DNA of 42,784 nucleotides from Candidatus Hodarchaeota archaeon (lineage in GTDB: Archaea > Asgardarchaeota > Heimdallarchaeia > Hodarchaeales > Hodarchaeaceae): contig JAEOTQ010000068.1 in NCBI GenBank assembly GCA_016839785.1, positions 1-42,784 of the forward strand, given 5' to 3'. Within the stretch, counting starts at the first letter, position 1. Each line of letters starts with the position of its first letter. Below, one piece after another: positions 1 to 42,784 of the stretch. The position numbers and the translations under genes are program-made. Under the pieces are notes generated by a model, which did not search any database, was not told where the DNA came from, and saw nothing but the letters and a program-made list of their open reading frames with translations.

Positions 1-1
1 A

Positions 2-481
2 CAAGGTCGACTATCGCTTCAAGAACTCTCCAAACGTATTGAAATTGATGTGGAAGTGATAAATGAACGATTGGATTATCTCCGTCATCATAATCTCATT
101 CACGAAACAATCCAAATTAATCCAGTAAAATCTCCAAGAGAAACCCTGACCATGTTTCAATGCGAATTTACAATCTTAAACCATTTAATACAACAGGAAA
201 TTATGCGAGAAATAAATACACTACCACATTTTTGGCCAATTAGTTCATGGCGCTCATCTGATAAACCTATTTTGTTTTTAAGTTTTTACTGTTCATCTTA
301 TACCGAAGTAGGAAAAATACAAGCTCTTTTGACTGAATTACCAGGAGTTAAGAGTATAATTAAGATTATGGGTGGAACTACGTATTATTTCACTGATATT
401 CGGGATGAACTCATAGAAGAAAAGCGTAGCCACGGGTGGTTCTCCCCAGAAAAATGGGTCACTGATTCTACGAGAGAATAA
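2..481 (+). CDS. Lrp/AsnC-like winged-HTH transcriptional regulator, 5' truncated by the window edge
   Basis: Frame is open from position 2 and reads QGRLSLQELSKRIEIDVEVINERLDYLRHHNLI, an AsnC-type HTH pattern; the C-terminal 'LLTELPGVKSI' resembles the ligand-binding domain. Confidence 0.6.
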   Translation, partial: QGRLSLQELSKRIEIDVEVINERLDYLRHHNLIHETIQINPVKSPRETLTMFQCEFTILNHLIQQEIMREINTLPHFWPISSWRSSDKPILFLSFYCSSYTEVGKIQALLTELPGVKSIIKIMGGTTYYFTDIRDELIEEKRSHGWFSPEKWVTDSTRE

Positions 482-521
482 TACTCGTAGCTTTATATTG
501 CAAGAAAAATTAAGAGGGGGA

Positions 522-586
522 GAGTTGGCCTTTGGGGAATAAATTCCTCAAAAGCCTGGAAGAGTGTTCCAGCAAAGCAATCACTC
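522..586. other. Structured intergenic element with two adjacent hairpins between convergent genes
   Basis: GGCCTTTGGGGAAT-AA-ATTCCTCAAAAGCC and CTGGAA-GAGTG-TTCCAG, with possible outer pairing GAGTTG/CAATCACTC. Confidence 0.4.
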
Positions 587-609
587 ATAAGTTAATAAAC
601 ACCTAAGAA

Positions 610-1251
610 TTAATATCCTACTACTGGGTCATCTTTCTTCTTGGAATGGATTGAGATTACTTCTAATATTGTTTGTTTAACCATTTCTGATGTTTCTTTG
701 TTAAGATGACCATCTAGTTGATCTAACAATTCTGAATCTAGAAAATCAAGCAATCCTAATCCCACAACTGCACCAGCGCGAACAACCGCAGATGAATCAT
801 AAATAAGAGCATGCAGTAAGATTTCTTCGGCTCCTTGTACCTTTAATCTTCCTAAAGCTCTAGCACATCGATCTCTAATTTGGATGTTTTTTTCATTCAT
901 ACATTCCCTGAGTTTTTTCGATAAATTATCTGATAGGGGGGCTTTTGAGTAGCTTAAGGCGGATATGGTATTACTACGGACAATATCGATGGGATCTGAC
1001 AGTAATGGTTCTAAGAGGGGATTAATTATGTCTCCTTCAAGAAAAGCTAATGTCATCACTACCTCTGCTCGAACTTCAGATGTAGGATCAGAAAGAGCTG
1101 AAACTAGTTTTGAATGGAGTTCCATCGAAATATCTGCTATTGGGATTTCAAGCCTACCTATTTTTCTAATCGCTTCGGCTCGCACATATGAACTAGATGC
1201 TTCCATTTTTTTTAAAAGTCTTGAAAGCTCCTCTTTCTGTGACATTCTCAT
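610..1251 (-). CDS. HEAT-repeat (PBS lyase-like) protein
   Basis: Repeated L-x-D-x-x-x-x-V-R-x-x-A-x-x-x-L units, e.g. LSDPTSEVRAEVVMTL and DSSAVVRAGAVVGLG. Confidence 0.85.
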   Translation of the reverse strand: MRMSQKEELSRLLKKMEASSSYVRAEAIRKIGRLEIPIADISMELHSKLVSALSDPTSEVRAEVVMTLAFLEGDIINPLLEPLLSDPIDIVRSNTISALSYSKAPLSDNLSKKLRECMNEKNIQIRDRCARALGRLKVQGAEEILLHALIYDSSAVVRAGAVVGLGLLDFLDSELLDQLDGHLNKETSEMVKQTILEVISIHSKKKDDPVVGY

Positions 1252-1349
1252 TAACCAAGCTGATTATTGTAAAGAATACAAATAAAATCCTTGGTACTAT
1301 TAGCTTCTAAAAATCAATCCATCGTGACAATTTCATAATCCTCATTCAT

Positions 1350-1679
1350 TTAGGTACTTTGACTCGAATTTGTACTTGGGTTCGAAGTGACTTTTAATGG
1401 GCAATTAGGACAATCAGGAACATGTCCTGTTAATTCACAAATAAATGATTGGTTGTCATTCGTTGTACATTGTACCAAGCTGTGGAAGTAGGTACACTCG
1501 AAATCATAATTATTACGATAAAGACGATCAAAGGAAAGAGGAGATCCAGCGCTGCGATAATGACACTTGGAGGGACAGAACCGAAAATAATCTTTATAAA
1601 CTATACAAAGGAATAAATTTTCACTTGCAGTTTGATCTATGACTTGATGTTGGCAGGTTCCTATAATAAATCCCTCCAT
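1350..1679 (-). CDS. Small Cys-rich putative metal-binding protein
   Basis: 109 aa with two Cys clusters (C..C..CPSKC; C..C..C..CPNC); starts 5 nt after the luxC stop, so probably co-transcribed. Confidence 0.65.
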   Translation of the reverse strand: MEGFIIGTCQHQVIDQTASENLFLCIVYKDYFRFCPSKCHYRSAGSPLSFDRLYRNNYDFECTYFHSLVQCTTNDNQSFICELTGHVPDCPNCPLKVTSNPSTNSSQST

Positions 1680-1684
1680 TCTTG

Positions 1685-3133
1685 TTAAACAACAGATTTT
1701 TCATCAGTGATCCATTTACACATTCTACGGAGGGGTTCTATTGCATCTTGGGGTGTCGCCATACTAGCACTAGCAGCAAAACCCAGAGAAACAACTCTCT
1801 GTACCCCATAAAGAGGTAAGATGTTTCGAATTTGCAGTTTGAGACCCTCTGGATATACACCGACTGTTTGGGTATAAGAATTCACTGAGCGAATTGCTGA
1901 ATCGATGGTATCAATTGGAACAAGATTTACAACTCGACTGCATAATCGATGAGAAAAATCAACAGGTTCATCAAATTGAGAAACTATTACAGCTCCTTCG
2001 TTGACTTTACCCCCATAGACCTGATAAAAGTCATCCTCAAGGCGAATACCCTCGATATCATCTTTAAGTGATTCATTAAAGATCTTCGGGGGAGTAGAAA
2101 CATGCGAGGGAAGATTGACTAGAGCAGAGTAAAGTAACTTTCCGAAATGGTTTAGATTATTTATTCCATCATCATTAGTCCCCGATTGGACATACATAAT
2201 GCGCGAATTCAAGCAAGCCTCTTGGTTAAATGCTCCCACATCAATTGCAGCTCTTTGAGCAACGGCATGTAGAGTATATTCGTCCTGAAACGCTTCATGA
2301 CCAATGATCGAGATACTGATCTTAGGATCAAAAGTTATCAAGTCTAAACCTGGTTGAAGATATTGACTAATATGTTTGATTGAATTGAAACCACCCCAAG
2401 CAATAATTTTCTCAATATTTTCAGGACGATAGAATTTTTCTTCAAATTGTCTATCCCCTCCTCGCCAATAAAGGACACTACAATGTTTAGTTATAGGATG
2501 TTGGGGATCCATGTCCATCATTGTTTGAATTAGAGCTGTAGCAGTAAGAGGGTCATTGGAAGGTAGCTTGAAAATGGCGTCACTCCGTGTACCGCAACTT
2601 CTAATAAGAGACGCGGCGGCAACAGTCGGAACATTTCCCGCAATGATATGAACTGTACGAGACCCGAATGCCCTTATAGATATGGTTCTCCCATCTTCCA
2701 TTGTCGTAGGTACCCAGTTTTCAAGATATTTTAGACCTATTCTTTTTTCTAGCATCTCACGAATGTTTGATGGGTGAAATAATATAGGTAATGAGCGATA
2801 AGTAGTATGAAGTACTTCAGGTGTTAAACCTGAAGCCTCACATGCAAGGGCATATGCTGCTTGTAGATATTCATTTTCTTTTAAGACTAAATGTTGTCCT
2901 AAATCGTGGAGAAAAGAAATTATCTCTTCTATAGACAAATCATAAAGATCTCTCATCTTTGACAGGTCAGACAGGGAAATTTGGTTCACGTACTTCTTAG
3001 CGCTTGGTGTAATAAATTTAGCTCCGTTTCTTCCACCAAAAGTGTCGGTGTAGTCATTTATTTGCTTTCCCCTAAGAAGAATGGGAATCTCAAATAATTC
3101 GGAATCTAGAGTTTTAGTAAGGGTCGATTGCAT
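1685..3133 (-). CDS. luxC: Acyl-CoA reductase, LuxC family
   Basis: Motifs HIIAGNVP, KLPSNDP, AWGG and QEAC (catalytic Cys); ATG at 3133 is preceded by GGAGGA. Confidence 0.88.
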   Translation of the reverse strand: MQSTLTKTLDSELFEIPILLRGKQINDYTDTFGGRNGAKFITPSAKKYVNQISLSDLSKMRDLYDLSIEEIISFLHDLGQHLVLKENEYLQAAYALACEASGLTPEVLHTTYRSLPILFHPSNIREMLEKRIGLKYLENWVPTTMEDGRTISIRAFGSRTVHIIAGNVPTVAAASLIRSCGTRSDAIFKLPSNDPLTATALIQTMMDMDPQHPITKHCSVLYWRGGDRQFEEKFYRPENIEKIIAWGGFNSIKHISQYLQPGLDLITFDPKISISIIGHEAFQDEYTLHAVAQRAAIDVGAFNQEACLNSRIMYVQSGTNDDGINNLNHFGKLLYSALVNLPSHVSTPPKIFNESLKDDIEGIRLEDDFYQVYGGKVNEGAVIVSQFDEPVDFSHRLCSRVVNLVPIDTIDSAIRSVNSYTQTVGVYPEGLKLQIRNILPLYGVQRVVSLGFAASASMATPQDAIEPLRRMCKWITDEKSVV

Positions 3134-3163
3134 TAGAGTATCCTCCAAAAAAAGGGGAAGAAA

Positions 3164-4591
3164 TTATTCTTCCTCTAAATCTAGTAAATAGTCGATAAAA
3201 GTGTCATATGCTTCTTGACTGCCTGCACAACTAATTTTATCGCCCCCATCGCTCTTCTCACTAATTCGCTGGATTTTCTTCTCTAACCAAGGACCAGTTC
3301 GACCACAGGCACATTGATCATCGTCCCAATGGAGAGTAACTTCATCACCTGTGAGAAATCCACCCCAGTAGCTTTCTGTTAACAAATCGTAGAAACCAAA
3401 GCGTCCTGTTTGTGTACCATTTCGTGGTAATACTTGTCCATTATTATCAAAAATGAATGGAATGAAGTGGGGATAGATATGATAATGACTTTTATCACAT
3501 GAGGGACAATAGCCAGTTGTTTCTGTCATCCCGTAGCCATCACGTATGTTTTGAACTCCATAGAACTTACAGATCCTTTCATACCAATCATCAGGAACAG
3601 TTTGTCCTTTTAATCCTCCACCAGTGACAATGGCAGAATTGGAAGCAAAAACATTGCTCAAACCCTGCTTTTCTCCTTCTAGAGCGGCATCAATCATTGA
3701 TGTCAGTGTACCCATGATAAACACCTGACGACCTCTATAATTTGTAACCATATTATCAAAGAAAGCCGCCATATATTTTGGACGATTTCGCTTTAATCGA
3801 ATGAGTTCTCCTTTGTTATAACTTAGTGCTTTTAACATTTGGAGTTTTCCTAGTTCTCCTTTTGCTTTTGCTGATTGCAATCTGCCAGCTAGAGACATGA
3901 AATCTGCAGATAAGAAACCTGGGATGGCTGTATGGTATTCTTCCTCTGAACCAGCTAATATTGGACCGAAACGACTCAAAACTCTTTGAGCTAGTTGCCT
4001 ACCATCAGCAAAACTAGGAAAAAATACAGGCATTTTCGTCTTATGAGGATCCGCGCCAGTAAGAACCTCTATGAACAGATAAAAGGCATTCTTGAAATTC
4101 TCCATTTCACTTTCACTGCGAGGGAGAAAACTCAGCTTTCCAGTTGTTCCTGTGGAATGGACAATATGAATCTCTGATTGGGTTTCAATTGCCTCTAACC
4201 AAGAATCAATTGAGTTACAGTTAGCTGTTTGTATTGATGATAAATCATGTGTGGTTAATTTATCTAACCAAGCTGTCAGTTTATCAAATTTCTTTTTCTC
4301 GATGAAAGTAAGTGGATAGCTCTTGTAGACCGTATGTTGGAATAAAATTGGAGCTAAATCGTTCAAAGTACTGATTTCAGATATTTTTTGTTCATCTGCA
4401 AGCTTTTTAAGTGCACGAATTCGGGGGTAGAACCAATTAAATCGCTTTTGAGCACCAGCTAATTGGATTTGATTCACAAATTCTGTTTCAAGGCTAAACA
4501 ATTCATCATTGGTAGCATGGACCAGAGATTGTGGATTTTCAAACATTTTCGTTTGTCTTTCCCCCGTAAGTTTACTTGTTGATATTACCAT
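3164..4591 (-). CDS. LuxE-like acyl-protein synthetase (ANL superfamily)
   Basis: STGTTGKLS loop, TGGGLKG, YGMTE, GFLTGD and a C-terminal ISCAG; adjacent to luxC. Start uncertain (4612, 4591 or ~4546). Confidence 0.8.
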   Translation of the reverse strand: MVISTSKLTGERQTKMFENPQSLVHATNDELFSLETEFVNQIQLAGAQKRFNWFYPRIRALKKLADEQKISEISTLNDLAPILFQHTVYKSYPLTFIEKKKFDKLTAWLDKLTTHDLSSIQTANCNSIDSWLEAIETQSEIHIVHSTGTTGKLSFLPRSESEMENFKNAFYLFIEVLTGADPHKTKMPVFFPSFADGRQLAQRVLSRFGPILAGSEEEYHTAIPGFLSADFMSLAGRLQSAKAKGELGKLQMLKALSYNKGELIRLKRNRPKYMAAFFDNMVTNYRGRQVFIMGTLTSMIDAALEGEKQGLSNVFASNSAIVTGGGLKGQTVPDDWYERICKFYGVQNIRDGYGMTETTGYCPSCDKSHYHIYPHFIPFIFDNNGQVLPRNGTQTGRFGFYDLLTESYWGGFLTGDEVTLHWDDDQCACGRTGPWLEKKIQRISEKSDGGDKISCAGSQEAYDTFIDYLLDLEEE

Positions 4592-4625
4592 TTTCACTAA
4601 CCTCTGATACACATCCCGAGAATGC

Positions 4626-4646
4626 CTTAAATATTCAAAATCTGTC
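4626..4646 (-). promoter_or_regulatory. Conserved 21-bp upstream motif, copy 1 (before luxE-luxC)
   Basis: Minus strand reads GACAGATTTTGAATATTTAAG; matches the copies at 7531, 9897 and 17064. Confidence 0.6.
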
Positions 4647-4753
4647 CAACAAAGGCGTAATCAACACATATATTATAAACTCCTTTTAAGGAAATGCTTT
4701 TTTTAACAATTTCACATTCATAAGGTGAAGTTGGGATTCACTCTTGAGCACTG

Positions 4754-7513
4754 ATGACGATAGCTCCGAAAAACGAAAAGGTCCTTTGGAAAAGGTATGA
4801 GTCTGCCTTAGAAGACTATACTTTAACCCGAGACCTTGACGATATGGTTGCAGTTTTCAAAGATATTGTTGAATCATCCTCTCCCAAACCTCCTATTGCA
4901 TTATTATCTAGTATCGCAAATCGTTTTGCGAAAATCAAACGCTATAATGATGCCAAACTGATCTTTGGTATGATCTTGCAAGAAGAAGGTCACCATAGGG
5001 AGACTTGGAAGGCCCTTTCCTCCCTCTACTTTAAATTAAAAGATAACAGCAAAGCTGAGTTTTGTTTACAGAAGTATTATTCACTTAAGGGAGGTAGTGT
5101 GTCTATAAATCCCTCTGTGAGAAACAGATTAGCGAGCGCAGGGAAACTCAAATCATTACCAAGTGATCAACAACTCGGTCTTCAAAAAGCAAAACAAATT
5201 CAAAATCATGCCCCCAAAAGTGTATTATCCTTAGATGAATTTTACAAACATTTTAAGATAAAGAACGAATCTCTTCCACCTGTAATCAAGCGGATTATTC
5301 AATTTGCGGAACATCAAATAGTTGATTATAGATTCTTTAATAAACAGAGCGGAGAATATGGAAAAGAGGGATTGCAGTTACTTCATAATGAAGAAATAAT
5401 TCAATATTTGAAGGAAAGAAATATTACACGGCTATACAAGTTTCAAGAGGAAGCTTTTGAGAGAATTTTATCGAATCAAGACGTAGTGATTTGTGCTCCC
5501 ACTGGCAACGGTAAGACAGAGGCCTTCCTTCTCCCCGCTCTATTGAAGATAAAAAAATTTGCAGGTTATGGGGTGCAGCTTCTAATAATTTATCCTCAAA
5601 AGGCCCTAGCTAAAGATCAGCTTAGAAAAATTACAGAGATTGCCAATATACTCAAGCTTTCAGCAGAAGTATTTGATGGTGACACCTCCCAATATAGACG
5701 CAGGAAAATCTTTGCTGATCCCCCAGAAATATTGATCACAAATCCTGATATTCTTCATTATCATCTTGGAATTGGAAAGAATTCTGGATTTTTTCAGAAT
5801 TTGATCAGTAATTTAAAAATAGTCGTGCTAGATGAAGTACATACGTTTTCGGGTACTTTTGGGAGCAATATGCACTTCATTCTTCGACGTCTAGAACGAA
5901 TTTTGGATCAGAGGATTCAATATATTGCAGCGTCTGCAACTGTAGCTAATCCTCAACTCTTTACTAGTCGCTTATTGAATCGGCCAATCACAGTAATTGA
6001 ATGTCAATATGGACGAAGAGGTCGATTACATTTCTTAATGATCGCCCCATTCGACGGTATGTCTACTTTTGATGGAATTTCAAGTTTATTGAATTCAATT
6101 AAACAATTTGGGAAAATTCTAGCTTTTCAGGATTCACATAGAAGTGCAGAATATTTATTTCAGAGATTAAGAGGATCTTCTGAAAGCATAGGAATTCATA
6201 GGGCTGGATTATCGAAGAAAATTCGTGAGGAAGTAGAAGCGCAATTCAGAGAAGGAGAAGTCGATTTGCTTATAGCCACTCCGACCTTAGAATTGGGAAT
6301 TGATATTGGTGAGCTAGAAATTGTTGTTACACCTCCAATATCTGTAAATCGTGCTATCCAGAGAATAGGTCGTGCAGGAAGAAAAGGTCAAGATGCTGTA
6401 GCAATCATCCACCTTAATTCTGATGATCCGATTAGTCATTATTACTACAGTAATCCTGAACGTTATTTTCAAGAGGTAGAAGATATTTTTTTCGACCCAA
6501 CCAATCCTAATGTGGTTGAACATCAACTTCTAGCCGCAGCTCTTGATCATCCATTAGGGATTGATGAATTTCCTGAAAATATCCCTACTATACAAGAATT
6601 AGAGGAGAATAACTATTTTCAACGATTTGAGAAAGGAATTTTTGTCCCAACAGAACAAGGTATAGAAAAAGCTCGAAAATATTCAATCAGGGGGACGAAC
6701 CATGAAATCCAAATTAAAATTCATGGTGGGAGGTATATTGGTAAACGAGCAATGCCGCTTGCGATGTATGAATTGTACCCAGGCGCTTATTATCTAGCAG
6801 GTGGGACAAGGTATCGAGTGTTTAGCTATAGATTTAATGGATATCGGGGAACTGCTGAGTTAGTAAAGCCAAAAAATGTCTGGGGGCAAACGTTTCCAGT
6901 AGCAAGGATGAAGCCTCAAATTCTAGAGGTTCAAGAACCCTTAATTGATGCTTATGGCGTTGAGGTTGGATTAGTAACGGCAAAAATTCTTCAATCAGTT
7001 GTAGGATATAGACTTCAAACCCCGTCTGGAACAGAAATTAAGAAACTACGAACTCCCCAATATTATTCCTCCCAATCTAGAGGATTATTGTTTCAAATTC
7101 CATTATCATCTCTAGATATGCAATTAGATCAGAACAGGTTTAATAATTCCTTACATACTCTTGTACATGTACTCCTTCATGCAAGTTTACCTTTTATTGG
7201 TGGCCAAATTCATGAAATTGGAGGATTAACACTCCTTCCTCAAGGATATATACTTTTATTTGATCAGGCCACTGGATATGGAATATGTGAAATGTTGTTG
7301 AGGCATTTATCCGAACTCTTTACACGAGCACGGAAAATTCTTGATTGTGACTGTCAAGATGGGTGTCCCAAATGTTGCTACTTACACCGTTGTAGTAAAA
7401 ATAATGCATCATTAGAGAAAGAGGGAGCACAAAAAATTCTTGATTATATCATACAGGGGGCGAAAATTCCCCTGGGTACGGATTATAACGAATGTAGAAT
7501 ATTTATTTCTTAA
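4754..7513 (+). CDS. SF2 DEAD/DEAH helicase of the Hrq1/SftH/YprA type (C-terminal DUF1998 Zn domain) with an N-terminal TPR-like region
   Basis: APTGNGKT, DEVH, SAT, HRAGL, TPTLELGIDIG, QRIGRAGR and C-terminal CDCQDGCPKC; N-terminal helical pattern KRYNDAKLIF..TWKALSSLYFKL..KAEFCLQK. Confidence 0.9.
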   Translation: MTIAPKNEKVLWKRYESALEDYTLTRDLDDMVAVFKDIVESSSPKPPIALLSSIANRFAKIKRYNDAKLIFGMILQEEGHHRETWKALSSLYFKLKDNSKAEFCLQKYYSLKGGSVSINPSVRNRLASAGKLKSLPSDQQLGLQKAKQIQNHAPKSVLSLDEFYKHFKIKNESLPPVIKRIIQFAEHQIVDYRFFNKQSGEYGKEGLQLLHNEEIIQYLKERNITRLYKFQEEAFERILSNQDVVICAPTGNGKTEAFLLPALLKIKKFAGYGVQLLIIYPQKALAKDQLRKITEIANILKLSAEVFDGDTSQYRRRKIFADPPEILITNPDILHYHLGIGKNSGFFQNLISNLKIVVLDEVHTFSGTFGSNMHFILRRLERILDQRIQYIAASATVANPQLFTSRLLNRPITVIECQYGRRGRLHFLMIAPFDGMSTFDGISSLLNSIKQFGKILAFQDSHRSAEYLFQRLRGSSESIGIHRAGLSKKIREEVEAQFREGEVDLLIATPTLELGIDIGELEIVVTPPISVNRAIQRIGRAGRKGQDAVAIIHLNSDDPISHYYYSNPERYFQEVEDIFFDPTNPNVVEHQLLAAALDHPLGIDEFPENIPTIQELEENNYFQRFEKGIFVPTEQGIEKARKYSIRGTNHEIQIKIHGGRYIGKRAMPLAMYELYPGAYYLAGGTRYRVFSYRFNGYRGTAELVKPKNVWGQTFPVARMKPQILEVQEPLIDAYGVEVGLVTAKILQSVVGYRLQTPSGTEIKKLRTPQYYSSQSRGLLFQIPLSSLDMQLDQNRFNNSLHTLVHVLLHASLPFIGGQIHEIGGLTLLPQGYILLFDQATGYGICEMLLRHLSELFTRARKILDCDCQDGCPKCCYLHRCSKNNASLEKEGAQKILDYIIQGAKIPLGTDYNECRIFIS

Positions 7514-7530
7514 CCAATGAATTCTCTTTT

Positions 7531-7551
7531 TACAGATTTTAGATATTTAAG
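7531..7551 (+). promoter_or_regulatory. Conserved 21-bp upstream motif, copy 2
   Basis: TACAGATTTTAGATATTTAAG, upstream of the 7626 ORF. Confidence 0.6.
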
Positions 7552-7625
7552 TTGAGTTAAGGATACAATAATGATAAGTCTAGAATTTCGGAGAATTTTC
7601 AATATAAATTAAAAATGAGAGTAAA

Positions 7626-8810
7626 ATGATAAGTAAGAATATTTTAACTACAATTATTGGATTTCTATTTGGTTACTTGTTGTATTCTGTTATTGACATT
7701 AGTACAATATTAATATTTCTTTTTGGAGGAACAGGATATTTCATTGGCCTAATTCTTGATAATGCAGATAGGAGACTCCAAATTGACAAGTTTCATTTTT
7801 CCAATATCGCTTCTAGCCATGAAGTTTTTTACTCGGATATTCTGCCAGAAGCTGTGATTATATATTCTATGTTCGATAATATAACCACAGTCTTACTTGA
7901 TTATAAAATTGATGCAAAACCTGAAGATTATCGATTATCAGTTCTAAAAAATCTTCAAGAATTTGATTTTCGAGTTATAGAAGATTCTTCCAAGACAATC
8001 TTCTCCCTAAATATTGAATTTCCAGAATTTAACTATTCAACAATTACTAATTCTGAAACAGAGTTAGAAAAATTTCTCTACGATATAAGAGAACAAAGTA
8101 TTGATTTCCAGGGAGCTGTGCAAAAAATAATACCAGGATTAGTTCTGAGCACCATCGAAAGGCCAGATATTTTTGGGGATCAAAATCGACGTGTTTCTGA
8201 CACCGACAATTTCCCTCACTCAAGTATTCCCCCTGATTCTCCCAATGGAAGTAGAAAATTATATTCCATACTAGAGAAAGAGGATGAACTGTCTTCTAAC
8301 TCTACCGAGAGGATTGAAGAACCAGAAACTTCAGAAATAAAGACTGAAACTGAAAATGATATAATATCTGATCTATTTAGTTCTCGTTCAACCGCTCAAA
8401 TAATTTCAGAATCGGTAAATCAGACAATGAGTGAAATTACTGACTCTGATATTAAGAAACATCCAAATTTATTAACTGCGAATAAAATCAAAGAACAGAG
8501 TAAAGCAATATTCCCCCTCCAAGAGGAAGAAGAAGTGGATATTCTTCCCCAAATGGAATCTGAAAACGAATATCAACCCACAAAATTAGATCTTGAGAAT
8601 CGTAGTTCATCGAGCGAGATTAAAAATAATATTAAGAGTGAGAAGAGCTTAGATGCTCTGGAAGAGGCAGCAATCCATGAAAATGACAAACCATTATTAG
8701 CGAAAATAGTTGAACAGATAGATTTCGTAAACAGTGAACGTAAAAGTAATATAGAATCTGAATTTAATGAAAATATTAAACTAAAAGAATCATCTAAGCA
8801 AGAAACTTAG
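7626..8810 (+). CDS. Hypothetical membrane protein: two N-terminal TM helices, a globular domain and an acidic low-complexity tail
   Basis: Two hydrophobic segments in residues ~5-45; E/S-rich C-terminal half. Confidence 0.75.
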   Translation: MISKNILTTIIGFLFGYLLYSVIDISTILIFLFGGTGYFIGLILDNADRRLQIDKFHFSNIASSHEVFYSDILPEAVIIYSMFDNITTVLLDYKIDAKPEDYRLSVLKNLQEFDFRVIEDSSKTIFSLNIEFPEFNYSTITNSETELEKFLYDIREQSIDFQGAVQKIIPGLVLSTIERPDIFGDQNRRVSDTDNFPHSSIPPDSPNGSRKLYSILEKEDELSSNSTERIEEPETSEIKTETENDIISDLFSSRSTAQIISESVNQTMSEITDSDIKKHPNLLTANKIKEQSKAIFPLQEEEEVDILPQMESENEYQPTKLDLENRSSSSEIKNNIKSEKSLDALEEAAIHENDKPLLAKIVEQIDFVNSERKSNIESEFNENIKLKESSKQET

Positions 8811-9318
8811 CTAACATTGATGGACGACATTTTAAACAGTAAGACCGTCTTTGATAAAAGAATAAATATTCTCCACAATAGGAACAATGAATGTTAATCT
8901 GTGCAACAATTGGTGGTGTATTCTGATTTTCGTTTGTGTCTAGAAAATATAATCGAAACAATTTCTGCTTTTCACAATTACTTAATGGTGAATTTAGCAA
9001 AATGAGAAAAGAATTTTGTAATTGATCTTGAGAAATTAATGATTGTATTGCTAGTTCAGTTATATCCTTATTCGATGAAGGGAGGAGGGGACTTAAACTG
9101 ATCAATGCTTGAGTGGGGTCATTTCTTGATAAATAAATACGTGCTAGTTTGTGTCGAATTTCTTGATCTCGCGTTGGAGCAGTACGTAGTAAATAGTTCA
9201 AGTCACTTATTGCCTGATCAAATCGTTTTTCCTTGAGCAGGCCTTCAATCCCATTTAAGATTTCGACCTTTTTTTTCTCGTTTGGAGTACAAACTAAAAT
9301 TTTTTTCCGACTTGGGAT
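8794..9318 (-). CDS. TPR plus C-terminal zinc-ribbon protein (start extended beyond the ORF track to a probable ATC)
   Basis: Frame is open to 9342 and the extension completes a TPR (LLKEKRFDQAISDLNYLL); GGAGGGA lies 6 nt before ATC at 9318; C-terminal CSYC..CLKC. Confidence 0.65.
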   Translation of the reverse strand: MPSRKKILVCTPNEKKKVEILNGIEGLLKEKRFDQAISDLNYLLRTAPTRDQEIRHKLARIYLSRNDPTQALISLSPLLPSSNKDITELAIQSLISQDQLQNSFLILLNSPLSNCEKQKLFRLYFLDTNENQNTPPIVAQINIHCSYCGEYLFFYQRRSYCLKCRPSMLAKFLA

Positions 9319-9334
9319 AGAATCTCCCTCCAGT

Positions 9335-9844
9335 TCAACTTTTTAATACTCGAGGACGATACCATAATGGGACGGTTGAAAAAGGAATTTTGTATCGTTT
9401 GTTCATGGCATTTACTATTACTTCTCTAATTTCAGGGTCTAAAGGTTGTTGAATTGCTGGTATCCGATTTCTTATCTTCCCCTCCCTTGAGATCGAAATA
9501 ACTCCAACTCCTACTTCTTTTGCCCAAGAGAGCTGTTCCTCCAAAGTATCTCCATTTAATATCTCAAATTGCTCGTCAGGACATAATAAATAACAATAAT
9601 CACAAAATTGACTGTAGATTGTTGGATGATTGACATGTATCTGTGTTTCTGCTTCGAAGAAGTGAATAGAACTATCCAACTGACAGATACTCGCTAAATC
9701 AATTCGAATTAAGTTCTGATTTACCATTTCAGAGATTCTAATATGTTCACTATTTCCAATTTGAAGTTCTGTATATGTTTGGAACTGAACTTCATCTCTC
9801 AAATAAAACTCTAACCGAGTAACAAGCTGATTTTCTGATAACAT
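9335..9844 (-). CDS. PD-(D/E)xK-fold protein resembling the MmcB family
   Basis: E..RIDL..IHFFEAE..YSQFCDYCYLL..GVGVI pattern; the E-x-K motif reads E-A-E. ATG at 9844 follows GAGGT. Confidence 0.55.
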   Translation of the reverse strand: MLSENQLVTRLEFYLRDEVQFQTYTELQIGNSEHIRISEMVNQNLIRIDLASICQLDSSIHFFEAETQIHVNHPTIYSQFCDYCYLLCPDEQFEILNGDTLEEQLSWAKEVGVGVISISREGKIRNRIPAIQQPLDPEIREVIVNAMNKRYKIPFSTVPLWYRPRVLKS

Positions 9845-9896
9845 AAACCTCAATTATGATTGAATTTTCCCTTTTTATACTTGAAATACTAGACTG

Positions 9897-9917
9897 TACA
9901 AATTTTGGATATTTAAG
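9897..9917 (+). promoter_or_regulatory. Conserved 21-bp upstream motif, copy 3
   Basis: TACAAATTTTGGATATTTAAG, 19/21 identical to copy 2. Confidence 0.6.
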
Positions 9918-9966
9918 TCTCATTTACCTATACTAGATGAATACAATCAGAATAGGTGAATCATGA

Positions 9967-10194
9967 GTGACAAGTCAACCATTAATCCAACTAAAAAGCT
10001 TGCCCTTTCTCGATGAAATTTTTGTAAATAGTCCGTTATGCCAAATATGTGAGTTTGCAAACTGGGGAATGGGAGGAGTCTGTTCATTGTTGTTGAATAG
10101 ACGTATACCTTCAGTATTAGTTGTAAAAAGTTCACAAGTGATCTCCTGTAGTGCTCATCGGAATTGGGTTGAAAATTTAGAAGGACAGGATTAA
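9967..10194 (+). CDS. Small Cys-rich hypothetical protein
   Basis: AGGTGA ribosome site 7 nt before GTG; CQIC..C..C pattern; ends 17 nt before the Hef-like gene. Confidence 0.6.
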   Translation: MTSQPLIQLKSLPFLDEIFVNSPLCQICEFANWGMGGVCSLLLNRRIPSVLVVKSSQVISCSAHRNWVENLEGQD

Positions 10195-10211
10195 TCGAAA
10201 AAGAATCTTCT

Positions 10212-11642
10212 TTGTTGGTAATTTGGATAGAATTAGATGTGAGTGTAGCAAAAATCAGTAAAAATCAGTCTCATAAGCTGAAATTCACCCCCGCTCTGGA
10301 TGAACAGATATTACTCGCTAAAATTCAGAAACAAAAATGTCTAATTCAATATCGTATCGAGGAAAGGTTGTATCGGATCCTGTCATTACTAATCAGTCTG
10401 TATATATCCGCAGAAAAATCACAGAAAACAATACCGAGAGTCCTTATCCTTACAAAACGACAAAACCAGGATATCATTAAAACAGGAGTACAAGATAACT
10501 TAAATCAAATTGTAACCATTCATAATGGCCAAATACTACCCCAAGCGCGGAAAATGGATTATAATCGTTTTAGTATTGTAATTTCAACTCCAAAAACGGT
10601 GAAAAATGACTATAAGCAGGAATTTTTCGTAAAGGATCACTTTTCATTGATAATAATTGATTATGCGGAGATGGGGGTGTCCTCATCTTCATTGAGATAT
10701 ATAATCAATAATTTAGAGCCCAATCAAGTAGTCGGGTTGACGAGAGAGAAAAATGTGATAAAATTGGAACAAGCTTGTATAAACTTGGAGCTATTGGAAA
10801 TCATCAAAATAGACGGAAAAATAGGGAAAGAAAGATCCAATATTCAACATTATTCACTTCCTCTACCTAAAGAATATTTTTTTGTACTAGATATTCTTAA
10901 TCAACTGAAAAAGAATAGATTAGTCCAACTTGAAAGTTTAGGATTTGGAGTGTCTATGAAAAGCACTCCTCAAGAGATTGCGGCAATTCATACGAGTTTA
11001 TTGAATGAAAACAATGGGAAAATTTTAGTGAAAACAGCAAATTTGCAACGAATCATGGCAATGCAACGGATAGTAGTTTCTCAAGGTTTTCCTGCGCTAA
11101 TCTCATTTCTTGATGATTTACTTCTTCGCCTTAGCGAGGATCAGCCGTTTGTTGGGAGAAAAGCATTGGTTCAGTTCTTAGGAAATCCTATCATCAAGAA
11201 GCTCTACGAATATATTCTCTTATTTTCTGACCTAGAACACCCAAAAATGAAACAGGTCCTGAAACTTGTAAATGATTATGAGTCTGCAGTTTCCATAGTT
11301 ACTAATAATCGCTACAATGCAACTTTCATTGAAGAAAACCTGAAGAAAAACGGGATATCTACAATATGTATTGCACAACCAGTCTCATCGCTTAAACGAA
11401 TCCAGCTTCAAAAGAAGTTATTTGCTTTTGGGAGCAAAGTGCATGTTTGTATTACAAACACAGCAAATGACCTCATAGCCAATTTAGCTAGCATCATTAT
11501 TGCATACGACGTCAATGCAGATGTTGTTGAGAAATTGAATAGTATTACAGTCCCTATTCCTAAGGTATTTTTAATTACTAAACAAACAAATGAGGAAGCA
11601 CGATTTTTCCATTTAAAGAATTTAGGGAGGGGAATCAGATAG
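10212..11642 (+). CDS. Hef/FANCM/XPF-like SF2 helicase module, apparently inactivated, with no nuclease domain
   Basis: Family landmarks RVLILT, IVISTPKTVKND, FSLIIIDYAE, VVGLT, EHPKM and LITKQTNEE are present; Walker A GKT and motif VI are absent. Confidence 0.7.
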   Translation: MLVIWIELDVSVAKISKNQSHKLKFTPALDEQILLAKIQKQKCLIQYRIEERLYRILSLLISLYISAEKSQKTIPRVLILTKRQNQDIIKTGVQDNLNQIVTIHNGQILPQARKMDYNRFSIVISTPKTVKNDYKQEFFVKDHFSLIIIDYAEMGVSSSSLRYIINNLEPNQVVGLTREKNVIKLEQACINLELLEIIKIDGKIGKERSNIQHYSLPLPKEYFFVLDILNQLKKNRLVQLESLGFGVSMKSTPQEIAAIHTSLLNENNGKILVKTANLQRIMAMQRIVVSQGFPALISFLDDLLLRLSEDQPFVGRKALVQFLGNPIIKKLYEYILLFSDLEHPKMKQVLKLVNDYESAVSIVTNNRYNATFIEENLKKNGISTICIAQPVSSLKRIQLQKKLFAFGSKVHVCITNTANDLIANLASIIIAYDVNADVVEKLNSITVPIPKVFLITKQTNEEARFFHLKNLGRGIR

Positions 11643-13376
11643 GAATTTTCTCTTCATCTTAGCATAGAAAGTATCATATGTGGTATAACATTGATTGAGA
11701 TCACGAAAAATATTTTGTCTGGGTAACATTGTTCGAAGAGTGGCTGCACGATAATCCAAGATTAAACTTGCAGCAAAATCTGTTTCTGATCGAATTCCTC
11801 TCCCTATCGCTTGTGTTATGACTCGTGTTACTGGCAAAAGGGTGAGATGATCTGCCATCTTTCTCCCCCACTTTCTTGCATAAAGGTATTTAATAAGTTG
11901 ATTTGTTGCGTCCGGTCGTGTGTAGGGTACACCAGCGATAATAATGAGAGTTAACAGACTACGTTTTGTTTGTGGATGAAGGATTTCGATACCTTCAGAT
12001 AACTTTCCACCTAGGACACCAAAAATCACTTCATGGGTTTTTCTGTGCAGATCATCAATAAAAATTGGTCTCTCACCTGACTGTTCAACATAAACGTTAG
12101 GAATGGTCATATGTACAAGAATTTGTTGTTTGAGTTCATGTGAAGGTGTGAAAACTATGGTATGAAAGGGGTTACTCTTATGCATTCGTTGAATGACCGT
12201 TGCCATAGCTTGAAAGGTTTGAGAAGTTCTTTCTCTAAATTTCGTTGTGAATCGTCTGTGATATAGAATACCATTGAGACTAAATTGAAAATCCGAGGGA
12301 ATATGCAATCCAGGAAAATTTAACCCATACAAAGTCTTATAGGAGGATACAGGTTGGAAGGTTCCCGACATCAGAAGGATGTTCTGAAAATTGTTATCCA
12401 CATATTTAAAAGTAGTTTGAGGGAACGGATTAAGTTGTATCAATTTTTCTGGTTCTGAAATCCAGATTTCTCCTCTGCTGTTTAAAAAATCTTTAATTGT
12501 AAGGAGATTATTTTGCTCCCACAAGGATAATTTGGTTTGATGATCAAGAAATGCATCTATCGCGTCTGATGTTAAATTTTGGGGACGGTCCACTCTCCCA
12601 TGTCGATTTTGAATTAATTCTTGTAGATTGTCAAATACTTTTAACGGAATAACGTTTTTTGCTTTATGGATATCATTTAAAGATATTTCTGACTCGATTT
12701 CTGCTGAAAAATTATGGCCCTCATCAATAATGCAGATTTTGTGTGGATAGGTACTTTTTTGAAGGAGGGTAGAAAGCATACTCTGCAGATTCTTGCTTCT
12801 TAGATATGTATGTGTAGTAACAATGATATTTGCGTAAGGAATGCAGCGTTTAATGATATAATATGGACACCCAAATTCCTGGAGTGTATCCTTGAAATTT
12901 TCAATCTTATTTTCCCCTTCATGAGTTGTTATGGGAACCTGTTCTACAATAGCTGGAAAATCTTCTTCAGGGATAGAACGGGCTTTTTCTAAGTGCGGAC
13001 ATCGCAGCTTCCCACATATACCCTGATAGAAAAAAGGGATATCATTTCGGATACACAAATCTGACTTCAGAATTAACGGAAGAGCAGTTAAATATCCATA
13101 TCTATTAGTATTCGCTATTTTACGGATTTCATTGAGAAACACATGGAAAATTTGAGCTTTAGTCCGTACGAAAATATAAAGCTGGTACTGTCGTGTTTTT
13201 ACTAGTGGTAAAGTACTTATTAGTGCCATTACCGTTTTTCCAAACCCAACTGGAGCATGGATAATTGCCCGTGGGTGTCGTTCGACAAATCTGAGAAATC
13301 TTGCTTGATATGCACGTAGTTCTTCATGTGGAAAAAGTTCTATTTCGGGAGGGAGGTTTATTTCCAAAGGTAGCAA
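11622..13376 (-). CDS. xpd: XPD/Rad3/DinG family Fe-S DNA helicase
   Basis: RAYQ Q-motif, APVGFGKT, four Cys (DLC, GIC, RCP, GCPYY), DEGHN, MSGT, GKLSEGI, QAIGRGIR. Confidence 0.88.
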   Translation of the reverse strand: MLPLEINLPPEIELFPHEELRAYQARFLRFVERHPRAIIHAPVGFGKTVMALISTLPLVKTRQYQLYIFVRTKAQIFHVFLNEIRKIANTNRYGYLTALPLILKSDLCIRNDIPFFYQGICGKLRCPHLEKARSIPEEDFPAIVEQVPITTHEGENKIENFKDTLQEFGCPYYIIKRCIPYANIIVTTHTYLRSKNLQSMLSTLLQKSTYPHKICIIDEGHNFSAEIESEISLNDIHKAKNVIPLKVFDNLQELIQNRHGRVDRPQNLTSDAIDAFLDHQTKLSLWEQNNLLTIKDFLNSRGEIWISEPEKLIQLNPFPQTTFKYVDNNFQNILLMSGTFQPVSSYKTLYGLNFPGLHIPSDFQFSLNGILYHRRFTTKFRERTSQTFQAMATVIQRMHKSNPFHTIVFTPSHELKQQILVHMTIPNVYVEQSGERPIFIDDLHRKTHEVIFGVLGGKLSEGIEILHPQTKRSLLTLIIIAGVPYTRPDATNQLIKYLYARKWGRKMADHLTLLPVTRVITQAIGRGIRSETDFAASLILDYRAATLRTMLPRQNIFRDLNQCYTTYDTFYAKMKRKFLSDSPP

Positions 13377-13379
13377 TCC

Positions 13380-15974
13380 TCAGTGTGATTCAAGTTCTTC
13401 TTGAAGCCTTTTTCCTTGTTTAAGCAGACTAAGGTGGATATCAAGAACTCCGATGTCAGGGTAAGTTTTCAACTCTAATGCCTTAGTGATGGATTGTAGT
13501 GCCACATATCTTTCGTTAGGCAAAAAATCATCAAGATTACTAGCAGTCACATCCGAAACACTAGGTAAAATTGGAGGTGAGTCTAATTTTGCATTTTTAG
13601 GCGCATTCTTTATGTTTCGAATATCCACCATTAATTCAGAACAAAGCTCATCAGCCAAAGAGAACAGCTGACGAAAGTCTTTTCCCTCAATTCCATCAAT
13701 CGCGAGCAAATCGGTATATTGGGCATATCGCTCCCACGGTATCGAATTGTTTCTTTGGTAGAGATGATGGAGAACTCCCCCAACCATATTTTTGATTTTA
13801 ACATTATCCTCACGACATTTCTGTACAGAAGCAGTTCTTTCAAAAAATCTCTCTGTATTTCTAATCTCCCATCGAGTTTGTTCAATTGTATTGGCATTTT
13901 TAGCCACTGGTAGATTTTCCAACATTGTCAAATGTAGATCGTAGAAGTCGGATCCTTTTACAGTAATATCCCATTGCCGTGCTGATCCAATTTCTACTTC
14001 TTTGAACAATCCATAGGATTTTAACCCATCTAGAAGCTTTTCTTGGGTACTATCAATATCCAATTCTTCGTGAAGTGCGTCTCTATATAACGTTTGATTC
14101 CTTAGAATTTTTAGGGTCTTCATTAACATTTTAAATTTTGTGGGACTTAATCCTAAAGTTTTCGATCCTCTTAATTGAGTTTCTTTGACCTTAATCGGAG
14201 CAAGATCAATTGGAACTTTTCCAGAATCCATTTTAAAATGATAGGCAGTACTTTGAGAAGTATCACCTCTGAATAATAAACCTTCACCCTCCCTAATTCC
14301 CATAATTTGGCGTTCGATGAATGAGGATTGCGTATACTCCCTAACTTTTAATTGGTGTTGGGTAATAACGATTTCCCGATCCGCCGTATTCACTAGTCGT
14401 AGGTAGATCTGATTCTTTATTTCTTCGAAAGAATTCACTTTCGTAGCTAATGCCTGGACACTTTGACTACCAAGAACAAGTACATTTTTTCGTGCAAGAG
14501 AATTACACGAGTCAATTAAAACTGTAGGAATTCCAGTTTGTCCTCTCCCATATGATGTTTTTCTGCTTAAAATTTCATCTGCATGAGGAAATATAATATA
14601 CCCGTTATAAGCTACATTAGATAAGAATTGAAGTAGAAATGCAACTACAGCTCGTTTAATCATAGGAGGTTGAGCTCCAAATTGAAAAATAGTAATTGAA
14701 TCATCTCGAAAAAGCATATTACTAAGATGTCCTGTAAAAGCTGGATAATTTACCTCATCAAATGATTTAAACTGATTTAAGATCCCATTTAAATGTTCAA
14801 TTGCCATCAAATCAGCAAAAACTCCATCCGTTGCCCCAATAGAGGGCTGTTCTACATCATCAGAAACCTCACCCAATGTCGTGACAACATCATTAAGAGT
14901 AAATGATGTTGAACCCGCTGCATTTCTAATTTGGGCTTCAAGAGGTATTGCAAATCGTGAAGTGAGATAATCAGAAGTTGATAATGAGCTTAAAAGAATA
15001 TTACTAACTAGATGAGCCTTCCAAGTATTTATAGCTTTAGATTCTTGTATTTTCCCACTCGGAGAGGAAGGTATAATGACATCACATAGATTAATAAACA
15101 TGTTTGTGCCCAATCGAAACAACTGAAGATTTATTCCCGTTTTAATAGATGAAAGTGATTGAAAATGGTGAATTAATCCATTAAATTCATTGTGAGTATC
15201 GATGACGAAAGTACCCTTATTTTTCGAATTGCTAAAGGAGAGAATCAAGTTCTGAAAAAGAGTGATTAATTCGTTTTTATCAGATCCACACACGAGAACG
15301 GATCCATTAGATAAAATAGGAAAGCCAACAGGTATTGAGACATTATCAATGCGATGACCAATCCTATGTGTTACAGGTAAATCAGGAACAGGGAAATCCT
15401 GAATAAAACGTGAAGGTACTCGTTCTAGGCTAAAGAATCTGTCAATCAACTTTGATGTGGATCCCGTTTGAGAGGGAAATATTGTGATTCCTTTTTTCGT
15501 CTTCTTTCCATGAAAATGGAGATCAAAAATCTGTTTTCCTTTAACAATCGTTACTTCGAATCCAGCTGCCTTGAGAATAGTATATGTAAGCGTACGTCGT
15601 TTAAGAAACTCATTTCTCACTTGGCGCACTATAGTAGGCAAAATTGACTCTGAGCGAATGTAAAAACGATAGTATACACGTACTATAAGGGAAAGCCCCG
15701 TATAGGAAGTTTCCCGCCTTGAATACGATTTTGAGTCTCGGGGAAGGGCAGTAAAAGCTTGTCGGAGAACTTGAACTCCAGGTTGACTCGTTACTCTGAA
15801 TAAGTTCTTAGAAGCGTTGTCTAAATCGTGGACTGGTTGAATTGCATAGTAGGAAACAAGAATTCCTATGGAAGCATACAGTTGTTCTGTTTCACTGGGC
15901 GAGTGGTCAATCTGAAGAAGAGTGGTATTATCCTCCAGAATTTTTGTTGCTAATTGTGTGGAAAGCGTTCCAAC
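13380..15974 (-). CDS. HerA/VirB4/FtsK-superfamily protein with degenerate Walker motifs and a C-terminal winged helix; reading frame open 111 codons upstream of the called TTG at 15641
   Basis: VIDTHNEF, LVLGSQS, NQIYLRLVNTAD and IREGEGLL match HerA landmarks; Walker A reads VLVCGSDKNE and Walker B reads YIIFPHAD; no in-frame stop between 15642 and 15974. Confidence 0.65.
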   Translation of the reverse strand, partial: VGTLSTQLATKILEDNTTLLQIDHSPSETEQLYASIGILVSYYAIQPVHDLDNASKNLFRVTSQPGVQVLRQAFTALPRDSKSYSRRETSYTGLSLIVRVYYRFYIRSESILPTIVRQVRNEFLKRRTLTYTILKAAGFEVTIVKGKQIFDLHFHGKKTKKGITIFPSQTGSTSKLIDRFFSLERVPSRFIQDFPVPDLPVTHRIGHRIDNVSIPVGFPILSNGSVLVCGSDKNELITLFQNLILSFSNSKNKGTFVIDTHNEFNGLIHHFQSLSSIKTGINLQLFRLGTNMFINLCDVIIPSSPSGKIQESKAINTWKAHLVSNILLSSLSTSDYLTSRFAIPLEAQIRNAAGSTSFTLNDVVTTLGEVSDDVEQPSIGATDGVFADLMAIEHLNGILNQFKSFDEVNYPAFTGHLSNMLFRDDSITIFQFGAQPPMIKRAVVAFLLQFLSNVAYNGYIIFPHADEILSRKTSYGRGQTGIPTVLIDSCNSLARKNVLVLGSQSVQALATKVNSFEEIKNQIYLRLVNTADREIVITQHQLKVREYTQSSFIERQIMGIREGEGLLFRGDTSQSTAYHFKMDSGKVPIDLAPIKVKETQLRGSKTLGLSPTKFKMLMKTLKILRNQTLYRDALHEELDIDSTQEKLLDGLKSYGLFKEVEIGSARQWDITVKGSDFYDLHLTMLENLPVAKNANTIEQTRWEIRNTERFFERTASVQKCREDNVKIKNMVGGVLHHLYQRNNSIPWERYAQYTDLLAIDGIEGKDFRQLFSLADELCSELMVDIRNIKNAPKNAKLDSPPILPSVSDVTASNLDDFLPNERYVALQSITKALELKTYPDIGVLDIHLSLLKQGKRLQEELESH

Positions 15975-15999
15975 TCAGCTCCAGAAAAAAAAGAGGGAG

Positions 16000-17016
16000 C
16001 TATTTCCCCGAATAGTCCCGGATTCCATCCGTATCGATAGAAAATTCGACTTTTCCATCAGGTAACTCTGGATTCTTGGTAAGAGTTGCAGTACGCTTTA
16101 CATCTTTTCCTTTACGAATCATGAGACGTGTAGTGACCGTGTGACCTACAACATTACCACCAATTGGTTTATTTGGATCTCCAAAGAACATAGCATCAGG
16201 TTTTGCCGAAACTTGGTTTGTTACCACCGCAACACAATTCATAATCTCTGATTGCTTTGCCATGAATGCCAAATATTTTCCAATAAGCTGTTGACGTTCA
16301 GCCAAGGTTGCTCTTCCAGCGAACTCTGAACGGAAATGTGCCATCAGGGAATCAACAATGATTAAACCTACATTGGGAACCATCGTTAAAGCCTCTTCTG
16401 TTAAAGCCATTTGATGTTCACTGTTGAATGCTCTTCCCACCGTTATCTGTGACAATATAGTATCAGGATCAAGATTAAGTGCTTTGGCCATTTGAGAAAT
16501 TCTTGTAAATCGGAAAGTTCCTTCAGTATCAATCCAAACTGCAGCTTTTCCATTTTTTACACAGTTTACCGCTAGTTGGTGCGAAATCTGTGTTTTACCA
16601 CAACCATTTTCACCAGCTATCTCAGTAATTGATCCAGTTTCGAATCCTCCTCCAAGTAGCTCATCGAATGCTTCAGAAGAGGTTGTTAAGTACTCACGTG
16701 TCTCACCTAGTTTCGCATAATGAGATCCAGGTTTTAATCCAAGATCAAATTGGGAACGAGCTTCTTGTATCAGTAAAGTTGCCGTTTTTTCAGCAATTCC
16801 TGATATTTCGGAGAGCTGTGATCGAGTAGCTAAGGCTATGGTCTCTTTAGAGCCAAAACCAGCTCCTTCTAGTCTTTTTCGTGTTGTTGGACCTATTCCT
16901 GAAATTGTATCGAGAAAGTTCGGCTCTTTTGTATCCTTTCCTCGGATTTTATTTCCTTTTTCGGGAATCGGGTCCTCAACAACAGTTTTTTCTTTTTTTG
17001 CTTCAGCTTTTGCCAT
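16000..17016 (-). CDS. radA: DNA repair and recombination protein RadA
   Basis: N-terminal HhH (ISGIGP), LLGGGFETG, GENGCGKTQ, WIDTEGTF, IIVDSLMAHFRSEF, LAERQQ, TNQV, PIGGNVVGH. Confidence 0.95.
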   Translation of the reverse strand: MAKAEAKKEKTVVEDPIPEKGNKIRGKDTKEPNFLDTISGIGPTTRKRLEGAGFGSKETIALATRSQLSEISGIAEKTATLLIQEARSQFDLGLKPGSHYAKLGETREYLTTSSEAFDELLGGGFETGSITEIAGENGCGKTQISHQLAVNCVKNGKAAVWIDTEGTFRFTRISQMAKALNLDPDTILSQITVGRAFNSEHQMALTEEALTMVPNVGLIIVDSLMAHFRSEFAGRATLAERQQLIGKYLAFMAKQSEIMNCVAVVTNQVSAKPDAMFFGDPNKPIGGNVVGHTVTTRLMIRKGKDVKRTATLTKNPELPDGKVEFSIDTDGIRDYSGK

Positions 17017-17063
17017 TAATATACACCGGATTTCGTTGTATTCAAAATGGAATATGTCTGAAA

Positions 17064-17084
17064 CTTAAATATCTGAAATCAAGA
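17064..17084 (-). promoter_or_regulatory. Conserved 21-bp upstream motif, copy 4 (before radA)
   Basis: Minus strand reads TCTTGATTTCAGATATTTAAG, ~48 nt before the radA ATG. Confidence 0.6.
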
Positions 17085-17169
17085 AAAATTGTTTATTTAT
17101 AAACTACTTATAAAGATCAGTTTCGAATATATAAGATGTAGATTCCCCTCATTACTGAGGGTCTTTCGA

Positions 17170-20100
17170 TTGTGGAAAAAAATTGAAACTGGATTAAGAA
17201 ATTCTTTATTATTTATTATACTTGGAATATTCGTTTTAGTAAATCTAGGTTTTACTCAAGTCATGGCTGCGGATCTAGAGACTTCGACAGCAGTATTAGC
17301 TGATAAAGGCAATGTGGGTTCAGGTGAGATAATTCACTTTTTAATGTGGACATACATGGGATTTGATTCTGTAGCATTTGGTCAAATCCGATTAACAGAC
17401 ACCTTTACAGGTGCATATATCACTACTACAATTACGAATGGCACCGCAACAGTCGATTGGCTTGTCCCTTCTCCCATTCAATCTGGTGAGCATATTTTTC
17501 TTGCAGAGTATCTGGGTTTTTCAGGCTATCTCCCTTCAAATGGATCTTGTGTTGTAATCTTTGAAGAGATTAGTCCAGGAAGTACTCGTTCCACCTCTTT
17601 GCTATTGGGCGTTAACTCTACAACCGTGTATAAGAATGCCTCAATTCATTTTACACTTACACTATTTATTCATTATAGGTGGTGGTTCCAGGGGGGATTC
17701 CTCACCGTAACTAATGTCAATCTGACTGGATCTCCAGTAATCTATACCTATGGACCGTTAGAAAACTATTATCCAGGAACGGATCCTGCAATCTTGACAC
17801 TTGAGTTTGATTATGAAATTCCTGTCTTTTCGGAAATTGGGGCTTCCCAATTTTATGCAAGTTATACTGGTAGTTCTCAGAGTCAAACAACTCCCTGTAG
17901 CTCAAATCTCGTTAATGTAACTGTTTTAAGTTCGGGTTACTGGCTAACTCAAGACATCAACGCAACAAAAGTTCAACGTACAGAAGAATCAGTGTTAATC
18001 AATACAACAATTCTTGGAGACAATCCTAGTGGATTAACGCTTTCCATTTTTTATAAAATTGACATAAAACAGATAATAATTGCAAAAAAAGTGGTAGTCG
18101 ATCGAAATATTCGTACTTTGTTTTTTCCTAACAGTTCACTACCTTTAGGAGACCTCATAATCTTTACTGAGCTAAGAAATGAAATTTCTGACGATTTGTA
18201 TGCTAATACTTCATCATCTACCACCATACAGGATCGTGCAAGGATTCAGTCTTATTTAAATTCCACATATTATAGGCAAAATGAAACAATTCTTCTTGAA
18301 GCCTACATTACACTAGAAGATATCCATACTGTTCCCGTGATATGTCAGGTTGAATTGAGAGATTTAACAGAAGGAAATATTTCATTAATGAATAAATCTA
18401 CTAACTCAAATGGATTTGTCTCATTTACTTATTCTTTAACAGAAGATAATACCGTTGGAAACCATGAATTCGTCATAGCGATATTCGATCTTGAACCAAA
18501 TATTCTCAAGGTTTCTACGAGTATTCTTGTTCCAATAAAAGGATTAATCGAATTTGATTTGACATACGAAAGTGGGGGAATCCTTCGAAACACGAATACT
18601 CAGATAGAAGTGACAGTATTATCCGGGGGAATAGTAATTAACGAAGGACTAGTCTCATTTATGTACAACAATTATACTATTATTGACACTCAAAGTTGCA
18701 TTGCAGGATTGGTCTTTAATTATTACATAAGTCATGATCATCCCTTAGGTGATACATATCTCCTTATCGCCTTTCATGATTAAGATAATTATGATGAAGA
18801 GATTACTACATTCAAAATTACTGTGCTTTCGGTTCCTCATTTTGATTCGCTTAATCAAAACTCAACAGAACTGAGTAAAGGACAATCAGGAAGGTTTTGG
18901 GGATATATCTTAGACGAGGATGGAGAGGCCGTAATTAATGAAGTTATTCACTTTACAGACACTACAATTGGGGAATATCTAGGGTTTGTGCTTTCTGATG
19001 CAGAAGGCCTGTTTTTCTACGATTATCTTGTTTCTGAAACCTCCCAAATAGGAGTACACATCATGCAATGTGATTATCAAGGAAATATCGGGGCTTTCTA
19101 TTTACCGACAGTCAACCCAAGAATTTTTTCGATAATTGTTCGTCCTGCTCTGTCACTAATGGTTGAGGAAGTACTACTCGCCAATCACTATTCTGTTCTA
19201 GAACTCAAAGGTGGGTTGAATGAAGACATATCTCTACATTGGCAACGAGATGGTTCAGCAGTTTGGGATTTCATTGCTGTTGTTTCCTTGAATGCTTCTG
19301 GAATTGGAAACTATAATTGGACAACACCTTACTATAAGGGTGGGTTATCTTTACGTGCTTCGAATTTGAATAATACGAGTTTTAAGTTTGATCATACGTT
19401 CATGTATAGTATTGCTAATATTGAAGTTATTGGGGATGGCATTGGGAATGTCAATAGTGATTATCATTTTACGATTAATTGTACAGAAATTTATCAGATT
19501 TGGATAGATGGTCTTTTATGGAAAGACTGGATTCCCTCAGGAAAGCATTCATACTTATACAGTTTCAGTAGTAGGGGAATAAGGGAGATTAGTATTATCA
19601 GTAATGATACATATGTCTTCTACAAGGTCTATCAGCATCAAGTTACTATATATGAGGATCTAATTGTTTCTGTCAGTGTTCCTCAAGAAGCTCTTGTAAA
19701 TTTGTCAATTAATATTGACGGTACTGTGATCGGAGAAGTATCAGGACCAATAACTGGGATAGATGCAATTCTCCAAATAAATGAGGTGGAAAGAGAGATT
19801 GATTCTACAAATGGTGCGGGAATGTTTGATTTTTTAATTTCATTCGACCATCCCGGAATCTATACAGTATCGGTAAAGGTGCCTTTACAAATTGAAGATT
19901 ACTATAATACCTCATTTAGTACTCAATTTTCTATTATAATCCATTCTCTTCCCTCTAATATCGAAATCATCTCCCCCACAAATAATTCTAGTTATGGAGC
20001 AATAATAGAACTTTCTTTTCATGGAGATGCTGAGAATTATTGGTATTTTATTGAACCTCTTGATCTTATGAACACTTCATGGGTTGATACGGTTTATCGT

Positions 20101-21984
20101 GAATTACCTGAGGGTGATTACACCTGTCATGTATATGGAGAGAATTCCTATGGTATCTTATCTTATGCTTCCTCATCATTTCGAATAGATATTACTGCGC
20201 CTTCATTAATTGTTACCAGTCCAAGAAACGAGTCCTATAATACGAATACTGTGTTACTTTCGTATTTAACTAATGCAGATGATGTAAGAATATTTCTAGA
20301 CGGCAGTACAATCATCAAAAGTTCAGGTACAAGTTTGACAGAATTATCAGAAGGAGATCACAACTTAACTATCCTTGTTAGGGATACGGTAGGTAATTTC
20401 GTACTAAGGTCCTCCATTTTCAAGGTTGATACAGTTGCCCCATTTTTAACAGTGTATTCTCCCTATAATCGTAGCTACATTGAGAAGGTACCTTTGACCT
20501 TCGATTCAGATGGTCAGCTAGTCCTTTACTATATTACAGATGTTCACAGTACTAATCTAACTTTTAAATCTTCTATACAACTGTATTTACCGATTGGAAG
20601 TTATACACTCAATATTTATTCTTTTGACTCAGCTGGAAACGTTAAAACAGAGCAAATTGATTTTTCTATGGTCGAAAAGATTGACCTTTTAGTTAACTCC
20701 CACCTCACTGTAGTAAATCCTGCTGGAAATTACCTTCTAAGTACAGAGATATTATCCAACCCATATTTCGATCAAGTTGGTTTTTACTTGAATGGGAGTC
20801 ATTTCGGATTATTAACCTGGGATCCCTTTCATCAGGATTATCGAATTGCCCTTCAGTTACCCTCTCCAGGCAATTGGGAAATAAGCCTGTATGCAAGAAC
20901 AATAGATGAGAGGTATGATTTCAGAGAATTTCTTGAAATCTGGTCTCCGCCGAAGCCAATTATCACTTCTCTGTCGGTTTCATGGGAATCAAATTATTAC
21001 GAATTGAGAACAACGATTGATTCACAGTCTCTTGATCTTGATCTTGTTCAAATCTCACTAGATGAGACGAATTATAGTTTAAACAATTTTTTCGGAGATC
21101 AATGGTATGTACAAGTGTATATTAATCCACAAAATTATACTCTTAACTTAAATATATGGTATCCGTGGGATAACGAACCCTCGATAAGTAAAGAATTTGA
21201 TATTCTGTGGTATGCACCTCAAATTATTGTTGTAGACTCACATTTTGAAAGAAATGGGTTCGATTTAGAAATACGTATTGAGAAGGTAAACGCATCAATT
21301 TCTAACGATATCCCAGTAATGATATTAGAGGGCCTACCTCGAAACTACTCTGTTAACGGAAACTTAGTCTATGAATCAGCAATTGGAAGTTACCAAATAT
21401 GGCATTTCACATCCCCATGGCTAGCCCCTGATATGTGGAACTATAGTCTATCTATTTCTGATATCTATGGACAGTCTAACCAGTTTTTTGGCGTTTTCAA
21501 TTCAACAGATTCTCCACCAGAGATCGGCGATTTATCTCTAACAATTTTAGATAATACATCAACAGGGGTTTTATTTCGTATATCTGTCCAAGTCATTGAT
21601 GATTATGCTATTAGTGATGCGATTCTCTATATTAATGGTGTAGAATATTCATTCACTTTGATAAATGATTCATACATAACTCTTGATTTCTTTCTAACTC
21701 CAGGTTTATACGTTCTCCATTTATCTGTGGTAGATGATGTAAATCATGAAACTGCTAAGTGGTTAACTAATTTACATATCCAGAGTACGACTAATCTAAC
21801 CACTACTTCTGAACTAATCGATTTGACTAATCAGTCTACCCAAACGTCTCATAACTATACTCAACAAGAAGTAAAATCGCCTTCAGGTGTTAGTGGTCTA
21901 GTTGAAGTCGGTTTAGGCACAAGTTTATTTGCTACTCTTGTCGCTCTCGCTAATTCAATATTTCGAAAAAAGAGGTCTGAGTAA
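17170..21984 (+). CDS. Large (~1600 aa) secreted, C-terminally membrane-anchored Ig-like repeat surface glycoprotein, interrupted by one in-frame TAA at 18781-18783
   Basis: The two track ORFs are in the same frame, separated only by TAA. Signal peptide follows TTG 17170; beta-rich repeats (IDITAPSLIVTSP, VDTVAPFLTVYSP, DSAGN); many N-x-S/T sequons; T/S linker, TM helix and RKKR tail. Confidence 0.75.
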
Positions 21985-21985
21985 A

Positions 21986-22549
21986 ATGAAAAACAGCACT
22001 CATTATCTGTTTTCTTTAGGTTTAATAAACACATACGGGATGTTTGTCATTGATGGAAGGCTTTTCTCCTGGTTGATCATTATTCTATCAACAATTCTCA
22101 GTTTCTTTAGTTGGGTTCCTAATATACTTGATCAATACATGGGGGCACAATATGAAAATGAAGGTGTGTTATTAACGAGGAATAGACATCCATTAACGCA
22201 TTCTCCTTGGACGATATTCTATTTTCTTCCTTTCCTTTATCTTGTCCAAAAATCACATATTCCAATTTTAGAATCGATAATATCATTACTTGCAATAAGT
22301 TGGATTTCACATTTGGTGCTGGATTCCTTGAATCCAGGTGGATTACCTTTAGGAATACAACCTGTCTTTAGGAATCATCCTGTCAAACATTACAGATTTC
22401 ATTCTACAAGACCTCAAGAAACAAGACGATTACGTTTAGCAAGAATTCCATTCAATGATCCAAAAGCAAATAAGAATCTAGGACAATTTGGGTTATTCAT
22501 TTTTTCATTAAATTGTACAAGAACGTTTCTTTCATTCTTTAGGAGCTAA
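21986..22549 (+). CDS. YdjM-like membrane-bound metal-dependent hydrolase
   Basis: STHYLF, PNILD, RHPLTHS and SHLVLDSLNPGGLP motifs with TM helices; ATG 1 nt after the upstream stop. Confidence 0.75.
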   Translation: MKNSTHYLFSLGLINTYGMFVIDGRLFSWLIIILSTILSFFSWVPNILDQYMGAQYENEGVLLTRNRHPLTHSPWTIFYFLPFLYLVQKSHIPILESIISLLAISWISHLVLDSLNPGGLPLGIQPVFRNHPVKHYRFHSTRPQETRRLRLARIPFNDPKANKNLGQFGLFIFSLNCTRTFLSFFRS

Positions 22550-22555
22550 CGAGGG

Positions 22556-23614
22556 TTGTATAAAAGAAGTATGGGGCGAATAAATGTTATAGTTATCATG
22601 TTCATCATTATCCAAGGATTAACGGTCATAATTGAGGGAAATTCAACGGATTCTGTCATTCAGCAGGAGAAAAATTCTAGCTCGTATGATTTGAATTATT
22701 CTTACGTGATGAACTCACCAGAACTGACTTTTAATCGTATAATTGTATTATCTAGAAACTGGAATAAGTTATTTCTTAATTTATCGGTTCAAAATTATGG
22801 TGAACCCATTGATACAGTACTCACATCAGTTAAAATTAATAATGTACTTACTGAGCAAGCTTTTTCTAGTATTGAACGAGAAGGACTTAAAAATTGCATT
22901 GTTTACCAGTTCGACCAACCTCAATTCTTAATTATCCCCCTAAATTATTCATATCAAGAAATTCTGTCTATTTCGATTTCATTACATTTGGATTCTTTGA
23001 TATCATGGCGTGAAGTGGAATACAATTTTGCCATATTTTCTGCAATCCTTTATTCTGTTAATCTTGTAGAACCTCTAAATAACCAATCTTTAATGATTTT
23101 CTCTAATAGCTTTCAGTTCGCTCTCCAACCGTCACGAATATCATCTTTTGGAAAACGCCTACTATTGAAAAGTTTAATTCCCGTGGAGATTCCAGATAAT
23201 ATGTACCTTTCCTCAATTCTTGAAATTACAATGAGTGGTGGACGATTTGATTATGTAACTGTCAGTACAGGAACTAATTATGCGATAAATGGAAATTTCG
23301 TAAGAATCAATTCAACAGTAAACAGAAACAACCTCAAAAATCAGATTTGGCACTTAAATCTTTATATTATACCAATTATTGACTCTCAGGAAGAATATTC
23401 GTTAATCACTTTTTCTATTCAGGCTTACGGGTTTTTAAAAGAAAAAATAATCAGATATCAGAACTTGGATCTGATCAATCATCCCATCCCAGGAATTATT
23501 ATGACACCAGTTTTGATCCTACTCCTATTTGGAATTCCATATTATTATGTTTATCAGGAAGAATTGACTGAAAAAGACGATAGAATTATAGAATCTGAAT
23601 TAGGAAGAGTGTGA
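22556..23614 (+). CDS. Hypothetical secreted/membrane-anchored protein
   Basis: N-terminal hydrophobic segment, beta-rich body with sequons, C-terminal TM helix and acidic tail. Confidence 0.7.
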   Translation: MYKRSMGRINVIVIMFIIIQGLTVIIEGNSTDSVIQQEKNSSSYDLNYSYVMNSPELTFNRIIVLSRNWNKLFLNLSVQNYGEPIDTVLTSVKINNVLTEQAFSSIEREGLKNCIVYQFDQPQFLIIPLNYSYQEILSISISLHLDSLISWREVEYNFAIFSAILYSVNLVEPLNNQSLMIFSNSFQFALQPSRISSFGKRLLLKSLIPVEIPDNMYLSSILEITMSGGRFDYVTVSTGTNYAINGNFVRINSTVNRNNLKNQIWHLNLYIIPIIDSQEEYSLITFSIQAYGFLKEKIIRYQNLDLINHPIPGIIMTPVLILLLFGIPYYYVYQEELTEKDDRIIESELGRV

Positions 23615-23618
23615 AAGC

Positions 23619-24065
23619 ATGATAATCTCTTCTCAACCTTCTTTAGTTTCACCTCGTCCAAATGTCTTGATAGGGGATTATGACTCTTGTCTACACTTCA
23701 TTATTGAGAATAAATATGACGAATGGGTAGTTCCCAACCTCTTATGGATCGAGTATCGTGTAATTCCATTATCTTTTTTCTATCAGATCTCCCATCAACA
23801 TCCTAACTTGAATAGTAGTTTGTACTTCTTGGAGATGCTGTCATTCGAGGATTATAACAAAATTCTCGGTTCAAATATGCTTTCAACATTACATAAAGAT
23901 GGATTTGGATCACTGATAGTGAATTATCCTCACTTTTTTACTAACAACCATGAAAACTGGGCATTCCTCAAAAAATTGGCAAGCTCTTTGGTAGTTACTG
24001 TTATAGTTCCCAAAGATCTGTTTCCATTAGAGGAATGCACCCAAATTGTAGTTAATTCACCATGA
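23619..24065 (+). CDS. Minimal, degenerate RecA-fold-like protein
   Basis: Order of segments NVLIG, LLWIE, LYFLEMLSFED, GSLIVNY, LKKLASSLVVTVIV parallels the RadA core; no GKT. Stop overlaps the next ATG (ATGA). Confidence 0.5.
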   Translation: MIISSQPSLVSPRPNVLIGDYDSCLHFIIENKYDEWVVPNLLWIEYRVIPLSFFYQISHQHPNLNSSLYFLEMLSFEDYNKILGSNMLSTLHKDGFGSLIVNYPHFFTNNHENWAFLKKLASSLVVTVIVPKDLFPLEECTQIVVNSP

Positions 24066-24763
24066 GAACCACAGTTCAATTGAAAAGTTTCCAATGTATG
24101 AATGACGAACTCGAAACTTCTCATAAAATTCCAACAGGTATGGATATTATTGATAATCTTCTAGGGGGCTTTTTTGCAGGACATATTCATTCGATTATAG
24201 GTGAATCTGGAGTCGGAAAATCCTGGTTATGTCAAAGAGTTGTTAACTCACTCCTTGAATATGATCAGAATGCTAGTGTTCTTTATTCAGATTTTTCGGG
24301 CAATATTCGGTTAAAAAATCTCAAGAAATCGTTGAAAAAAACTGAATTCATGGAACAGGTTCATTTCTACCGACCCTCTTCTCTTCTAGAGAATGTTATT
24401 TTCTGTAAGAAAATTCTTGATGGACAACTTCCAAATATTTCCCTGTTAATCTTAGACACGGTATTTGGATCCCCTATGCAAGTTTACGAGCTATTGGGCA
24501 GATCTAAGAAAAAATGGGAACGAAATATTTTTCTTTTTATGTTAGATCTCAGAAAAATTGCTATTACTAAAAATATTCCCATTCTCATTTCTCACCATGC
24601 ATCTTCCAATAACATAAAGAAAATAAAGGGTGAAGAAGATCGAATAGACCCTTTCTGTACAACAAAATCTGTATTACAAAAATCTGGTCAAGTATCTTCC
24701 CTAAAGTTTTACGTCTATAATCAATACTTGGGCTCAACAACTTTTAAATTGTTTTCAGAGTGA
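24062..24763 (+). CDS. RadB/Rad51-paralogue RecA-family ATPase without an N-terminal domain
   Basis: IPTGMDIIDNLLGGF, GESGVGKS, VLYSDFSG, LLILDT, LRKIAITKNIPILIS. Confidence 0.85.
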   Translation: MRTTVQLKSFQCMNDELETSHKIPTGMDIIDNLLGGFFAGHIHSIIGESGVGKSWLCQRVVNSLLEYDQNASVLYSDFSGNIRLKNLKKSLKKTEFMEQVHFYRPSSLLENVIFCKKILDGQLPNISLLILDTVFGSPMQVYELLGRSKKKWERNIFLFMLDLRKIAITKNIPILISHHASSNNIKKIKGEEDRIDPFCTTKSVLQKSGQVSSLKFYVYNQYLGSTTFKLFSE

Positions 24764-24791
24764 TTAGATGACCAAGAAGGCCATTGCTATT

Positions 24792-25661
24792 CTATAAATC
24801 AAGGTCTTCGAGAGAAAGGAAATCAATTCCTGTCTTATTCGTAAGTTTTCTCGCAGGTTTTTCAGTAGGTAACCAGAATAAGACGGGTTTCTTCACTTTT
24901 CCACCTTGTGCGATATAACCCACAATAAATAAACCAATTATATACACAACAAACCATATTGTTCCCAGAAAAATTGAAAGAAAAAAATTCTGTGTTCTCC
25001 AAAGTGTATCGAACGTGAAAACGATGTATACCAATATCGCGTTATAAAACCAAAAGGGTCTAATTTGAAGATTTATCATCAAAGCATGGATCATGAAATA
25101 CCAGTCATTAATACTAGGCATTAGCACTCCGAAAATCCCAATGAAGAGATATAAATGAACTAATCCTCCCACTTGAGACGATAGAACACCTGTGTCAGCA
25201 AATATCAACGGAGTCACAATAAAATACCCGAGTAACATCACAAAAGCGAGTTTATTAGGAGCAAAAGCTACTCGTCTAGCATAGTCGAAACGATTAAATC
25301 CCATAAGAAGTCCGGGATTTTCATCTGGAACATCTATACCTGAAATTAGGGATGCACGAAGATTACCAGTATCAATGATTGGTTCCTTTTCCCCAGATTC
25401 TTTACGTGATTCAATTTCCTTTAATATCTGCTTTGCTGTGTATACATGTAAATAAACATGAATCCATCGGAAGGGGAGGAAAAATATCACTAGAATTCTT
25501 CGCAAAAAAGGGAGGAAATAGAGAGTAATTTGTAGTAATATGTAGTATGAAAATTGTTTTACAAAAAAATCTACGAAATTCTCACCCTGAATAGCCTCCA
25601 CTGCATACCAATTAATGAAATCACTAAAACTCTTTACAAGAAGGTCCAATAGTTCAACCAT
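24792..25661 (-). CDS. Multi-pass membrane protein, zinc-metalloprotease-like (M50/DUF3267-like) with HExxH changed to HVYLH
   Basis: About 6 TM segments; LPFRWIHVYLH, VAFAP and MPSIND pattern. Confidence 0.55.
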   Translation of the reverse strand: MVELLDLLVKSFSDFINWYAVEAIQGENFVDFFVKQFSYYILLQITLYFLPFLRRILVIFFLPFRWIHVYLHVYTAKQILKEIESRKESGEKEPIIDTGNLRASLISGIDVPDENPGLLMGFNRFDYARRVAFAPNKLAFVMLLGYFIVTPLIFADTGVLSSQVGGLVHLYLFIGIFGVLMPSINDWYFMIHALMINLQIRPFWFYNAILVYIVFTFDTLWRTQNFFLSIFLGTIWFVVYIIGLFIVGYIAQGGKVKKPVLFWLPTEKPARKLTNKTGIDFLSLEDLDL

Positions 25662-26439
25662 TGTTAATTACTCCCTCTGAATGTTCGCATACCAATTTAA
25701 ATTCGCATTTACTGCACGAGTTTGATTCTTTTGGTCTAAATTCATGAGATTGGAACTTTTTTATCAAAACATCTAACTTAGGTTTAAATGTTCTGGAATT
25801 ATAACTACTTATGCTATTGAACGAAATTTTCATTGATCGGTAATCAATCGAAATAATTCTAGTCAGGTCACTAGGATATAAGTTAACCAAACATAGACTA
25901 AAAATATTAGTTTGAGATTTATCTTCATTATCTCGGGGGAGGGAGTAATTTTGAATTATTGCAACTATTTTATTGTCAGAATATTGGATTAGAGCAGTTG
26001 GACTTTCCCTTATTAGGTTTTTCAGGACTTTGGTTTGAGGGAGGAATGAAATAGAGATAGGATATCTCTTTTTTTTACCCCTTTTTTCGCTTTCTTGGCT
26101 GATAGATTGCAATATAAAATTTAAGAACATGTAAACTTTAGGTGTAAAATTCTCTCCAGAAGTTAATTGGATTGGAGTATGCTTAATACAGGAATAGTCT
26201 AAAGGTAATGTTTCTCTAATTTTTTTGAAGTCACTAAAGGTATTCTCAGTTTGAATATCTAAAATTGCAGCAAGGATTGAAAAATATTGGGATGAAACTC
26301 GTTTAATGTCATTATATGCGTTTTCAACCAAACTCCAGCTAGATTCCTCAGTTAAACGTATATTTCTTATTTTATATAAATAAAAATATCGTGGGCAAGA
26401 CAAATACTGCTCCAGTATTTCTGATGTTAAGTAAGCCAT
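25654..26439 (-). CDS. Cas4/AddB-like PD-(D/E)xK-fold Fe-S protein, solo, with degenerate catalytic motifs
   Basis: N-terminal QYLSCPRYFYL and C-terminal CSKCEFKLVC (1+3 Cys staple); the expected PD and E-x-K positions read SPTAL and IIQNY. Confidence 0.7.
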   Translation of the reverse strand: MAYLTSEILEQYLSCPRYFYLYKIRNIRLTEESSWSLVENAYNDIKRVSSQYFSILAAILDIQTENTFSDFKKIRETLPLDYSCIKHTPIQLTSGENFTPKVYMFLNFILQSISQESEKRGKKKRYPISISFLPQTKVLKNLIRESPTALIQYSDNKIVAIIQNYSLPRDNEDKSQTNIFSLCLVNLYPSDLTRIISIDYRSMKISFNSISSYNSRTFKPKLDVLIKKFQSHEFRPKESNSCSKCEFKLVCEHSEGVINNG

Positions 26440-26452
26440 TGTACACCCATTT

Positions 26453-26911
26453 TTACATAATTATTTCAATATCCTCGAACTCTATCCGGTGAAATCGAGA
26501 TTTCAATAAACCTCTTGAAAGGAGAAACATGACTTTCTGAATACGATCCTCAGATGAAGCGCCAAAAGCCTGTAAAGTAATTTTAGTCTCCGAAATAATC
26601 CTCACACCTAATCCAATCAATTGTCGATTTGCTAGATCTGAGTAATTGATGAATTGGATGAACAGGCCACTATTTTCAATGAAACTTCTAAGATCACTTC
26701 TGGAGATCATATTAGATGCTTTTCCTGAATAATAAGGTAATATCGCTTCTAATTGAGCAGCTCCCTCCTTGTAAACTTGTCTAACTATTACAAATTCCTC
26801 TATGGTCCAATATGTCTCAGTAATCATGATAATATCGAATTTTCCTAAAGATAATCCGAAAAATAAGTTATCATAGATAACTATATGGGGATCCTGTAAT
26901 AAATTTGTCAT
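26453..26911 (-). CDS. Hypothetical protein
   Basis: First gene of a three-gene minus-strand unit; ATG at 26911 preferred over TTG at 26986; no recognised motif. Confidence 0.6.
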   Translation of the reverse strand: MTNLLQDPHIVIYDNLFFGLSLGKFDIIMITETYWTIEEFVIVRQVYKEGAAQLEAILPYYSGKASNMISRSDLRSFIENSGLFIQFINYSDLANRQLIGLGVRIISETKITLQAFGASSEDRIQKVMFLLSRGLLKSRFHRIEFEDIEIIM

Positions 26912-27034
26912 CCTGATAAAGCCTCGAAGAAAAATTGTTCTTCTAATACTGATTATGTACAGAGCATATATACTCAAAATCAACACAGAAATCGAGATAC
27001 TTATAATACGGTAAACTCAATTTAGAATTGAAAG

Positions 27035-27232
27035 GTGGTATTCTTGGGAAATGAGACCAACAAATCAACATTCAAACTGTGTATCTCTTTGCTAGCAACT
27101 TCGGGCAACTCCCTTTCTTATTGCACTAAGTATCATGAGTGGATAAGTAAATGCCCCAATCAATGCACATTCTTTACTGAAGGGGAAATTGGAGTATTAG
27201 AAGAGGCTGAACGTAAAAAATATAACATCTAA
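27035..27232 (+). CDS. Small Cys4 protein
   Basis: C-x13-CTKYHEWISKCPNQC pattern, similar to the first Cys cluster of ORF 1350..1679; start uncertain. Confidence 0.55.
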   Translation: MVFLGNETNKSTFKLCISLLATSGNSLSYCTKYHEWISKCPNQCTFFTEGEIGVLEEAERKKYNI

Positions 27233-27326
27233 TGCTTTTATTTTTCAAGAATAATTACCAATAAGGTGAGATTTCATTGTACGTTATTCACTCAAGATAA
27301 TCCATTTTGTGAATCTTGTCAATATG

Positions 27327-28664
27327 CTAAATTGGGGTAATTTCTTCTGATTCCTCTAAGTTGATATCAGCTAGAAGCCTAGGTTTAATCTTAAAATACC
27401 GGTCTTCATAGTTTACCAAGTCAGGTAACTTGAGTGATACAATTGTCTTTACTGTGTGGGTCAATGCTTCCTCAGCATCAAGCTTAATCCATGGTAAACT
27501 CTTATTTTCAACACGTTCAACATTTAATAATGGTAATAATGAGTGAAAGCTAGATCGAAAAGGTAATTGGAATTCATAGGTTTCTTCTGCGCCTAAAAAC
27601 CAAACTCGTTTATGATGTAATTGATTTTTCCTATCAGAAACTGTAATCAAAACGGGTATATGATCCATCTGAGGTGGAAGAGCTGAAATAGTAATTAATG
27701 CCGAAAATTTCTTTTTTCCTTTCTTGGAAACCTTCATTTCACAATGCCATTCTGGAGCTGGTTCTTTATTCAACCATCGGTTATAAAACTCCTTCACCTG
27801 AGAAAAATATTCATCTGGCCAAGTATCTCGAATCCCCCCTGTTGGGAGAAGAGCGCTTTCAACCCAAAGCTGCTTAGGTTTGTATAAAGAGGTAAAGTTT
27901 CGAATAATATTCTGATTGGGTTGATCTTTGTGATCAAAAACTGAAATGAGAAATGTAGGGCAGGAATGGAGCATAGATAGAGAATGATGTCTATCCCATC
28001 TAGTCCTCCACAGAAATGGCCAGAGTAATACTCGTGTCAGAAATCTGAAGAAAGAGACACCAAAACCAGAATAGGGTAGATTACATGTAATTAACGTACT
28101 TAAAGGGATAGGTCCATTTTCAAGGATAACTGCTTTTATTGGTTGGTCTTTTACCAAAGCACTCGCCAATAATGTACTAAGTGATTCGCTATATATTGCA
28201 ATTTTCCGTTTGTCAAGATTATCTCTGGAGATAAGATATTCGTATGCTTTTATGATCGTTAAAGTGTAATATCTTGGGGAATAGTTCTTTTTTAGGAGAA
28301 GTCGAGTTGACTCATCAATGATATGAATAACGGGGAGTAAAACATTGAACCCCATTAGTTGCAGTACTCCAGATGTTTTCAAACTATTTTCAAACGAACG
28401 CTCATTAATCCAATCAGGGATCATGAGAATGGTGGAATCATTTTCTTGCTTGCTGGGAAAGAACCAGGCTTTTTGCAATTTATCTTTGACAGGAAAGGAA
28501 ATCGGGATGGCTTCTAGGCCAAAATCACTCGGAAGATTCACAGGAAGATCCTTCCGTGCAGTAAAATAGATATAGAGATACGGGATGATCTCGGTACGAC
28601 GAATAATAATGACTAAGCAGATCAGTAGAATAAAGACTACTCCAAGCAATAAAGGATCAACCAT
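27327..28664 (-). CDS. Membrane-anchored alpha/beta-hydrolase-fold protein with a degenerate nucleophile elbow
   Basis: N-terminal TM; LQKAWFFP, GFNVLLP, AYEYL..LDKRKIAIYSESLS, IKAVILEN, PTFLI, PKQLWV. Confidence 0.7.
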   Translation of the reverse strand: MVDPLLLGVVFILLICLVIIIRRTEIIPYLYIYFTARKDLPVNLPSDFGLEAIPISFPVKDKLQKAWFFPSKQENDSTILMIPDWINERSFENSLKTSGVLQLMGFNVLLPVIHIIDESTRLLLKKNYSPRYYTLTIIKAYEYLISRDNLDKRKIAIYSESLSTLLASALVKDQPIKAVILENGPIPLSTLITCNLPYSGFGVSFFRFLTRVLLWPFLWRTRWDRHHSLSMLHSCPTFLISVFDHKDQPNQNIIRNFTSLYKPKQLWVESALLPTGGIRDTWPDEYFSQVKEFYNRWLNKEPAPEWHCEMKVSKKGKKKFSALITISALPPQMDHIPVLITVSDRKNQLHHKRVWFLGAEETYEFQLPFRSSFHSLLPLLNVERVENKSLPWIKLDAEEALTHTVKTIVSLKLPDLVNYEDRYFKIKPRLLADINLEESEEITPI

Positions 28665-28738
28665 AGTTCAAACTCACTTCCAATGGGGTACAATCAAAAC
28701 CTGTCTTAAAATAGGTATGGAAATTTAGTTAATATAAA

Positions 28739-29182
28739 TTATTTTGATAGAAGGCGTGAGTCCATTTCTTTTTCAATTTTTTTCAACGAAGCTATCATTG
28801 ATTCAAGGAATTGATTGTGTTCTTCAAATGTCGCATTTAGTTCCTTCAAAATATCAGCATTGGCTCTCTGAAACTCCCTAATTAAGCTCACTTTGTGTGC
28901 TTTTTGGTTTAAAGGATTTGTATGTTTGAAATCCCATTCACGCTTAAGAGCAAGCTTGCGTGAAGAATATTTTTCTAAATAAACTAGCTCAATTGGTTGT
29001 TTACGAGTGATTCGTGCACCTTTGGTACTATTTACTCCTATATGTTGGGTAAGACGATTTATAAGATGATGAGTATAACCTGTGTAAATTTTCCTGTTAA
29101 ACCCACGTGATTTTTCTCCCACAAGGAGCATATAGACCCAAAACGGCAATTTGAAACCCAGCTTCAGAAAGATTTCTGTCAC
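28739..29182 (-). CDS. GIY-YIG nuclease (UPF0213/Slx1-like)
   Basis: WVYML..IYTGYT..RLTQH..GARITR..PIELVYLE..ALKRE. Confidence 0.88.
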   Translation of the reverse strand: MTEIFLKLGFKLPFWVYMLLVGEKSRGFNRKIYTGYTHHLINRLTQHIGVNSTKGARITRKQPIELVYLEKYSSRKLALKREWDFKHTNPLNQKAHKVSLIREFQRANADILKELNATFEEHNQFLESMIASLKKIEKEMDSRLLSK

Positions 29183-29293
29183 TTAAGTTTTCCACGCTTT
29201 TGCAATTTTTTTTCTACTCTTCTCATGATTCTATACTTGATTGAAGGGCAAAACTGACTTAAATGAATGCACTGAAAAGATGTGTGGATAAGT

Positions 29294-32200
29294 ATGAGTG
29301 ACCAAGACAAGGAGCAAAAATCCACTTCATCGTTATTGGAAAACGAAACGTTGGAAAAGATTGCAATAAAACTTTGGGGGTATTTTATACAGTATCGACT
29401 TCTGGTATTAGTAGGAGCACTTGCTTTTTGGGTAAAAATAGCCTACGCACCGTCAATTGATATGTGGGATGAAGGATGGTTTGTATCTATTGCATCGAGA
29501 ATTGCTGACGGTTTATCCGATCCTTTTCTGCCCTTATATTATAGGGGGGATGATCAAGTCCTTCAACTCTTTGATAAACCTCCATTTGCTTTTATTTTTG
29601 GTGCGTTGCTTATGACTATCTTTGGTAAAAGCACCTTTGGAGCAAGTGGTCTAAATGCAATCGGTGGGGCTGGTCTTGCAGTTGTAATTTACCTTTTATT
29701 CAGTCATCAGAAGGAGAATAAAAGTGCGCATGTGATTTCAGGTCTGTTGATTGCACTCGCTTCCTTCCTCACATTCTACTCTCGAACGGCATATATTGAC
29801 CCATTTGTAATTTTCATGGGAAGTTTGGTATTATTAGCAGGGATCCGTGCTATTGATGCAATCTTTGTTGATAATGACCTTAAGAAAGGGTTTATTTTGA
29901 TTGTAATAACAGGTATCCTGAATATACTCAATGTTATGACTAAAGCTTGGCAAGGTATTCTAATTGCCCCCTCTATTGCCCTTTACCTAGTTTTTAGATA
30001 TACAGAACGGCATGTCAATTTCTCTCACTTGAAACCAGCATTGCAAGAGATCCGTGAATTATTTTCTCTCAATCTTTCAAAAGAAGAAAAAAATAAGACG
30101 TCTTCGAATAAAGAAGTTGGTTCCTTTCCGTATCTCATATTTTTACTTTCTCTGACGGTCTCATTTGTAGTTTGTTTTTTTTACAATCAACTACTTGTCT
30201 CTGGGATAATAATTGCGATTTTCAGCGCGTTTACATGCTATGCAGTATTCTTAAGATTTTGGAAAATGGAGTTAATTGAAAATAAGATTAGTATTTCAAT
30301 ATCTGTTGGCCTTTCAGCGGTTATGGCGTCTTTCGCTGGTAGTATTGCCGTATCGATGTTTTATAATAGGTTAGAAGAACCTTTCAGAGGATTTGCAACA
30401 GCAATAGGCTCGAATGATGTCTTTACTGGTATATTTTCAGGAATCCTTTCTTTTGCCTCAGAAGAAGCACTAGGTAATGAAATTATCACATTAACTTTAT
30501 TGGAAGTGATTAGTGGATTAATCGGTTCGATCATCACAATTCTTCTTGCATTGGTGATTTTAGGACTCTTTTTGGATTTTTTTTCCACCGATCGAGCATT
30601 TGTCAGTTTTTGTTATGAACTAGTCGACTGGATACCTTTAATGATAATGGGTTTATGGTTACTGTTTTGGTTCGTAGGATTACTTCTGCTTGGACTTGTT
30701 TTTGAGCGAGATGCTATACAAATTACCTTATTTGGTATAGCATTCTCTTTGTTACTCATTCCCCTTTTAGTCTATTATCCACATCTAAAGAATGGTATTA
30801 TAAGATTCTTTAATTTAAAGGCAAGAATTCGCTCTCAAACTGAGCTTTCAATTTTTTCCTGGCATATTCTGTTTATAGGATTTACCCTTATAGTAATAAT
30901 TTCCAGCTTTTATCCTTTTATTGCCTGGGTCCAATATATCGATGCCAACATCCCCCCAAATGGAACATTTCCGGTTATACGGACGCCAGGAGAGCTAGTT
31001 AAAGACCCAAATAGACCTAATGTTATCACAATGACTTTCTTATTTTTTGAATACTATATTGGATGGCGATACGCGTATGGCACAAAGTACAACCTTGCTG
31101 ATAGCTTAGGAGGTGCCATAGGTGATTACGCGCTGATTGTGATGTTACCCTTTGTAATAATTGGATTATGGGCATTTTTCTTTTCAGAACATAGGAATCC
31201 AGCATTAGGCTCCGCCCTAATTACATGGTTACTTGTTATCCCCCTCGTCTTTTTCCCTGCTATGTTTCAACTAAATTACTATTACATTCCCCTTGTGATT
31301 CCATATTTTGCTATAGCCGCGAAAGGATTCGAATACATTTACTCATCTGAAAAAATGCGATTATTGGCTATTGATAATGTGGAAAAAGCACTTGCAGGAG
31401 GATATTTTTTTCTAGAGATTGGCTACTCTTTCGTGGTATTTCCCATCAGGATTTTTATAGATAATGTCATTGCATTCCTTTTTGGGGGTGAATCGTTCTC
31501 TTATCTTCTTGGGAGTATTGATACTTTATTTAAGAGTCTCTTTGTGGCAGGCATCTATCTTATACCATTTATTTTTCTGTCTTTCTATGTTCTAAAAACG
31601 TTCCCAGGAATCATTACTGCGGGGTTTGCGTATAAATTCTTTATCGATGCCTGGTTTAGGGGTGGGAGTGGGTTGTATCGATTATACGACTATATATTTC
31701 ACGATTTCTTTGATTTTCTTGTAGATTTGGATTTCTCATGGGTTGGAAAAGTCATGGAGTTTGGAGCTCCTTTAGCAACTTTTGTTGGACTAGTATTACT
31801 CATAATAGGGTTGTACTGGCTAAGACCAAAGATAAAACCTCAACTTACCATACTTCTTGCCCTTTCTTTGTCAGGAATGCTAATAAATGTCTCCACTCAA
31901 ATTCATTACAATCAAATCTTCGATCTTCGGTATCAGGAGATGGCTATTTATATTAATAATCATGGTGGGGATTATAACTATAGTACATGGGCAATTCACG
32001 AGACAGGTACCCAGTTTGCTCTCAGATATTACCTTGAACATGAAGTGTTGAATACAATGAAGTATCCATTTACCACAAATTCCTCAATAGCAGTTCATTC
32101 ATACTTTACAAATAATTATCCGAATGTCTCATTTTGGGTAATTGTGAATCATACTGGCCATTGGTGGGACCCTGAAGAAGGATCTGGAGTGCCACCGTAT

Positions 32201-32365
32201 GCGGAAATGTATCCTGAAGCCTATAAATGGTTTAGGACGAACCCAAATTTGATATGTGTAGATGAAATTGTAGGCTTGACTACTTGGCATAAAATGCACT
32301 TGTTTGTGAATAAAACTTGGATTGTAGAAAGAGGGTATAACTGGAAAACCTTGTCAGGAAAATAA
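29294..32365 (+). CDS. Large GT-C fold glycosyltransferase (ArnT/PMT-like)
   Basis: WDEGWF, FDKPP and SRTAYIDP motifs; more than 15 TM segments; start 29282 or 29294. Confidence 0.8.
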   Translation: MSDQDKEQKSTSSLLENETLEKIAIKLWGYFIQYRLLVLVGALAFWVKIAYAPSIDMWDEGWFVSIASRIADGLSDPFLPLYYRGDDQVLQLFDKPPFAFIFGALLMTIFGKSTFGASGLNAIGGAGLAVVIYLLFSHQKENKSAHVISGLLIALASFLTFYSRTAYIDPFVIFMGSLVLLAGIRAIDAIFVDNDLKKGFILIVITGILNILNVMTKAWQGILIAPSIALYLVFRYTERHVNFSHLKPALQEIRELFSLNLSKEEKNKTSSNKEVGSFPYLIFLLSLTVSFVVCFFYNQLLVSGIIIAIFSAFTCYAVFLRFWKMELIENKISISISVGLSAVMASFAGSIAVSMFYNRLEEPFRGFATAIGSNDVFTGIFSGILSFASEEALGNEIITLTLLEVISGLIGSIITILLALVILGLFLDFFSTDRAFVSFCYELVDWIPLMIMGLWLLFWFVGLLLLGLVFERDAIQITLFGIAFSLLLIPLLVYYPHLKNGIIRFFNLKARIRSQTELSIFSWHILFIGFTLIVIISSFYPFIAWVQYIDANIPPNGTFPVIRTPGELVKDPNRPNVITMTFLFFEYYIGWRYAYGTKYNLADSLGGAIGDYALIVMLPFVIIGLWAFFFSEHRNPALGSALITWLLVIPLVFFPAMFQLNYYYIPLVIPYFAIAAKGFEYIYSSEKMRLLAIDNVEKALAGGYFFLEIGYSFVVFPIRIFIDNVIAFLFGGESFSYLLGSIDTLFKSLFVAGIYLIPFIFLSFYVLKTFPGIITAGFAYKFFIDAWFRGGSGLYRLYDYIFHDFFDFLVDLDFSWVGKVMEFGAPLATFVGLVLLIIGLYWLRPKIKPQLTILLALSLSGMLINVSTQIHYNQIFDLRYQEMAIYINNHGGDYNYSTWAIHETGTQFALRYYLEHEVLNTMKYPFTTNSSIAVHSYFTNNYPNVSFWVIVNHTGHWWDPEEGSGVPPYAEMYPEAYKWFRTNPNLICVDEIVGLTTWHKMHLFVNKTWIVERGYNWKTLSGK

Positions 32366-32377
32366 CCATTTGAAGGG

Positions 32378-32719
32378 ATGCCTACGTATCGAGATTTATC
32401 ACAGCTAATCTATGAATGTAATTTTGATTACTCATCAAATTCGAAGGGCCCCGCTGATTTACAATTTTTGGATGAGACTTTACGAGATGGATTGCAATCA
32501 GCCAGCGTTAGACACCCGTCGCTTGAGGAAAAAGCCCAAATTATTCGTCTTATGGAACAACTTGGAATAAATAGTGTAAACCTCGAAATGGCGTTTGCTT
32601 CAACAAAATTTCACGAAGATGTGGTGGGACTTGCTCAAATAATTCCCCAAGAAGAGCTATCTATAAAGACTATACTGAAACACACATACTACCTGAATTA
32701 CTCGAACGATAAAAGGTGA
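32378..32719 (+). pseudogene. N-terminal fragment of a DRE-TIM synthase (2-isopropylmalate/homocitrate synthase-like)
   Basis: LDETLRDGLQS..SLEEKAQIIRLMEQLGI motif but only 113 aa; the next gene starts immediately. Confidence 0.75.
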
Positions 32720-32724
32720 ACATA

Positions 32725-33003
32725 ATGGTTAACAAAGTAACTGCACGACACATTCTTGTAGATAAAAAAACACTGGCCGAAAATATCATTGAAGAAATTA
32801 ATGCTGGGGCAAAATTTGAGGAAATGGCTCGTAAGCACAGTACCTGTCCATCAAAGAAAAAAGGTGGGAATTTAGGAGAATTTGGTAGAGGCGCCATGGT
32901 AAAAGAGTTTGAAAAAGCTGCATTTGCGTTACAAAAAAATCAAATGACCCAAATCCCTGTAAAAACAAAATTTGGGTATCATATCATAAAACGAACAAGA
33001 TAA
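32725..33003 (+). CDS. ppiC: Parvulin-type peptidyl-prolyl isomerase
   Basis: ARHILV, SKKKGGNLGEF, MVKEFE, KTKFGYHII; AGGTGA before ATG 32725. Confidence 0.92.
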   Translation: MVNKVTARHILVDKKTLAENIIEEINAGAKFEEMARKHSTCPSKKKGGNLGEFGRGAMVKEFEKAAFALQKNQMTQIPVKTKFGYHIIKRTR

Positions 33004-33170
33004 ATTGTGTAATCTCGTAAATAGTAAACAGAAGGAGTTGCTCTACAAGTTTTAACAATTTTTATCAAAATTTTACACAGTAATTATCCAAATCCTTATA
33101 ATCAGACACATTCTCAGAGGAAAATGATAAGACATTCAAATCGTAAATCATTGTTGGAATGACCTAAAAT

Positions 33171-33644
33171 ATGGCATTACTTGATGGAGAAATCAGACTT
33201 TCATTACAGCGTATAGAGAACGCTCTCCAAAATTTTATGGAGCTTCGTGATTTCAGGAACTTTATGTTGGCGAAAGCATACATAGAGGAAGGCCAAGTTC
33301 AGACTGCAATCCAATTCTTGAATCGTATAGACCGAGATGCTGATTACAATGCCCAATTGGTCATATCACAAAGTTTATTCATACGAGCTCTAATTTTAGT
33401 GTATGATCTGCAGTTTACTGATGCTTTAGCACTATTAGTACGGATAAGAGGGATGAGCTTCGAGAAAGATGAGAAATTATCAAAGGACATAACAAAACTC
33501 ATCAATGACATCAAAATTCTCCAACAGGCTAGCGCTATCTATGATAATACTAAAACGGCCGAAACATTACATAATTTTCAACAAGATACGTTACGGAATT
33601 TAGAAGGCTATCTCACATCTGCCCGAGCCCTATTGAAAAAATAA
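33171..33644 (+). CDS. Hypothetical alpha-helical (TPR-like) protein
   Basis: LAKAYIEEGQVQTAIQFL and YDLQFTDALALL helical pairs. Confidence 0.6.
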   Translation: MALLDGEIRLSLQRIENALQNFMELRDFRNFMLAKAYIEEGQVQTAIQFLNRIDRDADYNAQLVISQSLFIRALILVYDLQFTDALALLVRIRGMSFEKDEKLSKDITKLINDIKILQQASAIYDNTKTAETLHNFQQDTLRNLEGYLTSARALLKK

Positions 33645-34286
33645 TTAGGATTTCACAAACTCTTTTAAAAACTCAATAATTGTTTTACCTAGAACCTGCG
33701 TCAATTGGGCTTCTTCAATACTGGCATCGATCCATATCACTTGCCCACCGATATCCATCTTAGACAACTGCTGATAATTGACTAAGACTTTTTTCTGATA
33801 TTCAGCCTTCTCTAATTGATCATCGTTATGCTTGTCACGCATTTTCAAACGGGCCTGACCAAGTTTGACTGGAACATCCAAGATAATCCACAAATCTGGT
33901 CGTTTGGCGAACGAATTCTTTTCTAAAACATAGTTTAAGGTAAAAACCTCTAATGCACCTTGGTAGGCTGCACTAGACATATAGTATCGATCAACCAACA
34001 CCAGTTCATTTCTCGCAAGAGCAGGTAGTATGTTATTTTCTAAATCCCAGCGCCTGTCTTCAGTGTACCAATCTAATTCTTGTTCGGGGGTGACATTTTC
34101 GCGTTGCTTCTTCACTCTCTGTTGGATTAACTGCGAAAATGGACTATTAGGATTAGGCTCGTGAGTGACAGTTACTGGATAACTAAGTCCTCGTAGGTAT
34201 TCTGCAACTTTGTAAATTTGGGTTGTTTTTCCTGAACCGTCGATTCCCTCGAAAGCTATCAAAATCCCGTACGAAAGAGAAGTCAT
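33645..34286 (-). CDS. tmk: Thymidylate kinase
   Basis: FEGIDGSGKTTQ, HEP, LVDRYYMSSAAYQG, PDL. Confidence 0.95.
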   Translation of the reverse strand: MTSLSYGILIAFEGIDGSGKTTQIYKVAEYLRGLSYPVTVTHEPNPNSPFSQLIQQRVKKQRENVTPEQELDWYTEDRRWDLENNILPALARNELVLVDRYYMSSAAYQGALEVFTLNYVLEKNSFAKRPDLWIILDVPVKLGQARLKMRDKHNDDQLEKAEYQKKVLVNYQQLSKMDIGGQVIWIDASIEEAQLTQVLGKTIIEFLKEFVKS

Positions 34287-34528
34287 AGATGAAAAAACGT
34301 CCTCAGAAATAAATGTTTATGTGAACAGGTCAGTTGATTCCCAGAAAGTCCCAAATTAAATAATTTCTGCTGTTCAAAGGTTTTCTTTCGACCGAAATCT
34401 AGGTTATCTGTATAAGCCTCATAATTTCGAATAAGTATACCCAACTTACGCAATCATTGGGCGAATATTTTTGAAGATTATTAGGGTAGATATTCTTTGA
34501 TAAAAATAACAATAATGGTGTCTTTGCG

Positions 34529-35701
34529 ATGATCGATTTTAGTTTATCCAAAGAGCAAATTACTCTTCAAAAGAAAGCACGTGATTTTGCTCTAAATGAG
34601 ATAATCCCCGTCTCCCGAAAATATGACCAATCAGGGGAATTTCCATATGATGTGTATCAAAAAGCATTTGAAGCTGGATTACTCAACATTACTATACCAA
34701 CAGAATATGGAGGACAGGGATTAGGAATTCTTGATTCTTGTTTACTCGTAGAGGAAACAGCAGCAGCTGATCCTGGTATAACCACTTCACTTTTTTGTAA
34801 CAGTCTTGGACAAGAACCTATCATTTTAGGGGGAACTAAGGAACAGAAGGAAAAATGGTTGAGACCATTTACCGAAAAATTGCAGTTTGCCTCCTTTGCA
34901 ACAAGTGAACCAGGAATGGGAAGCGATGTTGCAGGAATTGCTACTACAGCACAGGTAGAAGGGGATGAACTTGTAGTTAATGGCCGGAAAATGTGGATTA
35001 CCAATGGGGGAGTGAGTAAAATAATAAGTCTATTTTGTCGTATGGAGGGAACTACTCGTCATAAAGGAATCACTGCTGTGGTGGTACCGACAGAGACGGA
35101 TGGAGTATCAATCGGGAAACCTATCCCCAAAATGGGTCATAAAGCTTCTAATACTGTCATGTTGCGATTAGATGATGTTAGAATACCGCTAGAAAATGTA
35201 CTAGGAGAACCAGGAAAAGCATTTCCCCTTGCAATGCAGACTTTTGCCCATACTCGACCTACAATTGGAGCTTTTGCATGTGGAATGGCACGAGGAGCAA
35301 TGGAATACGCTATTGCGTATGCCAAAAAACGAAAGGCGTTTGAAACAGAAATAGCAAACTTTCAGGCCATTCAGTTTATGATCGCTGAAATGAAAATGCA
35401 TTACGAAGCAGCTCGCCTACTTACATGGAAAGCAGCATGGGAAGCAGATAAAGGATGGGATAATACGATAACAGCGAGCTGTGCAAAGGCATTTGCCACA
35501 GATTATGGGATGAAAACCGCTTCTGATGCATTACAGATATTTGGGGGATATGGATATACCACGAATTATTTGATCGAAAAGCTATTCCGTGATGCGAAAC
35601 TGTACCAAATTTATGAAGGCACTTCTCAGGTACAACGGATGATTGTAGGCCGCTTTATGTTGTCCAAATATGCCCCTGTATTCGAAAAAGTGCACAGCTA
35701 A
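34529..35701 (+). CDS. Acyl-CoA dehydrogenase
   Basis: SEPGMGSD, NGRKMWITNG, FQAIQF, QIFGGYGY, RDAKLYQIYEGTSQVQR. Confidence 0.95.
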   Translation: MIDFSLSKEQITLQKKARDFALNEIIPVSRKYDQSGEFPYDVYQKAFEAGLLNITIPTEYGGQGLGILDSCLLVEETAAADPGITTSLFCNSLGQEPIILGGTKEQKEKWLRPFTEKLQFASFATSEPGMGSDVAGIATTAQVEGDELVVNGRKMWITNGGVSKIISLFCRMEGTTRHKGITAVVVPTETDGVSIGKPIPKMGHKASNTVMLRLDDVRIPLENVLGEPGKAFPLAMQTFAHTRPTIGAFACGMARGAMEYAIAYAKKRKAFETEIANFQAIQFMIAEMKMHYEAARLLTWKAAWEADKGWDNTITASCAKAFATDYGMKTASDALQIFGGYGYTTNYLIEKLFRDAKLYQIYEGTSQVQRMIVGRFMLSKYAPVFEKVHS

Positions 35702-35718
35702 AGTGAGAGTGAAGAATA

Positions 35719-36963
35719 CTGTCAGAGACAAAACAAATAGAAGTTAATGTATATGGAGCCAATTGGTGTAGTGACTGTAAACGCACAAAAAAATATCTAG
35801 GAGAGCAACGAATCCACTATGGGTGGTTTGACATTGAAAAATCGGATTCTGAAGGGGAAGAAGCTTTACAGTTTGTGTATGACACGAATGAAGCAATTTT
35901 TGGAACAAAAAAAAGAAAAGTCCCTGCAGTTGAAGTAATCAAGGATGGAGAACGAAAATTATTTGTGGAACCCTCCAATTATGAGCTGGCAAATTTCCTA
36001 GGTTTAGCAACACAAGCAAAAAAATCCTTTTATCATACTGTAATAATAGGTGCAGGACCAGCAGGGCTAACTGCCGCGATTTATCTAGCAAGAGATGGTT
36101 ATGATGTGTTGGTAATAGAACAGTCAACGATTGGAGGGCAAGCCTTCATAACAAATAGATTAGATAATTTTCCCGGATTTCCAGATGGTATTACGGGTGC
36201 GGACTTTGCAGAGAATGTTAGACGACAAGTCGAACGCTTTGGAGTCGAAATCCTTTCCCCTCAAAAAGTACAAAGTATTGGAACTTGTCATCCTGGTGGG
36301 ACATTTGATGAGTGTCAGTATAAAGTCGTTAAAACTGAAGCCCAAGAGTTTACCTGTTCTACTGTTCTTGTTGCGACAGGATCGAATTATCGTCAACTAA
36401 CTGTTCCTGGATCAGATGCACTACTTGGTATAAATATCCATTATTGTGCCACTTGTGACGGATTTTTCTACAAAAATAAGAAAATTTTTGTAATAGGAGG
36501 AGGAAATAGTGCCTTTGAAGAATCTCTCTTCTTAAAAGAAAAATTCGCAGACCATGTGACGATTATCATTCGTAGAGAAGAACCACAGGCATCTCCCGTT
36601 TTGCAAGAAAAAGTAAAAGATAAGGAGGGGATTGATGTTTGGGTGAATACAGAAGTAGTGGAGCTTGTAGGCGAGGATAGTTTAGAGGCTGTTAGAATTA
36701 AACATACCAATACTGGAGAAGTAAAAGAGTATCATCCCGATGGAATTTTCGTTTTTATTGGATTGTCACCCAATACTAAATTTCTGAAAGGAGTAAGTTT
36801 AGATCCCCTAGGTTTTATTACAACTTCTCAACAACAATCGTCAGTAAAAGGCATTTTTGCAGCGGGTGATTGTCGCTTAGGATCAGTTAAACAGGCTGTG
36901 GCCGCTGCAGGTGAAGGAGCTGCAGCTGCTATCGCTATTCGGGAATACTTGAGTAATACCTGA
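35719..36963 (+). CDS. trxB: Glutaredoxin-like domain fused to thioredoxin reductase; probable CTG start 52 codons upstream of the called GTG
   Basis: In-frame extension LSETKQIEVNVYGANWCSDCKRTKKYL; TrxR motifs GAGPAG, CATCDG, GGGNSA, AAGD. Confidence 0.85.
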   Translation: MSETKQIEVNVYGANWCSDCKRTKKYLGEQRIHYGWFDIEKSDSEGEEALQFVYDTNEAIFGTKKRKVPAVEVIKDGERKLFVEPSNYELANFLGLATQAKKSFYHTVIIGAGPAGLTAAIYLARDGYDVLVIEQSTIGGQAFITNRLDNFPGFPDGITGADFAENVRRQVERFGVEILSPQKVQSIGTCHPGGTFDECQYKVVKTEAQEFTCSTVLVATGSNYRQLTVPGSDALLGINIHYCATCDGFFYKNKKIFVIGGGNSAFEESLFLKEKFADHVTIIIRREEPQASPVLQEKVKDKEGIDVWVNTEVVELVGEDSLEAVRIKHTNTGEVKEYHPDGIFVFIGLSPNTKFLKGVSLDPLGFITTSQQQSSVKGIFAAGDCRLGSVKQAVAAAGEGAAAAIAIREYLSNT

Positions 36964-37167
36964 GTATTTCTCTCTCTCTTTATTTTTTGTCGAGTTACTC
37001 CTAAATAATTTAAGAGAGACTTTCTTCTTTGGACAAATAAATACAGTTTAATATCGAAAATTCTCTCTCTACGGGTTTTTATACCAACAATTCTATTTTC
37101 AATTAGAAACACAGTACTTAGTGTCTTTTTGGGTTTCTAAATATATAAGTCGAAACAGGAATCATGG

Positions 37168-37326
37168 ATGATGAAAATGATTGATACAGAATCAATAAAC
37201 CTAAGCAATCTAAATGAAATACTCGCTTATCTGAAATACCAGGGTCCTCTATATTTACGTAGAATCGAAGAGTGTCCCCCAATTCCTCCCAAAATATCAT
37301 CCTCTCCTCTATCTAATTTTGTGTAA
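37168..37326 (+). CDS. Small protein A (52 aa), YLxYxG family
   Basis: MMKMIDTESINLSNLNEILAYLKYQGPLYLRRIEECPPIPPKISSSPLSNFV; TATATAA at 37142-37148. Confidence 0.65.
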   Translation: MMKMIDTESINLSNLNEILAYLKYQGPLYLRRIEECPPIPPKISSSPLSNFV

Positions 37327-37479
37327 GATTTGATCAATAGTAAATATAGAGGTTTTGTGACTTTCTTTGTTATGTGCAAATGGATCTGAATATCTTTTTT
37401 TGAAGTAGGTGGCATTTTCTGTTGGTACTACTAGGGTATCACAGAGATTAATATATCCCTCTAGATCAAATATTCTAAT

Positions 37480-37635
37480 ATGGCACGTCCTTTACTACAA
37501 CCATCACAAGAACGACTACAGTCAACTATCGAATATCTCAATTATACTGGCCCCGTGTTCACGAGCGTTCGCAGTGAACTAAGTACAGACGATACGAAAA
37601 GCTCACTCAAAATTATTGGTTCGTCTGCGTTTTAA
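37480..37635 (+). CDS. Small protein B (51 aa), YLxYxG family
   Basis: MARPLLQPSQERLQSTIEYLNYTGPVFTSVRSELSTDDTKSSLKIIGSSAF; TTAATATAT at 37448-37456; pyrimidine tract downstream. Confidence 0.7.
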   Translation: MARPLLQPSQERLQSTIEYLNYTGPVFTSVRSELSTDDTKSSLKIIGSSAF

Positions 37636-37809
37636 TTATTTAAGTCGGATCAAGAAGACTCTCAACGGCAATGCCATACCCTTAATCCTTTTCTCCTTTT
37701 TCCTTTTTTCTCCTAAGAAGCTCTAAGAAGGATCCCTAGTGTGTGATATTCTGGAAATGTTATGGGAATATAAAAAGAAGGTCTGAGGTGATACAACTAG
37801 AGGAACTAA

Positions 37810-37977
37810 ATGACTTCACAACCAGTGGAAAACTCTGACGAGCGGCTAGCGTTAATTCACCAAGAAACTCGTCTTCGACTTACATTAGAATACCTAAATT
37901 ACAACGGCGTTCTATATACTCAAAATCTCATTCCCACAGTTAAATCTCCAGAGAAAGTTGATCGGTCTGCCGCTTAA
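37810..37977 (+). CDS. Small protein C (55 aa), YLxYxG family
   Basis: MTSQPVENSDERLALIHQETRLRLTLEYLNYNGVLYTQNLIPTVKSPEKVDRSAA; TATAAAAA at 37769 and GAGGA at 37800. Confidence 0.7.
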   Translation: MTSQPVENSDERLALIHQETRLRLTLEYLNYNGVLYTQNLIPTVKSPEKVDRSAA

Positions 37978-38121
37978 CAGTTCCTAATCTCACCCATTAG
38001 TTTACGTAGTCCTAGGAAGAATTTTCCCGTAATTCATCACCCCAAGAATTAAATCGTGTTTATTGTACACCTACGTTGCTTCAACCTGGCGACTACGTAT
38101 ATTTTCTTTTTCTTCTTATTT

Positions 38122-39099
38122 TTACCACGGTGGGAGATAAACAGGGTGAGTTCTCGGTTTATTATTTAGAACTTCTTCTACTTGTTCAAGGGTTTGGCTA
38201 TCCAGAGTGATGTCAGAGGCTGCAACGTTAGAAACTACATGAGCTTCTGAGGTGGCTCCAGTAATTGCACAGGATATTTCGCTCCGACGTAGAATCCAAG
38301 CAAGGGCTAATTGACCAACAGTAATATCTTTATTCGCAGCTATCTCTTGCAAACGACGAACTTTCGCTAAATTATCTTCAGTCAAATCTCGTTGAATGAA
38401 ATTACTTGTGGTTGCACGGCTTCCCTCGGGTGTTCCATCATTGTATTTTCCAGTTAAAACTCCTTGAGCTAAGGGTGACCAGCAGACAACACCAATACCA
38501 TTGCGATCACAGGTCTCCATTATATCTCGTTCAATGTATCGGTCCAACATGTTGTAGCGCGGTTGTTCTACACGAGGAGGATGTAATCCAAGCTCTTTTG
38601 CCATCCAAACAGCACGTTCTAGTTGAACAGCTGGCCAGACAGATGTTCCCCAGTAGTGAACAAGTCCTTGATCAACCAAGTCTGACATTGCACGAAGAGT
38701 TTCTTCGAGATCAGTATGATAATCAAATCTGTGTGCAAAGTAAATATCCAAGTAATCTGTTCCAATTCGCTCTAAAGACCTGTCAATACTTTCCATAATG
38801 TGCTTGCGAGAGAGTCCGCGATCATTGATTCCATCAGACATTGGCCAGAAAACTTTACTACTAATTACTAGATCTTTTCTGTCATAATTTTCGTTGGCGA
38901 TTACTTTCCCAACCACTTCTTCCGCTTTTCCTCGAGCGTAGACATCAGCAATATCTATAAAGTTTACTCCCAATTCCACGGCTTTTGCAATACAAGTTTG
39001 GGCACCCTGTTCTTCTACGGTTCCACCGTAGGTTAACCAGGCACCTAAACTAATTTCACTTATCTTTATTCCAGTACGACCCATTTGACGATATTTCAT
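38122..39099 (-). CDS. Aldo/keto reductase (Kv-beta/Tas-like)
   Basis: ISLGAWLTYG, DIADVY, ISSKVFW, DIYFAHRFD, WSPLAQGVLTGKY. Confidence 0.93.
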   Translation of the reverse strand: MKYRQMGRTGIKISEISLGAWLTYGGTVEEQGAQTCIAKAVELGVNFIDIADVYARGKAEEVVGKVIANENYDRKDLVISSKVFWPMSDGINDRGLSRKHIMESIDRSLERIGTDYLDIYFAHRFDYHTDLEETLRAMSDLVDQGLVHYWGTSVWPAVQLERAVWMAKELGLHPPRVEQPRYNMLDRYIERDIMETCDRNGIGVVCWSPLAQGVLTGKYNDGTPEGSRATTSNFIQRDLTEDNLAKVRRLQEIAANKDITVGQLALAWILRRSEISCAITGATSEAHVVSNVAASDITLDSQTLEQVEEVLNNKPRTHPVYLPPW

Positions 39100-39198
39100 A
39101 AATATTCACGATTCTTTTAGTGGTTTTTTTTAGATAAATCAGACTATACCTCTTATCAGTAAGAATCTTTTTCTGAATATAACGAAAGTCAGGTGAAG

Positions 39199-40416
39199 TT
39201 ACTTTTCTCTTTCCAGATGCATACTTTTCAAATGTTGAGCAAAACGCTTTCCGAGCTCTTCCCCTTTTTGGAGATCTTCTAGCGTTGGACCTCCCTGCCA
39301 TTCGAAAAATTCGAGGAGATTCCATTTCAGTTTATCTAACCGTGGTTCAAGATCACGTTGCGCTCCACCGGACCAGCCGTAACTTCCGAAACGGATGACT
39401 TCCTTATTTATTACACGTTTAGAGGTTGCGATATCTAATACATAGGCCATTGGGGGAAATAATTTAGCTTCATACGTCGGTGTTCCAATGACGACTCCTC
39501 GATACTTCCAGAGATAAGGGAGAATATAACTGACATGTGTTCGGGCGACATCGAAAATTTTAATTGGGATTCCTTCTTGCGAGAGTCCTTGAGCCACAGC
39601 TCCCATTAGTTTTTCGGTATTTCCATACATTGACGCATAGAGAAATGTAACTCCTTCTTCCCCTGCAGTCTCAGTCCCATAGCGTGCCCATTGTTCATAC
39701 AGATCTATAATTTCTTTTGGATTTCTCCAGATGAGGCCATGTGATGGCGCAATTATTTTGATATCTAAATCTTTTAACAAGTTAATTGCTTTTAGAGTAA
39801 AACGACTGAACTTTGCAACAATATTAGAGTAATAGCGTAGAGCTTCCTCCTTATAGAAGTCTAAATTCTCATATTCATCAGCAAAGATTGATCCTCCTAA
39901 GGCCCCATATCCACCAAATGCATCACATGGAAACAGGATTTTACTAGTTCGTTCATAGGTGGCAATAGTCTCCGGCCAGTGAACAAATGGAATGTCATAA
40001 AATTCTAGGATATGTGTTCCTAGTTCAATTGTATCGCCTGTTTTTACAACTTTGAAATTTGCATCAAGGTGATAAAATTTTTCTAGCATTTGTTTTGTCC
40101 GTTCTGAGCCCACAAAGATAACATTTGGAGCAATTTTTTGCATAGTTTTGATCATACCCGTATGATCGGGTTCCATATGATTAATAATTACATAATCAAC
40201 AGTTGCAGGATCTACCACTTCTTCTATCTGACTTAAAAAATCATCAGTCTTGATTCCTTTGACTAAATCGATCAGTGCGACTTTGTTATCAGCAATGATG
40301 TACGAATTATAGGAAACCCCTTCTTTGGTTATAGGCCAGATTCCTTCAAAAAGGTCACTAGTGCGGTCATTCAATCCATTCCAGTATATATTGGGTGTAA
40401 TCTCGATACAAACCAT
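39199..40416 (-). CDS. fprA: Flavodiiron protein (FprA, A-type flavoprotein)
   Basis: SYNSY, NHMEPDH, VHWPE, CDAFG, PSHG and flavodoxin motifs SMYGNT, GSYGWSG; GAGGTGA before ATG 40416. Confidence 0.93.
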   Translation of the reverse strand: MVCIEITPNIYWNGLNDRTSDLFEGIWPITKEGVSYNSYIIADNKVALIDLVKGIKTDDFLSQIEEVVDPATVDYVIINHMEPDHTGMIKTMQKIAPNVIFVGSERTKQMLEKFYHLDANFKVVKTGDTIELGTHILEFYDIPFVHWPETIATYERTSKILFPCDAFGGYGALGGSIFADEYENLDFYKEEALRYYSNIVAKFSRFTLKAINLLKDLDIKIIAPSHGLIWRNPKEIIDLYEQWARYGTETAGEEGVTFLYASMYGNTEKLMGAVAQGLSQEGIPIKIFDVARTHVSYILPYLWKYRGVVIGTPTYEAKLFPPMAYVLDIATSKRVINKEVIRFGSYGWSGGAQRDLEPRLDKLKWNLLEFFEWQGGPTLEDLQKGEELGKRFAQHLKSMHLEREK

Positions 40417-40466
40417 AAAGGTCACCTCACTAAGCGGAGGAGAGAAAAAAAGGAAATGGGTGAAGA

Positions 40467-40601
40467 TTAGATTTCTTCAAAATCTTCTTTCGGAGCCCCA
40501 CATTCGGGACATACCCAATCATCAGGGAGATCTGCGAATTTTGTCCCCTCTGCGTCTTCGTCATAAATATAACCGCATATCATACATTCCCATTTTGCCA
40601 T
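40467..40601 (-). CDS. Rubredoxin (44 aa; absent from the ORF track)
   Basis: [44 protein letters not shown]. Confidence 0.95.
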
Positions 40602-40789
40602 AATCTTCAACTCTTAGTATTTCTTGCTATTTAGTGAGTTTAAACAAAACAAAGCCCCCAGCCAATTGCTCCCTTTTATATTATGTTATTCCAAGAAGAA
40701 TCCATAAAGCATTAATTTTTGATTTTATAAATGTTCTACAAAGTTAAAATCCGTTATAGGGTTCATTTTTCAGAGGATTGTGTATCTAA

Positions 40790-42646
40790 ATGAGTGAAGA
40801 GAGCAAAACATACGATTTTCAAGCGGAAATTCAAAAAGTTCTTGATATCTTGATCAATCGTCTCTACAAAAATCGAGAAATCTTTTTACGTGAATTAATT
40901 TCAAATGCTGCGGATGCGTTACATCGATTTCGGATCGTACAGCTTGAACAAAAAGAGGGAATACTAGATCCAGACCAAGAGCTGGCTATCCAAGTGTCCT
41001 TTGATGAAGATGGGAATACACTTACAATCACGGATTCTGGAGTGGGTATGACCTACGAAGAAGCCGTTCAGAATCTTGGAACTATCGCACAGAGTGGGAC
41101 TCTTGAGTTTCTGGAGGAACTTGACGATACTTCAGATGTTGCGAATCTAATAGGTCAATTTGGAGTGGGCTTCTACAGTGCATTTATTGTGGCCACTGAC
41201 GTAACTGTACGATCGAGATCTTTTACCACCGAATCTAAGGGAATTGAATGGCGATCTAAGGGAACGGGTAAATTTACAGTAACTCACTATGATAAACCTA
41301 CTCGTGGAACCGACATAATTTTAACAATGAAGGATGATGCGAAAGAATTTCTCAATAAATACAAATTGGAAACGATTATTAAGAAATACAGTGATTTCGT
41401 CGGGTTTCCCATTCGTATAGGTGATGAGGAAAAACCCGTCAACAGACAAACACCTATTTGGCATCAGCCAGAGGATGAGGTTAAAGATGAAGAATATAAC
41501 GAATTCTATCGACAAGTAAGTATGGATTTTACCGAACCCTTTCATAGAATCCGAATGAACGTAGATGCACCAATCCAATTTAAGGCATTACTATTTATTC
41601 CCAGTAGACGAGACCGTTCTATGACTTCTGTCCAATTTCAAGATTACGGTTTGAAATTATACAGTAAAAAGATTCTCATCCAAGAAAAGGCTAAAGACCT
41701 TCTTCCTGAATATCTACGTTTCGTTTTTGGGGTGGTGGATTCCGAAGATCTTCCATTAAATGTCAGTCGTGAAGTGATTCAAGTCGATCGCAATATTCAA
41801 CGGATTTCAAAATCAATTACGAAGAAAATCATTGAAGAGCTCGGCAAATTTACCAAGGAAGATGAAGAGAAATATCTGGAATGGTATGAGCAATTCTCGG
41901 TGTTCCTTAAAGAAGGGATTGCTAATGATCAAAAACGAAGGGAAAAGCTGCTTGAGCTTATTAGAGTGAAGACATCAAAATCTGAGGATAAACCTATTAC
42001 ACTTACAAAGTATGTTGAAGGGATGCCTGACGAGCAAGAGGAATTACTTTATCTTTTAGGAGAAAATCTACGATCACTTAAACAAAGTCCTCATCTGGAG
42101 CATTATAAGAAGCTTGACCAAGAAATCATTCTCTTTGACGAACCTATTGATACGTTCTTAATGATGCATGTAACTACATTCAATGAAAAACCATTTAAGG
42201 CAATAGATCAGGCCGAACCCGAACCTCCGACGGAATCCGAAGATGAAAAAGACGAAGATGAAGACAAAGAGGAGGAAAAGGAAAAAGATCCGTTCCTTGT
42301 AGGTATCAAGGAGATATTGGGTAATCGTGTCATTGATGTTCGTTTTACTGATGCACTCACGGATAGTCCATGTCGCTTACTTGGACAAGGGGCCGCAGCA
42401 TATTCACGGATGATGCGCTATATGACTGAAGATTATATTCCACAAGCAAAGATAATGGAATTAAATACAACGCATCCCATTGTCGTTGGATTAAAAAAGT
42501 TGTTTGAAAACGATCCAGAATCTTCTTTATTGAGAGAATGTTGTTTTCAATTACTTGAAAGTCAAGAATTGGCTGAAGGTAATTTAAAGGATGTTAATGC
42601 GATGATTGCGCGTACCACTGATTTTATGAAACAATTACTTGAATAA
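40790..42646 (+). CDS. htpG: Molecular chaperone HtpG (Hsp90)
   Basis: EIFLRELISNAADA, DSGVGM, NLGTIAQSGT, IGQFGVGFYSAF, DSEDLPLNVSRE. Confidence 0.96.
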   Translation: MSEESKTYDFQAEIQKVLDILINRLYKNREIFLRELISNAADALHRFRIVQLEQKEGILDPDQELAIQVSFDEDGNTLTITDSGVGMTYEEAVQNLGTIAQSGTLEFLEELDDTSDVANLIGQFGVGFYSAFIVATDVTVRSRSFTTESKGIEWRSKGTGKFTVTHYDKPTRGTDIILTMKDDAKEFLNKYKLETIIKKYSDFVGFPIRIGDEEKPVNRQTPIWHQPEDEVKDEEYNEFYRQVSMDFTEPFHRIRMNVDAPIQFKALLFIPSRRDRSMTSVQFQDYGLKLYSKKILIQEKAKDLLPEYLRFVFGVVDSEDLPLNVSREVIQVDRNIQRISKSITKKIIEELGKFTKEDEEKYLEWYEQFSVFLKEGIANDQKRREKLLELIRVKTSKSEDKPITLTKYVEGMPDEQEELLYLLGENLRSLKQSPHLEHYKKLDQEIILFDEPIDTFLMMHVTTFNEKPFKAIDQAEPEPPTESEDEKDEDEDKEEEKEKDPFLVGIKEILGNRVIDVRFTDALTDSPCRLLGQGAAAYSRMMRYMTEDYIPQAKIMELNTTHPIVVGLKKLFENDPESSLLRECCFQLLESQELAEGNLKDVNAMIARTTDFMKQLLE

Positions 42647-42673
42647 TAATCCATTTTCTTGACCGTAAATGAC

Positions 42674-42704
42674 AAGGAGTAACTCTCCTTCTCTTTTCCT
42701 TTCT
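42674..42704 (+). terminator. Putative terminator after htpG
   Basis: AAGGAG-TAACT-CTCCTT hairpin followed by a pyrimidine/T-rich tract. Confidence 0.45.
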
Positions 42705-42784
42705 AGCAATGTGAGTTCCAAACCCTCATTAGAGGGGGAATTCCTTGATTTTTCTGGACAATATAGGCTGTAAGAAATTTTTAC

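What the first reader, a model, noticed from the sequence alone, without database searches (positions are those of the whole stretch)
4754..29182. DNA repair/recombination supercluster that mixes intact enzymes with many apparently dead paralogues and membrane/surface proteins
Seen: intact Hrq1-type helicase, XPD, RadA and GIY-YIG sit among at least seven full-length ORFs that keep family landmarks but have altered catalytic motifs (Hef-like, HerA-like, RecA-fold, Cas4-like, MmcB-like, HExxH-like, alpha/beta hydrolase). Known: Hrq1/YprA, Hef/FANCM, XPF, Slx1, MmcB and Rad51 paralogues act in cross-link repair or recombination, and eukaryotic repair complexes use pseudoenzyme subunits. Inference: an undescribed multi-subunit, membrane-linked repair or DNA-acquisition system in a probable Asgard archaeon.
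Basis: partly seen in the sequence, partly recalled or inferred. Interest (0 to 1): 0.85.

Follow-up and report, generated by a model that had tools for sequence, protein, structure and literature searches.

The report
Asgard repair genes with envelope neighbours
In an Asgard (Hodarchaeales) archaeon, several DNA-repair enzymes sit beside catalytically disabled relatives and cell-surface proteins, and a core of this grouping recurs across distant Asgard lineages, which suggests an undescribed repair or recombination module of unknown function.

Summary
YprA/MrfA-type helicase, XPD, RadA and GIY-YIG are intact. The Hef-like helicase, HerA-like ATPase and Cas4-like protein lack catalytic motifs in every homologue compared. 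The RecA-fold protein keeps Walker A and B and is a divergent RadB-like protein. The MmcB-like protein has the nuclease fold and an invariant acidic triad. The HExxH-like and alpha/beta-hydrolase calls rest on leads only.

Record titles of related contigs name Hodarchaeota or Heimdallarchaeota. The 24-kb block is not one unit. Within the genus the flanking metabolic genes are syntenic too, and one complete genome scatters the block. No relative of the Cas4-like, hydrolase or GIY-YIG genes turned up in the outgroup loci examined.

A smaller core is conserved far beyond the genus. It holds the MmcB-like nuclease, the HerA-like pseudo-ATPase, a RadB-like ATPase, a repair helicase (Hef, Hel308-like or YprA) and XPD. 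It often also holds RadA, a polytopic membrane protein and Big_3_5 Ig-like surface proteins. It appears in five Heimdallarchaeia families and four other Asgard families.

The disabled genes show dN/dS of 0.07-0.29, with dS saturated. My best reading is an undescribed stalled-fork or crosslink-repair and recombination module (confidence 0.5). A DNA-uptake role is not excluded.

The parts
4754..7513 (+). YprA/MrfA/Hrq1-type DEAH helicase with an N-terminal extension of about 210 aa and a C-terminal MrfA Zn-binding domain. It appears intact.
   Evidence: Pfam DEAD, Helicase_C and MZB; TIGR03817 E 3.1e-86. It lies within the 40-kb locus in 9 of 10 genus genomes. A YprA-like gene lies 5 kb from XPD-HerA-like in family f2.
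7626..8810 (+). N-terminal transmembrane protein with an acidic low-complexity tail, downstream of YprA.
   Evidence: Sequence; no family hit. It stays next to YprA where YprA has moved.
8794..9201 (-). Small protein with a C-terminal CxxC...CxxC motif, downstream of the MmcB-like gene.
   Evidence: Sequence. Found with the MmcB-like and Hef-like genes in 9 of 10 genus loci, including the split genome G016.
9335..9853 (-). MmcB-like PD-(D/E)XK-fold protein with invariant E29, D52, E67 and E69. Core component.
   Evidence: AF2 pLDDT 91.7; Foldseek 3dnx E 1.7e-5, followed by other PD-(D/E)XK nucleases. Present in 61 of 83 Heimdallarchaeia genomes and in 6 of 189 other Asgard genomes, with recurring neighbours.
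10212..11642 (+). Hef-like SF2 pseudo-helicase. Motif I is absent and motif II is degenerate, and there is no nuclease domain.
   Evidence: Full-length orthologues in 19 of 21 other genus genomes, and none outside the genus among 41 genomes. dN/dS 0.07-0.09.
11622..13376 (-). XPD/Rad3-family helicase, apparently intact. Its start lies 3 nt after the HerA-like stop.
   Evidence: Neighbour of core genes in families f1, f2, f4, f6 and f15, and 11-19 kb away in f3.
13380..15641 (-). HerA/FtsK-fold pseudo-ATPase with no P-loop lysine and a possible winged-helix region near residues 509-573. Core component.
   Evidence: Only 47 relatives among 1.84 billion representatives. Profile links to the large proteins next to MmcB-like in f3, f6, f4, f15 and f20.
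16000..17016 (-). RadA recombinase, member of a Hodarchaeales-wide paralogue clade.
   Evidence: There are 3-5 RadA-like genes per genus genome. Clade support 93/99. RadA also lies next to MmcB-like/XPD in f15 and near the module in f22.
17089..21984 (+). Two Ig-like (Big_3_5, Big_13) surface proteins. The first has an N-terminal hydrophobic segment, the second a C-terminal membrane anchor, and both carry many N-x-S/T sequons. They are the first genes of a co-directional string that ends in RadB-like.
   Evidence: Homologues lie next to MmcB-like loci in f2, f9 and f20 (hmmsearch E 2e-14 to 3e-87). A Big_3_5 protein lies directly upstream of MmcB-like in f22.
21929..24065 (+). Three small proteins of the same string: a YdjM-like polytopic protein, a 352-aa protein with a TM segment at each end, and a 148-aa protein.
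   Evidence: Conserved in the genus. No detectable homology to the membrane proteins of outgroup clusters.
24062..24763 (+). Divergent RadB-like small RecA-family ATPase with Walker A and B intact. Core component.
   Evidence: TIGR02237 E 4.9e-7. hhalign 95.4% and 93.3% to the cluster RadB-like proteins of f4 and f3. Motifs shown.
24792..25661 (-). Polytopic membrane protein with an invariant HVxxH.
   Evidence: dN/dS 0.04. It lies on the same strand just upstream of the relocated HerA-like gene in L047, L048 and L049.
25654..26986 (-). Cas4-like protein lacking catalytic residues, plus a 177-aa unknown upstream of it. Known only within the genus.
   Evidence: Fast-evolving: 21-46% identity within the genus. 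No outgroup counterpart in the loci examined.
27327..29182 (-). Membrane-anchored alpha/beta-hydrolase-like protein and a GIY-YIG nuclease. Genus-level neighbours only.

Best explanation
Part of the window, roughly 4754-25661, is the Hodarchaeales version of an undescribed, vertically inherited Asgard gene neighbourhood for processing damaged or stalled DNA.

The recurring core has five parts:
- a small PD-(D/E)XK nuclease-fold protein (MmcB-like);
- a large HerA/FtsK-fold protein that has lost its P-loop and probably serves as a scaffold or DNA-binding platform rather than a motor;
- a RadB-like RecA-family ATPase, a probable recombination mediator;
- one or more fork or crosslink-repair helicases, which differ by lineage: Hef, Hel308-like, YprA/MrfA;
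- XPD, and often RadA.

In this genus a Hef paralogue without ATP-binding motifs has been added, probably as a non-catalytic partner.

I infer that these proteins act together on branched or adducted DNA. The helicases would remodel the substrate, the MmcB-like protein would cut it, and RadB-like with RadA would restart by recombination.

Shown here: the identities, the loss of motifs, purifying selection, and conserved linkage. Inferred: the physical complex, the substrates, and any role of the membrane and Ig-like surface proteins encoded in the same gene strings.

The right-hand genes (Cas4-like, hydrolase, GIY-YIG) are only genus-level neighbours.
For: LINKAGE BEYOND THE GENUS.
- f3, three genera: TM protein, Yip1-like membrane protein, RadB-like, MmcB-like, HerA-like (1051-1106 aa) and a Hel308-like helicase lie on one strand with overlapping or near-abutting genes. 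In the three genomes where both lie on one contig (two genera), XPD is 11-19 kb away.
- f6: Yip-like, a 204-aa protein, XPD and MmcB-like lie divergent from HerA-like (1208 aa), a 561-aa protein and canonical Hef.
- f4: XPD, an Ig-like protein of 1704 aa, two unknowns, Yip1-like, RadB-like, Hef, a 1034-aa protein and MmcB-like.
- f2: HerA-like, XPD, a TM protein, a fused MmcB-like protein and an Ig-like protein on one strand, plus a YprA-like gene 5 kb from XPD.
- Outside the class: f15 has a 1040-aa protein, MmcB-like, RadA and XPD on one strand. f22 has a Big_3_5 protein, MmcB-like, Hel308, a 312-aa protein and Yip-like, with RadA nearby. f20 and f9 have MmcB-like next to a 1414-1417-aa protein and/or homologues of the window's Ig-like proteins.
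- In all 8 outgroup genomes where MmcB-like and XPD share a contig, they are 0-19 kb apart. Two of these are complete 3.1-3.3 Mb genomes.

HOMOLOGY.
- MmcB-like: hhalign 99.6%. RadB-like: 93-95%.
- HerA-like f1/f2 against f3: 74.9%, E 2.6e-5 over 491 columns. f3 against f6: 97.8%. There is also a BLAST bridge through P0075.

CONSTRAINT.
- dN/dS: Hef-like 0.07-0.09, HerA-like 0.13-0.15, MmcB-like 0.09-0.15, RadB-like 0.25-0.29.

KNOWN BIOLOGY, from passages read.
- Hef, Hel308 and Hjc mutants are mitomycin-sensitive, RadB is a RadA mediator, and Hjc binds Hel308 and HerA (PMC7776575).
- MrfA and MmcB act on mitomycin damage in bacteria (PMC13705206).

COMPLEX PREDICTION, HerA-like with MmcB-like: weak support.
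- Score 0.43; best of 3 controls 0.00.
- The mark was reached by 58 of 80 solved complexes and 2 of 110 mismatched pairs. At 0.60 or under it was reached by only 7 of those 80, and by both mismatches that passed.
- The runs agree in at least 3% of contacts, and the partner's pLDDT is at least 74.
Against: - Within the genus the linkage is loose. HerA-like is next to XPD in 8 of 17 loci and next to YprA in 2. In 7 loci no repair gene of the window lies within 10 kb.
- In G010, G016 and G012, HerA-like is on another contig or 0.6-2 Mb from XPD and MmcB-like. G016 splits the block into at least four places.
- Families f5 (0 of 12) and f7 (0 of 3) lack MmcB-like.
- The helicase slot is filled by different families in different lineages.
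- The membrane proteins of this window show no detectable homology to the Yip1-like protein of other lineages.
- Related genomes are not independent, so inherited synteny inflates the apparent signal.
- The HerA-like links to f4, f15 and f20 are only 64-81% hhalign probability, and the 921-aa neighbour in f22 is an Ig-like protein, not HerA-like.
- There is no expression, interaction or activity data.
- The AF2 model of HerA-like is mediocre (pLDDT 64).
Confidence: 0.5

Rival explanations
1. Envelope-coupled DNA exchange or uptake feeding recombination, a functional analogue of the Sulfolobales Ups/Ced system. Ig-like surface proteins would mediate contact or DNA capture. The polytopic proteins and the VirB4/TrwB-like HerA-fold protein would form or gate a conduit. 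RadB-like would supply ATPase activity. The MmcB-like protein, the helicases and RadA would process and integrate incoming DNA.
For: - Surface and membrane genes share strands and gene strings with RadB-like, MmcB-like or XPD in f1, f2, f3, f4, f6 and f22.
- Homologues of the window's Ig-like proteins recur beside MmcB-like in f2, f9 and f20 (E 2e-14 to 3e-87).
- Foldseek hits of HerA-like include VirB4 (TMt 0.65) and TrwB.
- The HVxxH membrane protein lies just upstream of the relocated HerA-like gene in three loci.
Against: - The HerA-fold protein has no P-loop lysine in any member, so it cannot be a conventional translocase.
- No pilin, secretion ATPase or Ced homologue was looked for or seen.
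- Ig-like proteins may be common in these genomes, and I did not measure how common.
- The membrane families differ between lineages.
Confidence: 0.17
2. Inherited synteny with no common function. Housekeeping repair genes and unrelated envelope genes happen to lie in a slowly rearranging chromosomal region of Asgard archaea.
For: - Within the genus, the flanking LuxC-like and AMP-binding genes are as syntenic as the repair genes.
- The block breaks apart in several genomes without loss of genes.
- XPD, Hef and RadA are general repair genes.
Against: - The linkage survives between families and classes whose orthologues share only about 25-45% identity, while gene order and strand are reshuffled. 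That pattern is typical of selection for proximity.
- Genes overlap within strings.
- In the two complete f3 genomes, YprA, Hef and the RadA paralogues are dispersed while the core stays together.
Confidence: 0.18
3. An anti-virus or anti-plasmid defence island. DUF1998/MZB helicases, HerA partners, Cas4-like and PD-(D/E)XK proteins are typical defence components.
For: - Foldseek hits to DndH, Sir2-HerA and DUF4297-HerA defence complexes.
- NCBIfam side-hits of YprA to DpdJ/DpdF and Cas3.
- Fast evolution of the Cas4-like gene.
Against: - MmcB-like, the one core gene surveyed, is single-copy in every matching genome and follows family lines.
- The locus contains the genus's main XPD and, in other families, the canonical Hef.
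- GC content is uniform.
- No integrase turned up among the window ORFs scanned with Pfam or NCBIfam.
- The PADLOC library was not searched, so this is not a formal exclusion.
Confidence: 0.1

Closest known systems
HerA-nuclease modules (HerA-NurA of archaea; Sir2-HerA and DUF4297-HerA of bacteria)
   Same: A large HerA/FtsK-fold protein is encoded beside a small nuclease-fold protein and helicases. Foldseek places the 753-aa protein with HerA, DndH-C, VirB4 and TrwB.
   Different: No P-loop lysine occurs anywhere in the family. The partner has an MmcB-like PD-(D/E)XK fold, not NurA, Sir2 or DUF4297. There is an extra C-terminal helical or winged-helix part. No Mre11-Rad50 turned up among the locus ORFs scanned.
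Bacterial mitomycin-damage factors MrfA(YprA)-MrfB and MmcB
   Same: The helicase has MrfA's DEAD, Helicase_C and MZB architecture. The small protein's best structural match is 3dnx, which I recall, but did not verify, to represent the MmcB-like family. Both bacterial factors act on mitomycin lesions (passages of PMC13705206).
   Different: No MrfB-type exonuclease turned up among the ORFs scanned. There is no sequence match to the MmcB Pfam family at E<=1. That paper calls MmcB almost exclusive to Alphaproteobacteria. MrfA and MmcB are not known to be linked to each other.
Euryarchaeal fork-repair network: RadB, Hjc, Hef, Hel308
   Same: The same kinds of player are present: a RadB-like mediator, Hef or Hel308-type helicases, a small PD-(D/E)XK nuclease and a HerA-type protein. 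Hjc is reported to bind Hel308 and HerA (passages of PMC7776575).
   Different: Here the genes are clustered. The nuclease is not Hjc, and Hjc co-exists with it in f3, f4 and f6. The same review describes RadB as restricted to Euryarchaea. The RadB-like proteins here score below the RadB cut-off.
Eukaryotic XPF/FANCM family members with an inactive helicase-like domain
   Same: The protein has a Hef-derived SF2 domain that has lost the ATP-binding motifs and remains under purifying selection, in the archaeal order proposed (as I recall) to be closest to eukaryotes.
   Different: No ERCC4 or HhH domain was detected, not even in the roughly 650-aa forms of other genus members. The paralogue is restricted to one genus in the 41 genomes searched, so it is a parallel case, not an ancestor. 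The comparison with XPF is from recall.
Sulfolobales Ups pili / Ced DNA import (recalled)
   Same: Envelope proteins and a HerA/VirB4-like protein are genetically tied to recombinational repair.
   Different: No homology was tested, the P-loop is dead, and no pilus genes were looked for or seen.

Membership tests
Hef (NF010337) | SF2 helicase domain similar to Hef | tested here: met
   E 1.3e-20 over profile positions 46-394; 1wp9 E 1.1e-10. The 73.1 bits are far below the cut-off of 610.
Hef (NF010337) | ATP-binding motifs I (GxGKT) and II (DEAH) | tested here: not met
   Replaced in all 6 aligned members, e.g. YRIEERL and DYAE.
Hef (NF010337) | C-terminal ERCC4 nuclease and HhH2 domains | tested here: not met
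   No Pfam hit in the 476-aa window protein or in the 602-650-aa forms.
HerA/FtsK superfamily | HerA-type ATPase fold | tested here: met
   113 PDB matches at Foldseek E<=0.001, headed by DndH-C, HerA, VirB4 and TrwB. The model pLDDT is only 64.
HerA/FtsK superfamily | Walker A GxxxxGK[ST] | tested here: not met
   CGSDKNE in the window. No conserved Lys in the 8 aligned members or in the representatives inspected.
HerA/FtsK superfamily | Pfam DUF87 above the gathering score | tested here: not met
   16 bits against 23.2.
MmcB-like (PF06319 / IPR009394) | Sequence match to the family model | tested here: not met
   No Pfam family at E<=1. All 37 relatives found carry no Pfam domain, and those that are named are called hypothetical.
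MmcB-like (PF06319 / IPR009394) | Fold like the family's solved structure | tested here: inconclusive
   The best hit is 3dnx at E 1.7e-5, TMt 0.64. That 3dnx belongs to the MmcB family is recalled, not checked.
PD-(D/E)XK nucleases | Core fold with a D...(D/E)xK catalytic motif | tested here: inconclusive
   The fold is met. D52, E67 and E69 are invariant, but the Lys position is Glu.
RadB (TIGR02237) | Score above the equivalog cut-off | tested here: not met
   29.8 bits (window), 87.5 (f4) and 53.6 (f3) against a cut-off of 172.4.
RadB (TIGR02237) | RecA core only, with Walker A and B | tested here: met
   233 aa with no HhH domain. GK[ST] and the Walker B Asp are invariant in 10 members.
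Cas4 / RecB-type nuclease | Four-Cys cluster and QxxxY motif | tested here: met
   The Cys residues are kept in all 6 members. QxxxY is kept in 4 of 6, and the other two read QxxxF or xxxxV.
Cas4 / RecB-type nuclease | Catalytic Asp (motif II) and ExK (motif III); model score | tested here: not met
   Asp reads Ser/Thr and ExK reads Q-x-Y/W/F. TIGR00372 scores 18.3 bits against 65.
RadA (NF003301) | Score above cut-off; HhH plus Rad51 core | tested here: met
   346.8 bits against 259; HHH_5 and Rad51.
YprA/MrfA helicases | DEAD, Helicase_C and MZB/DUF1998 domains | tested here: met
   All three are above the Pfam cut-offs.
Zincin-like membrane peptidases (M50B/DUF3267) | HExxH | tested here: not met
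   HVxxH is invariant in 14 members. The family lead itself is weak, at 0.81-0.82.

The most novel reading that the evidence does not exclude
Asgard archaea carry a dedicated envelope-to-chromosome machine. Ig-like surface proteins and polytopic membrane proteins would be coupled, through a motor-dead HerA/VirB4-like scaffold and a RadB-like ATPase, to a nuclease, repair helicases, XPD and a private RadA paralogue. The machine would take in or exchange DNA and recombine it, or would tether damaged DNA at the membrane for repair. That would be a system with no described counterpart.
Probability: 0.17. Interest if true: 0.9.

Novelty: new variant of a known kind. Interest (0 to 1): 0.66.

Why it matters
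As I recall, Hodarchaeales and other Heimdallarchaeia are the archaea placed closest to eukaryotes. Their DNA-repair toolkit therefore bears on how the eukaryotic one arose.

This locus shows three things:
- pseudo-enzymes derived from Hef and HerA that are conserved and constrained, a habit typical of eukaryotic repair complexes;
- RadB-like proteins and several RadA paralogues outside Euryarchaeota;
- two families with no annotation, the MmcB-like nuclease-fold protein and the HerA-like pseudo-ATPase, that are tied to XPD, Hef, Hel308 and RadA over phylum-scale distances.

The locus also gives concrete, expressible candidates for biochemistry. If the envelope proteins truly belong to the module, it would be a new kind of link between the cell surface and genome maintenance.

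Tried and rejected
- MmcB-like as a replacement for the Holliday-junction resolvase Hjc. Hjc (PF01870) was not found in 0 of 24 Hodarchaeales genomes. But it co-occurs with MmcB-like in f3 (30 of 31), f4 (11 of 12) and f6 (1 of 1), and f5 mostly lacks both. Rejected as a general explanation.
- An XPF-like nuclease domain in the roughly 650-aa forms of Hef-like. No Pfam hit.
- Homology between the window's membrane proteins (21929, 22556, 23619, 24792, 7626, 26453, 8794) and the outgroup membrane proteins. hhalign probabilities were all at or below 1.3%. The Yip1-like profile A5 found nothing in the window's genome, which is 84.5% complete.
- A PDB sequence search with the HerA-like and MmcB-like profiles gave nothing significant.
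- A shared regulatory motif. Only a TATA-like 9-mer turned up, in 3 of 8 intergenic regions.
- Literature. Searches for Asgard/XPD/Hef/HerA, MmcB/mitomycin/DUF1052/3DNX and Hodarchaeales/DNA repair/XPD/RadA/Hef listed no paper describing this neighbourhood. I saw listings only, apart from passages of PMC13705206 and PMC7776575. Supplementary files were not opened.
- Expression. No RNA holder was listed, and read laying was not used.
- Not done: a PADLOC or PHROGs scan, structures for the Cas4-like, hydrolase and HVxxH proteins, and a count of Ig-like genes genome-wide.
- dS is above 1 in nearly all comparisons, so the dN/dS values are rough.

Full report
WHAT IS IN THE WINDOW.

The window has about 36% GC with no compositional break. 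Coordinates 4754-29182 hold 19 ORFs of 135-1053 aa.

Pfam and NCBIfam confirm four apparently intact enzymes:
- a YprA/MrfA-type helicase with DEAD, Helicase_C and the MrfA Zn-binding domain (4754-7513);
- XPD (11622-13376);
- RadA (16000-17016; NF003301 at 346.8 bits against a cut-off of 259);
- a GIY-YIG protein (28739-29182).

Record titles of 17 related contigs name Candidatus Hodarchaeota, Heimdallarchaeota or Promethearchaeota MAGs.

THE 'DEAD PARALOGUES', ONE BY ONE.

- Hef-like (10212-11642). It matches the Hef model over its helicase part only (E 1.3e-20) and the P. furiosus Hef helicase structure 1wp9 (E 1.1e-10). In that alignment, and in six genus members, GxGKT is gone and DEAH reads DYAE, NQAE or similar. 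Most genus members carry about 130 extra C-terminal residues with no Pfam match.
- HerA-like (13380-15641). It has only a sub-threshold DUF87 hit. An AF2 model (pLDDT 64, pTM 0.55) finds DndH-C, Sir2-associated and archaeal HerA, VirB4 and TrwB at Foldseek E 4.7e-9 to 1e-5. The P-loop position has no conserved lysine in any member.
- Cas4-like (25654-26439). It keeps the four cysteines in all six members and QxxxY in four of six, but not the catalytic Asp or ExK.
- MmcB-like (9335-9853). It folds with confidence (pLDDT 91.7) into a PD-(D/E)XK fold. Its best match is 3dnx (E 1.7e-5), followed by SfsA, AF1548, Cas4, NucC and NucS. Four acidic residues are invariant in 16 sequences while the usual Lys is Glu, so I would not call it dead.
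- RecA-fold protein (24062-24763). It keeps Walker A and B in all 10 genus members. Its best family is RadB, far below the cut-off. It is a divergent RadB-like ATPase, not a dead one.
- 'HExxH-like'. This is probably the polytopic protein at 24792-25661, with an invariant HVxxH and only weak atlas leads to zincin clusters.
- Alpha/beta hydrolase. This rests on an atlas lead (0.94). Its nucleophile Ser is not conserved in 2 of 6 members.

ARE THE DISABLED GENES DECAYING?

No. All are full-length in the relatives compared. Against two relatives, NG86 dN/dS values are:
- Hef-like 0.07-0.09
- HerA-like 0.13-0.15
- MmcB-like 0.09-0.15
- RadB-like 0.25-0.29
- Cas4-like 0.29
- hydrolase 0.09

For comparison, XPD and RadA give 0.04-0.05. 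dS exceeds 1 in nearly all comparisons, so the figures are rough, but none approaches 1.

IS THE 24-KB BLOCK A UNIT?

Not as a whole. I ran tblastn of the window's ORFs against 40 kb around the Hef-like gene in 10 same-genus genomes. Most genes were nearby. MmcB-like was found in 10 of 10, YprA and RadA in 9, XPD in 8, RadB-like in 8 and HerA-like in 5. The flanking LuxC-like and AMP-binding genes were found in 6 of 10, and there were inversions.

The complete genome G016 is scattered:
- the 8794/MmcB-like/Hef-like trio at 1.30 Mb;
- RadA-XPD at 2.41 Mb;
- YprA with its TM neighbour, GIY-YIG and the large membrane protein at 0.79 Mb;
- HerA-like at 0.25 Mb.

Around 17 HerA-like loci of the genus, XPD is adjacent in 8 and YprA is adjacent in 2. 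In 7, no repair gene of the window lies within 10 kb. HerA-like is 0.6 Mb from XPD in G010 and on another contig in G012.

The Hef-like paralogue was found full-length in 19 of 21 other genus genomes and in none of 19 outgroup genomes, where only canonical Hef matched. Profiles of the Cas4-like protein, the 26453 ORF, the hydrolase and GIY-YIG found nothing in the outgroup loci examined.

WHAT IS CONSERVED FAR BEYOND THE GENUS?

This was the unexpected result. In the sister family f2, one contig reads HerA-like, XPD, a TM protein, MmcB-like (fused, 333 aa) and a homologue of the window's first Ig-like protein, all on one strand. Another contig has a YprA-like helicase of 1168 aa 5 kb from XPD-HerA-like.

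In three genera of family f3, one strand carries, with overlapping or nearly abutting genes:
- a TM/low-complexity protein;
- a Yip1-like polytopic protein;
- RadB-like;
- MmcB-like;
- a 1051-1106-aa protein;
- a Hel308-like helicase.

In one of these genera this string is followed by giant surface proteins and then XPD. XPD lies 11-19 kb from MmcB-like in the three f3 genomes where both share a contig.

In f6 the cluster is compact. Yip-like, a 204-aa protein, XPD and MmcB-like lie divergent from a 1208-aa protein, a 561-aa protein and canonical Hef.

In f4 the order is RFC-like, XPD, a 1704-aa Big_3_5 protein, two unknowns, Yip1-like, RadB-like, Hef, a 1034-aa protein and MmcB-like.

The MmcB-like profile finds a single copy in 61 of 83 Heimdallarchaeia genomes: f1 19 of 21, f2 2 of 2, f3 27 of 31, f4 11 of 12, f6 1 of 1, f5 0 of 12 and f7 0 of 3. 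It finds a copy in only 6 of 189 other Asgard genomes.

Those few keep the same company:
- f15 has a 1040-aa protein, MmcB-like, RadA and XPD on one strand.
- f22 has a Big_3_5 protein, MmcB-like, Hel308, an unknown and Yip-like, with RadA nearby.
- f20 has a 1414-1417-aa protein and a fused MmcB-like protein, beside a homologue of the window's Ig-like proteins.
- f9 has such a homologue (E 3e-87) 3 kb from MmcB-like.

Homology of the parts:
- MmcB-like: 99.6% hhalign probability.
- RadB-like: 93-95%.
- HerA-like of f1/f2 against f3: 74.9%, E 2.6e-5 over 491 columns.
- HerA-like f3 against f6: 97.8%.
- f3 against f4, f15 and f20: 64-81%.
- A BLAST bridge through representative P0075 also links f1/f2 to f3.

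The HerA-like family is tiny, with 47 representatives among 1.84 billion. The MmcB-like family has 37 clusters. None carries a Pfam domain, and those that are named are called hypothetical.

In all 8 outgroup genomes where MmcB-like and XPD lie on one contig, they are 0-19 kb apart. This includes two complete genomes of 3.1-3.3 Mb. In those same two genomes YprA, Hef and the RadA paralogues are dispersed.

INTERPRETATION.

The signature is the same families kept close together while order, strand and the helicase partner change. That is what selection for proximity of functionally coupled genes produces. It is not what slow decay of synteny produces.

From the passages I read:
- Hef, Hel308 and Hjc mutants are mitomycin-sensitive, RadB mediates RadA loading, and Hjc binds Hel308 and HerA (PMC7776575).
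- MrfA and MmcB protect bacteria from mitomycin damage (PMC13705206).

I therefore read the core as a stalled-fork or crosslink repair-and-restart module. In it the motor-dead HerA-fold protein would act as a scaffold. In this genus a motor-dead Hef copy would have been added as a partner.

A complex prediction for HerA-like with MmcB-like gave weak support only:
- score 0.43, with the best of 3 controls at 0.00;
- the mark was reached by 58 of 80 solved complexes and 2 of 110 mismatches;
- at 0.60 or under it was reached by only 7 of those 80, and by both mismatches that passed;
- the runs agree in at least 3% of contacts, and the partner's pLDDT is at least 74.

The envelope proteins are the open point. 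They are encoded in the same strings in six families. Homologues of the window's Ig-like proteins recur at MmcB-like loci at phylum distance. The HVxxH membrane protein lies just upstream of the relocated HerA-like gene in three loci. Against this, the membrane families differ between lineages, and I did not measure how common Ig-like genes are genome-wide. I give it about one chance in six.

VERDICT.

The neighbourhood is smaller than claimed and loosely held within the genus, and its function is untested.

Noticed in passing
whole genomes G000-G023 (Hodarchaeales): The Holliday-junction resolvase Hjc (PF01870) was not found in any of 24 Hodarchaeales genomes (completeness 70-99%). It is present in 30 of 31 f3, 11 of 12 f4, 3 of 3 f7 and 1 of 1 f6 genomes. 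A review passage states that Hjc is present in all archaea (PMC7776575).
   Followed up: partly
window 16000-17016 and G000 contigs C150, C207, C137: Genus genomes carry 3-5 RadA-like genes. The window's RadA falls in a clade found only in Hodarchaeales (f1 and f2; support 93/99). Two further f1-specific full-length paralogues and a class-wide clade of about 320 aa also exist. The tree backbone is unresolved.
   Followed up: partly
G000:C137:8757-9650 and 20472-22193 (L039/L040): A second XPD-like gene (32-34% identity to the window's) lies 11 kb from a RadA-like gene. The same pair occurs on one contig of G019.
   Followed up: no
G000:C57:2330-3394; G000:C14:6656-7018; G000:C63:2353-2685: In this genome the canonical Hef helicase sits in a 522-aa frame, against about 750 aa in most genus members. 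ERCC4 domains are found only on other contigs, in 255-aa and 145-aa frames. Hef may be split or truncated in this clade.
   Followed up: no
L008:1450-3399, L012:1459-3378, L009:1432-3387: Most genus members have a longer Hef-like protein with a conserved C-terminal domain of about 130 aa that belongs to no known family. The window's clade has lost it.
   Followed up: partly
window 32378-32719: A 113-aa ORF matches only the first 67 positions of the HMGL-like domain. It is possibly a truncated gene.
   Followed up: no
window 4613-4753, 9854-10211, 17017-17088: The 9-mer CTTAAATAT (either strand) occurs in three intergenic regions of the locus and five times in the whole window. It looks like an archaeal TATA box rather than a specific operator.
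   Followed up: no
window 29282-32365: A 1027-aa polytopic membrane protein lies divergent from GIY-YIG. It has no family hit. The pair stays together in G016, where the block is split.
   Followed up: no
L061:11475-19415 (G028): A 2646-aa surface protein with dozens of acidic repeats of the type D-x-D-x-D-G...P-D-G-W-E lies between the f3 core string and XPD.
   Followed up: no

Follow-up and report, generated by a model that had tools for sequence, protein, structure and literature searches.

The window analysed here, a stretch of 42,784 nucleotides, carries two overlapping genes, referred to below as S and L, which are preceded on the same strand by three genes for surface and membrane proteins and, beyond them, by a radA gene on the opposite strand. 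The genes and their junction are arranged as follows:

16000 to 17016, minus strand: canonical radA (NF003301 346.8 bits, PF08423 237.6 bits)
17089 to 21984, plus strand: giant Ig-like surface protein, opening the operon, split here into 564 and 1053 aa
21929 to 22549, plus strand: YdjM-like multi-pass membrane protein (PF04307 26.4 bits, cut-off 29)
22556 to 23614, plus strand: type-I membrane protein, 352 aa, without a known family, ending 4 nt before S
23619 to 24065, plus strand: S, 148 aa, predicted RecA-like fold protein without a P-loop, orphan family
24062 to 24065, plus strand: ATGA, overlap of the S stop and the L start read from the bases, putative translational coupling
24062 to 24763, plus strand: L, 233 aa, divergent paralogue of the RadA/RadB core, without the N-terminal HhH domain

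The split of the Ig-like giant is due to an in-frame TAA at 18781-18783, and its relatives possess a single open reading frame of about 1,600 aa. The YdjM-like gene, whose true start is probably later than the listed TTG, is better recognised in the orthologue from genome G014 (PF04307 31.7 bits, cut-off 29). The Ig-like, YdjM-like and 352-aa genes, S and L follow one another in this order on the same strand in all 11 loci compared, with overlaps or gaps of no more than 11 nt; the stop of the 352-aa gene in relatives overlaps the start of S or lies up to 11 nt from it. S and L close a densely packed operon that otherwise encodes surface and membrane proteins. This operon context was absent from the earlier note on this DNA and opens a rival reading. 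The radA gene is divergent from the operon, separated from it by a 72-nt spacer, and adjoins it in 9 of the 11 related loci. Repair-type families are represented nearby by radA, an XPD-type helicase, a ResIII helicase-like gene, a Cas4-like PD-(D/E)XK gene and a GIY-YIG gene.

The S/L junction is overlapping or abutting in all 15 loci examined, with overlaps of 4 nt in seven, 1 nt in three, 8 nt and 17 nt in one each and 29 nt in two, and a 3-nt gap in one; the L starts in this count follow a first-start-codon rule, so some of them may be overextended. In public annotations, L begins at M13 and is 221 aa long. Residues 1-12 of L are conserved among its relatives, whereas M13 is not, and the overlapping start was therefore preferred. 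In 16 further genomes of the same genus, both reading frames are likewise open, differ little in length and stand side by side, so the arrangement is more than chance. The earlier description of the locus, namely, an ATGA overlap at 24062-24065 joining frames of 148 and 233 aa, the motifs GESGVGKS and DFSG in L, and a canonical radA about 6.6 kb away, agrees with the bases and frames: both motifs were located (see below), and radA lies 6,603 nt upstream of the S start.

S had no match in Pfam, NCBIfam, the PDB-sequence profile search, PADLOC or PHROGs. A profile search of 1.84 billion representatives returned 17 matches, all with E values of 9.4e-19 or lower and with no remote tail, and a word-indexed search of 5.8 billion proteins found S itself as the sole match. 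Three weak matches outside the genus (E 0.01-0.04) were rejected as chance, since they contained stops or lay inside a larger frame. The AF2 model of S (pLDDT 86, pTM 0.81) consists of five beta-alpha units and a sixth strand. All 50 of the Foldseek matches listed for it are RecA-superfamily proteins, as are the best 15 matches of a structural search against 48,161 entries, among which RAD51C, XRCC3, Rad51, DMC1 and RAD51D lead (Z 9.4-9.9). The top one is RAD51C 8gja_A, with Z 9.9 and an rmsd of 3.1 over 136 residues; Psy3-Csm2 matches with Z 7.9. The loop after strand 1, where a P-loop would be expected, retains only a remnant, placed from alignments and secondary structure:

23673 to 23681, plus strand: G19-D20-Y21 of S, remnant at the P-loop position after strand 1

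This loop contains neither Lys nor Thr; conservation of G19 is 90% or higher, and Y21, which does not vary in alignment A1, lies within the predicted interface with L. By its model, then, S is a minimal six-stranded RecA-like fold without a P-loop. The RecA-like strand order lacking a P-loop that had been attributed to S earlier is borne out by the model and by both fold searches, and given these results the refuting case named earlier, that the 148-aa protein is not a RecA fold, does not apply; such a strand order is not readable from the sequence alone. In hhalign comparisons, the similarity of S to L and to RadA was not significant (E 0.013 and 0.024), the alignments being collinear and in structurally equivalent register. 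S thus resembles the RadA/RadB/Rad51 superfamily by fold and not by sequence similarity over the whole core.

A protein-language-model look-up placed clusters of the BcsE family nearest to S, with scores of 0.92 and 0.91 (169 and 176 of 256 features), and a chain of the Bcs macrocomplex appears in the fold search with Z 7.3. The BcsE N-terminal domain (PF10995) is presumably a degenerate RecA-like fold of a bacterial cellulose-secretion regulator. BcsE would resemble S in using a P-loop-less RecA fold as an interaction module; unlike S, it comes from bacteria and belongs to a multidomain c-di-GMP sensor, and HMMs detected no sequence similarity between the two. The likeness is a lead only.

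L can be traced by sequence. Its main motifs are the following:

24080 to 24091, plus strand: L7-K8-S9-F10, N-terminal hydrophobic motif (MAFFT alignment), predicted to lie on S strand 3
24200 to 24223, plus strand: Walker A, GESGVGKS, with G47, G50, G52 and K53 invariant in 15 relatives
24290 to 24301, plus strand: DFSG, in place of D-[TS]-E-[GA] of RadA/RadB (alignment of 15 relatives)
24443 to 24457, plus strand: Walker B strand LLILD, with D132 invariant

In hhalign, L matched the RadA/RadB profile over 208 columns (99.15%, E 3.9e-19). The best full-length match in the PDB profile search was Sulfolobus solfataricus RadA 2bke (E 1.5e-11, profile positions 11-218), followed by DMC1, RAD51D (8.8e-9), RadB 2cvf (6.9e-7), RAD51B and Rad55, and KaiC matches were confined to the P-loop region. 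Foldseek with the L model gave RAD51 and RadA as top matches (E about 1e-15, TMq 0.75-0.78). Such similarity over the whole core identifies L, by sequence, as a genuine homologue of the ATPase core shared by RadA and RadB. The column of the catalytic Glu is occupied in the 15 relatives by S (eight), C (two) and N, K, R, Q and E (one each), so that the Glu is absent from 14 of them, and the Gln of the T-N-Q motif is found in none. Both residues have established roles in RadA/Rad51. Judging from these motifs, L probably binds ATP and hydrolyses it poorly. The alignment also shows that most of the L2 loop is missing from L and that the motif around L1 differs from that of RadA; DNA binding by L is therefore not evident.

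L is not a RadA/Rad51 recombinase: its scores stay below the cut-offs of PF08423 (19.8 bits, cut-off 22) and NF003301 (26.8 bits, cut-off 259), the HhH domain, Glu and Gln are missing, and L2 is shortened. KaiC and ArlH models recognise little more than its P-loop (PF06745 22.1 bits, cut-off 26.6, residues 23-70; NF052589 24.3 bits, cut-off 215, residues 28-78). The genome contains seven KaiC-family genes above the PF06745 cut-off, including radA, with C217, C74, C148 and C116 scoring best; these four and C96, the five of these KaiC-like genes that were placed in the tree, group away from L there (95/86). The best match to L outside the genus, a 307-aa protein of genome G034 (E 1.7e-10), is RadA-like, with an intact Walker A and D-T-E-A, and was rejected as an L orthologue.

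RadB (TIGR02237) is a proposed recombination mediator of Euryarchaeota, and L shares with it the reduction to an ATPase core with Walker A and B and without an HhH domain. That L is no more than a typical RadB, and S a small frame that is unrelated or spurious and happens to overlap it, would fit the observation that, of the NCBIfam models, TIGR02237 scores highest with L and also matches all 15 relatives (best E 6.9e-16; the RadA model is matched by 10 of 15). However, L reaches only 29.8 bits against a cut-off of 172.4, while two true RadB proteins score 224 and about 229 bits; the L family is monophyletic (100/99) and falls outside the RadA + RadB + C25 group (88/89), in a tree of 31 rows that comprises Hodarchaeales proteins and two RadB, with small sampling and long branches. 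The catalytic Glu, kept in both true RadB proteins compared, is lost from nearly all L relatives, and L differs further in that a GSP insertion follows Walker B, the L2 region is shorter and 15 residues are deleted at the C-terminus. S, for its part, is conserved, evolves under purifying selection and has a confident fold and a predicted partner in L. We regard this explanation as having next to no probability, and the possibility raised earlier that L is ordinary RadB does not apply. The wider phylogeny envisaged in the earlier note has been realised for RadB, with which L does not group; aRadC and the eukaryotic RAD51 paralogues lie outside the sampling of this tree. We know of no obligatory small partner of RadB.

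S was found in 17 of 21 genomes of the same genus and the S-L pair in 16-17 of them: S and L occur together in all 16 assessable genomes, and in one further genome S lies at a contig end. Where both occur, they always adjoin. The pair was not found in the same-genus genomes G003, G008 (99% complete), G013 and G007; all that is left of S in G003 is a 29-aa remnant containing a stop, and at the orthologous locus of G003 and G008, which represent at least two species, the Ig-like, YdjM-like and 352-aa genes are present without S and L. The pair is thus dispensable. It also evolves fast, with dN/dS values of 0.42-0.45 for S (three pairs) and 0.18-0.28 for L compared to 0.04 for RadA; the G014-G002 pair contains too few changes for a useful value. 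S is under purifying selection. In the genomes searched, S-L is restricted to one genus of Hodarchaeales, and a pair confined in this way is not the ancestor of the eukaryotic RAD51 paralogues. Literature searches yielded no description of such a pair in Asgard archaea, with the qualification that the supplements of PMC12722695 and bioRxiv 10.64898/2026.10.28.762692 may list L-like sequences; the relevant part of PMC12722695 states that 'highly divergent, or RadB sequences' were discarded ahead of its trees.

Do S and L form a complex? Structure prediction gave an ipSAE of 0.81 in three runs, the best of three controls reaching 0.30; S-L cleared a mark that 58 of 80 solved complexes and 2 of 110 mismatched pairs attain, and it may have done so through resemblance to solved Rad51-family assemblies. 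At least 94% of the contacts were common to the runs, and partner pLDDT was at least 85. Residues 5-11 of L lie inside the predicted interface, where L:8 contacts S:70. Conservation of the interface is mixed. In S, residues assigned to the interface vary less than the remainder of the protein (mean entropy 1.79 versus 2.28; 36 of 10,000 random sets as low), but in L they do not (1.88 versus 1.63; 9,349 of 10,000 random sets as low). On these predictions, S and L probably form a RecA-fold heterodimer. Of the traits of Rad51-paralogue-type heterodimers, the folds and dead sites are supported and the complex is predicted, and S-L is likely a lineage-specific variant of them. The heterodimeric RadA mediator proposed earlier is supported in silico in so far as both subunits have RecA folds, one of them without a P-loop and the other with Walker A and B but no catalytic Glu, and a dimer is predicted; its role as a mediator is a proposal, taken up in the reading set out below.

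The explanation that we favour, tentatively and at rather less than even chances, is that S-L is a lineage-specific heterodimer of RadA/RadB-derived RecA folds that serves as a non-catalytic accessory of the RadA filament, that is, as a nucleator, stabiliser or end-cap. L7-K8-S9-F10 aligns with L-K-P-G of the neighbouring RadA (MAFFT), which we take to be the position of the polymerisation Phe of RadA/Rad51. The principle of this motif is described in the pertinent section of PMC5480776. In the model, the L-K-S-F segment of L, at the site of the polymerisation motif, would add an extra strand to strand 3 of S, around the invariant F70, so that the contact of the L N-terminus with S would follow the ball-and-socket principle of RadA/Rad51 polymerisation. 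The face of S that carries its dead nucleotide site (Y21, P104) would be buried against L, for which reason the dimer may be independent of nucleotide, and S, having no conserved N-terminal motif, would end any chain. The socket and ATP site of L itself would be left free for a RadA protomer, which suggests that S-L caps or seeds one end of a RadA filament, akin to the action of XRCC2-containing paralogue complexes on RAD51. The repair-rich neighbourhood and the adjacency of radA in most related loci speak for a RadA accessory. Dispensability, fast evolution, the position at the tail of the operon, the unconserved L interface, the loss of most of the L2 loop from L and the possible effect of solved Rad51-family assemblies on the predicted complex count against it. 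None of the three upstream operon proteins has a known recombination role, which was also counted against it.

The operon context leads to the rival reading, which we consider rather unlikely, that S-L is the part, cytoplasmic and able to bind ATP, of the surface and membrane system to which its operon neighbours belong, and that it works as an assembly or signalling switch, like the RecA/KaiC-like protein ArlH (FlaH) of the archaellum motor, and does not act on DNA. In each of the 11 loci, the five genes share one orientation and lie close together; the 352-aa gene runs 4 nt into S in four of these loci and 1 nt into it in a fifth, and gaps of up to 11 nt separate the two in the rest. S-L never occurs apart from the operon in the loci examined, and the five genes have comparable, high evolutionary rates (the YdjM-like comparison between the window and G014 excluded). 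ArlH/FlaH and the single-domain KaiC-like ATPases of the aRadC group are, moreover, RecA-superfamily ATP-binders of about 230 aa with an accessory, non-motor role; S is matched by FlaH structures with Z values within 1 of the top (4yds_A, Z 9.3; 4wia_A, Z 8.9), the ArlH model matches 5 of 15 L relatives, and one source labels L relatives 'archaellum bioge...'. Nevertheless, the three upstream genes persist without S-L in G003 and G008, and a paralogous pair of YdjM-like and 352-like genes elsewhere in G013 has no RecA-like gene. L is closer in sequence to RadA/RadB, over the full core, than to KaiC/ArlH, to which its similarity is weak and limited to the surroundings of the P-loop (residues 23-78). 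Among the neighbours scanned, no archaellum genes and no ArlI/ArlJ-like or secretion-ATPase family were seen.

The structural evidence for a filament cap applies equally to a fast-evolving antagonist or decoy, which would poison or limit filaments of RadA or of an invading element's recombinase in a genetic conflict: ATPase-dead capping subunits could block filament growth, and the high rate and patchy loss within one genus would suit such a role. However, S-L matches known defence-system models no further than the P-loop level, no mobile-element genes were seen in the flanks examined, and dN/dS is below 1 throughout, which leaves an antagonist very unlikely. A known defence system was considered and rejected, the matches being of P-loop level for L and of Cas4 level for a neighbouring gene only.

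A filament accessory and the operon could also be joined in a broader reading, in which radA, the Ig-like giant, the YdjM-like and 352-aa proteins, S and L make up one DNA-damage response module; this we think decidedly unlikely. Surface contact or DNA exchange would be coupled, via translationally linked subunits, to a pair capping RadA-filament ends. Two weak hints of such a module are the repair-type genes crowding the flanks and the listing of E. coli ydjM among SOS-regulon genes in the relevant portion of PMC6590174. If true, an Asgard lineage near eukaryotes would have independently invented a P-loop-less partner of XRCC2/Shu type, tied to the membrane.

For a RadA-filament accessory, the closest known systems are RAD51D-XRCC2 (BCDX2), the XRCC3 complex, Rad55-Rad57 and Csm2-Psy3, which are, as predicted for S-L, assemblies of RecA folds with some ATPase-dead subunits; the RAD51-paralogue chains that match the L profile by sequence are those of RAD51D, RAD51B and Rad55. 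The pertinent part of PMC7618403 describes stable capping of the 5' ends of RAD51 filaments by the XRCC3 complex, the mode proposed here for S-L. In contrast to these complexes, S is smaller (148 aa) than their subunits, S-L is encoded in an operon with surface and membrane proteins and is known here from genes and predictions, and there is no orthology, L standing on its own long branch. Because the pair is confined to one genus and L has this branch, the likeness would be the outcome of convergent or parallel elaboration. RadB is another short RadA paralogue, and the section of PMC5480776 devoted to it reports that it interacts with RadA, proposes it as a promoter of RadA polymerisation and places it in Euryarchaeota only.

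In the RAD51 paralogue complexes of eukaryotes, on which genome stability centrally depends, ATPase-competent RecA folds stand alongside dead ones. The archaeal mediators treated in the corresponding part of PMC5480776 are single RadA paralogues, namely, RadB and SsoRal1. The link of S-L with surface and membrane genes is a matter of its own, and restriction to one genus means that the pair has no direct bearing on the ancestry of the eukaryotic paralogues. If our reading is true, the hydrolysis-impaired L and the P-loop-less S would show that such an architecture arises readily from RadA in archaea, and S-L, with 148 and 233 aa, would offer a small two-protein system for the capping or seeding of filaments by dead RecA folds.

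The features on which the analysis rests are listed below, S and L denoting the two ORFs of the pair. The sequence-level statements of the earlier note (both ORF sizes, the ATGA overlap, the GESGVGKS and DFSG motifs and a canonical radA ~6.6 kb off) were all correct; the distance from radA to the S start is 6,603 nt.

10212-15641 and 25654-29182: repair-type flanking genes (ResIII helicase-like, XPD-type helicase, Cas4-like PD-(D/E)XK, GIY-YIG)
16000..17016, minus strand: canonical radA with HhH domain (NF003301, 346.8 bits; PF08423, 237.6 bits)
17089-21984: giant Ig-like surface gene, split into 564 + 1053 aa by an in-frame TAA at 18781-18783; unbroken in relatives, at about 1,600 aa
23619..24065, plus strand: ORF S, 148 aa
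24062..24763, plus strand: ORF L, 233 aa
24062-24065, plus strand: ATGA, S stop overlapping the L start codon
24200-24223, plus strand: GESGVGKS of L (Walker A)
24290-24301, plus strand: DFSG of L, at the D-T-E-G position

A 98%-identical protein is publicly annotated with the L start at M13 (221 aa); the overlapping start is preferred because residues 1-12 are conserved among 15 relatives and M13 is not. The S stop and L start overlap or abut in 15/15 loci, with overlaps of 4 nt (seven loci), 1 nt (three), 29 nt (two), 8 nt and 17 nt (one each) and a 3-nt gap (one), L starts being taken as the first start codon, a rule that may overextend. A six-frame search across 60 related genomes, 21 of the same genus and 39 outside it, revealed S in 17 of the 21 (E 6e-52 to 1.5e-9, 22-56% identity) and no convincing S match in any of the 39, and L gave a strong match (E ≤ 1.5e-28) in 16 of the same 21. 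In each of the 15 pairs extracted whole, L immediately follows S in the same orientation; both frames are broken by stops in a sixteenth genome (G021), and S lies at a contig end in one further genome. In three genome pairs, S had a dN/dS of 0.42-0.45 and L one of 0.18-0.28, compared with 0.04 for RadA and 0.04-0.07 for the convergent membrane gene. Both genes are under purifying selection, yet fast-evolving. Source labels assign the L relatives to the Hodarchaeales/Heimdallarchaeia lineage, and one reads 'RAD55 family ATPase'.

To which family does L belong? As a single sequence it scored below the Pfam cut-offs (KaiC, 22.1 bits vs 26.6; Rad51, 19.8 vs 22), and its top NCBIfam model was RadB; among the 15 L relatives, RadB models matched 15, RadA 10 and ArlH 5. 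Profile comparison put L clearly with RadA. The profile of these relatives retrieved S. solfataricus RadA (2bke; E 1.5e-11, profile positions 11-218), followed by DMC1, RAD51D, RadB, RAD51B and Rad55, and hhalign matched L to a RadA/RadB profile built for the analysis over 208 columns (99.15%, E 3.9e-19). The closest folds to its AF2 model (pLDDT 83.6) were RAD51 and RadA (E about 1e-15, TMq 0.75-0.78). None of the 15 relatives departs from G47, G50, G52 and K53 of Walker A or from D132 of Walker B. The Glu of D-T-E-G is catalytic, and this residue and the Gln of T-N-Q have roles in hydrolysis; the Glu column reads S in eight relatives, C in two and N, K, R, Q and E in one each, and the Gln column reads H in ten, Y in four and N in one. 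In L, G-S-P is inserted after Walker B, the L2 region is shortened, the C-terminal part has a 15-residue deletion and the HhH domain is absent.

A 31-row tree comprised 15 L sequences, four RadA paralogues of the same assembly, two genus RadA orthologues, one RadA-like protein (G034), two RadB, five KaiC-like proteins of the assembly and two degenerate proteins (C25 and C228). With the reservation that the sampling is small and the branches long, L forms one clade (100/99) at the end of a long stem, is separated together with RadA from KaiC (95/86) and lies outside a group of RadA, RadB and one degenerate paralogue (88/89). L is thus a divergent paralogue of RadA stock. Its identification as an ordinary RadB was rejected on the score (29.8 bits vs a cut-off of 172.4), the tree position and the mostly replaced Glu column; two proteins of other archaea (L073 and L081) exceed that cut-off (224 and 229 bits), and both retain the Glu.

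The remaining RecA-family genes of the assembly (84.5% complete, 3.4% contamination) include at least five KaiC-family single-domain ATPases and no RadB over the cut-off. The four full-length RadA paralogues (321-361 aa) share only 38-63% mutual identity. Two further RecA-family proteins are degenerate, and the gene of the 202-aa one is convergent to genes that look mutS- and mutL-type by motifs in their N-terminal sequences.

C150:35352-36086, C207:9590-10330, C137:8946-9650 and C19:16000-17016: RadA paralogues (C19 carries the radA of the window)
C228:4823-5431, minus strand: degenerate RecA-family protein, 202 aa, grouping weakly with the L family (84/71)
C25:11293-12090, plus strand: degenerate RecA-family protein, 265 aa, with a degenerate Walker A region and a 91-aa ORF behind

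S gave no match in Pfam, NCBIfam, PDB sequences, PADLOC or PHROGs, and a profile of 16 S relatives, run against 1.84 billion proteins, drew no more than 17 representatives, none weaker than E 9.4e-19. Its AF2 model (29-sequence alignment; pLDDT 86, pTM 0.81) has strands at 15-18, 41-45, 68-72, 98-102, 125-130 and 141-144 with helices between. All 50 Foldseek matches listed against PDB were RecA-superfamily chains (best E 6e-5, TMq about 0.5-0.65), among them RadA, RAD51, KaiC, DnaB-type helicase and RAD51-paralogue complexes. When the model was aligned to all 48,161 structure representatives, only 23 chains reached Z ≥ 8. RAD51C (8gja_A) came top (Z 9.9, rmsd 3.1, 136 residues aligned), followed by RAD51C in BCDX2 and 9omy_X of the RAD51-XRCC3-RAD51C complex (both 9.8), yeast Rad51 and DMC1 (both 9.7), RAD51D (9.4), FlaH (9.3), UvsX (9.2), RadB (8.8), KaiC (8.6) and Psy3-Csm2 (7.9). 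The assignment of S to a RecA-superfamily fold is firm; a preference for the Rad51 clade is not, because FlaH and KaiC trail by no more than about 1 Z unit. The loop behind strand 1 is G19-D-Y21, with neither Lys nor Thr, and the Walker B-equivalent strand terminates in N/D/S/H, with a conserved Pro next. By hhalign, S was not significantly similar to L (E 0.013) or RadA/RadB (E 0.024); both alignments run collinearly, in the register to be expected from structure (strand 3, Walker-B strand and strand 5 in order), the latter pairing I-L-W-I-D-Y of S with V-I-Y-I-D-T-E-G of RadA. As a lead only, a protein-language-model look-up returned the BcsE family (0.92 and 0.91), whose N-terminal domain is a degenerate RecA-like fold.

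A further question is whether S and L bind each other. Complex prediction with both alignments gave an ipSAE of 0.81 in 3/3 runs vs 0.30, 0.01 and 0.00 for controls, with at least 94% of contacts common and partner pLDDT at least 85. In calibration, the ipSAE mark was attained by 58/80 solved complexes and 2/110 mismatched pairs, although likeness to solved assemblies may yield a pass and many Rad51-family assemblies are solved. The predicted contacts involve L residues 5-11, 13-14, 17, 41-42, 153-169 (in part), 197-200 and 218-221, and S residues 21-22, 42, 46-55, 58, 64-76, 78, 81-82, 104 and 106. Residues of S in the predicted interface vary less than its other residues (entropy 1.79 vs 2.28; 36/10,000 random sets as low), a difference confounded by burial, and those of L do not (1.88 vs 1.63; 9,349/10,000). 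L7-K8-S9-F10, which MAFFT aligns with L-K-P-G of the neighbouring RadA, appears from its spacing to the core to occupy the position of the RadA/Rad51 polymerisation motif. In the predicted complex this segment rests on S strand 3 beside the invariant F70. Such an arrangement resembles the ball-and-socket principle of RadA/Rad51 polymerisation (PMC5480776). On the predictions, an S-L heterodimer is likely. The RecA fold and missing P-loop of S claimed in the earlier note were borne out, and the heterodimer part of its proposed RadA mediator is predicted.

The genomic setting bears on function. The same co-oriented, tightly packed operon, encoding an Ig-like giant (about 1,600 aa), a YdjM-like membrane protein, a 352-aa protein with membrane segments at both termini, S and L, occurs in 11/11 related loci of about 14-20 kb; radA is divergent from it and adjoins it in nine and is not adjacent in one, and in the last the contig ends. 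Two public runs of a single study yield contigs with C, not A, at 18782 (TCA, Ser), which leaves the Ig-like gene intact there, so the TAA is a strain variant or consensus error. The flanks also encode a 753-aa protein without family assignment, and their Cas4-like gene has weak family matches only. The orthologous operon stops after the 352-aa gene in G003 and in G008, the latter a 99% complete genome, and the S profile found nothing in G008, G013 or G007. Because a 29-aa S relic with an in-frame TAA right behind it remains directly behind the 352-aa gene in G003 (C138:29799-29885), S seems to have been lost secondarily; this genome lacks L too, together with the 289-aa membrane gene and the Cas4-like gene, the mark of a block deletion. 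A paralogous, overlapping pair of YdjM-like (205 aa) and 352-like (363 aa) genes at G013:C191 (L057:669-2361), with no Ig-like giant, S-L or RecA-like gene beside it, makes these two look like a recurring module.

The predicted complex is best read as a mini-assembly of filament-like kind. In it L, probably an ATP-binding protein with poor hydrolysis, would give its N-terminal motif to S, whose dead nucleotide-site face would be buried against L; with that face unavailable and no motif of its own, S would end the chain. The socket and ATP site of L would remain free for a RadA protomer, and S-L might cap or seed RadA filaments, in the way that RAD51 filaments are capped by the XRCC3-RAD51C-RAD51D-XRCC2 complex (PMC7618403). 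A role as RadA accessory is quite possible, if tentative. The main rival, an ArlH-like ATP-binding module serving the three membrane or surface proteins, is somewhat less likely. Tight packing with their genes, shared evolutionary rates and the failure to see S-L away from the trio in the loci examined speak for it; the occurrence of the trio without S-L (G003, G008) and the RadA-type sequence of L count against it. A KaiC/ArlH identity for L was itself rejected, the KaiC chains aligning to its profile at the P-loop only and L lying on the RadA side of the split. A conflict-driven antagonist is improbable, and an ordinary RadB beside a spurious ORF extremely so.

No description of such a RecA-fold pair was found in the published literature searched; Asgard RadA work covers full-length paralogues and drops divergent or RadB-like sequences (PMC12722695). 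Because it is genus-restricted in the genomes searched, the pair is not ancestral to eukaryotic RAD51 paralogues. S-L would instead add to the known RadA/Rad51-paralogue heterodimers with dead subunits.

Follow-up and report, generated by a model that had tools for sequence, protein, structure and literature searches.

Three tandem ORFs with a common core

We asked whether three short open reading frames (ORFs) in a 42,784-nucleotide stretch of DNA from a Candidatus Hodarchaeota archaeon (contig JAEOTQ010000068.1; the whole stretch is referred to here as the window) are genes and, if so, what their products might do. The ORFs, designated A (37168..37326), B (37480..37635), and C (37810..37977), are all located on the + strand and in one common frame, as found by an ORF scan of the window. 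They encode 52 (counted from the first ATG), 51, and 55 amino acids, respectively, and have orthologues in related loci (L001–L005 in the case of A). A preliminary description of this DNA had reported three tandem small ORFs with a common core; the coordinates, the strand, and the cores that it quoted all read exactly. Gene A probably begins at the ATG at 37177, which is conserved in all loci and yields a 49-amino acid protein (MIDTES...), because L004 lacks the upstream ATGs. On the opposite strand, an ORF of 60–62 amino acids lies over A.

The core shared by A, B, and C is about 15–25 residues in length and has the form L-x3-[LI]-x-Y-L-x-Y-x-G-[PV]-h-[YF]. The shared module within it is LNEILAYLKYQGPLY in A (37210..37254, + strand), LQSTIEYLNYTGPVF in B (37516..37560, + strand), and LRLTLEYLNYNGVLY in C (37873..37917, + strand). 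Pairwise BLASTP relates all three proteins (B/C, E = 1e-6; A/B, E = 5e-4; A/C, E = 4e-4), as does hhalign when the three orthologue-group profiles are compared with each other (93–96% probability over 22–23 columns; the A group scores 96% with the B group and 93% with the C group). When the whole window is translated in six frames, the pattern [AE]YL.Y.G appears three times, always within the trio; the mean in 50 shuffles was 0.06 and the maximum 1, figures that are descriptive only, as the pattern was taken from the same sequences. A family HMM run against 1707 six-frame segments of the window and the related loci found no copies beyond three per locus (next E-value, 1.2).

At the DNA level, 24–25 of the 45 nucleotides of the paralogue cores are identical. 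Matches number 10–11 of 15 at codon positions 1 and 2 and only 3–5 of 15 at position 3, bearing out the earlier statement that the proteins show the similarity more clearly than the DNA does. The tails had been called unrelated. This is so between paralogues, but within each orthologue group the tails are conserved. The tail of A is rich in P, S, and T and ends in ...NFV. In B, a C-terminal ...SLKIIGSSA[FY] is kept among orthologues (...SSAF in the window), and in C, which has the longest N-terminal helix of the trio, the C-terminus keeps ...DRSAA.

Evidence for coding

All five related loci of Heimdall/Hodarchaeota MAGs carry the array in the order A-B-C (L002 ends after B), and the flanking genes of the trio are also conserved among related genomes. 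Most orthologue pairs have dN/dS values of 0.05–0.24, the ranges being 0.055–0.23 for A (10 pairs), 0–0.445 for B (15 pairs), and 0.048–0.244 for C (10 pairs). Variation is concentrated at third codon positions, with 31–32 variable columns there and 6–9 at position 2 (positions 1/2/3: A, 18/6/32; B, 10/9/31; C, 13/6/32). Invariant columns make up 51–68% of the ORFs, 11% of the A-B spacer, and 15% of the downstream region. For the module alone, dN/dS is 0.008 in A, 0.058 in B, and 0.017 in C, and for the tails 0.26, 0.14, and 0.18, respectively. Judged by these ratios, the module is shown to be under extreme purifying selection and the tails under weaker but real constraint.

The shortness of the ORFs and the ORF opposite A would suit a reading in which these are chance ORFs over a conserved noncoding or regulatory region, or in which the conservation is owed to the opposite strand. 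Several observations argue against this. Synonymous change is in strong excess, with variation falling at third positions of the + frame; the frames are intact in all loci despite dS values of up to >1; relatives exist at the protein level down to about 30% identity; and Rfam, searched in E-value mode over 36800–38300, gave 0 matches. We consider the noncoding explanation already refuted, as far as sequence can refute it, and leave it almost no probability. On the same comparative evidence, A, B, and C are shown to be three paralogous protein-coding genes, neither chance ORFs nor an RNA element. That they are real coding genes, as the preliminary description had proposed, and belong to an undescribed family is in our view nearly certain: we looked for a lack of homologues, a lack of coding-type conservation, and a match to a described family, and found homologues, conservation of coding type with an excess of synonymous change, and no such match.

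Promoter-like boxes and conserved noncoding blocks

A/T-rich boxes are located 24–34 nt before each ATG of the trio. The box of A (37139..37148, + strand) lies 20–29 nt before its ATGs and is nearly conserved in the five loci that cover it (the window and L001–L004). The box of B (37447..37456, + strand) lies 24 nt before the ATG; other loci are A/T-rich at the same place, with weak conservation of sequence. This position implies, from the sequence, a leaderless or near-leaderless mRNA. Before C, the TATA box TATAAAAA (37769..37776, + strand, within an A/T-rich box at 37767–37776) is the same in all four loci compared. The proposal that each gene has its own TATA-like box is plausible, and a TATA-like function of the A and B boxes is best regarded as putative.

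Other noncoding blocks are also conserved. Upstream of A, CTCTACGnGTTTTTATA (37067..37083, + strand), a BRE/TATA-like block 94–110 nt before the ATG, is the same in all four loci compared (the window, L001, L003, and L004) and may be a distal promoter. Upstream of C, both ATATTCTGGA (37746..37755, + strand) and GAGGAACTA (37800..37808, + strand) are identical in 4 of 4 loci. The latter is directly 5' of the C ATG and could have a Shine-Dalgarno-like role. Elsewhere in the window, nothing comes nearer than 3 mismatches to the longer conserved block before C. Directly after B, a conserved noncoding block (37640..37660, + strand; 37652–37660 identical in 4 of 4 loci), present as a single copy in the window, is followed by a C/T-rich tract (37687–37714) resembling an archaeal oligo-T terminator. 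The stretch after B (37615–37720), the only one folded, gave no stable RNA fold (z = 0.05). A scan for sigma-70 promoters and hairpin terminators, models that are not applicable to an archaeon, gave nothing above shuffles.

Family size and paralogue types

A profile and homologue search, which the preliminary description had called for, found relatives, and all those with organism names are from Asgard archaea. An exhaustive profile search of 1.84 billion protein representatives yielded 12 relatives at E ≤ 1e-3, all 48–60 amino acids in length. A word-indexed search yielded 43 matches at E ≤ 0.1 among 892 candidates, bringing the family to 49 distinct proteins of 40–94 amino acids, 40 of which have no Cys. 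The organism labels (9 of 9 named rows of the word-indexed search are Asgard) are Hodarchaeales, Hodarchaeota, and Heimdallarchaeota, with one record from Hermodarchaeota, and public records list some relatives as hypothetical proteins. So far the family appears confined to Asgard archaea of the Heimdall/Hodarchaeales type.

Sorted by signature, the 49 proteins form five groups: A (23), A' (4), B (8), C (9), and D (5). Members of the A type also occur on other contigs, and one contig carries both P0025 and P0033. Between group profiles, only 22–25 columns align by hhalign (93–96% probability). The D type is a fourth paralogue type, in which the module is at the N-terminus of 82–94-amino acid proteins and is followed by a linker of ~30 residues and CxxC-x17-CxxC, as in P0032, P0042, and P0043 (all <100 amino acids). 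AlphaFold prediction of a D-type protein from a 5-row alignment was unusable (mean pLDDT 40.9), and the tail is therefore described as a putative Cys4 Zn-ribbon-like domain from its Cys pattern alone. No significant match to D-type members was found in Pfam, PADLOC, or PHROGs. Longer fused forms were absent among 8000 scored candidates of 106–2000 amino acids (0 at E ≤ 1), which is weak evidence.

Comparison with known families

A new microprotein family had been suggested, and the results agree: homologues exist elsewhere, and nothing significant was found for A, B, or C in Pfam-A, NCBIfam 20.0, PADLOC 2.0 (0 families), PHROGs 4, or PDB sequences. Novelty is meant here at the level of the sequence family, none of the described ones being matched. 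No match was found by tblastn of C against 50,697 phage records or of A against 72,556 plasmid records. On these results and those from PADLOC and PHROGs, small components of defence or toxin-antitoxin systems and phage proteins were rejected as candidates. In the ESM Atlas, C had no usable match, and A matched only unnamed clusters at 0.90–0.91 with low shared-feature counts. The best sub-threshold rows were Sec20 (E = 0.19; C, Pfam), a PHROG (E = 0.032), and yeast Elongin C (E = 0.27; PDB). These weak rows are not reproducible, because four subgroup profiles give four different ones or none. PDB sequences were searched with the family profile, the four subgroup profiles, and one D-type protein, and the rows differ between profiles; besides Elongin C they included VP30 (2.9), RuBisCO small subunit (1.2), a lectin (1.1), and Cas12a (1.0). 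All of these weak matches are short and at chance level. Literature searches on Hodarchaeales or Asgard small proteins, small ORFs, and microproteins, on Heimdallarchaeia RiPPs, and on EYLNY found no description of the family. The passages of one paper that concern Heimdallarchaeia RiPP terms deal with HCN synthase, not with the peptides of the trio (PMC13635244).

An 11-residue stretch of yeast Elongin C (...EYLNYN...; 1hv2), which like Skp1 has a BTB/POZ fold, is nearly identical to the family consensus and, like the module, is an amphipathic helix with two Tyr. However, the whole sequence has an E-value of 0.27 and the stretch one of 1.8, and another matching segment lies out of collinear order. 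Pfam gives neither Skp1_POZ nor BTB at E ≤ 10, Elongin C is not recovered by the A, B, C, and D subgroup profiles, and the trio, at 49–55 amino acids, is half the size of the BTB fold (~95 amino acids or more). The likeness, which we regard as coincidence, draws attention only because a close relationship of Hodarchaeales to eukaryotes is under discussion.

Ubiquitin-like, SAMP, and Pup modifiers were also considered and rejected, as the C-termini (...NFV, ...SSAF, and ...RSAA) lack GG or GGQ/E, Pfam and NCBIfam give no match, and the AF2 model is a single helix. Pup is a small intrinsically disordered protein that forms a helix on binding Mpa. The trio resembles it in size, in being mostly disordered, and in having a helix-forming segment as its conserved part, but has no sequence relation to Pup and no C-terminal GGQ or GG, and comes from another taxon. 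The μ-proteins are small archaeal zinc-finger proteins with two CxxC motifs, studied in haloarchaea. The D type is similar to these in being <100 amino acids and having two CxxC motifs, whereas A, B, and C have no Cys pairs; the D-type tail has no family match.

Predicted structure and a putative docking module

Structure prediction, also proposed in the preliminary description, gave one confident helix that ends in the motif. In the AF2 model of C, based on a 25-sequence alignment, a single helix spans residues 9–28 (block mean pLDDT 84–94 for residues 11–30), and the remainder is without secondary structure and predicted to be disordered. What is common to all paralogues is the end of an amphipathic helix, followed by Y-L-x-Y-x-G and then by 3–4 residues of the form [PV]-h-[YF]; the tails are paralogue-specific and predicted to be disordered. 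By this model, the module appears too short to fold alone. The monomer model shows solely that the module is no self-sufficient fold.

One reading is that the module is a fold-on-binding docking element, consisting of a helix, a Gly turn, and a short strand, which would anchor every paralogue to one common putative partner. The tails would then give different outputs: P/S/T-rich in A, ...KIIGSSAY in B, ...DRSAA in C, and Cys4 Zn-ribbon-like in the D type. Together, the trio and the D type would be a set of small adaptors or regulators. Reuse of the module at the N-terminus of the D type fits an interaction element. We put forward a docking module with paralogue-specific tails tentatively, from the model and the sequence patterns, with confidence somewhat short of even.

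The module might instead be an oligomerization element, with a homo- or hetero-oligomer of A, B, and C as the functional unit displaying three tails, for example through helices packed with a small intermolecular sheet. Such self-assembly would accommodate the co-occurrence of the three genes in fixed order in all complete loci, the alternating and heptad-like hydrophobic positions, the three aromatic or Gly positions that are invariant or nearly so, and a module that, by the model, is unable to fold alone. Nothing speaks directly in its favor, however. The module also occurs outside the trio, in the D type and in A-type members on other contigs, and a separate promoter-like box precedes each gene, in place of tight translational coupling. 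A complex prediction of A+B+C, with each chain having its own alignment and run without controls, scored 0.02 against a mark of 0.32, which gives no answer and weighs neither for nor against self-assembly. We judge self-assembly unlikely.

Are A, B, and C peptide precursors?

The preliminary description had left a choice between adaptors with a docking motif and precursors processed in trans. In the latter case, A, B, and C would be precursors of RiPPs, the N-terminal module serving as leader for an enzyme encoded elsewhere and the C-terminal tails being the modified and released cores. They are indeed tandem paralogues of ~50 amino acids with conserved N-terminal and divergent C-terminal parts, as in RiPP arrays with a shared leader such as the prochlorosins, in which the modifying enzyme may be unlinked to the precursors. 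Conserved leaders and divergent cores among paralogues (22–25 aligned columns) are, however, not specific to RiPPs. Ser, Thr, and Pro are abundant in the tails, but the positions of Ser and Thr vary across groups, and the tails are conserved among orthologues, unlike the cores of such arrays.

Other features of RiPP systems are missing. Among the 34 window ORFs of ≥90 amino acids, all searched against Pfam and the 19 still without a convincing family also against NCBIfam, we found neither a RiPP-type enzyme nor an RRE/PqqD domain, a peptidase, or an exporter, and the ORFs listed for the ±6 kb flanks of L001 and L004 likewise include none. The earlier statement that no modifying enzyme is adjacent holds for the window and these flanks. 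Orthologue alignments contain no double-Gly (GG/GA-type) or other conserved leader-core cleavage motif, and no modifiable residue is conserved, with 40 of 49 proteins lacking Cys. Only about 10–20 residues precede the module, and one paralogue type bears a Cys4 domain in place of a short core.

Lasso-peptide precursors have a Y-x-x-P leader with Thr at -2 and are accompanied by an RRE/protease (the B enzyme) and a lactam synthetase (the C enzyme). The Y-x-x-P of A and B is reminiscent of this leader motif. It occurs in the A, A', and B types, but its P is missing from the C and D types, which have Y-x-G-V/I, and no B or C enzyme occurs in the window; this candidate was rejected.

The predicted structure and the Zn-ribbon fusion lean toward docking, and the precursor proposal finds no support in an enzyme, a cleavage motif, or a conserved modifiable residue. 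We consider it quite improbable that these are RiPP precursors, and give the same small chance to the module being the recognition leader of a new Asgard RiPP class with an unlinked enzyme, the A/A'/B/C genes then forming a small precursor library. An equally bold alternative would be that a Hodarchaeales-specific docking motif plugs at least four different small effectors, one of them with a Zn-ribbon, into one cellular machine of the archaea closest to eukaryotes.

Genomic neighborhood

The neighbors of the trio are a Grx-TrxR fusion, an aldo-keto reductase (AKR), a flavodiiron protein, and HtpG. These four are also found in the ±6 kb flanks of L001 and L004, as read from their sequences and from the window orthologues, together with a TrxR-like protein, thymidylate kinase, a 604-amino acid membrane protein, and acyl-CoA dehydrogenase. 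The related loci come from close relatives with highly similar neighboring proteins, and conserved synteny therefore says little on function. The upstream neighbor already differs in L003, which also makes the link of the trio to stress genes weak. The redox and stress neighbors suggest, weakly, a role in stress physiology.

Such a role could be that of stress-induced disordered protectants or chaperone helpers, small and hydrophilic, coexpressed with the redox and heat-shock neighbors and having no specific docking partner. The conserved neighbors (Grx-TrxR, aldo-keto reductase, flavodiiron protein, and HtpG) and the largely disordered (as predicted), mildly acidic tails would be in keeping with this. 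In contrast, a module dN/dS of 0.01–0.06 and invariant Tyr and Gly point to a specific contact, not to bulk physical chemistry, and the synteny is only among close relatives; we consider protectants highly improbable.

Meaning of the family

Small proteins in Asgard MAGs are routinely missed or left as 'hypothetical', and lineage-restricted orphan small proteins as such are common. What sets this family apart is an unusually clear sign of function: the array of three genes is fixed, and a segment of 15 residues has a dN/dS close to 0.01. Its relatives occur only in the Heimdall/Hodarchaeales branch, which is discussed as the closest to eukaryotes. At 49–55 amino acids, the trio is a compact and easily synthesized target for binding, structure, and expression studies. 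If the module were a leader peptide, it would represent a new RiPP class in Asgard archaea; if it were a docking motif, its receptor, once identified, would point to a regulatory hub specific to this lineage.

Organization of the A-B-C locus

Genes A (37168–37326, 52 amino acids), B (37480–37635, 51 amino acids), and C (37810–37977, 55 amino acids) are located in tandem on the + strand, all in one reading frame, and the core motifs quoted for them in the preliminary description are exact as read in these ORFs. Two upstream ATG positions of A are empty of ATG in L004, a related locus from another metagenome-assembled genome (MAG), and the conserved start of A is therefore the ATG at 37177. In a second such locus, L003, the frame of B (924–1208, +) is open upstream to an ATG giving 94 amino acids; this extension is not kept elsewhere, and thus the 51-amino acid start is the likely one.

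The trio is flanked on the left by a thioredoxin reductase (TrxR)-like gene (35875–36963, +) and on the right by an aldo-keto reductase (38122–39099, −). The neighborhood as a whole comprises Grx-TrxR, the aldo-keto reductase, a flavodiiron protein, and HtpG, together with a second gene of the TrxR type. These genes hint at redox or stress physiology, to which we give little weight because the genomes compared are close relatives and the upstream neighbor in L003 is already different. That A, B, and C are stress protectants having no specific partner appears very unlikely.

A glutaredoxin/NrdH-like CxxC segment (…VYGANWCSDC…) at 35713–35874 is in frame with the left-flanking TrxR-like ORF, and from the preceding stop to 35875 there is no ATG, GTG, or TTG. 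The TrxR-like orthologues of L001 (415 amino acids) and L004 (413 amino acids) have ordinary starts; the missing start could mean that translation begins at an unusual codon, that a sequencing error is present, or that the gene was recently truncated. The flavodiiron-protein gene is unbroken in the window (408 amino acids), L001, and L003, and is split in L004 (7998–9226, −) into ORFs of 139 and 199 amino acids; the split marks a frameshift or a pseudogene, or else comes from faulty assembly.

Coding evidence across related loci

A scan of 185,579 species genomes gave 14 pattern matches, six of which were confirmed by tblastn, yielding five loci from four MAGs (B3_Heim, MAG_8 twice, YT1_021, and YT2_004). 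The order is A-B-C in every locus, with L002 stopping after B and L005 starting inside A. MAG_8 has the array on two contigs whose breaks fall within or beside it (L002 at a contig end, L005 at a contig start), and its two copies are slightly unlike, with three synonymous and four nonsynonymous differences in B; the pattern resembles that of mixed strains or of an assembly broken by the paralogous repeats.

By the Nei-Gojobori method, dN/dS was 0.055–0.23 for A (10 pairs), 0–0.445 for B (15 pairs; the top two values are from pairs having just seven differences), and 0.048–0.244 for C (10 pairs). Variable columns at codon positions 1, 2, and 3 numbered 18/6/32 in A, 10/9/31 in B, and 13/6/32 in C. 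Invariant columns in the four-way DNA alignment made up 57% of A, 51% of B (a value lowered by a misaligned 3′ end), and 68% of C, as compared with 11% of the A-B spacer, 15% downstream, 36% upstream, and 44% of the B-C spacer. No Rfam match to the trio region was found. Judged by these substitution patterns, A, B, and C are protein-coding genes under purifying selection: low dN/dS, third-position variation, and ORFs more invariant than spacers bear out the earlier proposal of real coding, and the chance that they are not genes appears very small.

Selection was also compared by region in the window's own copy, L001, L003, and L004 (six pairs pooled; L002 and L005 omitted as near-duplicates of L001 or incomplete). 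In the module, the segment common to all paralogues, dN/dS was 0.008 in A, 0.058 in B, and 0.017 in C; values for the tail were 0.26, 0.14, and 0.18, and for the N-terminal part 0.13, 0.20, and 0.20, respectively.

Similarity among the paralogues

The three proteins are related by pairwise BLASTP (B/C, E = 1e-6; A/B, 5e-4; A/C, 4e-4), and profile-profile comparison of the orthologue groups gave 93–96% probability, over 22–23 columns only. When the 42.8-kb window is read in all six frames, the pattern [AE]YL.Y.G is present at three places, all in the trio (mean 0.06 in 50 shuffles); this count is descriptive, as the pattern was taken from the same ORFs. With the family HMM, each complete locus had exactly three members, and the window had none besides the trio (1707 segments; next E-value 1.2). 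The paralogue cores are identical at 24–25 of 45 nucleotides, with matches at 10–11 of 15 sites at codon positions 1 and 2 and 3–5 of 15 at position 3. The similarity is thus kept at the protein level, and is, as originally noted, clearer in protein than in DNA.

AlphaFold2 modeling of C (25-row alignment; mean pLDDT 75.6) gave a single helix at residues 9–28; over residues 11–30 the block means were 84 and 94. The helix ends in LEY, right before L-N-Y-N-G, and the model has no other secondary structure. Complete or nearly complete invariance is seen at one helix leucine, at [YF]-L-x-Y-x-G, and at a hydrophobic/aromatic pair after [PV]. About 20 constrained residues and one predicted helix cannot, on this model, make a stable domain, from which we infer that the module is ordered against something else. 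That A, B, and C use the module to assemble with one another is unlikely in our estimate.

A new family and its members

No family match for A, B, or C was found in Pfam, NCBIfam, PADLOC, or PHROGs, and tblastn searches of 50,697 phage records with C and of 72,556 plasmid records with A likewise gave no match. The best PDB match of the family profile, yeast Elongin C (E = 0.27), is regarded as coincidence: it consists of 11 residues of one helix and a second bit that is not collinear, four subgroup profiles gave other weak matches or none and did not reproduce it, and Pfam gave no BTB or Skp1 signal. No account of the family was found in the literature searched. Asgard MAGs commonly contain orphan small proteins. 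As far as sequence comparison can tell, the family is new, matching nothing described.

When all 1.84 billion representative proteins were searched with a 16-sequence profile, 12 had E ≤ 1e-3 (three at ≤ 1e-10), all 48–60 amino acids in length. With a 25-sequence profile, 43 of 892 candidates from a word-indexed set of 5.8 billion clusters had E ≤ 0.1 (40–94 amino acids). No longer family proteins were found, which the search tool itself rates as weak evidence. Relatives come from MAGs labeled Hodarchaeales, Hodarchaeota, or Heimdallarchaeota; nine of the 43 are named by organism (Hodarchaeales, five; Hodarchaeota, one; Heimdallarchaeota, two; Hermodarchaeota, one). Several pairs were judged to be on one contig because their contigs are equal in length, and one such pair, P0025 and P0033, also has neighboring locus tags, so clustering extends beyond close relatives.

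One common core expression fits 48 of the 49 distinct proteins collected, which were grouped by the signature after glycine into types A (GPLY[LY]R, 23 proteins), A′ (GPLF[IL]R, four), B (GP[VI]F[TS]S, eight), C (GV[LV]YT, nine), and D (G[VI]VFYRD, five). Full-length D-type proteins (89–94 amino acids) have an N-terminal module, a ~30-residue linker, and then CxxC-x17-CxxC, a tail that had no family match. P0032, P0042, and P0043, on other contigs, have this architecture; P0021 and P0044 seem to be truncated forms.

Noncoding signals

Runs of at least seven columns identical in four of four loci outside the ORFs occur at 37067–37073 and 37075–37083 (together CTCTACGnGTTTTTATA), 37425–37431, 37652–37660, 37746–37755, 37769–37776 (TATAAAAA), and 37800–37808 (GAGGAACTA, abutting the ATG of C). 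A/T-rich boxes are located 20–29 nt upstream of the ATGs of A (37139–37148), 24 nt upstream of that of B (37447–37456), and 34 nt upstream of that of C, so that A, B, and C probably have separate promoters. The archaeal TATA box sits at a usual spacing from the transcription start, which together with these distances implies leaderless or short-leader mRNAs. In L001 and L002 the A-B spacer is only ~75 nt, so that A and B may be co-transcribed in those loci. A C/T-rich tract (37687–37714) is located 3′ of B. The blocks at 37640–37660, directly after B and with no stable fold, and 37746–37755 are between B and C, single-copy in the window, and kept in all covering loci. Neither has an RNA structure signal, and a regulator of gene C may bind to them.

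Other genes in the window

The window is AT-rich (G+C 32–41% in 1-kb windows) and archaeal, and encodes a Rad51/RadA-type recombinase. DNA repair-type genes run over 4754–17016 and 24062–24763: a DEAD-box helicase with an MrfA Zn-binding domain (4754–7513), a weak Hef-nuclease-like protein (10212–11642), an XPD/DEAD_2 helicase (11622–13376), RadA (16000–17016), and a RadB/KaiC-like ATPase (24062–24763). Large ORFs at 13380–15641, 27327–28664, and 29282–32365 had no family match. Two large proteins (564 and 1053 amino acids; 17089–21984, +) with weak bacterial Ig-like domain matches only are probably surface proteins. An ORF of 113 amino acids (32378–32719, +) lies before a small gene for a parvulin-type PPIase (32716–33003). 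The only match of this ORF covers the first ~67 of the 260 positions in an HMGL-like profile, and it may be a gene fragment.

Possible function of the module

A survey of the 34 window ORFs of at least 90 amino acids and of the L001 and L004 flanks yielded no peptide modification-type enzyme, in agreement with the initial remark that none is adjacent. That A, B, and C are RiPP precursors served by an unlinked enzyme is decidedly unlikely. The paralogues (three at the window and at least four or five family-wide) have nothing in common but a short helix-turn-strand-like segment, which is extremely constrained; their tails differ, each under selection. We tentatively propose that the module is a fold-on-binding docking element, which would become ordered on docking to one partner common to all paralogues. 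Reuse of the module before the Cys4 domain of the D type fits this docking role. The tail would then give each paralogue its own output.
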